DNA of 64,000 nt, from the NCBI GenBank assembly GCA_023231475.1, contig JALJEE010001503.1:1-64000 (forward strand). Reading direction: 5' to 3'. The stretch is from Seison nebaliae (taxonomy: Eukaryota). The notes beneath the pieces were generated by a model, which worked only from the letters and a program-made list of their open reading frames with translations, was not told the DNA's origin and ran no database searches. Position 1 is the stretch's first letter, and the number at the start of each line of letters is the position of its first letter. Of the stretch, positions 1-64,000 are shown piece after piece. The position numbers and the translations under genes are program-made.

Positions 1-1054
1 ATATGCATATGTGATTCTTTACTTGGGAACCCCTATTTCCATTACCAACTTCCGTACTATGATGTCGAATTTTAAAATCATATCTTATGTGTCGGATCTC
101 TTACGCTCAAAAATAGATCAGGCTAAATGATTCATTTCCGATGACTCACCTAGTGAATTATCCGTTTTCCTCTTTGATCAATTATCAAGTGATTATTATA
201 CTGTTTATTAGTAGTAGATCACTTGTTATTATTATTATTTTTTTTTTATTATAACAACAAATCTCCGGGGGGTAAATAAAATATAAAAGTAATAATAATA
301 TTTGACGGTCGATGTTTAACAATTCCTCAAATGTCCAAGCTTACTCTTTTACGAAAAAAGGGGGGGCTAAATTCTGATAACCGTTTATTATATGTGTAAT
401 GACTATAAAGATAATTAATAGATACAAGAATGTCATAGTTACCTCACACTTTTACCACCAGGAACCTGTCAGATGGTATCAACAGCGGCGCTACCGATCA
501 ACTCCTGATGCCATCTTAATCCCGATAATTAACTCTTAATCGCCCCAAATTAAGGAAGATGTTTAGGAATTCCGCATGTGATTAAGTCCCTTTTGGTAAA
601 CTTAGCTGACACACCCTGGCGTGTTAACTGAATTGCATGAACGTGTCCCCTATGATTAATCATCACTGTACTACTATAAATATAATTCGTTTCTACATTA
701 CCTCGCCACACTCATACATAAAATTCAAATTATAAAAATTATAATATCTTTATATCATGTGAGTATCAAAGTGAACTTTTTCACGTCATAGCATCTTATC
801 TTGATCAGTTCGAACAAATTGTCTCAAAATAGAATCTCCCATAAAAAGGATGTATTTGTTTCTTTCGATCTAAAACTTCTCACATGTCGAACTAATTCTT
901 CATAATATTTGCACCAACCAATTGAATTATTAAATTTACATGTATAATACAACCAGAGTTTGTTGATATAGAACCCTAACGGAATAATGTCCTTCATATC
1001 GTGCCGATAAATTTTAGTAAACGAATAATCATCTTCACTCATTGTTATTGATAT

Positions 1055-1255
1055 TACCCTAGTGTGAGTATAACTCATTTTTTTATAAAATAAATGAGTC
1101 TATAAGATTTAGTCGATGTTAACTCAAAACTAACAAAATAATTTATCAATTTTATTATTTCTAACTTACTTTTGAGTCCATATCGACTAAATCTTATAGA
1201 CTCTTTTTTTTTATAAAAAAAATATTTAAATTTGAGTTATACTCACACTAGGGTA
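1055..1255. mobile_element. Fold-back / MITE-like element with nested inverted repeats
   Basis: TACCCTAGTGTGAGTATAACTCA (1055-1077) is the exact reverse complement of 1233-1255. GAGTCTATAAGATTTAGTCGAT (1096-1117) pairs with 1182-1203, and ACTCAAAA (1122-1129) with 1170-1177. The loop is AT-rich. The terminal TA could be a TA target-site duplication. No transposase. Confidence 0.65.
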
Positions 1256-1506
1256 GTAATAATTCTACATATTCTCCGCAACATTCTGAACAACATGGCA
1301 AAGTGTCACTTAAAAGTTGTTCTCAGGATATTTCAAAACATTTCTTTTTTTTATCACATATGACGGTTGTTCTTTACAAATTTATTATATCATCTTATCC
1401 GCTTAATTAAATCAACTGGATTTAATATACAATGTAGGTAGTCGAGGTAATTGCCCTCCTAAACATATTCAACTGTTTTATCAACACTACTTTATCTAAT
1501 AGTGAT

Positions 1507-1572
1507 CGAACTATATATAGTTCGTATAATTATAATAAAGATCGTAGTTCTAGATCACTATAGTGATCTAGA
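1507..1572. repeat. Two adjacent perfect palindromes
   Basis: CGAACTATATATAGTTCG (1507-1524, 18 bp) and TCTAGATCACTATAGTGATCTAGA (1549-1572, 24 bp) are each their own reverse complement. Confidence 0.9.
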
Positions 1573-3714
1573 GACTAATAAAGTTCGTAGGAAAGAAATT
1601 TATAAAATGGAATAAGAAAGACCTTTTTATTATTATTCATCATTAATTATTTTGATTGATAAGAATATATATATATATTAGCATATATACTAGTATATAA
1701 TTCTAGAATTAATCATCAAAAAAAACCTATAATTATTGTGTAATTACCAGGATACTGAATAATGTGATATTATGTCTCAAGTGTTCATCGGTGACTTCGA
1801 TGTTGATTTCATGCTTTCATGATTTCGTTAGATGTCATGTTTATGCTTATAAGAAGGTTTGTGCTATTAAAATAGCATCATTCATTGGTCCGAATTATCA
1901 GGTTGTGTTTCAGTCAATATATGTACCTTCCTTATGTTGTACTGAAGATTCCTCCCGTAGCATTCGATATCATCATAATTCGTTCAACATTTGTGAACCT
2001 TCAGAGAGAAATATACCAGAAATTCTGTTGTCTTACAAATTTATTGTATATAAAACTTTTAAATTGCTTCTCACAAATCAGTTAATTAATCACCATTATT
2101 TTGTGCTTTCCTTCTTAACCGCTATGTCTACTTTTGTTCTGAATCGAAGTTTTGTAAAAGAGTGAAGAATAAAATTAGCTCACATACAGTTTATGTAAAT
2201 GAAAACAAAGTATCATAATCAAATTCATTTTTTTATAATAAATTTTTCAAACTCTCAAATTAGCAATTATTTTCAATTTCCTAATATTTTTTTATTGTTT
2301 AAAATCCCAATTTTATTGACAGATCTCATTTTTTACGATCAGTGATAGGACTCCTTTTCGTGAGGTTTTAGACTTGGAGTAACATGGGAACAGACGGCTC
2401 CATGATATATCGAAAAAATAATTTCGAAAATTTCCTTCTTTTTTTAAATTAATTTTAATTTCACTCATAATGCAACACATGTTAATTTCAATAACTTAAA
2501 GATTTGTACGTTTATATGCAACATTATCGCAAACCACATTGAGTAAATTAGAGAACTATACGAAAGAGAATGCGATTGAATTTTGCAAAGATTTTTTAAT
2601 AACTTTTTTCTATTTTCGTTTTCTTTAATTGTACAATAAAATTCTATTTTCTCTATACATTTTCTCGTTTTTCTCTTTATCAGGTTTGTCCGTTTTTGCA
2701 AAAAATAAGGAAAATGTCTGGTAGGAGTTTTTGTCTAAATTTTCAAAATGAACGGATTTACTTCATTTTTTTTAAAAAATACATCAGAAGGAAGGTCTAA
2801 AGTTATAAGTAAGGTTTAGAATAAAATAAAAAGTAGAAATAACTATGTTGTAGAGCATTTCGAGCTCTTTCCAAATATATTAAATTTAAAATGGTAAGTT
2901 AAATATTTCTGATAGAAAATGAGGTTTTAAAAAAAAGTTGAAAAAATTCGACTGCTCAGTTGATCAACTGCCTCATGTCCTACAATCGTAATTAATCATT
3001 GCCATAAGATGGACAGTAAAGAATGTCGGATGACAGACTATAGATTAACAGATTATCATCAACATAATTAAGTATACAATCAATCGCAAATAATAATGAA
3101 TGAAATGCTATGCATGGGTTGTTTATTGTTTTCTTAGTTAGTTTTCAACTGTTTATTAGGCAGATATAAGAATCATTCAATTTCTAAGAATCATTTTTCC
3201 ACCCCCGTTATAATCGTTACCTACTTTAAGTCTCACTCAAAATTATTAATATTAATTCACTAAACTTTCTCATTATTTTCGTTTAGTCGACTTGAATAGT
3301 CGCTGTTTATAAAATGATGACTCATTTAATTAATCGTAAAAAACGAACGTGATAAAGATTCGTCATTATTTATAGCCTGAGTATTAGGGTGTGTTAAAGT
3401 AGACGTACTAGTTAAATATACGAAAAACTAACGACAAAAGTCTAATAGAAGTTTCTAGAGAGTGTAAAGTGAAACGTAAACTGTAAAAGAGATAATAAAG
3501 CTCAATATTCAACTGTGAACGATACAAAAATGGGTGAATTAGACGAAAATCTCTTTTATTTTCCAGTTCTCTTCTGAATATTCTAGAATGGGGAACTTTA
3601 TATAATTGTACGAATGTTATTTTGTTGTCAACAATTTCTCCATATAAATTCTCATTAACTTTCTACATTTCGAATAATTTTCATTTCATACAATTAGTTA
3701 GAATATATTTAAAA

Positions 3715-5298
3715 ATGGGAAGGCTAATGACCAACTACTTCAAAGTTAATTGGAACGACGCTGATTCGTTTGTGGAATTCAAATTGAAATTCGATTTCCA
3801 ACGAATTCAATCAGTACCTCCCTTGAAAATGACAAGAGAACGCCGTTTAAATTGTTTCTTTAATTTGAAGAAACAACATACAATATTCGCCTTGGCGTTT
3901 TTCGACGGAGTCGATTCTGTGTATGTTCCACAAACTATACACAATGATGGTGATGATGATGATAAAATTATAAATGAATTCTCCTCTGATTATCATGAGA
4001 ATTCGCAGCATATAACGGTTATCGGACGACGGGAACGGATCATCGACATACGGAATGTTGAACTTCTAGTACAAATACTAAATAAAGCTCTACAAAGTAA
4101 TAAAACGCCTGAAAATGGTTTCATTCAATTCCCTGGAGATTGGTTTATCGACCGATCATTACGAATGTATGATCTGGGAGAAGGATTGGCACAATATTCA
4201 GTCGTTTACTCTAATATAGTTTCATATCACCAGAATTTATTTCATGTGTTGGATGTGAAAAATGATTATTTTCCTGTTTCACAAAATCTCGTGGATTTAT
4301 TTGAACTAACTTTCAGAAAAAGTCTGACAAATTATTTCCTTGAAGAAAATGCATCAGAAAGAATTAAATTTGAAAAAATGGTGCGTTATTATCAAGTGAA
4401 ATTTCGTGATCATCAATTCCCAATAAATTCCATTTCTAATAGAAATGTGAATTCCGTTAAATTTGGTAAAGACCAAACAATGATCAACTATTACAAAGAA
4501 GTTTGGAACTTGGATGTGGATGGAAGATATCCCTGCATCGTATCGGAGTACAAAAACACCACTACATATATTCCAATCGACCATTGTCGATTGGTGTTCA
4601 ATATGAATTTTAGAACAAAGTTGAGTTACGAACAAAAACGTAAAATTAAACTATTAAGAAATTCGAATAAACATTTTATATTCGAATATCGAAAAAAAAT
4701 TAACGAACAAATAAATTTTCAAAGATTATTTGGAATCAAATTGAATGTGGTTAAATGTCAAAAGTTTATTGGTGACGAAAATATTTGGAATTTCCATAAA
4801 ATAATTTATTTGGAAAAGAAAAGGAATAAAAGAGTAATAGAATTTGTTGGTCATGTGTTGCCGGTCATCAACGGCAAATTATGCGAAAATGAATATAAAG
4901 GATCGACCAATGCAAATTTGGATCAATTGCTTCTAGACATCGTACGAAAATATCCCAATCAATCACTTTGTGTGTTAATAGCTGGCGGAATAGATGGAAT
5001 AACAAATGAGCGTTATAATGATTTAGTGGAGAAATTGAACATTTCTCCCAATAATTATGCAATTGTGAAAGTTGACAAAATGAATCATCTGAAACTATTC
5101 GGTTTCTCAAAGAAGAAATTAGTGGGCAATATCATCGAGGAGAAGATAGTTGATGATAATGAATTCGTGTTAATGGGAAAGAAAATACCTGTAATCTTTG
5201 AAATGCAGGAGCCAACTAATTTTACTTTGACGACTCCATACGTCAAACAAATCAAAACCATCAGTTATCAAATGATGAGACTGATCCAAAGTAATTGA
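3715..5298 (+). CDS. Divergent, shortened Argonaute-family protein (N-L1-PAZ-L2 plus degenerate PIWI; MID apparently absent), ~527 aa, intronless
   Basis: First in-frame ATG is at 3715. Motifs occur in Argonaute order: TNYFKV and AFFDG (N domain); YDLGEG...LDVKNDYF (L1); TMINYYKEVWNL..RYPCIV....TYIPIDHCRLV (PAZ); KLSYEQ and FGIKL (L2); LIAGGID, IVKVDKMNHLKLF and GNIIEEKIVDDNEFVL (PIWI-like C-terminal blocks). Confidence 0.8.
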   Translation: MGRLMTNYFKVNWNDADSFVEFKLKFDFQRIQSVPPLKMTRERRLNCFFNLKKQHTIFALAFFDGVDSVYVPQTIHNDGDDDDKIINEFSSDYHENSQHITVIGRRERIIDIRNVELLVQILNKALQSNKTPENGFIQFPGDWFIDRSLRMYDLGEGLAQYSVVYSNIVSYHQNLFHVLDVKNDYFPVSQNLVDLFELTFRKSLTNYFLEENASERIKFEKMVRYYQVKFRDHQFPINSISNRNVNSVKFGKDQTMINYYKEVWNLDVDGRYPCIVSEYKNTTTYIPIDHCRLVFNMNFRTKLSYEQKRKIKLLRNSNKHFIFEYRKKINEQINFQRLFGIKLNVVKCQKFIGDENIWNFHKIIYLEKKRNKRVIEFVGHVLPVINGKLCENEYKGSTNANLDQLLLDIVRKYPNQSLCVLIAGGIDGITNERYNDLVEKLNISPNNYAIVKVDKMNHLKLFGFSKKKLVGNIIEEKIVDDNEFVLMGKKIPVIFEMQEPTNFTLTTPYVKQIKTISYQMMRLIQSN

Positions 5299-5569
5299 TA
5301 TGTTGAAAATTAAATTAAATTTTATTTCATTTTATTTAGTTCATTTATATAATTATATATTATAATTTTACAATATTTCATGTTCATTCCACTTTATTTT
5401 TCAATTTATTATTTTCAACAATTTTATTCTTTTCGTTGATATTCACATGTTATTTGTTGGTCCAATAGTGAACTATTGATTTGATGATAATTCTATAATA
5501 ATTTGTTCAATCGTTTTTATTGTGGATGATTGATATTGGGAGAAATAAGAAAATAAATAAAATAAATAT

Positions 5570-8500
5570 CTATTTCAATGTTTTATATAATGCAAATGCC
5601 ATAATAACAGCGACGGATGCACCAAGTGCGACAGGTCCCATCAACTTATTATCTTCTTGTTCGTTCAAGTCGCCAACATCGCCCGCTAAACTTTCCAATG
5701 AAGCCGTACGTCCAATTGAGGAGAATTGTTTCCACACAGTTGATCTTAATGGGAAGATTGGAAAGGTTGCTAACGCGATTAATTTCAAATAAATATGACG
5801 TCCCACATCCACATCGGCCGTTGTTGCTGACGAGAATCGAAGTGGTGGAGGTAAATTGAAGCGAAGACAAAATCCTTCAGGTTCCAAACGATAATTATCA
5901 TAAAAGTTTTGATAATTTGATGATTGTAAAAAAGCGGATTTATCCGAATGTGTTCCGATTATGAGACATGGAGTTCTCTTACCACCAGCTCGATTCAAAT
6001 ATTTCATAAAATAATTAGCGATATGAGCGAATGACGTTGGATTGGACATGTCATATAATAAACAGACGATCGTTGCTTCCACTTCCTTCTTATTCTCTGA
6101 TAATTCAATTGATATCTCCAAATTATTTTCACAATATAATTTCTCTCGTAATATCAAATATTTCTTTGATCCATAAACTGATAATAATCGAACAGATTTA
6201 TTCGGTATTAGATCTCGATCCACTTTCTCAAGATCTTCATTTGATCGACCTAATAGTCCTTGGATGAATGCCGTCTTCCCACATCCACGATCACCAATCA
6301 CGTCACATAGAACGATGGGATAATCACATCGATTTCTATTAATTCTCATTCGATTCTTATAATTATTCGATAAATTATTTGGATCTTCTCGATTCTCTCG
6401 TAGAGCCGTTATCAGAATATCAGACGTTGTCCATTTTTCCATAATCTCATCAATCTTCTCAGCTGATGAATTTCGTGCCATTTCATTCCGACAAGAATCC
6501 TGTATATAATCCAATGATCGTTTCAAATAAAAATGACGATATCCCATCAATCCGAAATATTTCACGACTAATTCCGGTTGGAAATATGATGCAATTCTAA
6601 TAAAACATTTAAATAATTTAAATAATTTAAATAATAATAATGATTAACATCCATTGATTGAGGAAAGCGGAGAATGTTATAATATTTCCTTTATTTCCAT
6701 CCATCTCATGATAGGCGGGAGGATTGGTTGTTGATAATGTTTCCTTCGTTCGATGAAGAAGAATTCTTGGACTGAAATGATGACGATTATTTGAATTATT
6801 CAAAATTGATGGGGTCGATTTACAACTGTTATGTTCCGATCGTATACTCGACAATGGAGTAATTCGATTATTCTTCTTCGTTTTGGAGTATGGACGGAAA
6901 CTGGAATCTTCTAATTTCTTTTCCGATTTCGACAGATCTTTCTTCGATCGAATATCAGAAAACGGTAATAATGGCATCGATGGAATATTTAATGCGAAAG
7001 AACGATGAACCATTTGCTTCGTACGTCGTGAAACTTGAGCACCGAATAAAATGCTGTGAGGTTTCTTCGAATTATGGATTGATAATCTCGAAATTTCTTC
7101 ATTAACTCCATCATCATCTGGATCGTCATCGATATCGATATCATGAATTTCTCTTCCTCTCACCATTAATTTTCCGTCATTTAATCTCATAAATCGTCCA
7201 TGACGACGATGATTATTTTTGATGGAACATGAATGATGAATATCTCGCATCATCCATGGTGGTCCGTCATGACAGAATGTGGAGAACATGATAAATAAAT
7301 CGGCTTCATTCATAAAATTCTCTTCCATCGTAACATTTAATCGATATCGTTTAATATGAATGAGACGATTGAAAAAATATTTTGAACTTTTAAGAAATTC
7401 ATCAGATCTCTGTCCATTTGATGCAAAACGTTCAAATAAATATAAGAGGAAAGAATATCCGTCGATGGACAAAGTAAACTTTTTATCAGGAGAAATATTT
7501 GAGGTTGAAATGAAATTTTTTTCGATCAACAAATCGAAATTATAACCGAAATGTCTGAGAATGCTCCAAACGGTTTCTTGTCGACTCTTTTCGAGATAGA
7601 GACGTTGTAAAGAAAAGAATCCCGATTCGTCACAAATATTTTTCAATTTCATCAAATTATTTTGTCGTTTATCATATTGATCTTCATCGATATATGTAAT
7701 TCGAATTGATCGAATCGATTGTTTCAGATCGTTCAATTCCGTATTAGAAAGAAGAGATTTGAAACAAGCTAATTGAAGTAGTTGAAGTTCATTATCGTCT
7801 AAAAAATTGTCACCATCCAAATCACAAATTGAGAAGATTCGATGAAGAGCTTGTTCGCATTTCAATGAGAGTTCTCGAGAATTTAAATTATAAATTAAAT
7901 TGATTGGATATAAAGCGAAGTTTTGAGCTAATTGAAAAAGTTGGAGGACATTCCTCATCGTTACTGCTGACGTATGAATACATGCATGAATTTGAGAGTA
8001 AGTTCGAAATAATGATTTTAATCCATCATCATATTGTGGTAATTGAATGGATCGATTTTGAGTAGATGATGAAATAAGTGGAAGAACACAATCACTCTTA
8101 TTCCCAACAATTAATATCGTCGGCATTTTATGAAGATAATGTGCATAATGATTCTTTAATAACGTTTCAGAATCGGTCGATGTTACTGTTGTTGTTGTTG
8201 AGGGAAGACGGATTAATTCGATGAGAGGAAGCCAATAAGACTCGAGATTTTTTTTCGAATTATCATCAATTAACGAATAAACTAAACAAATGGAATTAGC
8301 ACGACGAATTTGATCATGTAGAATGTCTTCATCGTCAATCTCCGAATTATAATCCACAATTAATGTGGGACGATTCTCACTCGTCACTTCCGCTGGGACG
8401 GTAATCGTTTCTGCTTTTTTCGGCACATTCAATTGGATAGACGTAGTACTCAATCGATTTAATGATGTTGTCGATTGGAACTTTTGAAAAAAAAATAATT

Positions 8501-8700
8501 TAATTAAATTAATAAAATAATTATAACGATGTTCGTAGTATCATCTTCATTGATTAAGGCGAATATGAGTGACGTCTTTCCAACATTAGCTTAAAAACGA
8601 GAAAATAAATGAATTTGTTGAGAATGTGAAAAAATCACCAACAATCTCCAATGAGAAGTATTCTAATTTCATTATTCTCCTCTTCCCAATCGGATGTCAT
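5570..8700 (-). CDS. RHOT: Mitochondrial Rho GTPase (Miro), 4 exons
   Basis: Spliced N-terminus MTSDWEEENNEIRILLIGDSNVGKTSLI. EF-hand RIFSICDLDGDNFLDDNEL, second GTPase VIGDRGCGKTAFIQGLLG, and a C-terminal TM anchor. Introns at ~8643-8591, ~8528-8482 and ~6648-6597. Confidence 0.93.
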
Positions 8701-9927
8701 TTGAAAAACATGAGAATAATTTCATCAGATCATCAGAACAATTATTGGTGATGAAAATGAGATAATCAAAAGTAAATACAATCCGCGTACGCATTAAATA
8801 ATATTAAATCATTTGATGGAACAAAGATTATTTAAATTAAAAAAAAATTATCTTCCTAATTCAATTAGCTTCAGATTCGAATGAACAAAATCTTCCTTCA
8901 ACTGATAATTCACATTTTATTTATAATCAACAAAAAATCTCAAATCTGTCACTTTTTTTTTTGAGGAGGAAATAATAATTACGCCTCTTATCCTCTAATC
9001 GTATTTCTCTAATTTACCATGATTAATCACTTGAGACGAATTGTTGATATATAAATTATGTTCAAATTTCATTCATTTCAATCGAACATTTTACTAACAA
9101 TTCTGTTATTATTAGTTTTCTCATACACCCGTCAATTCCTTTATATATGATGACTATCGATATTTAAGTCTTCACAATATTTACTTACTAATTAAATGAT
9201 TGAATGAATTATAACATTCTGCCCTTCTCTTATTGAATTAATTAAATATTCAATCAATATTCTTTCTTTATTCCTTCATAATTAACATTCTTTCAATAAC
9301 TTTTCCATTAAACATAATTTTTTGGATAAGAATATTATTTTCCTGAATTTATGAAACTTTAACTCATCAAATAAATAAGGAAACATTCGAAAAATTAACC
9401 GCATAATCATGTTATGTGTTAAGATCTATAGAATATTTTCGTTTATAGAAATCAGAAAATCTGATCTCTAAAATCTCATCTGGTAAATAACGAGTTTTAA
9501 ATTAAAGAATTAGAAAGGGGAATATTTTATAACAAGAAGTAATTTATACAGTAAATTTTTGTAAAAAGACAAGCTTCGTTTTTAATTTTGTAAAAAAATA
9601 ATAAATAATTTCAATCATAAATAATAATTATTATTATCCAATGGGTGATAAATTGTTTGGTTTGATGATGGTAGAAAATAATTGAAGAAATATAAAGAAT
9701 AAAATTGCTTATTTGTTTTATTGAGCTTCACAGTTAGTTAGGAGCTGAATATTTGAAATAAACAAATCCATATTAACTTAATATTATAATCGTTTGAACT
9801 TTTGAAGTACTTTGTCGAAATTGGACATACAACGTTTTCTAACACAACGACGCACATTTTCATCAAACGTTTCCAGATTCCTTAACCATCTTTTTTTATC
9901 TTCCCACTAAAAGGTAATTGAATTAGA

Positions 9928-11463
9928 ATGGTAACAATTGACGAATTGTATAATTGTCACAGGGAATTGTGTGAAATCGATGAGTCTGATTCGGAAAGAA
10001 ATAAATTCGTTAGTTCATTTCTTCTCCTTTCTTTGATGAATGTTCTCTTGAAGAAAAGTTATTATGAAACAATTATTTCGGGAACATCTTCCGCAAATAG
10101 TGATTGTAAACGATTAGCGATAAATTTCATCGAACAATTTTATGGTAAATTTCCTGATTTGCAGAAGAAGGCAGTGAAGGCTCTCTTCGATAATTGTGCC
10201 GATGACAATATTGTTGTGAGGAAACAGGCAGTGCAGAAGTTACAACGAATGTGTACCATCACACCAATCATTTTACCACATGTGTCGAAGATGTTGACTC
10301 AAATTCTCCAAACAAACGACACCAAAGAATTGGAAGCTGTCAAAGAGAATCTTCATCGTTTATATGAAATGAAACCGTTCGAATGTATTCAATCGATATT
10401 GACGGAAATAAAAACGAATGATACAGATCAAATGTATTTGGTGAGAAAGCGTGGATTGCAAGTCATTTCCGATTTTATTCGAACTTCAAATTCAAAAATT
10501 TTAACGAATGAAATTGAAAAGTTCTTGTTGGAGGAATTGAATATTTTCCTCCAAGACGTCAATCATGAAGAGTTCTCTCTCGTGATTAAATTGATGAGAC
10601 AATTCTCTTCCACCACCACGTTATTAGGAAGGAAACAATTGTTGAAAACGATCGAAGAACAAGCAGAATTGGATAAGGAAATTTCGTCGAAAGGAAATGA
10701 AGAGAATGACGGAGAAAATGAAAGAAATGAAAGAATCGATATCGTTCTCACTTGTGGGAAGGAAGCAGTGATGATCGTTTCGAAAAATGCTCCGTCTGAT
10801 TTATTCGTTAAATTTTTCATCGAAAATTTATTGAACAATTTCGAATTGTTAACACAGTCAAAAAAGATCGAATGTCTTCGAACTCTAGCGCAACTGACCA
10901 TTTCTTATTCATTTAATTGTCAAGAGAGAATGTTGGAATATCTCAAAACTTTCATCGACACCTTCTCCCGTCAATTACAATTAGACAAAGGAGATAATAC
11001 AACAGAATTATTATTGAAAATCGAATCAAATTTAGACATGTCCATCGTCGAACCATTAATCTATCTCATACATCAATTCGGGAAACAACGACCGAAATTT
11101 TTGTCGGAATTCCAAACGAATGAAAATGAAGAATTATTTAAAAAAGAATATGTCGATCTATTTATGAAGAAAGTTCAATGGCTCTGTCATTGTTCGAAGA
11201 ATCTTTTAAAGAAATTAAATTCATCCAACGACGAATTGATAACGAGAATTGTTAAAGAGAACGGTAATAAAATGACGGGAAAGGAAATGATCAGTTGTTC
11301 GAATAATGTGACGGAGATCTGTCTCGATCTCTTACATCGTCCACCCATCTATTCGGCCCACTGTCATTTCTCTTGGGAGAAATTCGATGCAGGAACGAAA
11401 CGAACTAGTACCACCGTTACCACCTCAAGAAGAAAAAATCGACATATGTACAATGTCCGATAA
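9928..11463 (+). CDS. API5: Apoptosis inhibitor 5 (API5/AAC-11)
   Basis: MVTIDELY start, KRLAINFIEQFYGKFPDL, DDNIVVRKQAV, LQDVNHEEF, DLLHRPPIY...FSW. A probable in-frame 45-nt intron lies at 10009-10053 (GTTAG...TGAAG). Confidence 0.9.
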   Translation: MVTIDELYNCHRELCEIDESDSERNKFVSSFLLLSLMNVLLKKSYYETIISGTSSANSDCKRLAINFIEQFYGKFPDLQKKAVKALFDNCADDNIVVRKQAVQKLQRMCTITPIILPHVSKMLTQILQTNDTKELEAVKENLHRLYEMKPFECIQSILTEIKTNDTDQMYLVRKRGLQVISDFIRTSNSKILTNEIEKFLLEELNIFLQDVNHEEFSLVIKLMRQFSSTTTLLGRKQLLKTIEEQAELDKEISSKGNEENDGENERNERIDIVLTCGKEAVMIVSKNAPSDLFVKFFIENLLNNFELLTQSKKIECLRTLAQLTISYSFNCQERMLEYLKTFIDTFSRQLQLDKGDNTTELLLKIESNLDMSIVEPLIYLIHQFGKQRPKFLSEFQTNENEELFKKEYVDLFMKKVQWLCHCSKNLLKKLNSSNDELITRIVKENGNKMTGKEMISCSNNVTEICLDLLHRPPIYSAHCHFSWEKFDAGTKRTSTTVTTSRRKNRHMYNVR

Positions 11464-11981
11464 AACTGAGAAATAATTTGTTTGACAAAATCGAATTCTT
11501 TTTTAAATTTCTTTCCAAATAATTCAAGTTATTTCGATAGAATTTTCCATTACAAATTCGTTTCTTTCCCTCAATTCTGAAAACATTTCATTGTGTGAAT
11601 AATTTAAATGTGGACAATGTGAAAATTTGAGTTATTGAATTTAAGTTGTAGAATTGTTACAAAGAAATTATTTCGAGAAGTTGATAATTTTTTATGGAAA
11701 GAAAGAAATTGGCTGAATATTTGCGATTGGGAAATGACACATTCAAAAATAAGTAAGATATTAACAGCATCAAATGGAGAGACATGAAAAGTATAAAATG
11801 GAAATTGAATGATGGGGATGTGTCGTTAGAAATGAGAAATTATCAAGAAGGAAAATCATTCAACATGAGAATGTGATAACGAATAAGAAGGATAATAAAT
11901 AAAAATAGAAATTAACTATGACACAAGTTCGGAGATATTTTTAAGGAACTTGAACTTTTCATTAAATGATATTATCAAGTT

Positions 11982-12035
11982 TGTGTGTGCTTGTGTGTTT
12001 TTTTGTGTGTGTGCGTGTGTATGCGTGCGTGTGTG
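11982..12035. repeat. Imperfect (TG)n microsatellite, probably in the FMR1 3' UTR
   Basis: The run tgtgtgtgcttgtgtg...gtgtgtgtgcgtgtgtatgcgtgcgtgtgt is seen directly. Confidence 0.7.
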
Positions 12036-12545
12036 GAGGAGAAAGAGAGATGATGATGATGATAAACATGATAATTTTAAAGAATTATTTAATGAAATGA
12101 AAATCATATACTCGATAATGAAATGAAGAATAAGTTTTATAAGTAGAAAATAATTATTAATTTTTCAAAAGAAAAACTTTTTTTTTCAATTCTTTTTATC
12201 TGCATTCTTTATCGATTTCGTCTTTCCGATTTAAAGACTACGACATATTTAAGATGGGGATAGATATTAGCAGATAGATGTGAATGAATGTGTGAGAGAC
12301 ATCGAAGTTCTCGGATAGAATTGTGGGATGTTAATCAAAACGTTCATTATATTTTTCCGGGTAGCAATATGATGGTGAATGATGAAATGGAAAAGGAGAG
12401 AAATAAAAGATAATTGCAAAAATGAAAGGAAACGACGGTATTCTTTGTTATGAATTGTGTTAAATAAAAAAAAAAGTGGGGAAATTCAATGATTATACGT
12501 TTTTATATCTCATTTATTTATAACACACCACATCATCTTCAACGA

Positions 12546-15067
12546 TCATTCGACATCTCGATTATTAAATTTCTTCGAACTTTTCATTTCTCCTCGTCGA
12601 TTGGGTCTTCGATTATTCTTATCATTAGATCCATTTATTAGATGAGAATAATAATTATTATTGTTATTATTATTATTATTATTGTTTATTGAATTCGGAT
12701 ATTGTTGAGGATGATTATATGAATGTGGTTGTTGTTGTTCTTGTTCTTGTTGATGATGATATGATGAGTTATTATTATCGAGACTATTATTACTATTAGA
12801 AAGCGATGTTGTTGCATTATGGTTGACAGTGGAGTAATTGCTTCCACTCATCGAACCACCATTCGACATATTTCCCGTGTTATTATATCGCCTTCGATTA
12901 TTATATCGACGATCATCTGAAACGGAAAATTAATTAATAATAAAATCACAATAATTAAATAATAATAATTTTGTCAAGAGTCAAAGAATTTTTTTAAAAA
13001 AATTTGAGAAAAATAAAATTCCTTTCGATTGACAATCGACGAAAGAAGTAGAAATTGAGAATAAGGTGAGAGATTAAGGAAAAATTAACAGAAAAACAAT
13101 CAACAAGGTCATCAAACATCAAAAGAAACAATTATATCTATTCATATTATCTATTTTCTGATATCTTTCTCCTGACACTCATATATCAATCTCACCTCAA
13201 TGTCGAGATATTATTATTTGGTCGGAAAGTGAATTTCCTATGTTGTCCTCTCGACATTCTTCCTCGACGATGATATCCGCCTCTTTTACGACGATTATTT
13301 CCATGTACAGAAGATGTATCTGATTGATATGCAGTTCCAACACCAGTATCAACTGACGAATAACTGGTATATCGATCAGTAGCTAAGCCGTCAACAAAAG
13401 CTTTTTTAGATAAATTAAATTTAAAAAAAAAAAATAATTTTTCATCATTCAGCACACACTAACCATAATTGGGATTCTTATTATTGTAACGTTGATTACC
13501 ACCTGATTGTCTAAAAAGATAAATATTAAATAAATAAATTAATTCGTAATAAATTTTCAAATTTTAACTGATCGTCACGATGAATACCATTTTCATTTTT
13601 CTTCCGTATTTGTTCATGCAATTCCGTTTGTTTTATTCTCATTTGGTCGATATCCTACAAAAAATGAAGTTAAATGAAAAATTGAAATTAATTTGGAAAA
13701 ACTTTCAAATGTTTGATGTGATGAAGGAGCATCGTTCTGGCAAGATCAACATTTTCTTTCGTTCCAATAAAAACAAATTGCACACAATTATCCGTATTGT
13801 CAATTGATGGATCGATTGTCTGCCAATCGATTTTCGCATATGTCATATATTTCTCATCCAATTCATTCGATTCATTCGTTCCATCTATCGATGATTGTGA
13901 TATATTATCTGCATTATGGAGATTCATATCATTTCCATCACTCCCATTATCATCATTATGGATCTTCTCTCCTTTACCATCTTTACTTCCATCAATTCGA
14001 ACTCGAATCACATTTGAACGATCGACAATTTCCTGCATAACTCGTCCGTTCTTTCCGATCACTTTCCCCACAATCGGTTGTGGCACTAAAATTGAACAAT
14101 GAATATATTCCATAATTGCACGTGCTTCTGCCACCGCCTCTTCTGTATCTCCATAAATTGTAATGACATTTTTCAACATTTTATTCTCCGAATCTGAATT
14201 AACTTCAATTCCACGAATTCCCAACAATGTCTTTGCTTTCGTAATATTCGTACCACGTGAACCAATCGCTAATCCCACAAGTGATGGAGCGATATGAATC
14301 TTTTCAATAAATGGACATGTTCCATATGTCAAAACAGATGCATCTTTTTTCTTCACTTTTTCTGAAAAAGACAAAAGTTGTTTTTCCATATGTAATTCTC
14401 GTCGTTTCATTTCCAATTTCTCATGACAATGACTAGTTAACATATCTAACAATGCTTCACTCTTCTTTCTTGTTCCCATATCTAACGAGAGTATGGAGAC
14501 TTGTCTAGTGGATGGATCGTAAGAAATATAAGCGGCATCTAATCCATCTTTAATATTTTCCATTTCTGTCTCGTCACCAAATGCGTCAGCATTTTCTTTC
14601 TTTACATTCATTTTATGAGAATAAATTTTAAGTTTCGTTAAATCTTCTTTTGGTAATTTCGCTCGTACACTTGACTCATCGAAAATATCCTGTTTCTCCG
14701 TTTTCGATAATTTAAAACTGGCCGCATAAACGTTATTGGTGATCTTTTTGCATTCAGCCGTGTGCCAACCACACAATTTATTCTTGTTCGATTCGTCATT
14801 ATAATAGACTTCAAATTGATCTCCCACATTAATAATTGCCGACGATTTAGTCGGTAGAGTTAATTCCGTTCGATTCAAATTCAATGGTTCCATCCAATTA
14901 TTTTCAAATTCAACTTTCAATTCATCTCCATTCACTTCTACCACATTAACCTGTCATGATTGGAAATAGGAACGACGAATGAAAAGAAACAAATCGCCAA
15001 CCGTATAATATACTTCCTCATGTAAATATTCGAATTTGAGATCATTTGATGAATTCATTTTATCCAT
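12546..15067 (-). CDS. FMR1: Fragile X RNA-binding protein (FMR1/FXR family): Agenet/Tudor, KH1-KH2, RG-rich and N/Q-rich tail
   Basis: [30 protein letters not shown] (KH1), [26 protein letters not shown] (KH2), [13 protein letters not shown] at 15067. Multi-exon; the 3' exon structure (stop at 13192 versus 12546) is uncertain. Confidence 0.92.
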
Positions 15068-16065
15068 TAAAATCCCAAAGAAATATTTCTGAAATGTTTC
15101 TAAGGAAAAAGATTCAAGAAAAAAAGATATGAATCTTCCGAAATTATCTGTCTAAATTAATTTGAATGAACGATCATTTTATGAGGGAAATCGTCGCGAA
15201 TTATTAGGAAAGGAAACAGAATATATTCCCTAAATATACTTCTACTTCTACTTCTTCTTCTTCTTCCTTCGTCCCATCAAAGATACAATTTGAAAGAAAA
15301 ATATTTTCAAAATAATTTATTACAAATTATTTTTCATTTATTTCCTTCAAATTTTTTAGAAAATATTTTTTGGAAATTTGGTGAAAGATGATACATATCT
15401 TGATCAGACGGAATGATAAGAGGAATTAGTTAGGAAGGAAGGAAGGAAGGTAAGAAATGAATGATCGATTACGGTAATATATCGAACGTTTGAAAATGGA
15501 ATATTTGTGATATAACACTAGGGAGAAGAAACAGTCGAACGGTTAAGGCAGAAAAAAGCTTACTTGTAAAGATTACAAGAGAAAACAATTACTTCAGTTT
15601 TTTCTCCATCTCTCATATATACAATATCTCTTTGTCTGTATATCTTCAACTAAACCTTCTGGAAAGATTTCCTATTGTGCTCTAAACATATTCCAAATAA
15701 TTCACTGATTCATGTAAAAAATTAAGGACGATTAAAATCGAAGCTCACTCTTCTCGCTAACTGCTTTCCAATTCATCAAGAAAAGCTTAGGTACTGCGAT
15801 TGCTTTCGTTCTTTGACATCCCATGGTGACCGTATAATTAATTATTTCCCATATGGAAAACAAACAAACAGTTCCATTTCACATGTGTTCCTTTTTTTTT
15901 TCAGATGACGAACCTTTTTGAAATTAATGAAAAAATTTAAAAAGTATTTTGAAATTTTTTGAAAAAAAAAATATTATTTCAAAAATTTCAAACTTTTAGC
16001 TTATACCCTCACACATGTTTCCTCTTTAAATTATTCACGTTTTTTTTTCAAATTCCCATACAGAT

Positions 16066-17289
16066 ATGTATCTGCTATTTGAGCATGCTTCCGGGTATGC
16101 TTTATTCAGAGTGAAAGGATTAGACGATATTGGTAAAGATGATCGTCAAATTGAAGATAGTTTCTCTTCATATGAGAAATTCAAAACGACAAGTAAAATG
16201 ATTGCATTTGCTGCGTTTACAAGTGGAGTGAATGCATTGGAAAATTTGAATGCCATATCAGAAGGAGTTCTCCATCCTGATTTGAAATTGTTTCTTGATA
16301 CTTATCTTCCGAATAAGAAACATATGTTGGGCGTATCCGATCAACGATTAGCAGCCACATTGAAAGAGACTTATGATATTTCCATTCAAACTGGTGGTAA
16401 TGTCCAAGAGATTACTCGATGTATTCGAAATCATTTCCATCATTTCGTTGAGAAGTTAAATGAGAAAAGTAGTGAAAAAGCACAACTTGGTCTTGGTCAT
16501 GCTTATTCTCGATCAAAAGTCCAATTTAATGTTAATCGTGTCGATAATATGGTTATTCAATCAATCGCCTTATTAGATCAATTAGATAAAGATGTGAATA
16601 CATTTTGTATGAGAATTCGAGAATGGTACGCTTATCATTTTCCCGAATTAGCGAAGTTAGTTCCAGATAACGGAAATTTTGCGAAATGTGTATATCTCAT
16701 TGGCGACCGAAATCATATGGAACAGATTGAAGATATTCAAGAGAAATTGAACGAGATATTAGAAGATGAAAATATAACAGAACAAATTTTAACCGCTTCC
16801 AAAACCAGTATGGGAATGGATATTAGTGAATTGGATTTAATCAACATCAAATCTTTCGCTAGTCGAGTAAAGAATTTAGCTTCATATCGAATTAAACTTC
16901 AAAAATATCTTCATGTCAAAGTTGGAAATGTTGCTCCAAATCTTTCAGCTCTTATTGGTGATCAAGTATCAGCACGTCTGATATCACATGCTGGTAGTTT
17001 GACGAATCTGGCGAAACAACCAGCTAGTACCATTCAAATTCTTGGAGCTGAGAAAGCATTGTTTCGAGCATTGAAGAAAAAAGGAAATACTCCTAAATAT
17101 GGTTTGATTTATAAAACAACATTTATCGGAAAGACTCCAATGAAAGCGAAAGGAAAAATTTCGAGATTAGTCGCCAATAAATGCGCCATCGCATCTCGAT
17201 TAGACGCTTTCTCTGATGATCCGACCGTCGAACATGGATTGGCAATGAAAGAGACAATTAACGACAAGATAAAAGATTTGAAACTTTAA
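16066..17289 (+). CDS. NOP56: Nucleolar protein 56 (box C/D snoRNP), intronless, no C-terminal tail
   Basis: LFEHASGYALF, ALENLNAISEG, AQLGLGHAYSRSKVQFNVNRVDNMVIQSIALLDQLDKDVNTF, STIQILGAEKALFRALK. Confidence 0.96.
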   Translation: MYLLFEHASGYALFRVKGLDDIGKDDRQIEDSFSSYEKFKTTSKMIAFAAFTSGVNALENLNAISEGVLHPDLKLFLDTYLPNKKHMLGVSDQRLAATLKETYDISIQTGGNVQEITRCIRNHFHHFVEKLNEKSSEKAQLGLGHAYSRSKVQFNVNRVDNMVIQSIALLDQLDKDVNTFCMRIREWYAYHFPELAKLVPDNGNFAKCVYLIGDRNHMEQIEDIQEKLNEILEDENITEQILTASKTSMGMDISELDLINIKSFASRVKNLASYRIKLQKYLHVKVGNVAPNLSALIGDQVSARLISHAGSLTNLAKQPASTIQILGAEKALFRALKKKGNTPKYGLIYKTTFIGKTPMKAKGKISRLVANKCAIASRLDAFSDDPTVEHGLAMKETINDKIKDLKL

Positions 17290-20200
17290 TTTAATATTTT
17301 TCTCGTTGTATATTCTACATTTGAACTGATTTCATTTCTCTCTAATTTTCTTCTTCAATAAATCATTTATCATCATTCATCTCTTATTTTTCATTTTTTT
17401 TAATGAAATTCCATTTCTATAATCCATTATATTTTCATTCTAACAACTTTCTTTTAATTAATTTTAATAATTTTACAATTGCCGATCGGAAATTATAAAA
17501 ATTTAAGAACGAATATGACTATTCTAAATTATAATTTTAAGTATATTTTTCATTGTCAAACATAATTTCCAAACATTTGGTAACTTAATTTTTCGTGGAA
17601 GTATTATTCTTATTGATTAGTGCTCGTAAATGATTAAGTAGAAATGATATTAATATAAATATTTATATTAATATTAATATTATAAAATATAATGTTATGA
17701 AATAGAATTGACTGTTTATATTAAACATAAAACAATTTAAGTTGTCTTTTTATCTCATATTAAGTTATCTTATTACAGACTCTTCTTTAAAAAGGGATGG
17801 TCATTTAATCGATTGATTTTGAGATCTTCTTTCTGATTTATGAAATTATTGGATTATGACTGATAATTAAATTGTGAAAATCGCGAGAATATTTGCGGAA
17901 GAAACATAAAAAAGAAATTTGCGAACGAATAAACTTTTGTTTGAGTTTTTAGGGTAAAATGGAGGAAATATGAAAATGAAAATTTCACGTCGAAAAATTT
18001 ATCTATTTTAAATATTTGTCGATCACCATGGTAAAAGCGTAAAAAGTTTGTATCAATATGCATCGTGTAGAATTTATCATTCGACTGTTTTTTCGCACAC
18101 TTAGTCAGTGAGAATGGATACATTCCATTAAAGAATCCACTAGTAGGAATAAACAATAAAAATGGTAAAGTGAATGGATAAATTTCGTTTGTTTCCATAT
18201 TCGTTTGTGTTAATTGTCGAGATTGTGAACGTTCTGGAAACATCTGGTAAAGAACAATTCTTTTTATTTATTAGTGCCATTAACAGTCATTGATATTACA
18301 CAGCAAATAGAGAGGTGTTCGTGTGAATGTGTAAAAAGTTTCCATCGTTCTACAGTTAATTTTGGGAAATTATTCTTGAAGATAAATCCAAATTAATGAA
18401 TTAACAAATAGTAGGATCGAAAGATTTTAACAAATCTCATTTCACACAATTGATGAGGTAGAGCAGAGACGATGCTCATGACTTAATTTTTGATATTTCT
18501 CCTCAAACCGTATAAAGCGGTAAGATGTTGCACATCCTCTTTTATTCATTAATCACTGGAACGGAAAAAAATCAGAATAAGAAACGAGTGGCGCCGCCTG
18601 TTTCTACAGTTTCCGATCGAAAAAGTAGTCCCGTTTAAATCCTGTTTATTTTGACATGATATTGTTGTGATTCGGCATGAGGCATTGAGGCGAGAATGTA
18701 AAAGAAAGGTAAGATTGAAAAGTTGACAATGGAAAAGCAGATGAGAATCAAAGAAGATACTGAAGATAAAATCTTCAGTCCATAAACAAATGATTCAGTT
18801 TGTAATGTCAAACACAATTGATCGATAGGAACATATAAATTGATGGAAATTTCATGATTTATATGAAAACTTTCTATGATTAGATATTCATTTCATTTGT
18901 ACAAAGGAAATCATCATTCTTTGATCAAATGATTTGTCATTTATATGAAGAAATATGAGAGAAAGTAGAAAGAAATTTTACGGCAATTTCCCACACACAA
19001 AAGATGATATTCCAGTCAAAATAGATAATTCATTTGAACAACCGGAAAATTTCACGTCTCAATAAAATTCTTTGAATTTTTTTTAAAAATCTGTCCATCT
19101 TTTCTTTACACATTTTAGTAGACGAACAATTTGTTTCTTAAAACATCAAATGAATTTCATCATTCCTATACAAATGTTTCCGACCACTCATGAAGAAAAA
19201 AATGATTTTTTTATAGCTCGAAATTCTTCCCCAGCTACAAATGTTCAACATTTTCAAATCGACATTCAAAATTGAAAGATTTTCATTTTCTCATCGTTCC
19301 TATTATTTATTCGTAATCGACATTCACATATATGCTAATCATGGGAGAACTGACTTTGCCATTGACGAAAGAGAACGGTTCAATTTTCAGGTAATGAGAA
19401 TCATCATTCCATTTGACAATTCTTAATATTTATTCAATCTCATAAATTATGTTTGACTTCCCTCACAACAAAACAAATTTTTCTCAAGTCCATTTTCTTG
19501 TTGGCAATTTAAATGATCTTTTTTTACTTTTTACTAATTCCATTCAATTTATCAAATTATCATGTCCTTCTTGTTTCGTTGCGTTGTATTTGAGGGAAAT
19601 AAGAAATTAGCTATTATTTTCTTCATCGAAATCGATAGTCGATATGTGACCTACGATTGATACTTAACACCTAAACGAAGCTGAGATCTCCTTTCACAGT
19701 CTCACAGTAAGAAATTATCGGCTCTCAGGAATCCATTCGGAAAGTTTCTTCATTTTTTTATTCAAATTATTAACTTTCGGCATTGTTCATCCAATTGGCT
19801 CAGGGGACAGCCTAATCGACGACTCCATTTGCATTGTCGATTGTTCATTGAATTGAGAATGAACCGCGATTAATCCTGCTGTTCTGGTGGAAAGAAGAGA
19901 AAGAGAATGAATAAACGTTTCAAATGAATAATTATTATAATCGTCCTCCTTCTCCACCAAACAAATTGACGAAAATTATTTTGAACGATCAATTTCGTAT
20001 TTGAAAGAGTAATTGGGAGAAGGGTAATCATGTACCACTAGATATCATCAGATGATCACCATCAACATTTGGTTCAAGTGTCACAGATTGTCTATTGAGA
20101 AAATCAATATTGGATGGACCTCTAATCATTTTCGTCACATTTCTCTAATCGATGGTGAATGGTCGAGAATAAATTCATATTGAACTCCTCCACATATTTA

Positions 20201-21004
20201 TTGATATTTGATGGATTTACACATTTCTAGTCACAAAATTGTCTTTCCCTCAAAACTTGAGTTTTGTTTACGAAGTGAAGACGAATAAGTATTGAATTAA
20301 TTTAAATAGTTGAACATTTTCATTAGAGTTGGTATTGTTAAATAGAAACATTTCTCTCGAGAGAAATTAAATATTCGATATCATTTACAGACAATTTTTC
20401 TTATTGCTCCTCCTTTAGTTGCAGATATTTTCATTTCTCTCCCTCCTGACCTGATCGAACGAATAGATAAGGTGAATTGATCACATCCTAATTTGTTAAC
20501 ACGACTTCTCATTTTTTTCACAACGGTCTGATGACAATCTACTAGCAGTATATATCGATTGATATAGATACAGATATTCAACGATATATTTTTTTATACT
20601 ATTCATTCCTCTTCATCTCTTGCCTTACGGTTAGACTAGTAAAACTTTTCAAATTTTCCGTTGATCCGTACATCACCTCCAGCCTCCTCTTGCGCATATA
20701 TAGATAAAAGTTTCTTCATCTTATCGTTAGAACGTGCATAGACAGTGTGTGTGATGCCACATACCGATTTAGCACATTCACTACTATTTCTCTTACAATC
20801 TCTCCTTCCTTATCTTTTCTTATAAAATGGACAACTACCCAAATTCCTCAACTGAATTTATTTCATCTTCACATACAAAAACAAACATTATCATTTATCA
20901 TTGTTCAATATTTCAGTTTCTTAATAGTTTTCTATTTTCTCAACAGATTCATTTTTATCGATTTGTATTTGTCGACGAAACATTTTTAATTTCCATTTCA
21001 AACT

Positions 21005-22024
21005 ATGTTTTCGATTGAAAATATTTTGAAAGATGCGAATACGAATAAACGGAAATTGTCGGACGAAGAGATCATTGAGGATTCGAGAAAACGTATCAAA
21101 ATTGAAAAGACGTTCACAATCGAAAATATTTCTCCAATCACTACTGATAAGTCGATGAGTTTCCGTGATTCAGGTATGGAATCGACAACCGTTTCAAACG
21201 ATTCCGATTTATTCAATCGATCAACTCCACCATTGCCAATGGAAAGGAAACAATCAATTCCATCGAATGATAATGAGAAAATCAATAACATAAGAACTGT
21301 TGAAGAGATTGAACATTTGAAAAATTATTTTATTCAACAAAAAAATCTTCAACTATTTCGTCAACAACAACAATTACAGTTCGAACAACAACAGAGAGAA
21401 GAAAAAGATAGAAATCATCAAAATCAAATGATCCAAAAAATTCAATTAATTCAACAATTGATAGCCAATCGACAGAAGCAGGAACCACAAACGAATTTTG
21501 TTGGCGGTGAAAATAAAGAGAATTCCAGAATGAACTCAAATCTTATTGGTCCGCTAACTAATCAACCTATGAAAGTGACGGAATTAAAAAAGAAACGAGT
21601 TCGTAAAGAATGGAAATGTGAGACGTGCGGTAAAATATTCGATCGTCCTTCACTTCTCATTCGACATGTTCGTACACATACGGGAGAGAAGCCGCATCAT
21701 TGTGAAGTTTGTGGGAAGTCATTCTCAACATCCAGTTCATTGAATACTCATGTTCGAATACATTCGGGAGAGAAACCACATGTCTGCAATGTTTGTGGTA
21801 AACGATTTACAGCAAGTAGCAATTTATATTATCATCGAATGATTCATACGAAAGTGAAACCACATCCATGTTTGCATTGTGGTAAGACGTTTGCAACACC
21901 CGGAGATCTCAAAACTCACACTTATACTCATACAGGAAATTGGCCGTTTCAATGTAAGATTTGTCATCGCGGATTTTCCAAAATCAACAATTTGAAACAT
22001 CATGAGGAAACGCATTTCAGTTAG
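21005..22024 (+). CDS. C2H2 zinc-finger transcription factor (5 fingers) with N-terminal eh1 motif
   Basis: MFSIENIL is an eh1-like Groucho-binding motif. A Q-rich linker is followed by five C2H2 fingers joined by HTGEKP-type linkers. Intronless, preceded by ~3.6 kb of non-coding DNA. Confidence 0.9.
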   Translation: MFSIENILKDANTNKRKLSDEEIIEDSRKRIKIEKTFTIENISPITTDKSMSFRDSGMESTTVSNDSDLFNRSTPPLPMERKQSIPSNDNEKINNIRTVEEIEHLKNYFIQQKNLQLFRQQQQLQFEQQQREEKDRNHQNQMIQKIQLIQQLIANRQKQEPQTNFVGGENKENSRMNSNLIGPLTNQPMKVTELKKKRVRKEWKCETCGKIFDRPSLLIRHVRTHTGEKPHHCEVCGKSFSTSSSLNTHVRIHSGEKPHVCNVCGKRFTASSNLYYHRMIHTKVKPHPCLHCGKTFATPGDLKTHTYTHTGNWPFQCKICHRGFSKINNLKHHEETHFS

Positions 22025-22816
22025 TCTTTTATTTTTCACTTATCATTTATATTTATACTTTTCTAGAAAAACTTATGAAAATGGAGAGTATTCCTTATAG
22101 CATGACCAATTAATTCGCTAATTCTCTTTCAATTAGTTATCATTTTTTTTTCATAATTATTCTTTTTCTCTTTTTTTTAAGATACATCTATTCCAGTAAT
22201 TATTATTATCTATTTTTTATCTATTTCTATTTTCCCCGATACTTATATATTCCAATAAATTATTCCACCATCAATAACATTTTCATCTCTTAAATAAAAC
22301 AAATAAATCTCATTCAACATGAAATCTTTTAAAAATAGAAATAATGAATATTTATTAAAAATATAAATTACGAAAATTTGGTAAAAATCTAAATTAGGAA
22401 AATTTTTTAAAAAACTAATTGTGAAATTTTATTTTAAAATAAAAAATTAGATAAAAATAATTATCATTTGGCCATGTTAAAGAAAGGAAATTTTTTTTAA
22501 TTTTTCTCAAAAAAATTCTATCCAGTCACATATACAATTTGGATTAAATATCTAAGCTTGAGAAGTTTTATTAAACTTCCATTTTTTTTGATTTGTCATA
22601 ATAGAAATATATATTGAAGGAATGCAATTAATTCTAACTATTATTTGTAAGTTCGATTTTATTTTAGTTCTCATTTTCTCTTGTGTATTCATATTAGTCG
22701 AATGTATCTTCATTAATTCCACAAATTCGTCTTCATCAATTGTAGTATCTTTCAGCTCATCTTAGACATTTAATTCTTCTCTTCTGTTTATTAACTTTAA
22801 ATTTGTGTGGGGAAAA

Positions 22817-24084
22817 ATGGCGAAATTGGAAGCGATGGAAATAATGCCATCATCGAATTTTGATACAAAATTGAAAATGTCTCAAAAAAAATTTAATCCA
22901 TTCACAACTCGAAAACTGGAGCCGGTATTTGGTTATTGATGATTGTCATTGAAAATTTTAAAATTAAAATATTAAATTTTTCCAGCTTCTGATACCGATG
23001 ATAAAAAGAGATCTCAATCGATGAAGAATGCAAAGAGTTTGCACAAGAATTTAATGTCGTTATGGAGGAAGCAAGATGCGAGAGTTGGTGATGATATCGA
23101 CAAGATTCTCATTCAAATAAAAGTTTCAAATTAATTTATTCACAATTTAAATTTAAAACAAATAATAATAATTACAGAAAGAATGTATCAATTTGAATTT
23201 CATGCCAGATGAAGCAACTGATATTATGGCACCAGAATTATTATTAATGAGTTACATATTTGTGTATAATTAATTAAATCTAATTATTTGCATTTTTAGG
23301 AGATGTATTAGAAATTAGTACGATGAGAGCGATTGATCGTAAAGATGTGGAACAATTTGAAAAACAATATGATCAATTGACATCATATTATAATGATTAT
23401 GGATCATTACTTCAACAATCCGCTACTTATACTCAAATGAAAGGATTATATCTTTTATTTCTATTAGCGAAGAATCGTTTAGCTGAATTTCATGCCGTTT
23501 AGTCATTTTTTAAAATTGATTTGAACCAAATTAATAATTTGATGATAATTTGATGATAAATGGAAAATAGGCAATTGAGTCCATCGATCCAAATCTTCTT
23601 CAAGATGATGTTTATATTCAACATCCAATTCAATTGGAACAACATTTGACGGAAGGCAGTTATCACAAAATCTTTTTAGCCAAAGCCAATTTACCATCAG
23701 AACGGTATGGATTATTCATCGATCTCTTACTTGATACGATACGGAATGAGATCGGTCGTGGAATTCAGGAATCTTATAAGAAAATGAAAGTATCGGAAGC
23801 GAGACGTATGTTATTTTTCGGGGAGAAAGATGATAAATCATTTCGAAAATATATCGAGAAAGTTTTTTCTTTTTTAAATTTTTTTTTCGAATTTTCATTT
23901 TATTTTTTTTGAAATATAGAATCGATGGAAATTTAATGAGAAGAAAGATTATTTAGTTTTTGATGTAGTGGAGAAGGATAAAGATGTTAATCCGAATGAT
24001 ATCGCTACACCATTATCCATTCCAGTGAAGGATGTCGGTCTTCGTTTATTGGACTATGCTAAACAATTAGAAAGAATTATTTAA
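22817..24084 (+). CDS. PSMD8: 26S proteasome regulatory subunit Rpn12, 6 exons
   Basis: Spliced product contains RDVLEI, GLYLLFLLAKNRLAEFH, YIQHPIQLEQHLTEGSYHKIFLAK, LLDTIRNEI and ends LDYAKQLERII. Five GTT...AG introns. Confidence 0.93.
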
Positions 24085-24290
24085 TTATTCTTCACTCTCC
24101 AATTTCTTTAAGAAATTCAACTTTAAAAATCGACATATTTCCTCATTGACTTCATTAACTGACATGAGATTGAATAATTAAAATTTCTTATAATTTTTTT
24201 TTAAACATTCAAAAATTTATTATAATTTTTCCTTTCTATATTTCCTTCATTTAATTAAGAAAATTTTTTTTGTGGTAGAATTGTTAATGA

Positions 24291-25629
24291 ATGAATCGAT
24301 TACATTCCGTTCAGAAATGGTATTTAAAAAAATTGATGGGAGAGTTGTTGTCGAATGATGTGAAATTGAGAAGATCGGCATTGAGTCGTTCGATAACATT
24401 AATAGAAAGTGGAAATGTTAATGGAACGATTAGAAGACAATATGGACAATTGAAACCGAATTTAGTTTAAATTTATTTTCATCAAATTATTTTTTTGATG
24501 ATATTTGAAAGGAAATGAATTGTGAGAAATTGAGATCATCAGCTACTTGTCTTCAATTGTTTATGGATGAGATTTGTTCGAAAACATCTAAACAAAAACG
24601 AACGATTCGTTTGGGATTTACCGGTGCACCTGGTGCTGGTAAATCGACATTTATCGATTCATTCGGATCATATCTCTCCGACGAGTATTCATTGAAAGTT
24701 GCCGTTCTCACAATTGATCCATCATCAGATGTTGGTGGTGGTTCAATTTTAGGTGACAAAACAAGAATGAGTTCATTATCAATAAAAAATGATTCTTTTA
24801 TTCGTTCGTCACCATCGAAAAATTCGTTAGGTGGAATCGCTCCTGTAACATACGAAACGATTCTCTTATGTGAAGCTGCTCGATATGATATCGTATTAAT
24901 TGAATCAGTAGGTTTAATTAAAATATTTGATAAATGTCAATTTGGTTTTTAGGTGTGGGACAATCAGAATCAGAAATTCGAGATGTTTCCGATTTCCTTC
25001 TTCTATTAGTTCCACCTGGAAGTGGCGATAATGTACAAGGTAAATATTTATGATATTAATTAATTTAAAAATTAAAAAATTTATTAAATATTTGAAGGAA
25101 TTAAGAAAGGAATAATGGAACATATTGATGGAATTTGTGTGACTAAGAGTGATGGTGATTTGATACCGTCAGCGAGGAGAACATATTCAGAATATCAGTC
25201 AGCAATTCGTCTTTATTCAAATGAAGAGAAAAATATAAAAGTTTATAAAATTAATATTTAAAATATTTTTTATTTATTATTAAAATTAAAATTATCATGA
25301 TTATAATTCCAGATATTTATGACGAGTGCGAAAAAGGATGAAGGGATGGAAAATTTATGGAATTATTTAAATAAATTTTCTATCGATCAATTAACGTCCA
25401 TACGTCAGGAACAGAAAACGAAATGGTTCGATTGATAATTTCGAAAGTTCGAAAAGTAAAATTTTCTTTAATCAGGTTCCGTCGTCATTTCCTGCAACGA
25501 ATTGTGAATGAGTCGAAAGAATTCCTTTCGACGAATCATTCAAAATATCATCAAGTAGTTGGTAGTCCATATTATGTGGTGGAAGAAGAATTGAATCGTT
25601 TTATGAAATTTTTAAAAGAAAAAAAATAA
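24291..25629 (+). CDS. MMAA: Methylmalonic aciduria type A GTPase (MeaB/ArgK family), 6 exons
   Basis: [75 protein letters not shown]. Confidence 0.93.
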
Positions 25630-25631
25630 AA

Positions 25632-26019
25632 TTATTTTTGTCTTCGATCTCGATTGATTATGGTGATATGTTGACCAGACAATTCTCTTCGAATTTCTGA
25701 GGGGAAAGTTCCACTGACAGAAATGGCATAAACTCCCGGAACAAACGAGTCAATTTGTTGCCATTTACCCACCCAACTATTACGAGGATCCATCAGACTG
25801 ATCATTCCATCATATTTACTTGACGTACAAGTTATTGAACGATCTTCACTTCCTCCGATTTGGAGAAAAGGACAATTGGGACAACCACTTTCAGTAAATT
25901 GGGTTGGAGTCTTTCCAAATAATAATTAGAAAATTTTGTAAAAATTTCGATGTAACTTTTATTAACGAACATCCAAGACATGCTCGACCTTGTTTCAAAT
26001 CCGATACAACATGTTCCAT
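25632..26019 (-). CDS. SUPT4H1: Transcription elongation factor SPT4, 2 exons (absent from the ORF track)
   Basis: Manual translation: MEHVVSDLKQGRACLGCSLIK|TPTQFTESGCPNCPFL...CTSSKYDGMISLMDPRNSWVGKWQQIDSFVPGVYAISVSGTFP. One intron, GTTACA...GGAAAG. Confidence 0.95.
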
Positions 26020-27699
26020 TTCTTTCTTGGAAATATTATTAGCTAAAATTTTAAATTATTTCTTATGAAAATTTGAATTTATTTGAATTGGATAGTCTAA
26101 ATGTTAATGTCATTATCGTTTGGATGCCGTAAATGAATTTTACTGTTTTTTTATTGAATTTATTTCCGTTAAATTGAAAAAGATTTTGAAGGAAAATTAA
26201 GTTCATTTCTTATTATTTCGATGAAAACATTATTGTTTTCTTAGAGAACTGTTATTGGGAGTGTAGACGTATCGAAATGATATTTTAAAGATAATTTCTT
26301 TTTTCTCATATAGATTGAGCATTTGACATTGAAGTTGCAAGTTGAGAATGAATATGAACAGTTGTTTTATTCAAATTTAATGTTATTAGAATCGATATCA
26401 CGAAATGTTGTTAATACGTCTCAATCCCGTTAAAATCATTGAAGAAATCACTTGAGATTAAAATTGGATATTGTTCATTTTATTTGTGTGGGGAGAAAGA
26501 AATTTATTCTCAATTGTTGATGAGTTGTTCGACTGAAGTGAAAAGAAGAATTGGCTGAACTTGGATAATTAATGAGTTTGTTGTTCATGCATTTTTCTTC
26601 TTGAGAGTTGTATAATTTAGTACTGGGAGGGAGGGAGAAGTGAACGGTTTCGAATAGAAATTAATATTGAATTGACGATTAGATTAATAGTTACATGAAT
26701 GATAATCGGTTAAAAGAAATGTGTATCAACAACATTTAATTGACGTCATCAAATCGATGGTTGTTCCAAGAGTTAAATAATCCTTACAAATTATTAAACG
26801 TCGAGGGCAATTAGAGAACGGTTTAATGTTCTGCTATTGTCAAAGTATTGGGAAGAAATGAGAAAATTATAAGAAATAAATGGATTTTGTTGGTGAAAAA
26901 AGATAAGAATTGATAATGTTTATTTTAATTAATTTTATTAAGTGACATTGATCGAAATAAATAAATAGATGAAATGAGATCGTAACATTGTTACTTTGCT
27001 AAACTGATAGTGTTTAACTATTCCCTCATTTAACTCATTCATCCATTAATATATCATGACATAATATTACCTTAATTTCTCAAATGTAAATTATCATCAT
27101 TCTCCGCATTATCGTCGTTATTCGGATGGAGGAAAAAATGAATAAACACTAAACGAATCTCACACATAAAATATTATGGATTCATATCACTAATTATCGG
27201 ATTTTCGTCTTGAGATTTCTTATCGATCAATTTCCGCTTCTTACAATTTTCATTACAATCATTCTATTCTCTTAAAATTCATTAATTTCCTTCGAAAGAA
27301 CGCGTCATCTTATCCAACTAACGTATCTGATGATAAGTATCATAATTTTTTTGATTTTCAAAAATTTTCGAAAAATCTTTCGAATTATCTATATCTGGTA
27401 AGAGAATGCAACTTCCTATTGTTCCGTTATAATTGCCGTGCTTTCCCATCCACAACTTTCATAGTAATCACATTTAATTCGAGATGTATATTTAGTTGAA
27501 ATATTCGCGAATGACTAACGGTGAAAAGAATAGATATTGTGTGTGTCAGTAGATACGGATATCGAACGGGATTTATTCATGAAAAGAAGAAACAATAAAA
27601 ATAGAAATATGAAAAATGAAGAAGAAAGAATAGAAGTGAAGAATGAATGAAGAATGATAATTGATGAAGATGATGGTGTTCTTTCTTTTACCACCACCA

Positions 27700-27706
27700 C
27701 TACCAT

Positions 27707-27739
<33 letters not shown>

Positions 27740-27747
27740 AACTACTA
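27700..27747. repeat. (ACT)n microsatellite
   Basis: The run actactactact... is seen directly. Confidence 0.9.
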
Positions 27748-28970
27748 GAAGTAGTAGTAGTTCTCCAATATTTGAAGCAATTGATGAAATCATAGCGAAT
27801 AGGTAAATGGATAACTAAGGAAACTAATGTACTAAATATTGGTTACATAGCGTTTTAGTGAACTATTTCGCTTTTGAAAGGGATCGATGCAGATTATGGG
27901 TGCAAGAAAGAATGGAAAGTAACAGAAAATTCATTTAATTTTCGACCAGAAAGAGAATTGAAGCGTTAAGAATATACGAACAGAAAATGTCCCGTTTCGC
28001 CCATTCACCAAGAAGAAAACACAGATCGCTATTCACATCCAATTTCCCTTTTCCTTTCAACTTTTCATATGTAGCGAATAATGGATGATGATGATATTCT
28101 AATGAAATCACTGCAATGATTCAATATGTTTTGATTATGTACCTTTTCTCCTTTCTAATTTAAATATTCATTGATACTCTTTTTGATGGTGAATCATGTC
28201 GAAAAGTGTTTTCATCAACAATTTGATCTTTTCACTTCGATACCTGAATTATTTATTTCACTTTCTAAACTTCTCATCTCATTTCTTGAAAATATTAATG
28301 GGATGATTTAAATGAATATATCCGGACAGTTAAAGGAGAGAAAGAGGAACTATAATAATATCATTCTATGTCTAACTGACGAATGGGAGATATGAGTAAC
28401 TTTCGTTTTTTTTTTACTTTTAGTCAATTCATTTGAATAAAATATATTATTTGATAAGGAATTGACCGATGTCTGCCCATGTCGTGTGAGGATGAATTGT
28501 CCAATTAATCGATATTGGTCGAGAATTGGACTAGGTTAAAAGAATATTAATTAATGTTCTTTCGCCCAGATGTATGGGAAGAGAATTGGACGGTTTGGTT
28601 AAGAAATGGGCAATATGTAAACGACGAAAATAAGATTTAATAAGCGACGTATAGTGTACGTAGAGATATGGATTTATTTCTACGTATAGATGAGTAAGAT
28701 TAGACGAAAACTATTAATGAAGAACGTGTATAAAATTAGAGTGTAATGTTTGCATCTAAATAAATTTATTCAGTCGTCTTCATATGCAAGTAAACCAATG
28801 AAGCGTGGATGATATTTGGGGAGAAGTTCTAGCAAAAAAAAAATAAATATTTATCATTCTTACTATCATTCTTAACTTTAATAGACGGCCAATAATAGCA
28901 ATCATAGGTAACGCTCGATAAATAGAGTTGGATCTCTATTGACGATTGGAAACCTCAAATTCGAATTATC

Positions 28971-31900
28971 ATGAGTAAGACACAATCCTTACTATCAGCC
29001 TGTGATTGGAGTAAGCAACGATTTACTAGTTTAGCGCAAATCGACTCTTTTCCCGCCGTCGTCAAATGCGTCTCCAACAAAAGTACGTCAGCTAGTTTAA
29101 GTACTACTCTGTCTCCTAATCATGGCAAATGCATCAACTTCAACGGAATGCCACCGTTATTACGAACGAACGATGTTCTCTATTTACACGAACGTCGTCC
29201 CAAACAACGTTACGTGATGTGTCAATGTATCAAATTTCGAACATCGAATATTACGAATCGAATAAAGAAATCCGGTTTGAATATGGATGACGTTCGGAGT
29301 CATGTCGTCGGAATGTTATCGATACCGGTCACTTATCGTGGCTGGTTCGAAGTTTTATCAGAGGACGGTGACAGTGTCAAACCGTTCGGAAGTATCGAAG
29401 AGATGTTACAAGTAAGAATTCCCACAGCATTCTTACTTCGATGTAACATTAAAGTTGATTTGATGATCGATGAAAAGAAGAAGGACGGTGATGGTAAGGA
29501 AGATGGTGAGGAGATTGGAGAAAATGATGAAAGTAATACCGAGAAGAAACAAACGGAAAGTAAACAAATCGTTTTGAAAGCTGGAATGAAACTCACAATA
29601 AAAACGGCACATGATATCATCAAAAACGGTGCCACATTCATCACTTGTGAAACGACCGATCATGTCCTGGTGAAAGTTCCACGAAATTTATCAGGTCGAT
29701 TCTCATCAATAAGTAAACTGGAGAATATATCGGGCGTATCGTTATTGGATGATTTATGTGCTAAATTTCGATTACCAATTAATGTTCAATTAGTATATGG
29801 TCGTCCACCGAATACGAATAAGAAAGTACCAGATCTTCCCAATCTCTTCCGTCCAATTCTTCGACTACTTTATTTATACGAAGATGATTATGTTTTAGCT
29901 TATCAGAGTGGCTCGATCGAACAACAAGCTGTGATGATCGGATTACATCCATCAAACATACCATTGATGGGAAACGATTGCCGATTAGTACAGGCAGTAA
30001 ATATCGAACAATTGAGAGAGAATTCACATTTTTTATCGTTGAAATATCATTGCTCCCAAACGGATATGAGTAACACTATGCAACTTCAAGAGAGATTCTA
30101 TCATTATTATCTTCGTTCGTTCATCGAAATAACAAAAGATTTGAAATCGATGGATGAACATTCAACTTTCTTCCGTCTACATCATCAGTTTTTAAAACGG
30201 TTTTTCGATTTCTCTTATAAACTCCAATCAACAGGACAAGCAACAGAGAATTGTTTGAAACTTCATCAACAACAAACAATTGACAAGTTGAAAGAAGAAT
30301 ACGCGAAATTATATGAGAAATCATCGAAATCATCATCGAAGAAGAATTCGTCAGTTACGACGAATAACGAGGAAATTGATGACGCTGAAATTAATGGTCT
30401 TTACGAATATGTGAGAACTGGCGTGTTGACATTACAATTAAAGAAAACTTTAAACTTACACTCTTCCGATCATAATAATACGAATATAAATTACAGAAAA
30501 TTAAATAATCGAAACAACAACAACAACAATAATGAACAGAACTATTATTTCAATAGTATAAATCATATGTATCGAGGGAAGGATTATATTGAAAAGTTTA
30601 ATATAGATAATTCGGGCAAATCGAATCGAAATAAAACGAAACACAATAAAATAAATCAAACGGCGACAATGCCGGGCGAATCAGGAAATTACGGTGGTCA
30701 ATTTGATAATTATTTCCATCATCAGAAAGTGAATGATACGTTGTGTCATCGTCACGTGCATAACCATCATTATGGTAATGATAAGAAGAAGAATGAAAGT
30801 AATAATAAGAGTCATAATCATCATCATCCGAGACATTATCGAAGTCATATGAAATATTTAGATAATCATCATCGAAATAATTCAAATCATATTATCAGAA
30901 ATATTGAAGAAGATCGTAATAAATCGGTTGATACGACAGAGAATAATCGAAAGAAAAAACAGAAATCGAATGTCCCTCTCTCTTCTACGGCGACAACGGC
31001 AACGACAGCAACAACAGCACCATCGTTAGATAATAAGAAGAAACTGCCGAAGAATTGTAAGAATCAAAAAGTTGATTTTTATTTTGATGTTAAATATTTT
31101 ACAGATAACAAGAATGATGGGAAACAACATCATCGTCATAAGGATCATCATCATCGTCATCAGATAAAACCGTCGTCATTACAAAATCAAACGGAAAATA
31201 AATTGAATAAGAAAATTAAAGAGAAATCGAATAATAAATCAGAATATTCTGATTTGGAGGAGACTCATAATACGATAACGAATCGAAGTCGAATGAGAAA
31301 TAAGAAATTGGATGATAATAAATTAGATACGATGACTGGTGGTCATTCTTCTTATAAGTCGAAGAGTGATAAATCAACAAAGAATAAGAAAAGTAAATCG
31401 AAATCATCTAAAAAATCTCGTCATGTTTCAACCAATTCCACATTAAGTAGTACCGACTCCTCCATATCCAATCCGTCGATTACATCATCATACGATGTAC
31501 CCTCAACGACGGATATGGATATGATGGGTGAGAAGGATATTCAGAAATTATCGAAAAAAATCGATAAGAAATCGAAAATTTCAAAATTCAAACATAAATT
31601 GAAAGATAATGATAAGGAATTATTTGAATTGTTCAAAAGTAATTTGGTACAATTGAGACAACAGACGAATTTGAAGAGTCCATTAAAATCGACGACAATA
31701 TCAGGAAAACAACATAAGAAGAATAGTAGTGATGATATGATTATACGATTGATGAGACAATGGATCTCTTCACATATCGTGGATAAGAGTTCGAGTTCAA
31801 CGAAAAATAAGAAAAATAAATCTGAAAAAAATAATTATAATTCAAATAATAATAATAATAGTAAAACAGATACGGAATTGTTAGATCCGAATAATATCGA

Positions 31901-33170
31901 GAACAATTTATTATTTGATAATGCTCATCCCAGCTTGTCCACAACAACAACAGCAACAACAACAAGATTACATAGTAAGAAGAATAATAATGAGAATCAT
32001 TCGAAGAATAAGATAATGAGGAAACATTCGAATAAATTGAAATATAATTTTCATAATAAAATCGAAGATACGACGACAAAATTGAAGAATCGTTCAAAGA
32101 AATTCAATTCAAATAAACGTAGTCGAACTGGTACGTCGATGTTTGTGAGTAATTTGGGTGCACATAAAAGGAGTCATAGTTTATCAGTACCTTCCGTCAA
32201 TCAAATCTATTCGAGATCATCTTCATCCAAACATCATTCGTCATCGAAGCGGATATCGTCAAAAAACAGATCACCAAAACGTCGGGATAAATTCAAATTA
32301 TCATCAGAGAATAGTTCATATCATCATCGATTTCATCCGGAATATCGGAATGGAATTAATAATGATCGATATGTTCATGCTGGTGGAGCAGTTACAGATA
32401 CATATGATGATTGTATCACTTACTCCACGAATAATACGACATATGAAAAGAATTTGAATGGGAATTATAATAATAATCATAGGAAATTCTTTCAAAGATT
32501 CTATTCGAATGCGGCCACTCCTCATCAACAACATTCAGTTACATCCACCGACCTAATCGCTCCCCAATACCAGACGCCATTTTTCTATTCGTCGTATGGT
32601 GAACAGAATATGAATAACAATAACAATACTCATTTATCGAATGAGGAACCGTTGATAAAAGGAGCAATTAATATCAATAAAGAATTTAATGATAATCGCA
32701 ACACAAACAACAACAACAACAACAGTGCTAACAAGAATAATAATCAAAAGAATGAGAAAATGAAGAAATCATCATTCAATTATAAGAGAAATCCATTTCG
32801 AGATGACAATTATCAGCAACTGAAACAACAACAACAACAACAGCTTCCAAATTATTCTTTGTCAAACAATTATTATTCTCATGATGAAGGTGACAAATTT
32901 AATAATGTTCCTTATTTCTTAAAACGATACACGCCCAATATACCGACAACGCGCACCGACGATGACGATGAGATGAAGAACACTCGAAATAACGTGTCTT
33001 TATCTAAATCTCATGGATTTCTCATGAATCAGAAGTATCAGACGAAACTTCTGGGAAACAACACAGCCGATCATGGTAAAGCATATTTCGCTTTGGATAA
33101 AACAAAAAGAAATCTTCAACATTCCAAATCTCTGAAACATTCCACGAAAGAATTATTGAATTATTCATAA
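28971..33170 (+). CDS. CABIT-domain (THEMIS/GAREM/serrano-like) protein with very long Asn/Lys/His/Ser-rich tail, 1399 aa
   Basis: Long uninterrupted ORF. The N-terminal ~340 aa has CABIT-like motifs: FPAVVKC, LSIPVTYRGWFEVL, VPRNLSGRF, KFRLPINVQLVYG. The remainder is low complexity. Confidence 0.7.
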   Translation: MSKTQSLLSACDWSKQRFTSLAQIDSFPAVVKCVSNKSTSASLSTTLSPNHGKCINFNGMPPLLRTNDVLYLHERRPKQRYVMCQCIKFRTSNITNRIKKSGLNMDDVRSHVVGMLSIPVTYRGWFEVLSEDGDSVKPFGSIEEMLQVRIPTAFLLRCNIKVDLMIDEKKKDGDGKEDGEEIGENDESNTEKKQTESKQIVLKAGMKLTIKTAHDIIKNGATFITCETTDHVLVKVPRNLSGRFSSISKLENISGVSLLDDLCAKFRLPINVQLVYGRPPNTNKKVPDLPNLFRPILRLLYLYEDDYVLAYQSGSIEQQAVMIGLHPSNIPLMGNDCRLVQAVNIEQLRENSHFLSLKYHCSQTDMSNTMQLQERFYHYYLRSFIEITKDLKSMDEHSTFFRLHHQFLKRFFDFSYKLQSTGQATENCLKLHQQQTIDKLKEEYAKLYEKSSKSSSKKNSSVTTNNEEIDDAEINGLYEYVRTGVLTLQLKKTLNLHSSDHNNTNINYRKLNNRNNNNNNNEQNYYFNSINHMYRGKDYIEKFNIDNSGKSNRNKTKHNKINQTATMPGESGNYGGQFDNYFHHQKVNDTLCHRHVHNHHYGNDKKKNESNNKSHNHHHPRHYRSHMKYLDNHHRNNSNHIIRNIEEDRNKSVDTTENNRKKKQKSNVPLSSTATTATTATTAPSLDNKKKLPKNCKNQKVDFYFDVKYFTDNKNDGKQHHRHKDHHHRHQIKPSSLQNQTENKLNKKIKEKSNNKSEYSDLEETHNTITNRSRMRNKKLDDNKLDTMTGGHSSYKSKSDKSTKNKKSKSKSSKKSRHVSTNSTLSSTDSSISNPSITSSYDVPSTTDMDMMGEKDIQKLSKKIDKKSKISKFKHKLKDNDKELFELFKSNLVQLRQQTNLKSPLKSTTISGKQHKKNSSDDMIIRLMRQWISSHIVDKSSSSTKNKKNKSEKNNYNSNNNNNSKTDTELLDPNNIENNLLFDNAHPSLSTTTTATTTRLHSKKNNNENHSKNKIMRKHSNKLKYNFHNKIEDTTTKLKNRSKKFNSNKRSRTGTSMFVSNLGAHKRSHSLSVPSVNQIYSRSSSSKHHSSSKRISSKNRSPKRRDKFKLSSENSSYHHRFHPEYRNGINNDRYVHAGGAVTDTYDDCITYSTNNTTYEKNLNGNYNNNHRKFFQRFYSNAATPHQQHSVTSTDLIAPQYQTPFFYSSYGEQNMNNNNNTHLSNEEPLIKGAININKEFNDNRNTNNNNNNSANKNNNQKNEKMKKSSFNYKRNPFRDDNYQQLKQQQQQQLPNYSLSNNYYSHDEGDKFNNVPYFLKRYTPNIPTTRTDDDDEMKNTRNNVSLSKSHGFLMNQKYQTKLLGNNTADHGKAYFALDKTKRNLQHSKSLKHSTKELLNYS

Positions 33171-33379
33171 AATTTTTTCTTTCCATTTCATTTGTATTCA
33201 TTTAAATCAACAAATTCTTCCCAACTTAATCATGTCCATCATATTTATTAACAATATCTCGTCCGTTCCTACACAAAAATTCAAACGGAAATGCTTAATA
33301 TTTTGAAAAATTCAAATTTATTAATAAATGTCCAATATTCACTTATCGGAAAAAAGAGTTTCTACAGGAAATTCCCTTT

Positions 33380-36300
33380 CTAATTCCTCATCGATTCATT
33401 CCGACTGCTCTTTCCAGTACTGTCCACTTCATTTACTTTCCGTTGCAATGTTGTTTGAATGGAATTCAACCCAAGAACATTAGGATATTCGTTACATAAC
33501 AAATTGATGATATTTCCCAACTTATCCAATTTTTCCATTTCCTTCTCATATTCTTCATCCAACGCTATTGTTATGTGGGTATGTTGTTATAAGATGTTAA
33601 AGTAAATAAAAAAATTTCCATTAATCTTCTCCACGAAAAAATGAAAAGAATTAACATTTCCCATTCTTCACTGTCGCACAATACTTTCCATCGAGAATAT
33701 CTTGAAGATGTTTCTTTCTTTTTTGTTTCATTGACAATTCATGAACATTCTACACGAACATTCTATCAAATAATATAATTATTCAAATTCAAACTTGTTC
33801 ACATTCATTCCTTAATCGTGGAATGACTTCCGATCTTAATTCCATCAATTCCTGTGTACGTTTCTCACGCAATTGGAAGATTTCGTTCGGTTTATTCTCC
33901 AATTGTTCCTTGATCGGTTTCAGTGCTTGAATTTGAGTTTCTAAATTGCATTTCACCTGAAAGGACAATTTTAAAACTATAACAGAATTCTGAATCATCC
34001 AACTTTGAATTCCTCCTGTATTTCCATTTCATTATGTTTGATTTGTCGTTCCGTCATCGCTTTAATCGGTTTCGTTTGTGATTTCGGATCTAACGATTTC
34101 ATATGTTGTCGTTCGCCTCGTTGAATAATCGTCTCTTGACGAATAGCCGCTTGTTCCAATTTTCTACTTAAATCTTCCTGTTGTTTAATCAATTCGTCAT
34201 AACGAATTTGCATTCGATGAATTTCTGCTTTCATCTCTCTCATATCTCCTTCCTCCATATCAGTATCAACGGAGGCTTTCATTTCTTTAGCTAATTGAAT
34301 TTTCTTCTCCCACAACAATATCTGTTTTCTATTCATCACAACCAATTAGAAGGTTTTCTAAGAAAACAATTAAAAATTTTTTACAAACTCTGAAGTTAAT
34401 AAATCGTCACGTAACTGATTTTTTTCCTCATCTAATTCATTTATCATATTCTGTAATTTAATCGATTCTTTCTCCGCTTCCTTCAAAATTTTTATTTTTA
34501 TTATTTATTTATATTATTTTCAAGAAAACTCAAAATTAACTCTTAATTGCATAACGAAATTAGTTTCCAGACGTACATTGGCGTTCTGTAAATCTTTGTT
34601 GGTCGACGATTGTTCACGAATCAGTTGATTGATCTTCAACAATTTTCCTCTCAATTTCTCGATAGTTTTTTCGATTTGATCTCGTTCTCTTTGGACAAAT
34701 TCGAATTTCTCCTCGTTTCGCTGTTGTCTCGTCATGAGAATGAATTCTTGTTGGGAATATTTTTGATTTTGTTCCATCTGTTCATTTTGCTTATCATTCA
34801 ATTTCACCAGTTCATTTTGTTGCCTCAACCATTGTTGTTCGACGAGTATCGTATCCTGTTGTATTTGTGTGGCTTTCTTCTGAAGATGAAGTATCTCCAA
34901 TTCTAATGGACCATTGTCACTTAACTATTGATGAAATAGAAGAATCTCCATAAAAATATTTGAAAAATCGAATAACTCCAGTTTTTTCCGTTAACGAATC
35001 GATTTGTCGATTATAATAATCTATTTGAGCTTGCTTATGAGCAATCATATTCGTTCGACGACGAATTTCCATTTCACTGTAATTGATCGACGCATTCTTT
35101 TCTATTCCCCAACAAAAGAAAAAATTAATTAAGAATTTTCATAATTTTTAAAAACCATTAATTTCTTTTTCAATGGTTTCCTGTTCCGTCTTCAATTGTG
35201 AGATGAGAGCATCCAATTTCACAAGTTCTAACGTATCTTTCGAAATATGATTTTCCGCTGCAACAATTTTCGCTTCCTTAATATAATAACAATGATGATA
35301 ATTTGGAATAATTTAAATAAAACAATTTCTTTCGTAATTTTCAATAATCCTTCACGCTCATCATAACTGAACAACGCCGTTTTGTTCAATGTTGTACGTT
35401 GACGAAGATTATCAACAATTTCTTCCTCCATTCTCATCCGTTCTTGTTGCATTCCTGAAATTTCTTTTTGCGCACTACTCAATTGAGTTTGTAGTCCTCT
35501 TTTCTCCTAAAAATTTCCAAAAATATTCAAATGATTTTCTAATTTTCTTTAAAGTTTAACCGTTGTTGTTTTTATTAGATTGTGTTCGAATTCGATCGTT
35601 ATCTTGTTAATTTCACTTAATTCCAATTTGGCAGTTTGTAATTTCTCATTCTGATTATCCAACAACTTCTCCACATTATTATTCTCAGCTAATGTTTGAT
35701 TCATTTTAATCGTCAATCGCTCGTTCTCTCGTTGTTCGTCAACGATTTGTTTTTGGATTTTTATCTGTTCATTATTCGCTTTCTCTACTGCCACATTCTG
35801 AGCTTCGACCGCATCATTCATTTTCTTCAATGCTTCATCACGATGACGAACGCCGATTAAGCAGGAATTCCAATTTTGTGTCAATTGTCGAATTTCTAAT
35901 TGCACCGCCTCCAATTCCATTTTAGCTTCAGCCACCAATAATTTCGATTTCTGATATTCTCCAGCTAATTACAATAAATTTTATCAAAATTATTAAGCCA
36001 AAAAAAATGAATGAAAAAAAACTTTGGAAAGCCAATTGATTCTCTAATAATTCGTTCTTTTTTTGCATACTGTCCACCTGATCGGTCAATTTGACTGCAT
36101 AAGAATCTTGTTCCTGTTTCGTTTTTTGCATTTTCACTAACTGATTCTCAAAGTTCCCATTCACATTCTTCATGACGTTAATGTCACCTTTCAATTCTTT
36201 CTCCAAGCCGGAAATATATCGAAATTTCGATTGGAGATCATCACGCTCTGACTGTAATTGATTTATTTTCTTCCATTCATCTTTCAATTTCTGTTCGAGA

Positions 36301-36804
36301 GTTCTTTGTATTTCTCGATTCTCTTCAATCCAAGCATTCAATGATACTGATTCATCTTTCCATTCATTCGCCTATTAATTCCATCAAATTATTGTCATAA
36401 TATCAAATTTAAAATTATGTTTAAAAAAATTTTAAATTATCAAATAGAAATAAATTAAAAAAATTTAACTTTACTTTTATCGACATCTAATTTGATTTGA
36501 TTACGTCGTAGATCGTCTTGGAGATTATATAAATTCTCTCCCAAATCTGTTCGTTCCTTCATCAATTTTTGGAGTCCTGTCGTCAATTCTTTCACTTCCA
36601 AACTGATTTTCTTGTCTCTGTTTATTAGACATTCGTTGAAAGCCTTAAATGATTGATGAAACTTTGAAAATAAAATAATGATTCAAATAAAACTTTCTGA
36701 TAACGTTGCATAATTGGATGACCTGGATCCAGAACGACCATTTCGTTCTGGAGTTCTGGTTCGACAAGAATGTCGATACGACCAGTTTGACCAACATCCG
36801 CCAT
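33380..36804 (-). CDS. CCDC40: Coiled-coil domain-containing protein 40 (motile-cilia axonemal ruler), ~13 exons
   Basis: MVVLDPGHPIMQRYQK, QNWNSCLIGVRHRDEA, GPLELEI..L, QQWLRQQNELV, KQILLWEKKIQLAKEMKASVD, MKAEIHRMQIRY. Twelve short introns, all with GTT donors. Confidence 0.92.
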
Positions 36805-36909
36805 TTTGTTGAGTGGAAGAAAATGTCAATTAATTTTTTTCCAATTAAATATATATGATGGAAAGTCGATAAATTTTACGGATATAACATATTCTTCCCA
36901 TTGATAATA

Positions 36910-36923
36910 GTAACCATGACAAT
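36910..36923. promoter_or_regulatory. RFX X-box-like element
   Basis: GTAACCATGACAAT is close to the X-box consensus GTNRCCATGGNAAC and lies ~105 bp upstream of the ATG of the ciliary gene CCDC40. Confidence 0.6.
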
Positions 36924-37045
36924 AAAGTGGATTGTTGGAAGAAATAAAGGACATGTTGAGAGGAATAAGACTTAATTTCAAATTTTAAGTTTTATTTATA
37001 ATAATAATCATTAATTAAATTTTCCATTGTCATTTGAGAAGTTAT

Positions 37046-38923
37046 ATGGAGAATAATGATGAAGCTCCTGCCTTATTGGAAGAAGAAATGGAAATGGAGG
37101 AAGAGATGGAAGATGAAATCGAAGAACATTTGAAGAATGTCGTCATCGACAATTTACAAGGAACAACATTTTATGATTTAGTCTTAAAATCATCTTATAA
37201 TAACGTGGAGATGTTGAGAGAGAAAATTGGAAAGATGTGTGAAGAAATCATTTTGGAGAAAGACGATGACGAATTGACAGATGAGAAATTGGATGAATTG
37301 ATATTGGAAATTCTTGATGAGATTGAAGACGATTTAAAACTTGATAGATATTGTGAGAGAGTGGTAAGTGACACTTTAAAGGAAGAAGAAGTAGAACAAA
37401 TAATAAATCGTGCAGTCAATGAATGTTGTAAAACATTCGGGAAATGTTGTGGTTCAGTGGCGAAGGAGATTGAAACGAATATGAACGAATCTTTCCAATA
37501 TAATTATAATGATATTAAAAGTGATGAAACTTATGAGGATGATATGATCGAAATGTTACCACCATTACGAATTGAGGAGATTTCGAAAAGAATTAATTTT
37601 CTCAAGAAAGTACCAAATATTGTGGAAGAATCAATAAAAGAATATCACATTCTCAAACGAGAGAAAGAAGAAGAAGAAGAAGAAGAGACTAAAATTGAGG
37701 AGAAATTGAAAATTGAAGAAAATTTATTGGAAAATAATTCGATGGAAGAAAATTTAATAGAAATTAAATTAGAAAAGAATCTCGTTGAAAATAAGAAAGA
37801 AGAAAAAGATAAAATGGAATTGGAATTAGATGATGAGAATATATCGATGGAAATAGAGATAAATGAAAAATCAATAAAGGATAATGAAAATAAATTAAAT
37901 TTGAAAGAGAATATAAAAGAAAAGAAGATTGGGAAGAAAGATTTGGAAGAATTAGATCAAATTATTAATTCCATTAAAAATACTCAATATTTGAAAGATA
38001 AAAAATATATTTCTTCTTCATCATCATCCTCTTCCGATTCTTCGTCTTCCTCGTCTTCTTCCGTCTCTCCACAATCACAATTATCACCAATAAACAAATT
38101 AGCCGAAGAATTTGTTGAAGAAAAATCTGATGAAAATATTCAAATGAAAATCGATAGAAATTCAAATAAAAAACATATAATGAATATAGATAACAAATTT
38201 TTAAGTTCTCAACACAATTCACAAATTCAAATTAACAATAATGAAAACGTGAAATTAAAAGAGATGACGACAAAGGATGATAAAAGAGAAAAAAAAGAAA
38301 ATTTAGAGAAAACTTCTACAAAGACAATTGCAACTACTTCAACGAAGAGAATCAAAAAAACATCTGAAAGAAAGACGATTGAAGATGAAAATAATGAAAA
38401 TACTAATAAGATTTCAGAAGAAATTAATGGAAATGTGGAAAGAAGAAATGAGAATAATTCGAAGAAGATTCTTCAAAATTCTGGAAAGAGAAAAAATTCG
38501 AAAAAGAATTTAGAAAAAACTTCAAAGAATTTGATAGAAGAGAAAATAAAGAGAAATTTAGCGAAGAATACTCAAAGGAGATCTAAAAGGAAATTGAACG
38601 AGAATTTAGTAGAAGAATCGATAAAGAAGATCGATTCGAAAGGAGAAATAAAAGAGGAGAATATCGAAGCGATTTCCATGAATTTAGATGATAAATCAAT
38701 CGACAAAGCGGAATCGACTAAAATGATTTTTGACATATCGAAATTTGAAAAAGAATATAATTCGATAAGTTTTCAAAGTGACGAAATTAAAATGATTTAT
38801 GATCAACTTCCAAAGAATAAACGTCTCATAAACAATTTGAATAAGAAGAATGGAATTGAGTTCAATGAATTTGAAGAATTTCTGAAAAAGATTTTAAATT
38901 CAAATGACGATTTTTTTCTTTGA
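37046..38923 (+). CDS. Uncharacterised highly charged (Glu/Lys/Asn-rich) protein, ~625 aa
   Basis: Uninterrupted 1.9-kb ORF with first ATG at 37046, divergent from CCDC40. No recognisable domain. Confidence 0.75.
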   Translation: MENNDEAPALLEEEMEMEEEMEDEIEEHLKNVVIDNLQGTTFYDLVLKSSYNNVEMLREKIGKMCEEIILEKDDDELTDEKLDELILEILDEIEDDLKLDRYCERVVSDTLKEEEVEQIINRAVNECCKTFGKCCGSVAKEIETNMNESFQYNYNDIKSDETYEDDMIEMLPPLRIEEISKRINFLKKVPNIVEESIKEYHILKREKEEEEEEETKIEEKLKIEENLLENNSMEENLIEIKLEKNLVENKKEEKDKMELELDDENISMEIEINEKSIKDNENKLNLKENIKEKKIGKKDLEELDQIINSIKNTQYLKDKKYISSSSSSSSDSSSSSSSSVSPQSQLSPINKLAEEFVEEKSDENIQMKIDRNSNKKHIMNIDNKFLSSQHNSQIQINNNENVKLKEMTTKDDKREKKENLEKTSTKTIATTSTKRIKKTSERKTIEDENNENTNKISEEINGNVERRNENNSKKILQNSGKRKNSKKNLEKTSKNLIEEKIKRNLAKNTQRRSKRKLNENLVEESIKKIDSKGEIKEENIEAISMNLDDKSIDKAESTKMIFDISKFEKEYNSISFQSDEIKMIYDQLPKNKRLINNLNKKNGIEFNEFEEFLKKILNSNDDFFL

Positions 38924-39028
38924 TATCACATTCTCATGTACATATATATTTCACTCGACTTTTCCCCCATTTCTTTCATTAATTTATTTCGTGTCTATAA
39001 ATGTTTGAACGATATGATAATTATTATT

Positions 39029-39068
39029 ATTCTTCTTCTTCTTCTTCTTCTTCTTCTTCTTCTTCTTC
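39029..39068. repeat. (TTC)n microsatellite
   Basis: About 13 tandem TTC units. Confidence 0.95.
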
Positions 39069-39150
39069 ATGAAATGTTTGACAGAAAATCAATTTAACTT
39101 TTTTTTTCATTTCATTAGAATGTCCATTATGAGTGAACGAGAATGAAATA

Positions 39151-41160
39151 ATGAGAAATATTATCAATTATCTTTTCACTCCAAATCATCATTCCAACGA
39201 TCGATATCATCGACGTCTTCAACGACGTATTCAGATCGATAATGAAAGACAAAAATATCGGTCGGAAGATGAAATTAGTAATGATGATTTGGGAAAAATG
39301 AAGAAATTGAAAAAGAAGAAACGAAAAGAAAGTTTTATTTTGGAAAATAATGAAACGAATTCTGAGACGGATAACGGAAATAATCATTCATCATCCACCA
39401 TCATCGAATCAGATAATAACGAAGATTTATCGTCTTCATTCTCATCATATGATTCATATAAAGATGAAGATGATGAAAATGAGAATTCCGTATTAATTTC
39501 AAATTCCAATCATTCAAATCGATTTCATCCATTGCCAAAAATTCTTGATAAATCATCAATATCCTCCTCCAATTGTCTCCCGACACAATGTCGAATGTTT
39601 ATGATCATTCTTCGATATTTCTTCCGATCATTAAAAACGAAAGCATTATCATATCTTATAACATTCATTGTAATTCTTTTCCTCATCGTCAATATCACTC
39701 AACAACGTTTATCTAATTCTTCTTTATATCTTCAAGAATTACATGAAGATAATTCAAAATCGAAACATTCGAATCTCTTCAATTTCGGTCAACAATTAGA
39801 CAGTGACTCAGAGAATGATAATAATAATATAGTAGCATCATTCGAATTATTACAATCATTATTTGAATCGAGAAAAGGTGACACCAACAAAATTCCTTTA
39901 GGAATTGTTGACAATAAAACTCTATTAAATATCAGTGCTACAGATCAGGAGAATCAATTCGTGGACGATGATAATGAGAATGAGATAGAGAATGATATTG
40001 TCTTCGTCACTTATTTTAATCGATTCCATTCATATGAAAAACAAGTTTTATTATCAAAAAAGAAATTCTTTCCAAAAAAGAAACTTATCATATTCGATAT
40101 TCATCTCTCTTTCTCAGTCATTGGAAAAGTTTTGTTTTTTTAAATTAATTTATAAATATTTAAATTAAATTATTTTTTCCATTATTTAAATTAGATTCAA
40201 TCGATGTGTAATGAAACTTGTGAGATAATTCCGTTCCAATTTTCAAAATTTCCATCTTTTGTACAACATCGAACATTCCAAGCATTTAAACCGATTGCTA
40301 TTCAAGTTAATTTTTCCTCCATTAAATAAAATCATAAAAACGATTTTTCCGTTTAGATGGCATTGCAATTATACAATCGAATCTTCTGGTTCGAATATCC
40401 GTTAATATTCGATTGTATTAAAGGACCAGAACGTCAGAGACGAGAAAAGAAAAATATGAAGTTGGTGAAACAGATAAAAAGAATGAAGAATCATTCATAT
40501 GATCAATACCATCAGAGACCGAATAATAAAATTTTAGCAAAAATTTATTTGGAGAATGTGAAAAATGGAGATCTGAGAACTGATCGACTCCTCATCAGAA
40601 ATTATCTGAAGGAAATTCTATTTCAACATACTTATTCAAAACGACATATTACCACATGGAGTAATGAAGATGATGCAATTACGAAATATACACATCAATC
40701 TATCTTTCTCCATTTGACGGATATTCAAACATTTCGATCTCTAAATCATTTAGCCCAAAGTTTCTCAACTCTCAAAAAATTATTAAATTATTTTCATTTC
40801 AATTCAAACGAATTACGACGAATGAAATCTTTCGACACTTATAAATTCATTTATTGGATCGACACGAGATTACTCTTATTGGATAATGACGAATGGAACC
40901 GATCTCTTATCATGTTGCCATGGTTACAATGTACATTAAATAAAACATGTTTAGCACCACCAGAAACACAAGCTGGCGGTTGTAGTAATTTGAGGAAACC
41001 GGTCTATTTGTATGTGGGTTGTCATAAATATTCGTCTTCAATTCTTAACGTCGTACTATCACAAGCATTCCGTTTACCATCGAGAAATACATATTCCTTA
41101 AAATTGAATGATTTCTCTAAAAACATTTTTCAAGTCTACTCCAAAACTGTTGACTATTAA
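39151..41160 (+). CDS. Type II membrane protein with DUF1647-like domain, 3 exons
   Basis: TM segment YLITFIVILFLIV. Then IVFVT..., KFFPKKKLIIFDIHL, FQFSKFPSFV....AFKPIAIQ, MLPWLQCTLNKTCLAP and GCHKYSSSILNVVL, similar to the CHRYDQS motif of DUF1647. Introns at ~40129-40194 and ~40307-40356. Confidence 0.7.
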
Positions 41161-41503
41161 CGTATATTCCATTTTCGTAGTTTTTCTGTTTTCTCCAATT
41201 CCTATTTCTCAATTTATTTAAATATAAATAATTAATAATATAAATATAAATAATTTCAAATATTTTCCATCATCATCATCATCAAACATTTCTAAAGAAT
41301 AATTTAAGGAATGACATAATTATAGAATGAGAAGATAATGGAATGTAATTTTAGATGATTCCTTTTCATGTTTAATCCATTCACATGTCTCCAAAAAAAT
41401 ACAAAAGTTCCTTAAAAGAACAAAAGATGGAAAAAATATAAAGAGTCTCCCAAAACTAATTCTGCTCCATTTTATTTTTCGTGCATCTATTTTCTTATTC
41501 GAA

Positions 41504-42806
41504 ATGAACAAAGATTTCTTGTCAACATTTCCTTGGTTCCCAAATACCATCGGACAATTAGACATATGTTCGAAGAACGTGTTGATGTATGGAAGTGATT
41601 TGGATGCTGATCATCCAGGATTTAAAGATGAAGAATATCGGAAACGTAGACAGATGTTTGCGGATATTGCTCTTCAACATCGTCACGGTGATAATATTCC
41701 CAAAATCGATTATACTTCTTCTGAAGTTTTTTCTTTTAAATGAAATCGTTTTAGAATATACTTTTGACTTTTGAAAATTAGATAGAAACTTGGTCGAAAG
41801 TATTTGAAAAATTGTCATCATTATATCCCGATTTGGCTTGTCAACAATATTTGGAGCATTGGTCTGATCTCGAGCAGATCGGCTACACCAAAACGACAAT
41901 TCCACAATTGACGGACGTGAGTAATTATCTGCAAGAGAAAACTGGTTTCACATTGAAACCGGTCGCTGGATATTTAACACCGAGAGATTTTTTGACAAGT
42001 CTCGCTTTCCGCGTTTTCCATTGTACTCAATATATTCGACATGGAGCTAATCCGTCATATACCCCCGAACCGTTAATAATTAATGGAAAATTTGAATATT
42101 AAATCGTTCTATTTTTTAGAGATTGTTGTCATGAATTATTGGGACATGTTCCGTTATTGGCTGATATGGAATTTGCTAATTTCTCCCAAGAAATCGGTCT
42201 ATGTTCTTTAGGTTTTTAAATATAATAAATTATTTAAATTAATCTAATTATTTAAGGAGCATCAGAAGAGAATGTTCGAATTCTAGCGAATATTTATTTC
42301 TTTTCTATTGAATTTGGTATTTGTATCGAGAATGGAAAACGGAAAGCTTATGGGGCTGGCTTGTTAAGTTCGGCTGCTGGTTTACTTTTCTTTCTTATTC
42401 TTTATCTACTAAATATTATTCCTCTAATTAAGAATTACAATTCGCTATTTGTGATACGACGGCGAAGATTGATGATTTCAATATCAAGAGTATCGGCGAA
42501 GCAACCTGTCAAGTTACCCAATATCAAGACAGGTATTTCGTGTCGAATTCATTTGAAGAAGCAAGACGAAAATTGAGGTTATTCGCCGAAAGTATAAAAC
42601 CGCCATTTCTGGTGAAGTATGAACCTCTGACACGTTCAATCGACCTTTATTATGAAATGAATGATATGAAGAAATTATATGATGAAGTAGAAGAAAGAAT
42701 GATTTTTTTGAAGAAATTACGAAGAATTGTTAAAGAGAAAGAAAGTCATGCGGTGTTGATCGATAGGAGAAAGATGGAACTAATGAAATTATTATTAGAA
42801 TTATAA
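41504..42806 (+). CDS. TPH: Aromatic amino acid hydroxylase, tryptophan hydroxylase-type, 5 exons
   Basis: [26 protein letters not shown] (TPH-type Tyr), [23 protein letters not shown] (Fe ligands), YFFSIEFG (TPH-type Phe), [10 protein letters not shown]. Confidence 0.9.
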
Positions 42807-43118
42807 AAGTTATAAAAATAATGAATCTTTTGTCTATTTATCAATTCTACTTATTTTGTCATTTTCCCTTTCGTTATTATTGTTTGTGTTTCGAATTAAA
42901 ATTTCTCATTCTTCTTCTCCATTATTCCCCAATAATTTCATTATCAACAAGACACATTTGATGAGAAATTGCTGTTTCCTTGACTATAACATATATATCG
43001 TTGAACGAAGAAACTCCATATTTCTGACTTTTATGTCACATATTTCTTCTTTCTTTTTGTCTTCGGAATAATCGATTTCCATATAGTGATCATAAAAATT
43101 TATAACAAAAGAATTGTT

Positions 43119-44891
43119 ATGTCATTATTCCCAATAAATTTAAAAATGTTTCTCCTATTTCTCACTTTATTGATCTTTCAATGTCAAACGATTTCTGGTC
43201 AAGTCATTTTCGATTGTTTCGGTTTAGCTGGCAACTGTTTTTACGAACCTTTGTCATGTGCAAAAAATCGGTCCCACTGTGAAATTTTTCTACAATGGAC
43301 ACGATTACCGAATAGTGAACTCATCCACATCACATTGGAATATCAGGGACATCGATTAAGGAATAAATATAAAATCGGCTACGTCGCTTTTGGTGTATCG
43401 ACTGACGATCGTATGGGCGATGATACTGTCGTAGCTTGTACGGAAAGTTGAAATTGAATTATGAGAAAAATTAAATTTCTTTCAAAATTTCAAATTTTAA
43501 AAATTTCTAGATTATGGTGTAATTCCATATGCGAATCGTGATGGTCATCATTCGACGGAAATGTTGACGGATAATGAAATGAAACTGTTGAACAAGAGGA
43601 TCAATATCGAACCGAATGCAATTAGATGTTCGTTCGATCATCCAATTACAACTTATGACGGCAAGTCGTTGATTGATGGGAAAAAACAGATTTTCATCGT
43701 TAACGGTAAAATGAATAGCCGTTATCTCTATTTTTTGATTTCGAATGATTTAATTTCCATAATTATCAGCTAATCAAATCGGTTATCATGAACATAATGT
43801 TCGGGTGATAAAAGATGTGAATTTTGAGCAACCGGTACGAAGTAGAATGAACTTATATCAACCATCATCTTATATCGCTCATGGTGAATTTTTTTTTTAA
43901 ATTTTAATTAAATAATTAATACAAATTATATTTTTTTGAATTCTTTTTCAGCCGCACTAGAATTATTAGCATTTGTATTCTGTTTTCCAGTAGCGATATT
44001 AATCGGACAATTCCTTAATGGATATATGACAAAGAAATTTAAATTCTGGCAAGTTATTTTCTCTTTGAGTAAACAGTTATCATACTCATTATCGTTGGCG
44101 GTAGCTCCATGTAGCAATAGCATTAATCGGCGTATTACTTGCAGTAATCGGTGTGATTATCGTTGTAGTTGAAAAGAGTGGTTATTATGTCGACAAATAT
44201 CGATCGAAAAGTATCGCTTATATACATGGAGTTGTCGGTGTGAGCGTCCTAGTCGTTTTGGGAGTAGGAGTTAGTTTTCGTAATTATCATCTGGAAATCA
44301 TCACAATTCCTTTCACCTTCACTTTCTTCAGGTAATTATTGGATTTGTTACGGCTTTTATGAAAAAGTTCCATTTCTGTTTTAGAATATTACATTTCATC
44401 TTGACAGTAAGTGCAGCGATGGGTGGAAGTTTAGTAGACATTAAATTACTCATAAAAATCTTATGTAAAAATCATTGTTTTTCAGTTGCCACTTTATTCC
44501 TCGGTTTGGAATTGATTCGGATAGTTAAACCGAAATATGTGTTCTGGATCTTAATCTCCTTCATCATATTCTTCATGTTAATTCACCTGCTGTTATGGTG
44601 CGAACAATTTTGTCGTTATGGTCGAATGATACGACACACGGAATTAAAGAATGACGAGAGTTAGTTCGCATAGAATCAGTAAGTAATAGTCACCATCTGT
44701 CCAATTGACATGTTGCAGAGTTAAGTTATTCGTCGAAAACATTTGGCATATACGGAATGCGATTACTAAATGGTTCTGAAGTACCACACATTCCCAAATG
44801 GATTCCTTGGCTCATTGCTGTATTTTCCGCTATAGTACTCGGATTGGCAGTAGCATGTATCATTGCATTGGGAATGCGATTACGTGAATAA
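43119..44891 (+). CDS. DOMON + cytochrome b561 protein (ferric-chelate reductase FRRS1-like), ~8 exons
   Basis: Signal peptide followed by DOMON motif GYVAFGVSTDDRMGDDTVVAC. Four heme His are recovered after splicing: IAH, FWQ|LH, YIHGVVG, RILH. Several TM segments. Confidence 0.8.
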
Positions 44892-47800
44892 ATATTATTC
44901 AATTATTTCTAATGGATTTTCGACAAAGAAAAATTAATTATTTATGAGGATATCTACTATTCGATTTATCAAGAAATTTCCTCGTTTCTATATCAAAGAT
45001 CATCCTTTCCTTTTATTGCTTCCATTTATTAAGAAACATCTTCCAAATTAATTTTTATTTTAATGAAATTCAATCTGATTTCTTCAATTCCACAAAAAAT
45101 TCATTTTCATCAACATATTCCATCTCCTCCTTATAATAAGACAATGGAAGACAATGAATGATGAGAATGTTAACATAATTATAGTTCACATTAATTAGAT
45201 ATAGTCGTCGCCACATTTCCCACGTAATTATCAGGTGATTCGTGCAAGTTTCAAATGAAACTCCACCATACAGATGGTCGTTAAAATTAGCCAAATGAAC
45301 TAGTAAGAATTGTGAAAGTTTTTATGAGAGTTATTATAAGTGAGAATTGTTGTGTTCATTGTCAGCTGTTATGGTAGAGTTGAGGAATAATGGATTATTC
45401 ATATAGTAGTTCATCATTAATTTCGAGTTATCGGTAGAACGGTTTGAATAGTAAAGTGAATATTTCTTTTGTTTGAAAAAGAATTTTCCATTAATAACAT
45501 TCATTTCCGTTCAACAAATTAGTGGTAGAAATGAGATATATTACGATTCCTATTTTTTGTTTAAAGAAATGAATAGACACTAAAAATTCATTTCCATCAA
45601 AATCAGAAAATAATGGAATTAAGACCATCTCGTATAAACCGCAAAAGTATCGGGAATAGATTTTTTTTTGTTTATAAATAAACAGTCTCTATAATACGTC
45701 TACCGTCAACATAATTGGTAGTGGATGAATCATAGATGATACCTATAGATAAAATTTTCATTTACGAAAATAGATTCCCCTCAAATATATCTGATTCGAT
45801 ATATATAAGAACGATCAGAAGCTGATATTCTGTAGACATTTCTGTACGGAACTATATGGTAAATGTCAATCGAATAGAATGAATTGAGGAAGTTAGAATG
45901 TGTCGCCTGTCATATGATGTAAAGAATGATTTTTATCATTGTCATCGAAACATTCTTGTGTTTGGCATATGTATCTTCGTCTCATATACATCTAGTCTCC
46001 CAAAAGAACCAACATTCCTTCTATAAAGACAAGAAAGCAGGCTTAAATGAGAAAAAAGAAGTATGAGTAGAATGAATGAATGATATCGGGGATTGATAAG
46101 GGCTTTCGTCGATTATGCTTTGAAGAAAAATATTTGGAAAGCAGATGATTATTATATATTCTTAATGGTTCCATTTTCCATGAGAAACAGTAATTGGGCT
46201 GAAGTGAAGATTAGATGGAAAGAAATCATATGTTGATAAATGGAATATATTTAAACCAGCAATTCATATAAATAACCTTCTTGAAAGATTAGAGAGAATG
46301 TTTTTGGATAATATCATTCGTTTTCCATCGCCTAAAATAACCTTCCAATTTCCTTCACACAAATTCATTTAAATCCAAATTAATTATTTATTTTATTCCA
46401 TCATCTTTTCATTTTAATCACCATTATTATTTTCCACCACCAACAGTAAGTAAATCTACAAGAAACTGACTACTAATATTAAATTAATCTTTCATTACAA
46501 TTATTTACGACGTGTTTTGAAATGAAAAGAAAACTCTTCTTATTGTCATCCACAACGCAAGAAGAGATGTCGTTCCTTCTGAAAACTTCTCATAATTGTT
46601 CGAAAATTTAATTATAATCATTCACCATTCCCATGTATTTCTCAGGAAGGATCGAGCTGATGTTTCTTTCTTTAGATTATTACTAATCACATTTTAGTCA
46701 TTGTCAAACAGAATTCTCTTATTATTTCGTTATTAGTTACGAGAACCCATTTATTGCATGTTGAGATTGTTCAAAAAGTTTTTTCTTTCTTGTGACATAA
46801 TAATATAACATTAAATCAACAGAATGATATTGTATCCAGAAAGCATTAGTCTCTTCAATTTCATAAAAGAAGTAACATTCCTTCACATGATTCTGTTACA
46901 TTCAATCATACTGCGAAGACGAACGATTTGAGTGTATAAACAGAAGAAAAGACCTTATGAAATATCCGAGAGATAACACGTATACCCATTTATTTCAATG
47001 ACTCCAATTACATAATATGATGGAAAGAAATGGTCATTTATCGGTAGTGTATGATGACCATCTGGAAATGTATCAGTATACGAACCAGTCATAAATCAAA
47101 GTACTTCAAATGATTAGATGATAAATTATTGAAATTTCATCTCGTATCTATTAAGATGAATTAGGAAAAACACCAAAATAATAAATGTTGTCATTATTAA
47201 TTAAAAATCATTTTATCATTGCGGAGAAAGGCAGAAAAGTGTAATTCCTTTAGGAAGAAAAGAATAAGCCGACCCGAAAGAAATGAGTCATATGATTTAT
47301 CGCTCATTTCCAATTGAATTAGTTCTCATTTGATTACTGTCAGCACACTTCATAACAATATTATTACCACCATCATTTTCGACTAATAACAATTATGAGT
47401 GTTCAAATGAAAGGTATCCAAGGACATTAATAATTCTCCTAACCTCTTCCCCTCCCTTCCACTATTTGGTGAGGGAATACAAAGGAAAATCTTCGAACGA
47501 TTCATCCCGAACAAACTGTTATTAGAAAATATTATTTTTTCATGTTCTCTTGAAACGATTCCATTCAATTTACATTTCAAACACAAATGTATCATTCCTT
47601 CCACGGAAAACTGATTTCGTTCACAATACGTTTTCCGATAATTTCCATCGATTATTAAATTGATGATCATTTGTTGATCATTGCTTGACACTATTTCGTC
47701 GGTTTTTCGGGAGGTGAGTCAATGTTGTTTCGACCTAACGACTTATGAGACTTACACATATTTTGAGTGAGCGTTTTTATTCTTTCAAATGAGAATGAAT

Positions 47801-48347
47801 GAATAATATTTAAATTTTTTAGAAATATTTAAATAATTCATTAATTATCAGGAGTTCAATTGTGTTGTATGAACGTATAAGAAAACGGTGGTGATTCGAA
47901 CGATGTCCGAATAAAAAATAAAAATTATTCGGGTTTGATATGTGAAGGGAAAGAAAGGAGAAAGATCTTTCTGTCAACTCTCCGCCATAATTGAGAGTTG
48001 TATACATTCTAAATGATTAAATAAATAAAGTCTATTTATATGGGGATGAGATGGAAAGAAAGTTCGTACACCAGAAAAGAATCTTATTTTTTCAATCCTC
48101 CACTTTTTTTTAATACGATGACCGATTACATAATTATCGTTTAATGATAAAGAATGATAAAACAAGCAAAACAATTGTTGAGGCGAGAGATATGGTGTAT
48201 AAACATTATTGTCAGTTGTGGTTTATTGACAAGTCTGATCGTCCCAATATTCAGCGTCTTATTTTATGTGCAATGTGATAATGTTATTCTCTTGAGCATC
48301 AATTCATTCATTCAATATTCTCTCATTATTCCGGTTATTCTTCTAGT

Positions 48348-50458
48348 ATGGGTTAATTCTTCTTTATCCACCATATTTGACAACTAACAAATTTTATATT
48401 GATCTCTTATAGTTATTGATAATCATTTCTTTATTGATTTATATGAGAAAGTTAAATAGAATATCAGTTAGTTTTTCATCTCTCAAATTATTATCAATAT
48501 TAATTTATCATTCCATTCATTCAAAAGTTGATAGGAAACATTATTTTCATTTTCGTCTGTAAATGTTTCGTTCTTTATCTACTCATCATTCAAAGTAATT
48601 ACAATGTGGAATTCCTGAGGAAATACTCGTATATTGCCGCTTCCGATCAGGGAGTTGCTAACGGCATCGTTTGGTATCGGAAGAATATATTCCGAATCAA
48701 TCAGAATGTGCAATGTCAAACTAAATTAAATTCAAGACCGAAAAGATTAATTTCTTTAGAAAATTTTGAAAATGGAATATCAACAACTTTATTTCCTCAA
48801 ACTACCACAACGACTTCTATTGTCATCATTGATGATAATATTCCTAATCTAACAACAACTTCGATGATCATTTCTACTACTACTTTAACTACTACTACTA
48901 CTACTACTACTATTAGTTCGAGCACTACATCTACTACAACCACTTTCATTAGCACCTCATCTTCGACATTCCCTTCGACAACTGCCAGTAGCGTCGTTGA
49001 TCTACTGCACATGTTGACAAAGGAACAAAAAGAATTTATGACGGACGTAGATATTTCAAATGAAAGAATTAATATAAATGCGGCGAATGTAACTTACGAA
49101 AAGGAGAAGGAAATAACGGAAACGATTAAAAGTGAGTCGATCGTTATAGCAACCGAGTTGGTCGATGAGGAAAAAGTGGATGTAACGGAATCTCTTCAAT
49201 TCGATGGTTGGAGGAACGAATCGGTTGATACGAGTAAACAATCGATGAAAACAGCCACAAGTGAGAGTGGAATTAAATTATCAGACGATACAAGTGCCAT
49301 TCCTGATTATAAGACAAATACCACAACTATGATAAATAGCATTAACAATAACAATTCTTCTTTTGATAACTGTCAAAATTGTTCGACGATTGAAATGATA
49401 GACAATTCCACTTCTTTCGCTTCCATCATTCAAGATAAAACGATTGATGTAACATCATTCTCATCGATAAATGATAATACGACGATGGAGGATGCGAATA
49501 CATTCTCATTATCAATGGACCATATTATTAGGGAGCGAGTTGATATGATAAACAACTTGTCCACATCCTCATATTCCACAATAGACAATCATTCGATTCA
49601 TTATAATATAGATTCTCTCAAGAAAAAGAGAAGGAACTTAACCGAAATTATGTCGGTAACAAATCGAACTGTCTACAAATTATTGTCTCATGGTGGCAAA
49701 TGTTATTGCTCATCACAATTTGTAATTTATCATTATATTCACATTTTCCATTACGTTCTCTTACTTATTCTTCTCATTATCCTTCTTTACGTGCTTTATC
49801 GATATCGGAAATATGAAAGAAAATCAGTAGGAACATTCGGAGAGAATGGATCATGTGATCGACAATCATGTTTTCAACTCTTCTTCAATTGTATTCCCAA
49901 CAATGTACATCTCCAAAAGACGAGTAAGATCGACAGTGAATTAATAAGTGTAGAAACGAAGAATTTGATGAATTCGTTCCATAAAGAATTGGATTTTAAG
50001 AAACCGAAACAATTCTATGGGGGAAATGATTCGAGAACGCCAATCGAATTAAAAGGTTCCGATACATTCGGTACATTACCATCAGACAACGATTATATAC
50101 AACGAAACGGAACTAGACAAATAGCGTTAAGATTTTTATGAATTTTCAAATTTTATGCTTTTTAATTTTTTTTAAATTTTTATGAAATTTTTTTAGCATT
50201 CTCACAACTGAAGAAGTTCAACAGGAGTCGACGGAGCATATGTATGAAGAGAGTCATAATTATGCTGCACCGTTAGCGAAAGAAGAAGATACAGATTATT
50301 CATCACCAACCAGTTGTACTGATGTAACATCACCGTTATTGAAGAATTTGGAAGAACAAAATCGGAAAATTACAAAAATCAAACAAGAATCACCAAGAAG
50401 AGAATTACAAACGTTCGGACGTCCAATTAATAATGATACATATCAATTTTATCGATAA
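48348..50458 (+). CDS. Thr/Ser-rich mucin-like membrane protein with Tyr-motif cytoplasmic tail, 4 exons
   Basis: Model: ATGG (48348-51) | 48413-48450 | 48528-~50125 | ~50197-50458. N-terminal hydrophobic segment, poly-Thr region, TM YVLLLILLIILLYVLY-RYRK, and a tail with MYEE, NYAAP and DYSSP. Confidence 0.65.
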
Positions 50459-50462
50459 AATT

Positions 50463-51986
50463 TTATTTCGATGATTTTAAAAAATTTTGAAACGATTCTT
50501 TATCCATTGAACTCTCTTGAGAATTATTAATCGTTTGTTCTTCATCATCACCGACGGATAATTGAGCATCGAACGGATTATTGATGGATATATTTTCCGT
50601 TCGTTCAACGATATTATTGATATCTAGAATCATGTCAGAGATGAAGGAGTGTTGAAGGAAAGGAACCTTTTAAACGATCTCGATCAAAATTCATAATATT
50701 CTTTCTGATATTCTCTTTCTTATCAGCTTCACTTTCCATCTTCAACTTCTCATACTCTTTCCGATATCCTCTAAATTATATTTCGTTCGATCAATTAGTT
50801 TAAATAAAAAATGTTAACTCATTAAATTCATTTTTCGCTTCCGTCAACATATCGATCAATTTATCGAAACCATATCCAGTTGCCGAACTAACTGTCACAT
50901 GCTAAAATTATAAAGACACAAAAAAAATCAGAATTATTAAATAAATATTATTTTTTAAGTTTGTTAGAAACTTTTAATTGTGAATAAAATTCGTCCAAAG
51001 CTAACGAAAGTGAACGAGCGAGACAAGTCGAATAACTGGAATGAGAAGACAATGCGTCATTGAACGCACTAAAATCTTCCATCCAAGTTAACAATTCGCT
51101 TGGTTTCTTCTTATCACACTAAAATAAATAAATGAATTTGAAACATGAAAAATTCAAATTAGTATAATTATATATAATTATATATATTATATATAATAAT
51201 TATAAATAATATAACCTTATTCATTACCAGAATGAACGGTAATCGATATTTGAAGAGGATGGAACAAGCGTACAACATATTCGACATGAACGACATGGGA
51301 TTTGATGATCGCTCAATATCGATTATATAAACGATGACAGTGGGACAAGTGGCAGCTAAACTTTCTGTTACAATCAATCCAGATGCTGACCAATTGAACA
51401 CTTCGATTTGACCCGGTGTATCGATAATAATATGTCTATTCGACAATAAATAAGAAGAGATTTAATAAGAGAATAAAAACTTCTTTTTACAATTGGTGAT
51501 TAGTTGAAGAACTTGATCGAATTTCGTGCAAAATAAATTGAGACTTGTCACAATTGCTCCATTCGGTCCCAATCCATAACTCTTCATAATTTCTTTATAT
51601 TTAATCGTATCACGAATGTCTTTAAAAGAAATTTAAAAAATTTGAAAAAACAAAAAATTTCTGAGAACCGATATTGGAGACATAAGGTAAATTGTGTACG
51701 GCTGGATCTAAATTAATGATATATGGATGTTGGAATTCTTCTTCTTTTAACGTCTTTCGATAATAAGTTGACAATTGAACTTTCAACATCTGCAACAAAA
51801 CCGTTTCCACAAATCTTTAACGGAATGATGATGAACTTGTGTAAATTTACTTTTCCCACTTCCCGCCATTCCCAAAACAATTATATTCATCGACATATCC
51901 ATCGCTGATGATGATGATGATGATGATGATGATGGTGCTTTTTCATTCTCTTCATTTGTTGTTTTTGTTGTCGTTGTAGTTTCCAT
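50463..51986 (-). CDS. GPN1: GPN-loop GTPase 1 (XAB1), 8 exons
   Basis: [79 protein letters not shown]. Confidence 0.95.
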
Positions 51987-52489
51987 ATCTTGGAAGGAAT
52001 TGTATGTTCTGATTAGATCTGATATTTATCAGAAAGAAAAAGAACTATTAATGATAATTCAAATGACAAAACTTAATTTTCAAAAAAAACACATTTCGAA
52101 AAAAATTGTGTAATAATTTTTCATCTTTTTCCTTATGTCAAAATTATCTGTTACATAATTCTGAAGTACATTAAACATAATTTCTTATTTGATCAATGTT
52201 TTATTTTTTCCTTCCTTAATTTTAACTTTAAAAATTTATATAAAGTTCCACAGAAGGAAATCCACGTCCCATTTGAAGATTTGTTTTCTTGAGATTAAGT
52301 GACTAAAAGGAGAATGATTCGAATGAGAATGGAAAAATATAGAAGAGATCTGTGAAAATGAATTTGAGAATGTGAAAATTAATTTATCTGAAATATTTTC
52401 GTATATAAAAATAATTGAAATTGTTTCGATAATTCTACAGATCACATATCTTCTTGTTATGATCATTAGGACTCAATTCTAATTTGGTA

Positions 52490-53078
52490 ATGGGCGTATA
52501 TCAAGAACAACATGTAGTTAAACAACCGATCATTATCGATAGTAATCTATCAGATGTTGATTCGACAACGGCGACCGAAGTGTCATCGATTGCAGAAGGA
52601 CCAATGAGTCGGGCTGAAATGCGTCGAATGAAACTTCAACGACGAAAAGAACGACGGGAAGAAGAATTAAAATTCAATTCTCATATCGGTAAAATGGCTC
52701 GACAACGTCAAAGTAATTTCGAATATTTGACCAGTCTCGCCAACACTCTGGGAATTACGGAGGATCCAGACAAACAATTCCTTCCCACACACCCACAATC
52801 CAAATCAATTTTCTATCGAATTATGACCAATGAGAAATTGTATGATTATTGGAATCGTCTAATTCAATTGTCGGAGAAAGAACAACAATCCATTTTAACA
52901 TCAACTAACAATTCATTATCTCCCAAAAAAAAGAAGTCGAAGAAAATGAAGAATCAGAAACCATTAGAGATTATGACGGAAATTAAAGAGGATGATGGAA
53001 ATGATGTGGAGGACGACGGTTTCCTCATAATTTAAATAATCACGGAAACAATTGACAATTTCAGATAGTTTGTTTTAA
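52490..53078 (+). CDS. R3HDM4-like protein (R3H-associated N-terminal domain only)
   Basis: MGV start, GKMARQRQSNFEYLTSLA and SIFYRIM...YWNRLIQLSEKEQQSIL resemble the R3H-associated domain. Stop is at 53035 unspliced, or 53078 via a GTTTCC...TTTCAG intron. Confidence 0.6.
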
Positions 53079-53206
53079 GAAATTAAAAAAAGAAAATTTA
53101 TTCAATAAAAATTAAATAAAAGAAAATTTAATTAATTAAAATTTAAATTTAAAGAATTATCGATGAGACTGTGCAGGAAAAATAGAGAAATTGAATAATT
53201 TCAAAA

Positions 53207-54560
53207 TTAGATATAGATATTGGGAGCGGAACATTCTTCGGTGGCAGTTAAGAAAAGTAAAAGAGGAATTTTTAAGAAATCTTCAATTGTTATGGAAGTT
53301 GAATTGGGGAATGATTGGAAAAGGTAAGGTATTTCGACATAAATCGATTTGAGTAATTCGAACATTTTCGGAATATGTGAACAATATTTGTCGAATTCGT
53401 CACAAAATTGACGAATTTTCACTTTCTGTTCATTATAAATGATCATGAGTAGACTATATTGTTCGTTGTGGAAATTCTCTCGTAAATATTGTTCATTGAT
53501 CTCAATCGAAATTAATTCTTTAATAAATTCATTGATTTGTTCATGAATCACTGGAAGTTGAGTATATAAATCGAGAAATTGTTTAATCTTCTCCGATTGT
53601 CCGATGTGTTTGATTTGATTGATCGATTCATTTCTCATAAAATGATTAAGTCTCATTGATAAATGGAGGAAATGTTGAGTGTAATTCTGCATGAATTTAT
53701 CAAATAATTCTAATAAATGATTTTGTTTTATACGAAAATTGTCGGGATGTGATTTCTTCGATTTTTTCATCGAATTCTCTTCACATGAACTTGAAGTTGA
53801 TGATGAATTGAATGAGGTCGATAAAACGGAAGATAAAGTTTTTTTCGTCGTTGAAGTGGATTTGAGGGATTGATAGTCGAGTACATCACCAGACATATAA
53901 CCGTTATCGTCAATTCCTGATAAAATATCAGATGATGGTTCGACTTCTTCATAAATCCGTTTTGATGGATTTCTCTTCTGGAAAGAATGACATCGTTTAC
54001 TCTTATTTTTGATTATTGGTAAATCATTATAAGTTCGATTAAATGACATGGTATTCGAACACATTTGAATTTCATTTAATGTCGATTGAATATATTGTTC
54101 ATTAGCTGAATATTTTTGACGATAAATTTTCAATTTCAACGAATATTTTTTAGTCGATTTCTTTTTCGAAAAATATTGACTGAATGAAGTTTTATGGATC
54201 GATTTCAACATTTGTTTCTTCATCAATTTGTAGATTGCTGATGATGATGCACGAATGACACATTTATCGAATATTTCAACGATTATATCACCATGTTCCA
54301 ACGGTGAACAATTGAGAGCTGTTTGTTTCACATATGTCGGACAATCGCCAGTCAATTCGAAACCAAATTGTTTTTTTGTGATTGGGAAATGTTTATAATC
54401 GATCGTAATCTTAAAATGTATTATTAATTTATAATAATTTAATTAGAATTCAAATTGTAGAAGAAAAAACGCTAACCTCCATCAATTGTTTCTCATCGTT
54501 TATAGATGGAATAACTGAAGATGGGAAGAAGTTGAATGTATTGAAAGAATTGGAATTCAT
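53207..54560 (-). CDS. PDZ-domain protein with C-terminal helical region weakly resembling a DH domain, 2 coding exons
   Basis: Spliced: KQFGFELTGDCPTYVKQTALNCSPLEHGDIIVEIFDKCVIRASSSAIYKLM fits the PDZ GF..GD pattern. IEDFLKIPL is near the C-terminus. Intron GTTAGC...TTTAAG. Confidence 0.6.
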
Positions 54561-57500
54561 AATAATCTAGGAAAATTCTAATGACATATTAGTTGAGAAT
54601 TGATAAAATAATTGTTGGTTACAGTATGAAGAAAACAATAAATTGTTAGGAAAAACTGGTGGAAACAATGTGGGAATGGTGAGGATTTGATTGAAACACA
54701 ATCAGTATCTCTAGAGAAATGAAAACAGGAGAATTGTATTCATAAAAATCTTCTCTTCAATTCTCACAAGAAACAGCATGAACGAATAAGACAGATTGAT
54801 ATCAATCCACTTATTCTTCCACATACTGATGGAAAAGTCAAGTATTTCCTTTTACAACAACCACATCGAAATGGTGATCATTCCCATTCATAATAAAATA
54901 TCATTCCTCTCAATCATCATCAAATTCCAATCATATTTTTCCTATTCTTCTTTCTTTTCGATTGGCATGAATCTTATCATTCAGTTGAAGGGAAATGTCC
55001 CACTGTGACCTCGCTAGGAAACTTTGAGAAAAAAGATGGTAAAGGATTGAATAGTATTCCGATTAAGCACACTTCTCTCAATATGCGCGAAACATGAGAA
55101 ATTAGTAGACTAATAGAGAAAGAAGAGAAAAATAATCGATTTTTCAAAAAAGAAAAAAGAAAGAAAGAGGAGGAACTCTAAAGAAGTAAGAGGGACCAAT
55201 TGGTGGTTGCGGAATAAGGCGAGAAATGAAATTCATCAACATTGTTTCGATTCACACCACGAAGCATGTGCTAATTTCAACTGAATAGGACGATGAATAA
55301 ATATACATTTCTTTTCAATATTTCGTTACTTTTCATATTTTTTTCTTTTCCAAATTTTCAAAAATGGAAAATAGAAGATGGATAATGATTGTCTGATGGA
55401 CGATGGATTTACTTTTATATTCAAATTAGAATATTTCACAGGTCACTGCTAACGTTCAAAATGGAACTGATTTTGATTTGTGATAAAGATAATATTAAAA
55501 TGAACAGCGATCAGGATTAACATGTCTAACGAACGGTTATTTATCCGAAATTTATGCTAATGAAATTTGAGCGAAAAACATTCTTGGTAATCTTTTTATA
55601 TGGCAAACTGAGGTCTACCTGTCATCCTTTATGTATCAACCACTCAATCATCTTTATGCTCATAAGTGTCCCAACATCAGGTTCCATGTCTTTTAATCAT
55701 TTCTCACCTCCATTTTGAAGATTGGATGATAATAAGTTTCATTTTCGATGATCATTGAGATAATGTTCATTCGGCATCCTTTTCTTCTGATGATAATAGA
55801 ATAGTAAAGTTCTTACAAAATTATTCCTTTCTTTTCAAAAAAAAAAACAAAAGTTTGACAAGTAAAAGTGGAAAAAAATAAAAAGTTTCTTTTGACGAAT
55901 TTTGTGCCGCAAATTAAATGAAAGGAGAAATTAAAGGATAAATCATTGAAAAATGTTTGCCCTAAAGAAGATTTGTGTTCTCCTTAATTTTTAGTTTATA
56001 TTTCGAATCATCCATTAGGACAAACGATTGTTATTCATAGAAAGAATTCGATTTGCTTAATTGAATCCGTTCATTTCGTTTCCTGAATTAAGGGAAGCGC
56101 TAAATAAGAAATTTGTGAATGTGCCGAAGAAAATCATTTATTTGCACCGCAGGACAACAATGAGCGATGATGGAAAGAATGAGAGATAATTCCTAAAAAA
56201 TGTACTTGCTGCCACTCTTTTCTGGACGAAGACTAATTACTAATAAAACGGAGAATTTCTTTAACAACCACCAAATGAATTTCTAGTTAATTTGTGGAAG
56301 ATTTAAGCGGAAACTAGCAATTATTGATTTTAATTAGTATTACATTTGATAAAACAAAATTCCTTCATTTGAACGAATTAATAATGAACATATTGGATAA
56401 TTTCTAATGATAAACAAATCGATAATTACATTCTCATTCGATAGATAACGAACGACCTTTTCGATTGAAAGAAATTTGATGTGGAATGAAAAAAAATAAA
56501 ATTATTCCACGATATAAAACTGAGGAAAAGTTCTTGAAGAAAGAATGAAGTGAATGTTAATGAAATCCTAATAAATCTAAACTAAATAAATCAGATATTT
56601 GCACTTGTAGTCTATTGGAGATGATGTAAGAGTCGTAGCATGAATCAAACGATATCAACGAATCGATTGTCGGAAACACCTTCTTCAAAAAAAATATTTG
56701 AAGAAAAGAAAGAAAATATGGAGAGTTTGATGAACATCTGAAGTGGAGTTTAAATTCCTATTTATCATTGTCTCGAACGACGAGTCAGTTGAAATTTCTC
56801 ATTAACATTCGGATCAACACTCATTAGATGAATTATATAAGAGCGTTCGTTACTGCCGCTATATCTTCCCATATTGAGTGGAATGCACTTGTCTTGGAAA
56901 AAGAAAGAAAGTTTAAAAATTTTCACATGTTCATCAAAAAAATATAATTCGATCAATTATCTGTATTGTGTGGAAGTTGGACACTAATAATTCTATCATC
57001 TTTTTCACACCTTGGGAGAAAAATGTGTATAGAAATTAGGAGGACGCCAAAACGTCAAAAAAAGAAGGAACGTTAGCAATTTCTGTGCAGTAGCAAATGA
57101 CAAATGCTCATTTCTGTGCAATCAATTAGCGAATTGATGGAAATAAAAAGAATGAGAGAAAATTTAAATAAATAATAATAGAAATGATGGAAATGCCTTC
57201 TGCTTTTCTCTTATGTTAGTGTGAGAAATGTCGAATAGTTCGATTGGTGAGATGGATGAATAATTCGATCTATTTTTATACTATCCAACTCAATTCATAA
57301 AAACTGAGGAGAATGGTGAGGTGTGACATGCATTCCACATGTTTGCTATTAACGATTTTCAATGAATTGCCGTTCCTGGAACACATCAGATCAAACAAGA
57401 TAATGAAAGAAAGAAAATGATTCAATCAATCTTCTTTCAAACTTTCGTCCATTGATTGAGAATTGATAAAAGAAAAGAAAAGTGTTTTCCGTTCTAAAAG

Positions 57501-58039
57501 TAATTTGTAAGTTTAAAAACTAAAGAAGAATAAACAATTCATTCCACTCAAATACAAGTGATGAGAAACGAACTTCACCAATTAATTGTTACTTGTTGTT
57601 CAATGAATGGACTTAGCAGACGAATCTCATCAAATTCGGAAGATTGTTTTAATCGAATTTCTTTTTATCAAAATAAATACATTTCCACAATGTCAAAACA
57701 TTAATGAATCGGCAATCTCCTTAAATCTTATTAGATTTCTCTTTCATCTGATTTCTTTTCTTCTTTTACTTCCCATTATTTATTACGATTTTCATTCCAA
57801 ATAAACAAATTTATTTGTTGTAAGTAAAATTAATGAGATTAAATAAATTGTGTGTTGTCAGTGTGAGAGAGAATGGTAATAGTTTCAATTCTATCATCAA
57901 TCCAAAGAAGAGAGTAACTTAATTTCTAAAAAGATGAATCGATTTTTTTTCAAATTTCGATTTGTTTAGTCAACAAATTTCAAAGAAGAAACTTAATGCA
58001 TGTTCCAAAAGATGAAAGAATAATAGATGAAGAATCGAT

Positions 58040-59387
58040 TTATATAATCAAGTCATGTAATCGACGTAGCCGATATGTCTTTTCAATATAATTCCTCAAT
58101 TTGCCCGTCATTTGTAGACGACTAACTATACGACGATAAGTTGACAAGTTGCGAACATAATAAAATAATTGTTTGACATTCGACGAAATTGATCGTTCTT
58201 GTTTATTCGTCATGTTATAAGAGAGTGGGAATGGATCAGTTTGTTCCTTCCTCTCATACAGTCGACCACGCGAATCACTGGGAAAGAAAATGGAGACGGA
58301 TATTCCCGCAATAACCATTTCGTTTGAGAACTTCTTTGTCATTTCGTTGCATAAACGGATCTCTTCAGCTTCTTTGAACGCTAATAATTTGTCAGCGAGA
58401 TCATTCGTTCTCGTTTTCGAAAATTTCTCCTTCTTCTTCTTTTTCTCATATTCGGAAATGTCAAGCGTGCTCATCGTTGTTGACACGAAAGTGGGTGTAG
58501 AATGATCTAATTGGAAAATGACGGAAACCAAACGAATTTCCGTTGACGATGAATATAGTCGTGTATCGAATCCGTTCACGATCTTGTTTCGATGATAGGA
58601 CTTCCGTATACAAGGTTGAATATATTGTTCTCCATTCTCTGTTGAATTGCTAGTTGGTTTGAGTGAAAAGACATTATTCTTCAACATTCCTTTCATTCGA
58701 CATAAACTAAATTTTGTATTGTCCGCATTCGAATAGAGTTTAAATAGACAAAGTTCTGAATCGTAAGTGTTCTGAAATTTGAAAAATGTTGGAGAATTTT
58801 TTTTAGAAAGAGCCCAAACTTTTGAGATTATTTTTCCATTATCTTTCATACACAAATATTGTCCGTTCGCTAACGACCTTAACAAATATGTTAAATTGGA
58901 ACAATCGCGTTGTAGAATGAATGAGGCTAAAGAGAAATAGGAAATGGTGAGGAATAATGGAATGGAAACCGTCTTCACTTTGAAATGGATCCGTATCAAC
59001 GATACCATTTGATTTAATGATAAGGAAACTGTTGTCATATAACTGAATACTTAACAGTTTGGTGACGGAGGAATATTGGAGATATTTCCAATATTCATAT
59101 TTGTTCCATTGATACGGATTAGATTCGCCAGCTAAAAATAATGAAGAGAATTTATCCTTATTTTCTGTCATCAAATCATCTTCATTCATCTGCCTCTCCA
59201 ATAGTTGTTTCTGTTTGACTCTTTTCTCATATCGCTTCAATCGATGAATTGCTTCGAATAAAGAGGATTGGGGAAAACCATCGAATTGAAACTGGTGAAT
59301 ATCTGCATCGATATCAAGCGCATTTAGATGTGGTAGTAGAGAAGACAGAATTATAAATAAGATTTGTAATTGAACATTAATAAACAT
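58040..59387 (-). CDS. Fibroblast growth factor family ligand with long C-terminal extension, 3 exons
   Basis: Signal peptide followed by the beta-trefoil core IQLYDNSFLIIKSNGIVD...|SFILQ...LLRSLANGQYLCMKDNGKIISK|NTYDSELCLFK. The two introns split the core as in typical FGF genes. Confidence 0.8.
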
Positions 59388-59662
59388 TTGATAATTTTCG
59401 ATTTACTTGCACAATTCCGATATTCCACTTTCAAAATGTTATGATTAGTTAAACTCTGTAAATTTTACTTTCAAATTATCGACATGGACATCGGAAAAGA
59501 AGAGAACGAAGAATAGATTAATATATGTCTTTCATAACATGTCAGCACGAGTGTTAATGATGATTGTTTGAAAATTTCATCCATATATCGGAAATGAGAT
59601 TCAGCGGGAACAAATATCAATTTAATATAGTTTCTGATTATTATAATAAATCATATGTGATG

Positions 59663-59695
59663 GAATTCATTCGAATTCATTCGAATTCATCCGAA
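59663..59695. repeat. Tandem 10-mer (GAATTCATTC) x3 upstream of FGF
   Basis: ggaattcattcgaattcattcgaattcatccgaa. Confidence 0.85.
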
Positions 59696-60302
59696 CACAC
59701 ACGAAACATTCAACACCTATTAAAATGAGGGAGACTAGAAAGTCACTGGAAAGATCATCTTATTTTCAATATCATACTGCTGATGTATATATCTCTCCTC
59801 GCATCAATTTCGATGGTAGAAACATTTAATAATTTTATCACATTCTCCCCCTTCCAATTCAACCATCATACTTCAAACCGACCAGTCCTCTGTGAACACA
59901 ATATGAGTTTCGAAGGATTTATGACTTGGGCGAAGTCATGTATCATTTTAATTGAGTTCTCGTTGAGAACACGCCCGCGCAACTTTCTATATATATATAA
60001 TATATATATTTCATCCAGTTATTGCTAAGTTATTCCTTTCTTTTCCTCTCCTCCATTTTCTTTTGGATCATTTTAAAACTTTAATTTCAACAACTTTCAC
60101 TTTCAATAATAAAATATTTAATTAAAATTTAACTAATTTCATTTTGAAAAAATGATAATGAAATTTGAAAATTGAAAAAGAATTTTATTTTCTCTTCACT
60201 ATTGTTATTTTATTATTAATTAAATGGAAAAATTAATTTAGAAATATTGACTTTAGTTAAAAATCAGATTATTGACTTTTTACATCTATTAAAACATTTC
60301 GT

Positions 60303-62329
60303 TTAACGATCGTACAATTGTGTGGTACCTTCTGCCATACTTGGTTCTTCTGGTTTCACAGAACGACCTAACGCTCCAAATTCACCGACTGGTGATGTAT
60401 CTAAAATTAAAAAAAAACGAATTTAAAAAATTTTCCTAAATTTTCCATGTCTATTTTTATTCTTATTCGATTATAACATCAACTGAAAACCCTAGTAAAT
60501 AGTGAGATTAACTTTGTGAAGTGATGGACCTCCGTCTCGCCCAAGGTTGTACTGCACCACTGCCGAATATAACATAGACGATGCAACCGGAAACGTAGAC
60601 AGCCGCTGTCATATAAAAGACGATTCTCCATTGATATTGTGTTCCCTAAAAGATATAAATAAACTACTTTCATTAATTAATAAATGAAAGAACGTCAGTT
60701 GTTATCATTTTACAAAGTAGTGGCGAAAAGATTCCGGCGAATGAGCCTAAACTGTTTCCTATTCCCATAAGTAAACCTGCATATTCAGGTGCTATATCAT
60801 TAAAATTGGGTACGAACCCTCCTCCATAAATACATCCTCTAATATTAAGATTTATTAGGGAAATACGATAAAAGAAGACGCTAACGCAAATGAAACTCCT
60901 AAAGAGAGGAATAATACGGCGAGTGGTCGTTGACGACAATCTAAGTAAGCGAGAACTATTAAACTAACTGCAGGTACAATGTTGCCTAAAATATTATTTC
61001 AAAGTTACAATTAAAATTCTATCTTAACATTAATAAACCTAATACAGTAAAGAATTTTCTTACCGAAGTTGTTGTCATTAGTTTCTTTTTTTGAATAATA
61101 TCCGATACTAAACCGGTCAAGATACAGATTGCCCAAAAAAGTATGTAAGGAATACTGGATAATAATCCATTCTAATATTTGAATTATTAAAAATATTAAT
61201 TATAAAAAAATATTTATATTTCTCATGTAATTTTTTAAACTTTTTTAATATCATATTTCAGTACGTCTTTCATAAACGATGGAACACTGGTGAGCATGAG
61301 GAATACTCCAAATAAGGAGGTGAATGCCGAAAAATTAGCTGCCCAAATTGGCTTAGATGTAAAAATCAACTTCCAAGGAACTTGCTAAAAACTATAATTC
61401 CTTTAAGAGAATGTTGATAATAACCGAAAATACCATCCGACTCACCGGAGGTATGTGGGAATTCATATAATTGAGTTCCTCCTGCTTCATGAAACGATTA
61501 GTTTGTGGTGTGTCCGATACGAACCACATCCACATTACAAACCAAATACACGTAATAAGACCTAAAATGTTCATTGGAGGTTAATGAGAATGAAAAAGAA
61601 CCAGTGAAAAAGAATATATGAGGCCAGCCACCGTAGAATCCCCAATCGCAAAACGCTCCACCAGTAGTCAATGTGACAACATTGCCGATTTGAGAACCAG
61701 CATTTGAAATAGATGTTAAAATTCCAAGCTCCAGTGGAGGTGCCCATCGGGCCATCAGAGAAGAGGTTGCTGGAAATACGGCTCCTTGACAGATACCGAT
61801 GATAATTCTCGTCATAAACAAAGCACTCCAATGCAATTTAGCTGCCCATGGTGAAATAATGGTAAGTAAACCGGCCACGAGCATCGAATAACCCCAAACT
61901 CGTTTTCCACCTAATCGATCGCTTAAAATTCCCCCAGCAACTTGGGATAAAGTGTAGCCCCAAAAGAAGGATGACAATAAAAGTCCTTGAACGCTACTCG
62001 ACCAAACAAATTCCCCATCTTTCATCTAAACACATCCGATGGTGGAGGATATGATTAGATTATGATATATTTATCAGTTTTTTAGAGAAGGAATTCTTTT
62101 AAACTTCAGTTGGTTCCTGTGTGTCATTGTTACCGCTACAATACTGCATTTCTTCAGCTGCGGCCGCATATTTAGTAGAAGCATTTCCCTTATCTTTCGA
62201 AACTGCCGTGTGATTTAACATGCAAACAATTCCAACACTTAAATTGATTCTGGTCGAATAAACAGCAAGATATCCAAGTGAGGCAACCAAAGCAAAATAT
62301 AAACGAACTGATCCTAAAAGTTTACTCAT
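60303..62329 (-). CDS. SLC17 family (sialin / vesicular anion transporter-like) MFS transporter, ~9 exons
   Basis: RINLSVGIVCM, FVWSSSVQGLLLSSFFWGY, ARWAPPLE, GGWPHIFF, VPWKLIFTSKPIWA, DIAPEYAGLLMGIGNS, GSGAVQPWA. Confidence 0.92.
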
Positions 62330-62534
62330 GATTTATTCGTGTTTGCACGCGCAAAAAATAAAAAGTCTTTAATAAAAATTTCCGAATAATTTTATAAAGA
62401 AATTCAATATAAACATTTCTTCACAATCAAAATATTCATTGAATTCAGAAGATGTTTCTCATAAATTATGAAAATTATGAAAATTTACTTAAACATCTTT
62501 CACTCTTTCTCGCTCTCTCTTCTCCCATTTTCTT

Positions 62535-64000
62535 TCACTTCTCTTTCACCAGCGATTGCATTGTCTCGTAAAGTGAATTGTCTAATACTTCGATATATGG
62601 AAGAATGTTCTCCATTTGACTGATTGCCGTGACGATAGCGATCATACGTTTTCCTGTTTCTGACGCTCGATCAATTCCGTCATGATTGAAACATTGGAGA
62701 ATGACTTTGAAGACGGTTGGCAAATTACCAAGATTCTCTCCAACAATTTGTTCATTTCTGCTCTCGGTCAAATCGCAAAGATAACCGAAAATATGTTCAC
62801 TTTCCTCTCGATCTTCCCATGTCGGTAACCAGCTGAACCATGTTGGGAGAATTTGCTAATATGAAGAGTAATAATAAAAATTTTCAAAAATTTCAAATTT
62901 TCAAAAAAATAGTAAAAGAAATAATGAAAGAAATAGAAATGAATGATTGAATTGTAACTTTTAACGTATCGTCTTGTGGGAGATTTCTGATGATTTTCGT
63001 TGCTGCTGAAATACAATTTTCTGTCGCTGAATTATTATCATTTACTCTGGAATTTGGTTTATTAATTTCCTGAACTAAGACATCGATGGCCATTTTGCAG
63101 ATCTGTTGAGTGTGGTCCCAATATTTGCTGGCTAGAATGCCAATTCCATAACTTGCTGCTTGTCGTACGCCTGGTTCCGTATCTTTAATTTGTGCAATTA
63201 ATAAAGGAATCACATTATTTCCATACGCTTCCAATGCTTCAGTTCCCCCGAATTCGAACACATCATCCCAAGCACAAATTCCCCATTGTCTGTCTGTTGA
63301 ACTGGATTCATTCAAAATTAATTGTTTAAATTCTTTTTGAACGAATTTATCAAAATGTGGTAGAATGTTGGCACCATACATTTTCATGATGATATGGAAA
63401 CAATCGGACATATTTGAAAGAACAGGTTGTTCTTCCGTTTCTGGAAATTCGATTTCATCACTATCATCATCGATATCATCTTTTTTCTTCTTCAATTTTT
63501 CTTCTTGATCTTTTTCTCTTTCTTGAAGTTTCGTCGACATCACTTTAAATATTTCACTAATTTGATCCTCATCAATGAATTCATATCCTACTAATTCTAA
63601 ACATTCGCCTAATTTGGTGAACATGTCACCGATATACTCTCGTTCCGGTTCATAATTTAATGCACTAATCAATTCCGTATGGACATTATTCCAAAGAGTT
63701 TTGAAAAATGTTTGACCTTTCGCCTTTCCACATTTTAATAAATATGGCATCGCTTCAACGGCATTCGCTCGAACATTATCATGAAAATAAAACCGTAATA
63801 ATGGTATCATCAATTCAGCTACATCAGAGATATATGGTGCAAATGCATCGCCCAAATCCTTCATATAACAAATCAACATACTACAAGCATTATTCTTTTC
63901 TTCTAAACCGGTGGTTCTAATGGCGAAAGTCTGTTGATTTTTTATTGTTATTATCTGTAATTCATCTTCATCAACTTCATCAATATCGTCACTAGACAAT
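62535..64000 (-). CDS. IPO5: Importin-5 (karyopherin beta-3), 3' part only; the gene runs off the window
   Basis: AIRTTGLEEKNNACSMLICY, LLRFYFHDNVR, DRQWGICAWDDVFEF, VRQAASYGIG, ATENCISA, WFSWLPTWEDREE. Intron at ~62957-62858. Confidence 0.95.

What the first reader, a model, noticed from the sequence alone, without database searches (positions are those of the whole stretch)
3715..5298. Intact mini-Argonaute lacking the MID domain, with a dead PIWI domain
Seen: a 527-codon ORF with no stops or frameshifts, carrying N, L1, PAZ and L2 motifs in order. Only ~40 aa separate the post-L2 ENIWNFHK motif (~4780) from PIWI-like blocks. The usual RDG is LIAGG, the KRHHTRLF block is KMNHLKLF, and the protein ends before the conserved PIWI C-terminus. 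Established: eukaryotic Argonautes are ~850-1000 aa; MID and the C-terminus bind the guide 5' phosphate, and the DEDH tetrad slices. Inference: this protein could hold small-RNA 3' ends through PAZ but could neither anchor 5' ends nor slice. It may be a new class of small-RNA sponge, loader, dsRNA binder or dominant-negative regulator. This is roughly the opposite architecture to prokaryotic short Agos, which keep MID-PIWI. The L1 DLGEG motif suggests AGO-clade origin.
Basis: partly seen in the sequence, partly recalled or inferred. Interest (0 to 1): 0.9.

Follow-up and report, generated by a model that had tools for sequence, protein, structure and literature searches.

The report
MID-less mini-Argonaute that keeps its PAZ
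A small animal, likely a seisonid rotifer, carries an intact gene for a cut-down Argonaute that has kept its RNA-end-gripping PAZ half but lost about 200 internal residues, including room for the guide-anchoring MID domain, so it is predicted to bind small-RNA ends without being able to load guides or cut targets.

Summary
The 527-codon ORF is real. One unitig in each of two studies' DNA runs spans it with no differences, and no MID/PIWI exon exists elsewhere in the window. N-L1-PAZ is confirmed. Only aa 420-490 are detectably PIWI-like. From PAZ end to the KxxH block there are 146 aa, against 346 in the nearest full-length relative, so MID cannot fit; the C-terminal histidine region is also gone. 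New evidence: a 62%-identical partial second copy, and two intact full-length relatives named Seison nebaliae. The two short copies diverged without stops (0 of 1200 neutral simulations did so). L1-PAZ stayed conserved while the PIWI remnant decayed. Best reading: a lineage-specific, selected, PAZ-centred Argonaute derivative that likely binds small-RNA 3' ends without guide loading or slicing. Expression and function are untested. It is a new variant of a known kind.

The parts
3715..5298 (+). Single-exon ORF, 527 aa (P0001), internally deleted Argonaute derivative
   Evidence: the second copy P0003 starts at the matching Met, which favours the ATG at 3715 over the database model that starts at codon 39 (P0002)
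3715..4134 (+). N domain (aa 1-140); the N-terminal extension that full-length relatives carry before it is absent
   Evidence: BLASTP to P0004; ArgoN E 0.0019, below cut-off; alignment A4
4135..4299 (+). L1 linker (aa 141-195), with the DLGEG motif shared with P0004/P0005; most conserved part between the two short copies (74.5%)
4300..4641 (+). PAZ domain (aa 196-309); F250, Y259, Y260, P273, T284, Y285, P287 and C291 are identical in both short copies
4642..4971 (+). Basic stretch (aa 310-419) that cannot be placed on L2, MID or PIWI; the large deletion lies in or at the end of it; aa 310-393 are 43% identical and colinear in P0003
4972..5184 (+). Degenerate PIWI remnant (aa 420-490): D427-G428 (likely the RDG aspartate, codon 4993-4995), K455/H458/F462, G471; three diagonals with offsets 255, 267 and 275 imply two further small in-frame deletions
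5185..5298 (+). Unplaced tail (aa 491-527) and stop; no histidine, so no fourth catalytic residue and no conserved Argonaute C-terminus
5299..5569 (.). 271-nt AT-rich gap to the convergent Miro-like gene; polyadenylation-signal-like hexamer at 5309; no room for further Argonaute exons

Best explanation
This is an intact, lineage-specific Argonaute derivative that has kept N-L1-PAZ and lost MID and most of PIWI, and it likely works as a guide-independent binder of small-RNA 3' ends beside the animal's intact slicing Argonautes. Shown: the open frame, the PAZ domain with its conserved aromatic positions, the loss of about 200 internal residues, the decayed PIWI remnant, the missing C-terminal histidine region, and divergence from a second copy without stops. 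Inferred: origin by duplication from the divergent, siRNA-type AGO lineage of P0004/P0005; a translated protein; no 5'-phosphate anchoring, seed presentation or slicing; PAZ gripping 2-nt 3' overhangs of Dicer duplexes or free 3' ends, which would buffer or hand over small RNAs for the full-length paralogues; the PIWI remnant kept only as a structural base.
For: Not an artefact. Of 1.84 billion representatives, the only hits besides its own record are P0003 and full-length P0004 (3 hits at E <= 0.001). P0004 is AGO-clade: E 8e-125 to human AGO4 against 8e-43 to Siwi. Selection: P0001 and P0003 are 62% identical over 393 aa with both frames open; 0 of 1200 neutrally evolved pairs (59-68% identity) were stop-free; their substitutions are more conservative (mean BLOSUM 0.21) than in any simulated pair (means about -0.5, maximum 0.04); changes avoid conserved Argonaute columns (p 0.04). 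Asymmetry: in L1-PAZ, P0001 is closer to P0004 (48 of 169 columns) than the six plant and virus-borne outgroup Argonautes are (30-41), whereas in the PIWI remnant it is far below the outgroups (17 of 64 against 34-42). The remnant still has coding-like codon use (0.24 +/- 0.07 in frame against -0.49 and -0.29 off frame). Isolated PAZ binds 2-nt overhangs tightly (0.9-2.0 nM as quoted in the review PMC9262622, passage). G471 corresponds by motif to human AGO2 G733, a universal structural glycine (PMC12477606, passages; the mapping is my inference).
Against: No RNA or protein evidence. P0003 ends at its contig edge (1289 nt), and aa 310-419 cannot be placed, so it is not shown that the second copy shares the deletion or that selection still acts today. 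P0003 is a gene model whose DNA I did not see, so there is no dN/dS. In Drosophila Ago1 and Ago2 the N-PAZ lobe adds nothing to guide affinity in vitro (PMC3597821, Results part 1 and Discussion part 1), which weakens a sponge for single-stranded small RNAs. The R-K-Y positions of the DmAgo1 PAZ6 set appear changed here (H-Q-F by the alignment; register uncertain). The tree puts the short pair with P0004/P0005 at only 80/84 support, with long branches meeting, and the rival grouping is not rejected (p-AU 0.21). The C-terminal region has no confident model (pLDDT under 50).
Confidence: 0.5

Rival explanations
1. A decaying duplicate: a fast-evolving Argonaute copy that was selected in the past, lost MID and its C-terminus, and is now silent or drifting but has not yet gained a stop.
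For: Single exon, no expression evidence, known from one lineage; the second copy is cut at its contig end and may continue as a longer gene; identity falls to 43% after PAZ. For aa 394-527, 1825 of 3000 neutral runs stay open at 0.02 substitutions per site, so recent death cannot be excluded.
Against: The PIWI remnant is far more decayed than any outgroup Argonaute and carries at least three deletions, all in frame; only 52 of 3000 neutral runs keep aa 394-527 open at 0.2 substitutions per site; 0 of 1200 stop-free neutral pairs; no variant inside the ORF among the differences listed for two DNA runs (34 further rows were not shown).
Confidence: 0.2
2. A co-opted scaffold: the protein is kept for protein-protein contacts (for example with Dicer, chaperones or granule proteins) and no longer binds RNA in a way that matters, as proposed for the Argonaute-fold protein Med13.
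For: L1 (74.5%) and N (64%) are as conserved between the copies as PAZ (68%). Med13 keeps the fold but is judged unlikely to bind nucleic acids in the Argonaute way (PMC12477606, passages). The N-PAZ lobe contributes little guide affinity (PMC3597821).
Against: The PAZ aromatic positions are identical in both copies, and the post-PAZ stretch is strongly basic (pI 9.96). No partner is known.
Confidence: 0.2
3. One half of a split Argonaute: an N-lobe protein that pairs in trans with a MID-PIWI-only protein encoded elsewhere, as short prokaryotic Argonautes do with APAZ partners.
For: The retained lobe is the complement of MID-PIWI; prokaryotic precedent (PMC6299218, passages).
Against: The protein keeps its own PIWI remnant, which would occupy the partner's place (inference); no such partner in the 64-kb window. 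The rest of the genome could not be searched.
Confidence: 0.06
4. An assembly or gene-model artefact: a full-length Argonaute collapsed by mis-assembly or completed by unseen exons.
For: The database model of this gene starts at a different Met, so annotation here is imperfect.
Against: Independent unitigs span 2943-6140 without a difference; a six-frame profile search and tblastn of the window find no other Argonaute piece; PIWI-like sequence sits in frame inside the same exon; a convergent gene starts 271 nt downstream.
Confidence: 0.03

Closest known systems
Divergent full-length AGO-clade proteins named Seison nebaliae SNEBB_008915 (P0004, KAI3378394.1) and SNEBB_001627 (P0005); siAGO-like by inference
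   Same: N-L1-PAZ order, shared DLGEG and G-R/K-Y-P motifs, best full-length match in the whole library
   Different: They are 861-862 aa with L2, MID-length spacing, full Piwi (E 1e-92) and intact catalytic motifs; this protein lacks about 200 internal and about 65 C-terminal residues
SNEBB_002751 (P0003, KAI3388329.1; partial hypothetical protein)
   Same: 62% identical and colinear over aa 1-393; PAZ only in Pfam
   Different: Record ends at its contig edge, so its C-terminal architecture is unknown. It is likely a paralogue (the published 43.9-Mb assembly holds one strain, PMC8351084 section 6), but an orthologue from a diverged strain is not excluded
Argonautes reported to 'lack MID' in Acari (PMC7659050) and Lophotrochozoa (PMC11114477)
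   Same: No ArgoMid profile hit
   Different: PMC11114477 (section 6) found that in most cases the region was degenerate, not deleted; even full-length P0004, P0005 and P0010 miss ArgoMid. Here the residues are physically absent
Short and truncated prokaryotic Argonautes with APAZ partners (PMC6299218); PAZ-less Leishmania PIWI-like protein (PMC3528672, abstract listing only)
   Same: Naturally truncated, non-slicing Argonaute derivatives
   Different: They keep MID-PIWI and lose PAZ; the few that lack MID also lack PAZ. This protein is the reverse
Med13 (Argonaute-fold subunit of the Mediator kinase module; PMC12477606)
   Same: Argonaute-derived protein without canonical guide binding
   Different: Med13 keeps the bilobed fold and is ancient and widespread; this protein loses the C-lobe, keeps a canonical-looking PAZ and is known from one lineage

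Membership tests
Eukaryotic Argonaute (AGO clade), canonical RISC effector | PAZ domain | tested here: met
   PF02170 above cut-off; fold match Z 12.6, rmsd 2.4, 107 aligned
Eukaryotic Argonaute (AGO clade), canonical RISC effector | N and L1 domains before PAZ | tested here: met
   BLASTP aa 4-307 to P0004, E 5e-17; hhalign probability 97.6; ArgoN E 0.0019 below cut-off and no ArgoL1 hit
Eukaryotic Argonaute (AGO clade), canonical RISC effector | L2 linker | tested here: inconclusive
   aa 310-365 against the L2 profile at chance, 1139 and 1145 of 3000 shuffles
Eukaryotic Argonaute (AGO clade), canonical RISC effector | MID domain (5' phosphate pocket) | tested here: not met
   146 against 346 aa from PAZ end to the KxxH block; MID profile at chance, 100-134 of 200 shuffles. 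One 14-aa window resembles the MID-end helix (p 0.005 uncorrected) but is not supported when both copies are scored
Eukaryotic Argonaute (AGO clade), canonical RISC effector | Complete PIWI domain with conserved C-terminus | tested here: not met
   No Pfam Piwi hit; only aa 420-490 significant; 72 against 139 aa after the KxxH lysine
Eukaryotic Argonaute (AGO clade), canonical RISC effector | DEDH catalytic tetrad (slicing members) | tested here: not met
   D427 probably matches the RDG Asp; no His after aa 458; MAFFT puts D408 on the first Asp but both models make that stretch helical and the scan score is weak (p 0.18); no glutamate-finger match found
Eukaryotic Argonaute (AGO clade), canonical RISC effector | AGO-clade rather than PIWI-clade ancestry | tested here: met
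   All 7 PDB sequence hits at E <= 10 are AGO-clade, though none is significant; nearest full-length relative is AGO-clade; the tree held no PIWI-clade row
Eukaryotic Argonaute (AGO clade), canonical RISC effector | Loads a small-RNA guide and silences targets | not testable with these tools
   needs immunoprecipitation and biochemistry
Argonaute pseudogene | Stops or frameshifts | tested here: not met
Argonaute pseudogene | Neutral divergence from its closest copy | tested here: not met
   protein-level simulation, 0 of 1200; covers aa 1-393 only, no dN/dS
Argonaute pseudogene | Not transcribed or translated | not testable with these tools
   needs RNA-seq or proteomics of this organism
Short prokaryotic Argonaute / split Argonaute | MID-PIWI without PAZ, with an adjacent N-lobe or APAZ partner | tested here: not met
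   PAZ present, MID absent, no partner in the window

The most novel reading that the evidence does not exclude
An animal has evolved a small family of guide-free 'PAZ-lobe' Argonautes, the mirror image of short prokaryotic Argonautes, that grip Dicer-product ends and act as dedicated chaperones or competitors controlling what the slicing siRNA Argonautes load, in a lineage reported to lack RNA-dependent RNA polymerase. Surveys that require both PAZ and PIWI profile hits would have missed such proteins, so they may be more widespread.
Probability: 0.3. Interest if true: 0.75.

Novelty: new variant of a known kind. Interest (0 to 1): 0.5.

Why it matters
Natural Argonaute truncations described in the papers I saw keep MID-PIWI and drop PAZ. 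A selected animal gene with the opposite layout would be a natural test of what the N-PAZ lobe can do alone, a question so far addressed with engineered deletions. Rotifer Argonaute counts have required both PAZ and PIWI hits (PMC7943196, methods passage), so proteins like this fall outside those surveys. The reach is limited for now: one lineage, one full and one partial copy, no expression data.

Tried and rejected
Expression: no RNA holder listed; two short-contig runs of another organism laid nothing; neither is evidence. Single-sequence AlphaFold gave mean pLDDT 32; with an 11-row alignment only the PAZ region (about aa 191-293) reached pLDDT 50 or more, so fold searches tested PAZ only and say nothing on the C-terminal fold. 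A two-chain fold of aa 1-350 with aa 395-527 gave 'no answer'. ESM Atlas unavailable. No whole genome held. Longer homologues: none of 4973 candidates (weak evidence). Profile-profile comparison of the C-terminal part alone: E 0.18; phmmer of it against PDB: 0 hits. Registers considered for aa 355-415 (MID start, MID-end helix, PIWI strands 1-3, the helix before RDG): none stands out; the best fit was template 632-690, reached by 0-5 of 300 shuffles among 18 post-hoc tests, and ungapped scans were at chance. Hand-picked register scoring was not done. Searches of viral and metagenome contigs found no close relative (none; 2 plant-type Argonautes). A motif scan gave 1 viral and 10 prokaryote-genome loci, of which 4 held Argonaute pieces. 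Rfam 1-20000: 0 matches. Literature: ten searches listed no paper on this gene or on a natural eukaryotic N-L1-PAZ Argonaute with MID deleted; most hits were seen as listings only and the library lacks most subscription papers. The supplement of PMC12256650 was held cut; the searchable part had no SNEBB, AGO1 or AGO2 entry. Supplements of other papers were not read and may list this protein.

Full report
Setting. The window is AT-rich (26-35% GC) animal DNA: the ORF's neighbours are Miro-like, API5, KH-domain, NOP56/58-like and C2H2 zinc-finger genes. The nearest named relatives of the protein are Seison nebaliae records, so the organism is likely a seisonid rotifer. That is an inference from homologues. 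No whole genome was held.

The ORF is real. 3715-5298 (+) translates to 527 aa without a stop. In each of two DNA runs from two studies a 3198-nt unitig covers 2943-6140 with no differences or gaps, at single-copy depth; one of them may be the window's source, so they count as at most two studies. A six-frame profile search of 1432 stop-free segments and tblastn with full-length Argonautes found no other Argonaute piece in the 64 kb; the second-best tblastn match of both P0004 and P0005 lies inside this same ORF, in frame, at about 4990-5165 (E 0.078 and 0.052). A convergent gene ends 271 nt after the stop.

Front half. Pfam finds PAZ above its cut-off. BLASTP aligns aa 4-307 to the 861-aa Argonaute P0004 at E 5e-17, covering N, L1 and PAZ. 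An alignment-guided model is confident only in PAZ and matches Argonaute PAZ structures. F250, Y259, Y260, P273, T284, Y285, P287 and C291 are identical in both short copies. T284-Y285-I286 corresponds by alignment to the T-Y-L half of the Drosophila PAZ6 mutation set (PMC3597821, Results part 1); the R-K-Y half appears changed. That these aromatic positions line the 3'-end pocket is recalled knowledge.

Back half. I built a profile from 9 Argonaute sequences (8 full-length, 1 partial; 2 seisonid, 5 plant-type, 2 others; shallow and hand-weighted). The whole post-PAZ region scores above chance (28 and 7 of 3000 shuffles). The signal comes from PIWI (0 of 200 shuffles in four settings) and not from MID (100-134 of 200); 0 of 62 control segments reach it. 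It is confined to aa 420-490 (6 and 1 of 3000, a range chosen after the scan), on three diagonals. L2, aa 310-419 and aa 491-527 are at chance. Absence of ArgoMid in Pfam means nothing, since full-length P0004, P0005 and P0010 miss it too and published 'MID-less' calls were mostly degeneration (PMC11114477 section 6). The argument here is length: 146 aa from PAZ end to K455 against 346 in P0004. From PAZ end to D427 there are 118 aa where P0004 has 306, of which MID alone is about 145. After K455 there are 72 aa against 139, and no histidine. MID and the PIWI-helical subdomain together form the 5'-phosphate site, and the latter carries the fourth catalytic residue (PMC9262622 section 5), so loss of guide anchoring and slicing follows by inference.

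Relatives. Searches of 5.8 billion clusters and 1.84 billion representatives returned only the gene's own record, P0003 (403 aa, partial, 62% identical) and P0004. P0004 has an 87%-identical twin, P0005; both have a full Piwi domain with catalytic motifs and are AGO-clade. A tree of the N-PAZ region (10 rows, P0011 left out, no PIWI or miRNA-type animal AGO rows) joins the short pair to P0004/P0005 at 80/84 support across long branches, and an alternative is not rejected. Origin from that lineage is likely but not proven. Syndermata are reported to keep an endo-siRNA pathway (PMC11114477, abstract passage), and seisonids to keep piRNAs but lack RdRP (PMC12256650, passages).

Selection. P0001 and P0003 are 64%, 75%, 68% and 43% identical in N, L1, PAZ and post-PAZ. 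In 1200 neutral simulations at similar identity none was stop-free (mean 12-17 stops), and none had substitutions as conservative as observed. In L1-PAZ the protein is closer to P0004 than the six outgroup Argonautes with that region are (48 of 169 against 30-41), but in the PIWI remnant it is far more distant (17 of 64 against 34-42 for seven outgroup rows), although PIWI is the best-conserved part between P0004 and P0005 (91.5%). So PIWI decayed deeply, with several in-frame deletions, while the frame stayed open and coding-like and the PAZ lobe was preserved. Limits: P0003 is colinear through aa 393 (0 of 2000 shuffles) but stops at its contig edge; since aa 310-419 cannot be placed, the large deletion may lie beyond that point, and P0003 is not shown to share it. 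Recent loss of function is not excluded.

Mechanism. I commit to guide-independent binding of small-RNA 3' ends by PAZ, most likely 2-nt overhangs of Dicer duplexes, in an accessory role to the intact paralogues (0.5). For it: tight overhang binding by isolated PAZ as quoted in a review (PMC9262622, passage), and the conserved PAZ positions. Against a sponge for single strands: the N-PAZ lobe adds no guide affinity in Drosophila Argonautes (PMC3597821). Rivals are a decaying duplicate (0.2), an RNA-independent scaffold like Med13 (0.2; PMC12477606, passages), a split-Argonaute half (0.06) and an artefact (0.03).

Comparison and novelty. It descends from AGO-clade Argonautes but fails the MID, complete-PIWI and tetrad tests, so it is not filed as a canonical Argonaute. 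Prokaryotic truncations keep MID-PIWI, and the few without MID also lack PAZ (PMC6299218, passages). The human AGO2-ex1/3 variant is N-truncated (PMC9363364, abstract); a MID-less wago-4 allele is a laboratory deletion (10.1101/235713, one passage); Acari 'MID-less' Ago2 calls rest on Pfam domain scans (PMC7659050, one passage). Ten literature searches listed nothing on this gene or layout (see Tried and rejected). Unchecked notes from this scan describe archaeal RPA proteins carrying an Argonaute N-lobe, a possible parallel that I did not test. PMC8351084 (passages and section 6) reports two diverged strains in the named species, which leaves paralogue versus strain orthologue open for P0003. 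Verdict: real, unusual, probably selected; new variant of a known kind; function untested; interest 0.5.

Noticed in passing
L003:823-3489 (IMG/VR contig IMGVR_UViG_3300036778_000018, 51 kb): An intact, intronless 888-aa eukaryote-type Argonaute ORF (N, L1, PAZ, L2, Piwi) sits directly beside a BRO-family gene and a per os infectivity factor gene, so it appears to be an Argonaute carried by an insect DNA virus.
   Followed up: partly
window 1047-1263: Long inverted repeat (63-nt arms, 86% complementary) with about 50-fold summed depth in DNA runs; looks like a MITE-type dispersed element.
   Followed up: partly
window about 2600-2960: Second dispersed repeat just upstream of the gene; other contigs share 2815-2956.
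   Followed up: no
window 5570-8453 (-): Miro-like GTPase gene (EF-hand-associated and GTPase matches) with a long low-complexity insert, convergent with the Argonaute derivative.
   Followed up: no
window 28926-33170 (+): 1414-codon open stretch with an N-terminal CABIT domain and a long low-complexity tail.
   Followed up: no
L007:1272-4119 and L009:1-908: Spliced-looking eukaryotic Argonaute fragments inside contigs of bacterial MAGs, probably contamination.
   Followed up: no
window 3715-3829: The database protein for this gene (P0002) starts at codon 39 and misses the first N-domain strand; the second copy supports the upstream ATG.
   Followed up: yes

Follow-up and report, generated by a model that had tools for sequence, protein, structure and literature searches.

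Introduction

In AT-rich genomes with short introns, that of Paramecium among them, the A at position +3 is the last donor base to be kept. Canonical metazoan U2-type donors comprise the AG//GU and //GURAG classes, as set out in the available part of PMC11732430. According to the accessible portion of a preprint by Roy and Bowser (bioRxiv 10.1101/2022.06.08.495308), Entamoeba combines GUUUGU(U) donors with a co-evolved U1 carrying ACAAAC. When METTL16 is lost, donor selection turns away from GURAG and toward AG//GU sites, of which AA//GUUGU and UG//GUUG are C. elegans examples (excerpt of PMC11347140); METTL16 and SNRNP27K are given as lost in Saccharomycotina, and mett-10 mutants are treated as well (excerpts of PMC10581693 and PMC11347140). 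For Cyanidioschyzon merolae, the available text of PMC10158995 lists the U6 sequence as ACUGAGA.

Here, we show that nearly all introns in a 64,000-nt stretch of Seison nebaliae DNA, analyzed as a whole and referred to below as the window, start with GTT, in contrast to the animal-typical GTA or GTG. Seison nebaliae, a relative of the rotifers, is a minute animal found living on crustaceans. In the literature, no report of GTT-type donors was found for Seison or another animal.

Donor sites across the window

The final set contains 64 distinct donors, comprising 61 GTT, two GTG, one GTA, and no GTC; the survey covers one window of one genome. Forty donors are supported by published RNA-seq-derived transcript alignments (Additional file 2 of PMC8351084), 39 of them GTT and one GTG. 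All 41 RNA junctions have GT..AG ends, and sliding the junctions yields no other GT..AG solution. Four sequencing runs added no spliced joints, their contigs being of DNA type only. Eleven donors rest on annotation only, by exact mapping of Seison proteins (four in PSMD8, seven in the DOMON gene), and 13 on a blind gene finder only (five in MMAA, four in the hydroxylase, two in the DUF1647 gene, and two others). The supporting genes and introns are listed below, with a slash marking the exon-intron junction.

5570..8700, minus strand: Miro GTPase; introns 8642-8590, 8527-8481, and 6648-6597, all GTT (RNA alignments, blind finder).
12546..15153, minus strand: FMR1-like KH gene; GTT donors at 15001, 13702, 13568, and 13463, and GAG/GTGAGA at 13195 (RNA).
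22817..24084, plus strand: PSMD8; donors at 22932, 23123, 23251, 23497, and 23862, all GTT (unique mapping of annotated protein P0122, human PSMD8 alignment, RNA for the last intron).
24291..25629, plus strand: MMAA/MeaB; GTT donors at 24465, 24912, 25241, and 25426, and AAG/GTAAAT at 25040 (blind finder, Pfam, PDB).
25632..26019, minus strand: SPT4; intron 25956-25911, GTT (RNA).
33380..36804, minus strand: coiled-coil gene, called CCDC40 in the original prediction; 12 GTT introns, all within one RNA transcript (blind finder, RNA).
39129..41160, plus strand: DUF1647-like gene; donors at 40129 and 40306, both GTT (blind finder only; Pfam).
41504..42806, plus strand: tryptophan-hydroxylase-like gene, modelled part; donors at 41726, 42072, 42212, and 42380, all GTT (first three junctions placed gap-free by PDB homologs).
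43146..44890, plus strand: membrane gene, previously named as a DOMON gene; six of seven donors GTT, and ATG/GTGAAT at 43884 (unique mapping of P0123).
50126..50196, plus strand: intron of a long low-complexity gene, GTT (blind finder only).
50463..51986, minus strand: GPN1; donors at 51836, 51668, 51480, 51215, 50971, 50818, and 50666, all GTT (unique mapping of P0002, RNA, non-Seison profile test).
54410..54476, minus strand: intron of an unnamed gene, GTT (blind finder only).
58040..59387, minus strand: unnamed gene; donors at 58969 and 58819, both GTT (blind finder, RNA).
60303..62329, minus strand: SLC17/sialin-like transporter; eight introns, all GTT (unique mapping of P0121, sialin alignment, RNA).
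62856..62958, minus strand: intron of the last gene of the window, presumably importin-like, GTT (blind finder, RNA).

These data bear out the original prediction, in which all but about 3 of some 65 introns began with GTT. Its counts per gene also hold: 12/12 in CCDC40, 7/7 in GPN1, and 3/3 in Miro are all RNA confirmed, 5/5 in PSMD8 is supported by annotation at five donors and by RNA at one, and 4/4 in the hydroxylase (TPH) stands. The exceptions named there, at 25040 and 43884, were recovered, and RNA added a third at 13195 in the FMR1-like gene. This last intron is 279 nt long, and exon 13196-13400 is skipped in one transcript. All three exceptions read G/GTRA; among the 61 GTT donors, G at -1 together with A at +4 is seen in 6 (Fisher p 0.002, a pattern spotted post hoc).

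Two further candidates were rejected. An apparent GTG donor in Miro lay in the wrong frame, RNA showing GTT at 8642, and a GTC call at 43271 was removed because protein P0123 reads through it. The gene finder, which is blind to +3, gave GTT at 49 of 52 donors. Of these calls, 48346 (GTA) and 48471 (GTT) were dropped as part of an unsupported N-terminal extension and 13097 (GTT) as a wrong model, and 58819 (GTT) was reinstated on RNA. Applied to nine other eukaryote loci, the same pipeline returned 18 introns with A 6, T 5, G 4, and C 3 at +3, a control that lacks a T bias but is small and noisy, three of the loci yielding no introns.

The expected frequency of T at +3 after GT is 0.40 to 0.59, and the GTT excess is significant within this range (binomial p 2e-14 at T = 0.52 and 3e-11 at T = 0.59). 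It had also been suggested that introns are defined mainly by length and AT content, in which case the T would merely follow from a T-rich composition and the avoidance of TpA. The branch region and positions +4 to +12 are indeed nearly free of information, and T follows GT in 40% of cases across the window and 50% in intron interiors. However, about 29 of 61 donors would carry +3T given each intron's own T content, against 61/64 seen, introns being about 48 to 52% T overall; unused GT sites near the donors show T at only 26 of 78 (A 21, G 16, C 15). Composition as the sole cause of +3T is refuted, and we give the by-product reading hardly any credence. The suggestion can account for the information lost at +4 to +6 and fails at +3, where T is nearly fixed and C absent. 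Nor are RNA junctions in the window mainly GTA or GTG.

GPN1 intron 1 had been put forward as a case in which only the GTTCAT donor restores the frame, next to an upstream GTAAAT. The GTAAAT site also keeps the frame if an AG 10 nt further on is taken, and against a profile of 100 non-Seison GPN1 proteins it scores 458.5 bits versus 459.1 for GTTCAT, so frame alone is insufficient to exclude it. Its choice would drop the Walker A serine. Three transcripts use the GTTCAT donor.

Shape of the donor signal

The donor signal can be summarized as R/GTT; apart from the GT itself, no base other than +3 is strongly informative. Over intron background, +3 carries 0.85 bits and +4 to +12 carry 0.02 to 0.11 (57 introns). 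Position +4 is near background (A 29, T 25, C 6, G 4 of 64), and +6 is T in 31 and G in 5. The claim that no +5G is conserved holds in that only 13 of 64 donors have it, yet the base lies weakly above background (10 versus 4.8 expected in the 61-donor set, p 0.019), and GTTAG opens five donors. This excess and GTTAG are faint canonical remains in which only +3 has flipped, such as a U1 that reads GUUAGU would be expected to leave. On the exon side, A (33) outnumbers G (20) at -1, AAR occurs in 18 of 57 cases against a 7% background, and AR in 28 of 57 against 17%.

The introns are short (median, 53 nt), with a G+C content of about 19%. Acceptors read T/C/A-AG, no branch-point consensus is apparent, and the branch region carries almost no information. 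A test for compensation between 5' and 3' ends was not significant (p 0.30). RTATCCTT, the donor motif of U12-type (minor) introns, is absent from the 64 donors, and ZMAT5 and ZCRB1 are scored Missing by BUSCO. With GT...AG ends and core proteins present, Seison introns are of the U2 (major) type.

A reading in which the sites are canonical but U1 pairs with them one position further on or with a bulge (GTT-NN-GT) is very improbable: G is rare at +6, and neither a +1 shift nor a bulged +3 pairs better than in shuffled controls (p 0.27 each).

As far as the cited excerpts describe the known systems, Seison shares with Entamoeba major-type GT-AG introns and a nearly fixed +3U. However, Entamoeba is an intron-poor protist with strict +4U, +5G, +6U, and +7U, whereas Seison is an intron-rich animal in which only +3 is fixed; the first three of these features are not fixed in its donors. 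Canonical metazoan donors, within the same limits of the source, resemble those of Seison in GT...AG ends, in an exon side rich in A, as in the class that pairs with U5 loop 1, and in core proteins by BUSCO. They differ in that Seison has a +3 purine in 3/64 donors, a GURAG-class donor in 1/64, no conserved +5G, and more A than G at -1.

Origin of the introns

A burst of introners, mobile-element introns with GTT...AG ends that the spliceosome merely tolerates, could also set the pattern. GPN1 has seven introns in Seison versus none in one bdelloid locus (L120), and only one of the four hydroxylase introns sits at a human PAH intron position, a fraction that depends on what we take to be the PAH positions other than c.842. 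That shared position, c.842, carries the GTT donor at 42072 and is probably ancestral, which argues against introners, as does the lack of shared sequence between introns (mean longest common substring, 7.58 versus 7.35 to 7.53 in three shuffles) and the junction repeats of only 0 to 1 nt in 46 of 57 introns. We therefore regard an introner burst as improbable. A first metagenome scan found nothing; a second gave 80 GPN1 loci, one of them bdelloid, with ag/GTAAGC as the sole readable intron, a single data point. Two homolog searches returned only Seison's own protein.

Spliceosome components

BUSCO scores (PMC12256650) list METTL16 as Missing in Seison only, of 25 rotifer and acanthocephalan genomes; the remaining 24 have it, whole or as a fragment. 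This call is weak at a base rate of about 14%: roughly 40% of the set is absent in Seison, and of the 526 genes that N. agilis has, 76 (14%) are Missing in Seison. PRPF8, PRPF6, PRPF31, PRPF3, SF3A3, SF3B3, SLU7, SNRNP27, TXNL4A, ZMAT2, and MFAP1 are Complete; SNRNP40 and SPF45 are Missing. METTL16-loss systems resemble Seison, where the gene is scored Missing, in the disfavoured GURAG donors and differ in that the Seison shift lies at +3, not +4, and SNRNP27 is retained.

No Rfam family or tRNA, snRNAs included, was found in the 64,000-nt window. In a U1 pattern scan of viral contigs, none of the loci that were checked proved to be U1, and a scan of genome contigs gave 31 loci, none from Seison. 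Rfam was run on 16 of the latter and on one viral locus, and 10 of these 17 were U1, canonical by pattern design. A U5 search across five genomes found none.

Proposed mechanism

The original prediction of a re-tuned spliceosome is partly and indirectly supported, by a +3T that is nearly fixed even at the position shared with human PAH and by METTL16 being scored Missing. We infer that Seison introns likely start with GUU because the snRNA base facing +3 changed to adenosine, and consider this somewhat probable, the likeliest site being U1 nucleotide 6 (ACUUAC to ACUAAC, with an adenosine facing +3 as in Entamoeba), possibly together with U6 G44. Entamoeba U1 and C. merolae U6 serve as precedents for an snRNA that changed along with the donors. 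U1 would then form only a short duplex, from about -1 to +3, and exon-side AAR would pair with U5 loop 1; these two pairings, together with recognition across the intron through its length and AT richness, would fix the site. The probable loss of METTL16, leaving no m6A on U6 A43, may have eliminated GURAG donors and allowed +4 and +5 to decay, and rare GTR donors would persist through extra pairing at -1G and +4A. Several points stand against this base change. Canonical U1 is kept in most lineages with atypical donors (yeasts, Giardia, Trichomonas, Thecamonas, and Micromonas), as far as the sources excerpted here go, and the preference for A over G at -1 is not favoured by a U1 with C9. As for the METTL16 step, the BUSCO call is weak, and loss predicts +4U, whereas +4 is near background.

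In a competing reading, possible but doubtful, the snRNAs are canonical and +3U is selected through a wobble pair with G44 where the U6 helix lacks methylation, through changed proteins (U1C, LUC7, Prp8, Dim1, or SNRNP27), or both, U1 pairing being largely dispensable in short Seison introns. The same excerpts lend it support: U6 G44, the base opposite +3, has only weak binding to A or G there (PMC11732430), GUUUGU pairs better with canonical U6 (the Entamoeba preprint), and atypical-donor lineages mostly keep canonical U1. The three exceptions are also good canonical U1 matches, and METTL16 is scored Missing. However, wobble alone is unlikely to yield 95% U and zero C, and a G44-U helix would favour +4U and +5G as well, both of which are near background. 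Prp8, Dim1/TXNL4A, SNRNP27, ZMAT2, and MFAP1 are all Complete, a score of presence, not of sequence.

A change in the U6 ACAGAGA box itself, G44 to A, is an unlikelier candidate, in which a Watson-Crick pair to +3U would replace the usual +5G pair. The target motif of METTL16 lies in U6; the change would destroy it and so account for the loss of METTL16. In C. merolae the U6 box has undergone a compensatory change, but one related to the +4A of canonical GUAAGU donors. If true, the G44-to-A change would amount to a re-coding of the major spliceosome at its core in an animal, with a three-letter donor, GUU, genome-wide in an intron-rich metazoan.

Implications

The +3 purine and +5G of animal donors are usually taken as near-universal. 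That GUU makes up about 95% of the donors in an intron-rich animal implies that thousands of donors can switch together. Seison thereby offers a natural test of what drives donor evolution (U1, U6, or METTL16), a question hitherto studied in fungi and protists, and its genome should be scored wrongly by splice models whose training data come from other animals.

Donor sites and intron anatomy

GTT forms 61 of the 64 distinct donors identified in the window, with GTG at two and GTA at one. These exceptions, the gene models that hold them, and further features of the window are located as follows (a slash marks the exon-intron boundary).

25040, MMAA (+): donor AAG/GTAAAT
43884, DOMON-region gene (+): donor ATG/GTGAAT
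13195, FMR1-like (−): donor GAG/GTGAGA
13196-13400, within 12917-13463 (−): FMR1-like exon, skipped in one transcript
41504-42806 (+): modelled part of a tryptophan-hydroxylase-like gene (hydroxylase)
43146-44890 (+): membrane gene (DOMON-region gene)
25257-25629: overlap of ~370 nt between an SPT4 transcript (−) and the 3' end of the MMAA model (+)
6630-8480 (−): Miro, ~990 aa, which carries a long insertion downstream of its EF-hand region
3715-5298 (+): 527-aa ORF without introns that matches PAZ weakly and Piwi not at all, possibly encoding a diverged Argonaute-like protein

Beyond +3, the donors vary at +4 (A 29, T 25, C 6, G 4), +5 (A 24, T 20, G 13, C 7), and +6 (T 31, A 20, C 8, G 5), while position −1 holds A 33, G 20, C 7, and T 4. 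In a smaller 57-intron set, the information content equals 0.85 bits at +3 and at most 0.11 from +4 to +12, and the exon side reads AAR at 18 of 57 introns versus a background of 7%. The introns have a median length of 53 nt (40 to 80 nt in 58/64). At acceptor position −3, T (37) exceeds C (14) and A (13) and G is absent, giving AAG at 13/64 acceptors and GAG at none. None of ten branch-like motifs tested was clearly commoner toward the 3' end, and no branch-point consensus was seen.

All three exceptions combine −1G with +4A, versus 6 of the 61 GTT donors (P = 0.002, post hoc). The canonical-type GAG/GTGAGA belongs to the skipped FMR1-like exon and opens an intron of 279 nt, the longest of all, so a GTR donor may be the sign of a long or alternative intron.

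Gene models and protein-based junctions

A gene finder whose sole requirements were GT...AG and an open reading frame placed GTT at 32/34 donors in its first run on the window. In a second run, in which GC donors were permitted and the initial 8 intron bases left unscored, it returned 49 GTT, two GTA, and one GTG among 52. The window has a G+C content of ~30%, and T directly follows GT in 40% of cases across it, 34% in exons, and 50% (16/32) in intron interiors. Composition as the sole cause was rejected, as it predicts GTT at ~29 of 61 donors. A self-trained finder applied to nine loci from other eukaryotes showed no T bias (+3 T at 5/18) in what is a small and noisy control.

Four annotated or clustered Seison proteins, each with exactly one mapping onto the window, yielded GTT at 7/7 donors in GPN1, 8/8 in SLC17, 5/5 in PSMD8, and 6/7 in the DOMON-region gene. 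A GPN1 exon shows 100% identity to Seison nebaliae protein SNEBB_006998, while SNEBB_007002 is matched by the SLC17 exons and SNEBB_006988 by those of PSMD8; most PSMD8 and sialin junctions are crossed by alignments without gaps. Human TPH1 residues 98-170, 171-267, 269-298, and 300-338 are tiled by the first four hydroxylase exons, with split codons between. A profile built from 100 GPN1 proteins other than Seison's ranked a GTT donor first among all frame-keeping options at 7/7 GPN1 introns. The original prediction that only GTT restores the frame at GPN1 intron 1 was too strong, as the GTAAAT option lies only 0.6 bits from the annotated site.

RNA junctions

RNA evidence came from GMAP alignments of RNA-seq-derived transcripts (PMC8351084, Additional file 2), where contig k141_2597, which has the window's coordinates, occupies at least 47 rows. 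Among the rows listed, 17 transcripts have intron-sized gaps within the window. Their junctions are GT..AG in 41/41 cases, 37 coinciding exactly with junctions of the 57-intron set. Of 40 distinct donors among these rows, 39 are GTT and one is GTG, so the prediction that introns here start with GTT rather than GTR holds in RNA. None of the rows listed covers MMAA, the hydroxylase, or the DOMON-region gene. An in-frame, canonical-looking CCG/GTGAGT lies 21 nt before an SLC17 donor and goes unused in both transcripts that cover it.

Partly unspliced transcripts are frequent (5435-62371). Introns are kept in some isoforms of GPN1 (intron 1), Miro (intron 2), SLC17 (intron 1), SPT4, CCDC40 (one intron), and FMR1. 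Weak donors, or a library that contains pre-mRNA, could explain this.

Intron origin

An introner-type origin is very unlikely, the introns having neither mutual similarity nor target-site repeats. One GTT hydroxylase intron interrupts the codon that corresponds to PAH P281, following its second base, where human PAH is listed as having its intron 7 donor (c.842+1). Given this shared position, at least one donor that is probably old has become GTT. The bdelloid GPN1 locus (L120:3014-4129) has no introns, versus seven in Seison GPN1, which suggests that either Seison gained introns or bdelloids lost them; many Seison introns may thus be new. The single readable bdelloid intron starts GTAAGC.

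In runs X1 and X2, low-depth contigs over 22500-42400 show ~87-90% identity in coding parts, which suggests a second lineage or related species. A full-depth hydroxylase paralog in these runs breaks at the same intron, near 42044-42113.

Proposed mechanism and spliceosome genes

Canonical U1 would give a U-pseudouridine mismatch at +3, and a near-fixed +3 U would therefore need a new pairing partner. Pairing by U1 in a shifted or bulged register was rejected, as scores stay at shuffle level. We lean toward a base change in an snRNA. The simplest partner would be A at U1 nucleotide 6, as in the protist Entamoeba (bioRxiv 2022.06.08.495308); faint GTTAG remains fit a U1 reading GUUAGU. This U1 version is a serious candidate, though short of an even chance. 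A bolder variant, A at U6 44, would tie in METTL16 loss and appears improbable. Canonical snRNAs, with wobble or a protein as the cause, are a doubtful explanation, if a likelier one than U6.

In the BUSCO table of the PMC12256650 supplement, METTL16 is Missing in Seison alone, the remaining 24 genomes having it either present or fragmented. SPF45 is scored Missing in Seison only, SNRNP40 in Seison and one bdelloid, ZMAT5 in Seison and both acanthocephalans, and ZCRB1 in these three and the monogononts. SNRNP27, PRPF8, TXNL4A, ZMAT2, and MFAP1 are all Complete in Seison; a term search of this table gave no match for U1C or LUC7. Since Seison misses ~14% of genes present in N. agilis, METTL16 loss is a lead. 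In Caenorhabditis elegans, losing the METTL16 ortholog shifts splice choice from GURAG to AG//GU, with GUU among the examples (PMC11347140). However, the typical METTL16-loss signature is +4U (PMC11732430), which the Seison donors lack.

Separately, a U1 pattern scan of genome contigs returned animal-type U1 snRNA genes in contigs of bacterial genome bins (L005, L006, L009, L012, L013-L015, L022, L023, L028, L029, and L031), some in tandem repeats; these are most likely host contamination.

A literature search, with most subscription papers outside its reach, found no report of such a donor code for Seison or any other animal. A term search of the Seison genome paper (PMC8351084) gave two mentions of introns and one of splice sites, none concerned with donor sequence, and the main text of PMC12256650 contains neither "splic" nor "intron". 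The R/GTT code in the Seison window is real and used in RNA. It is an animal variant of the major-intron donor code, for which Entamoeba provides the protist precedent.
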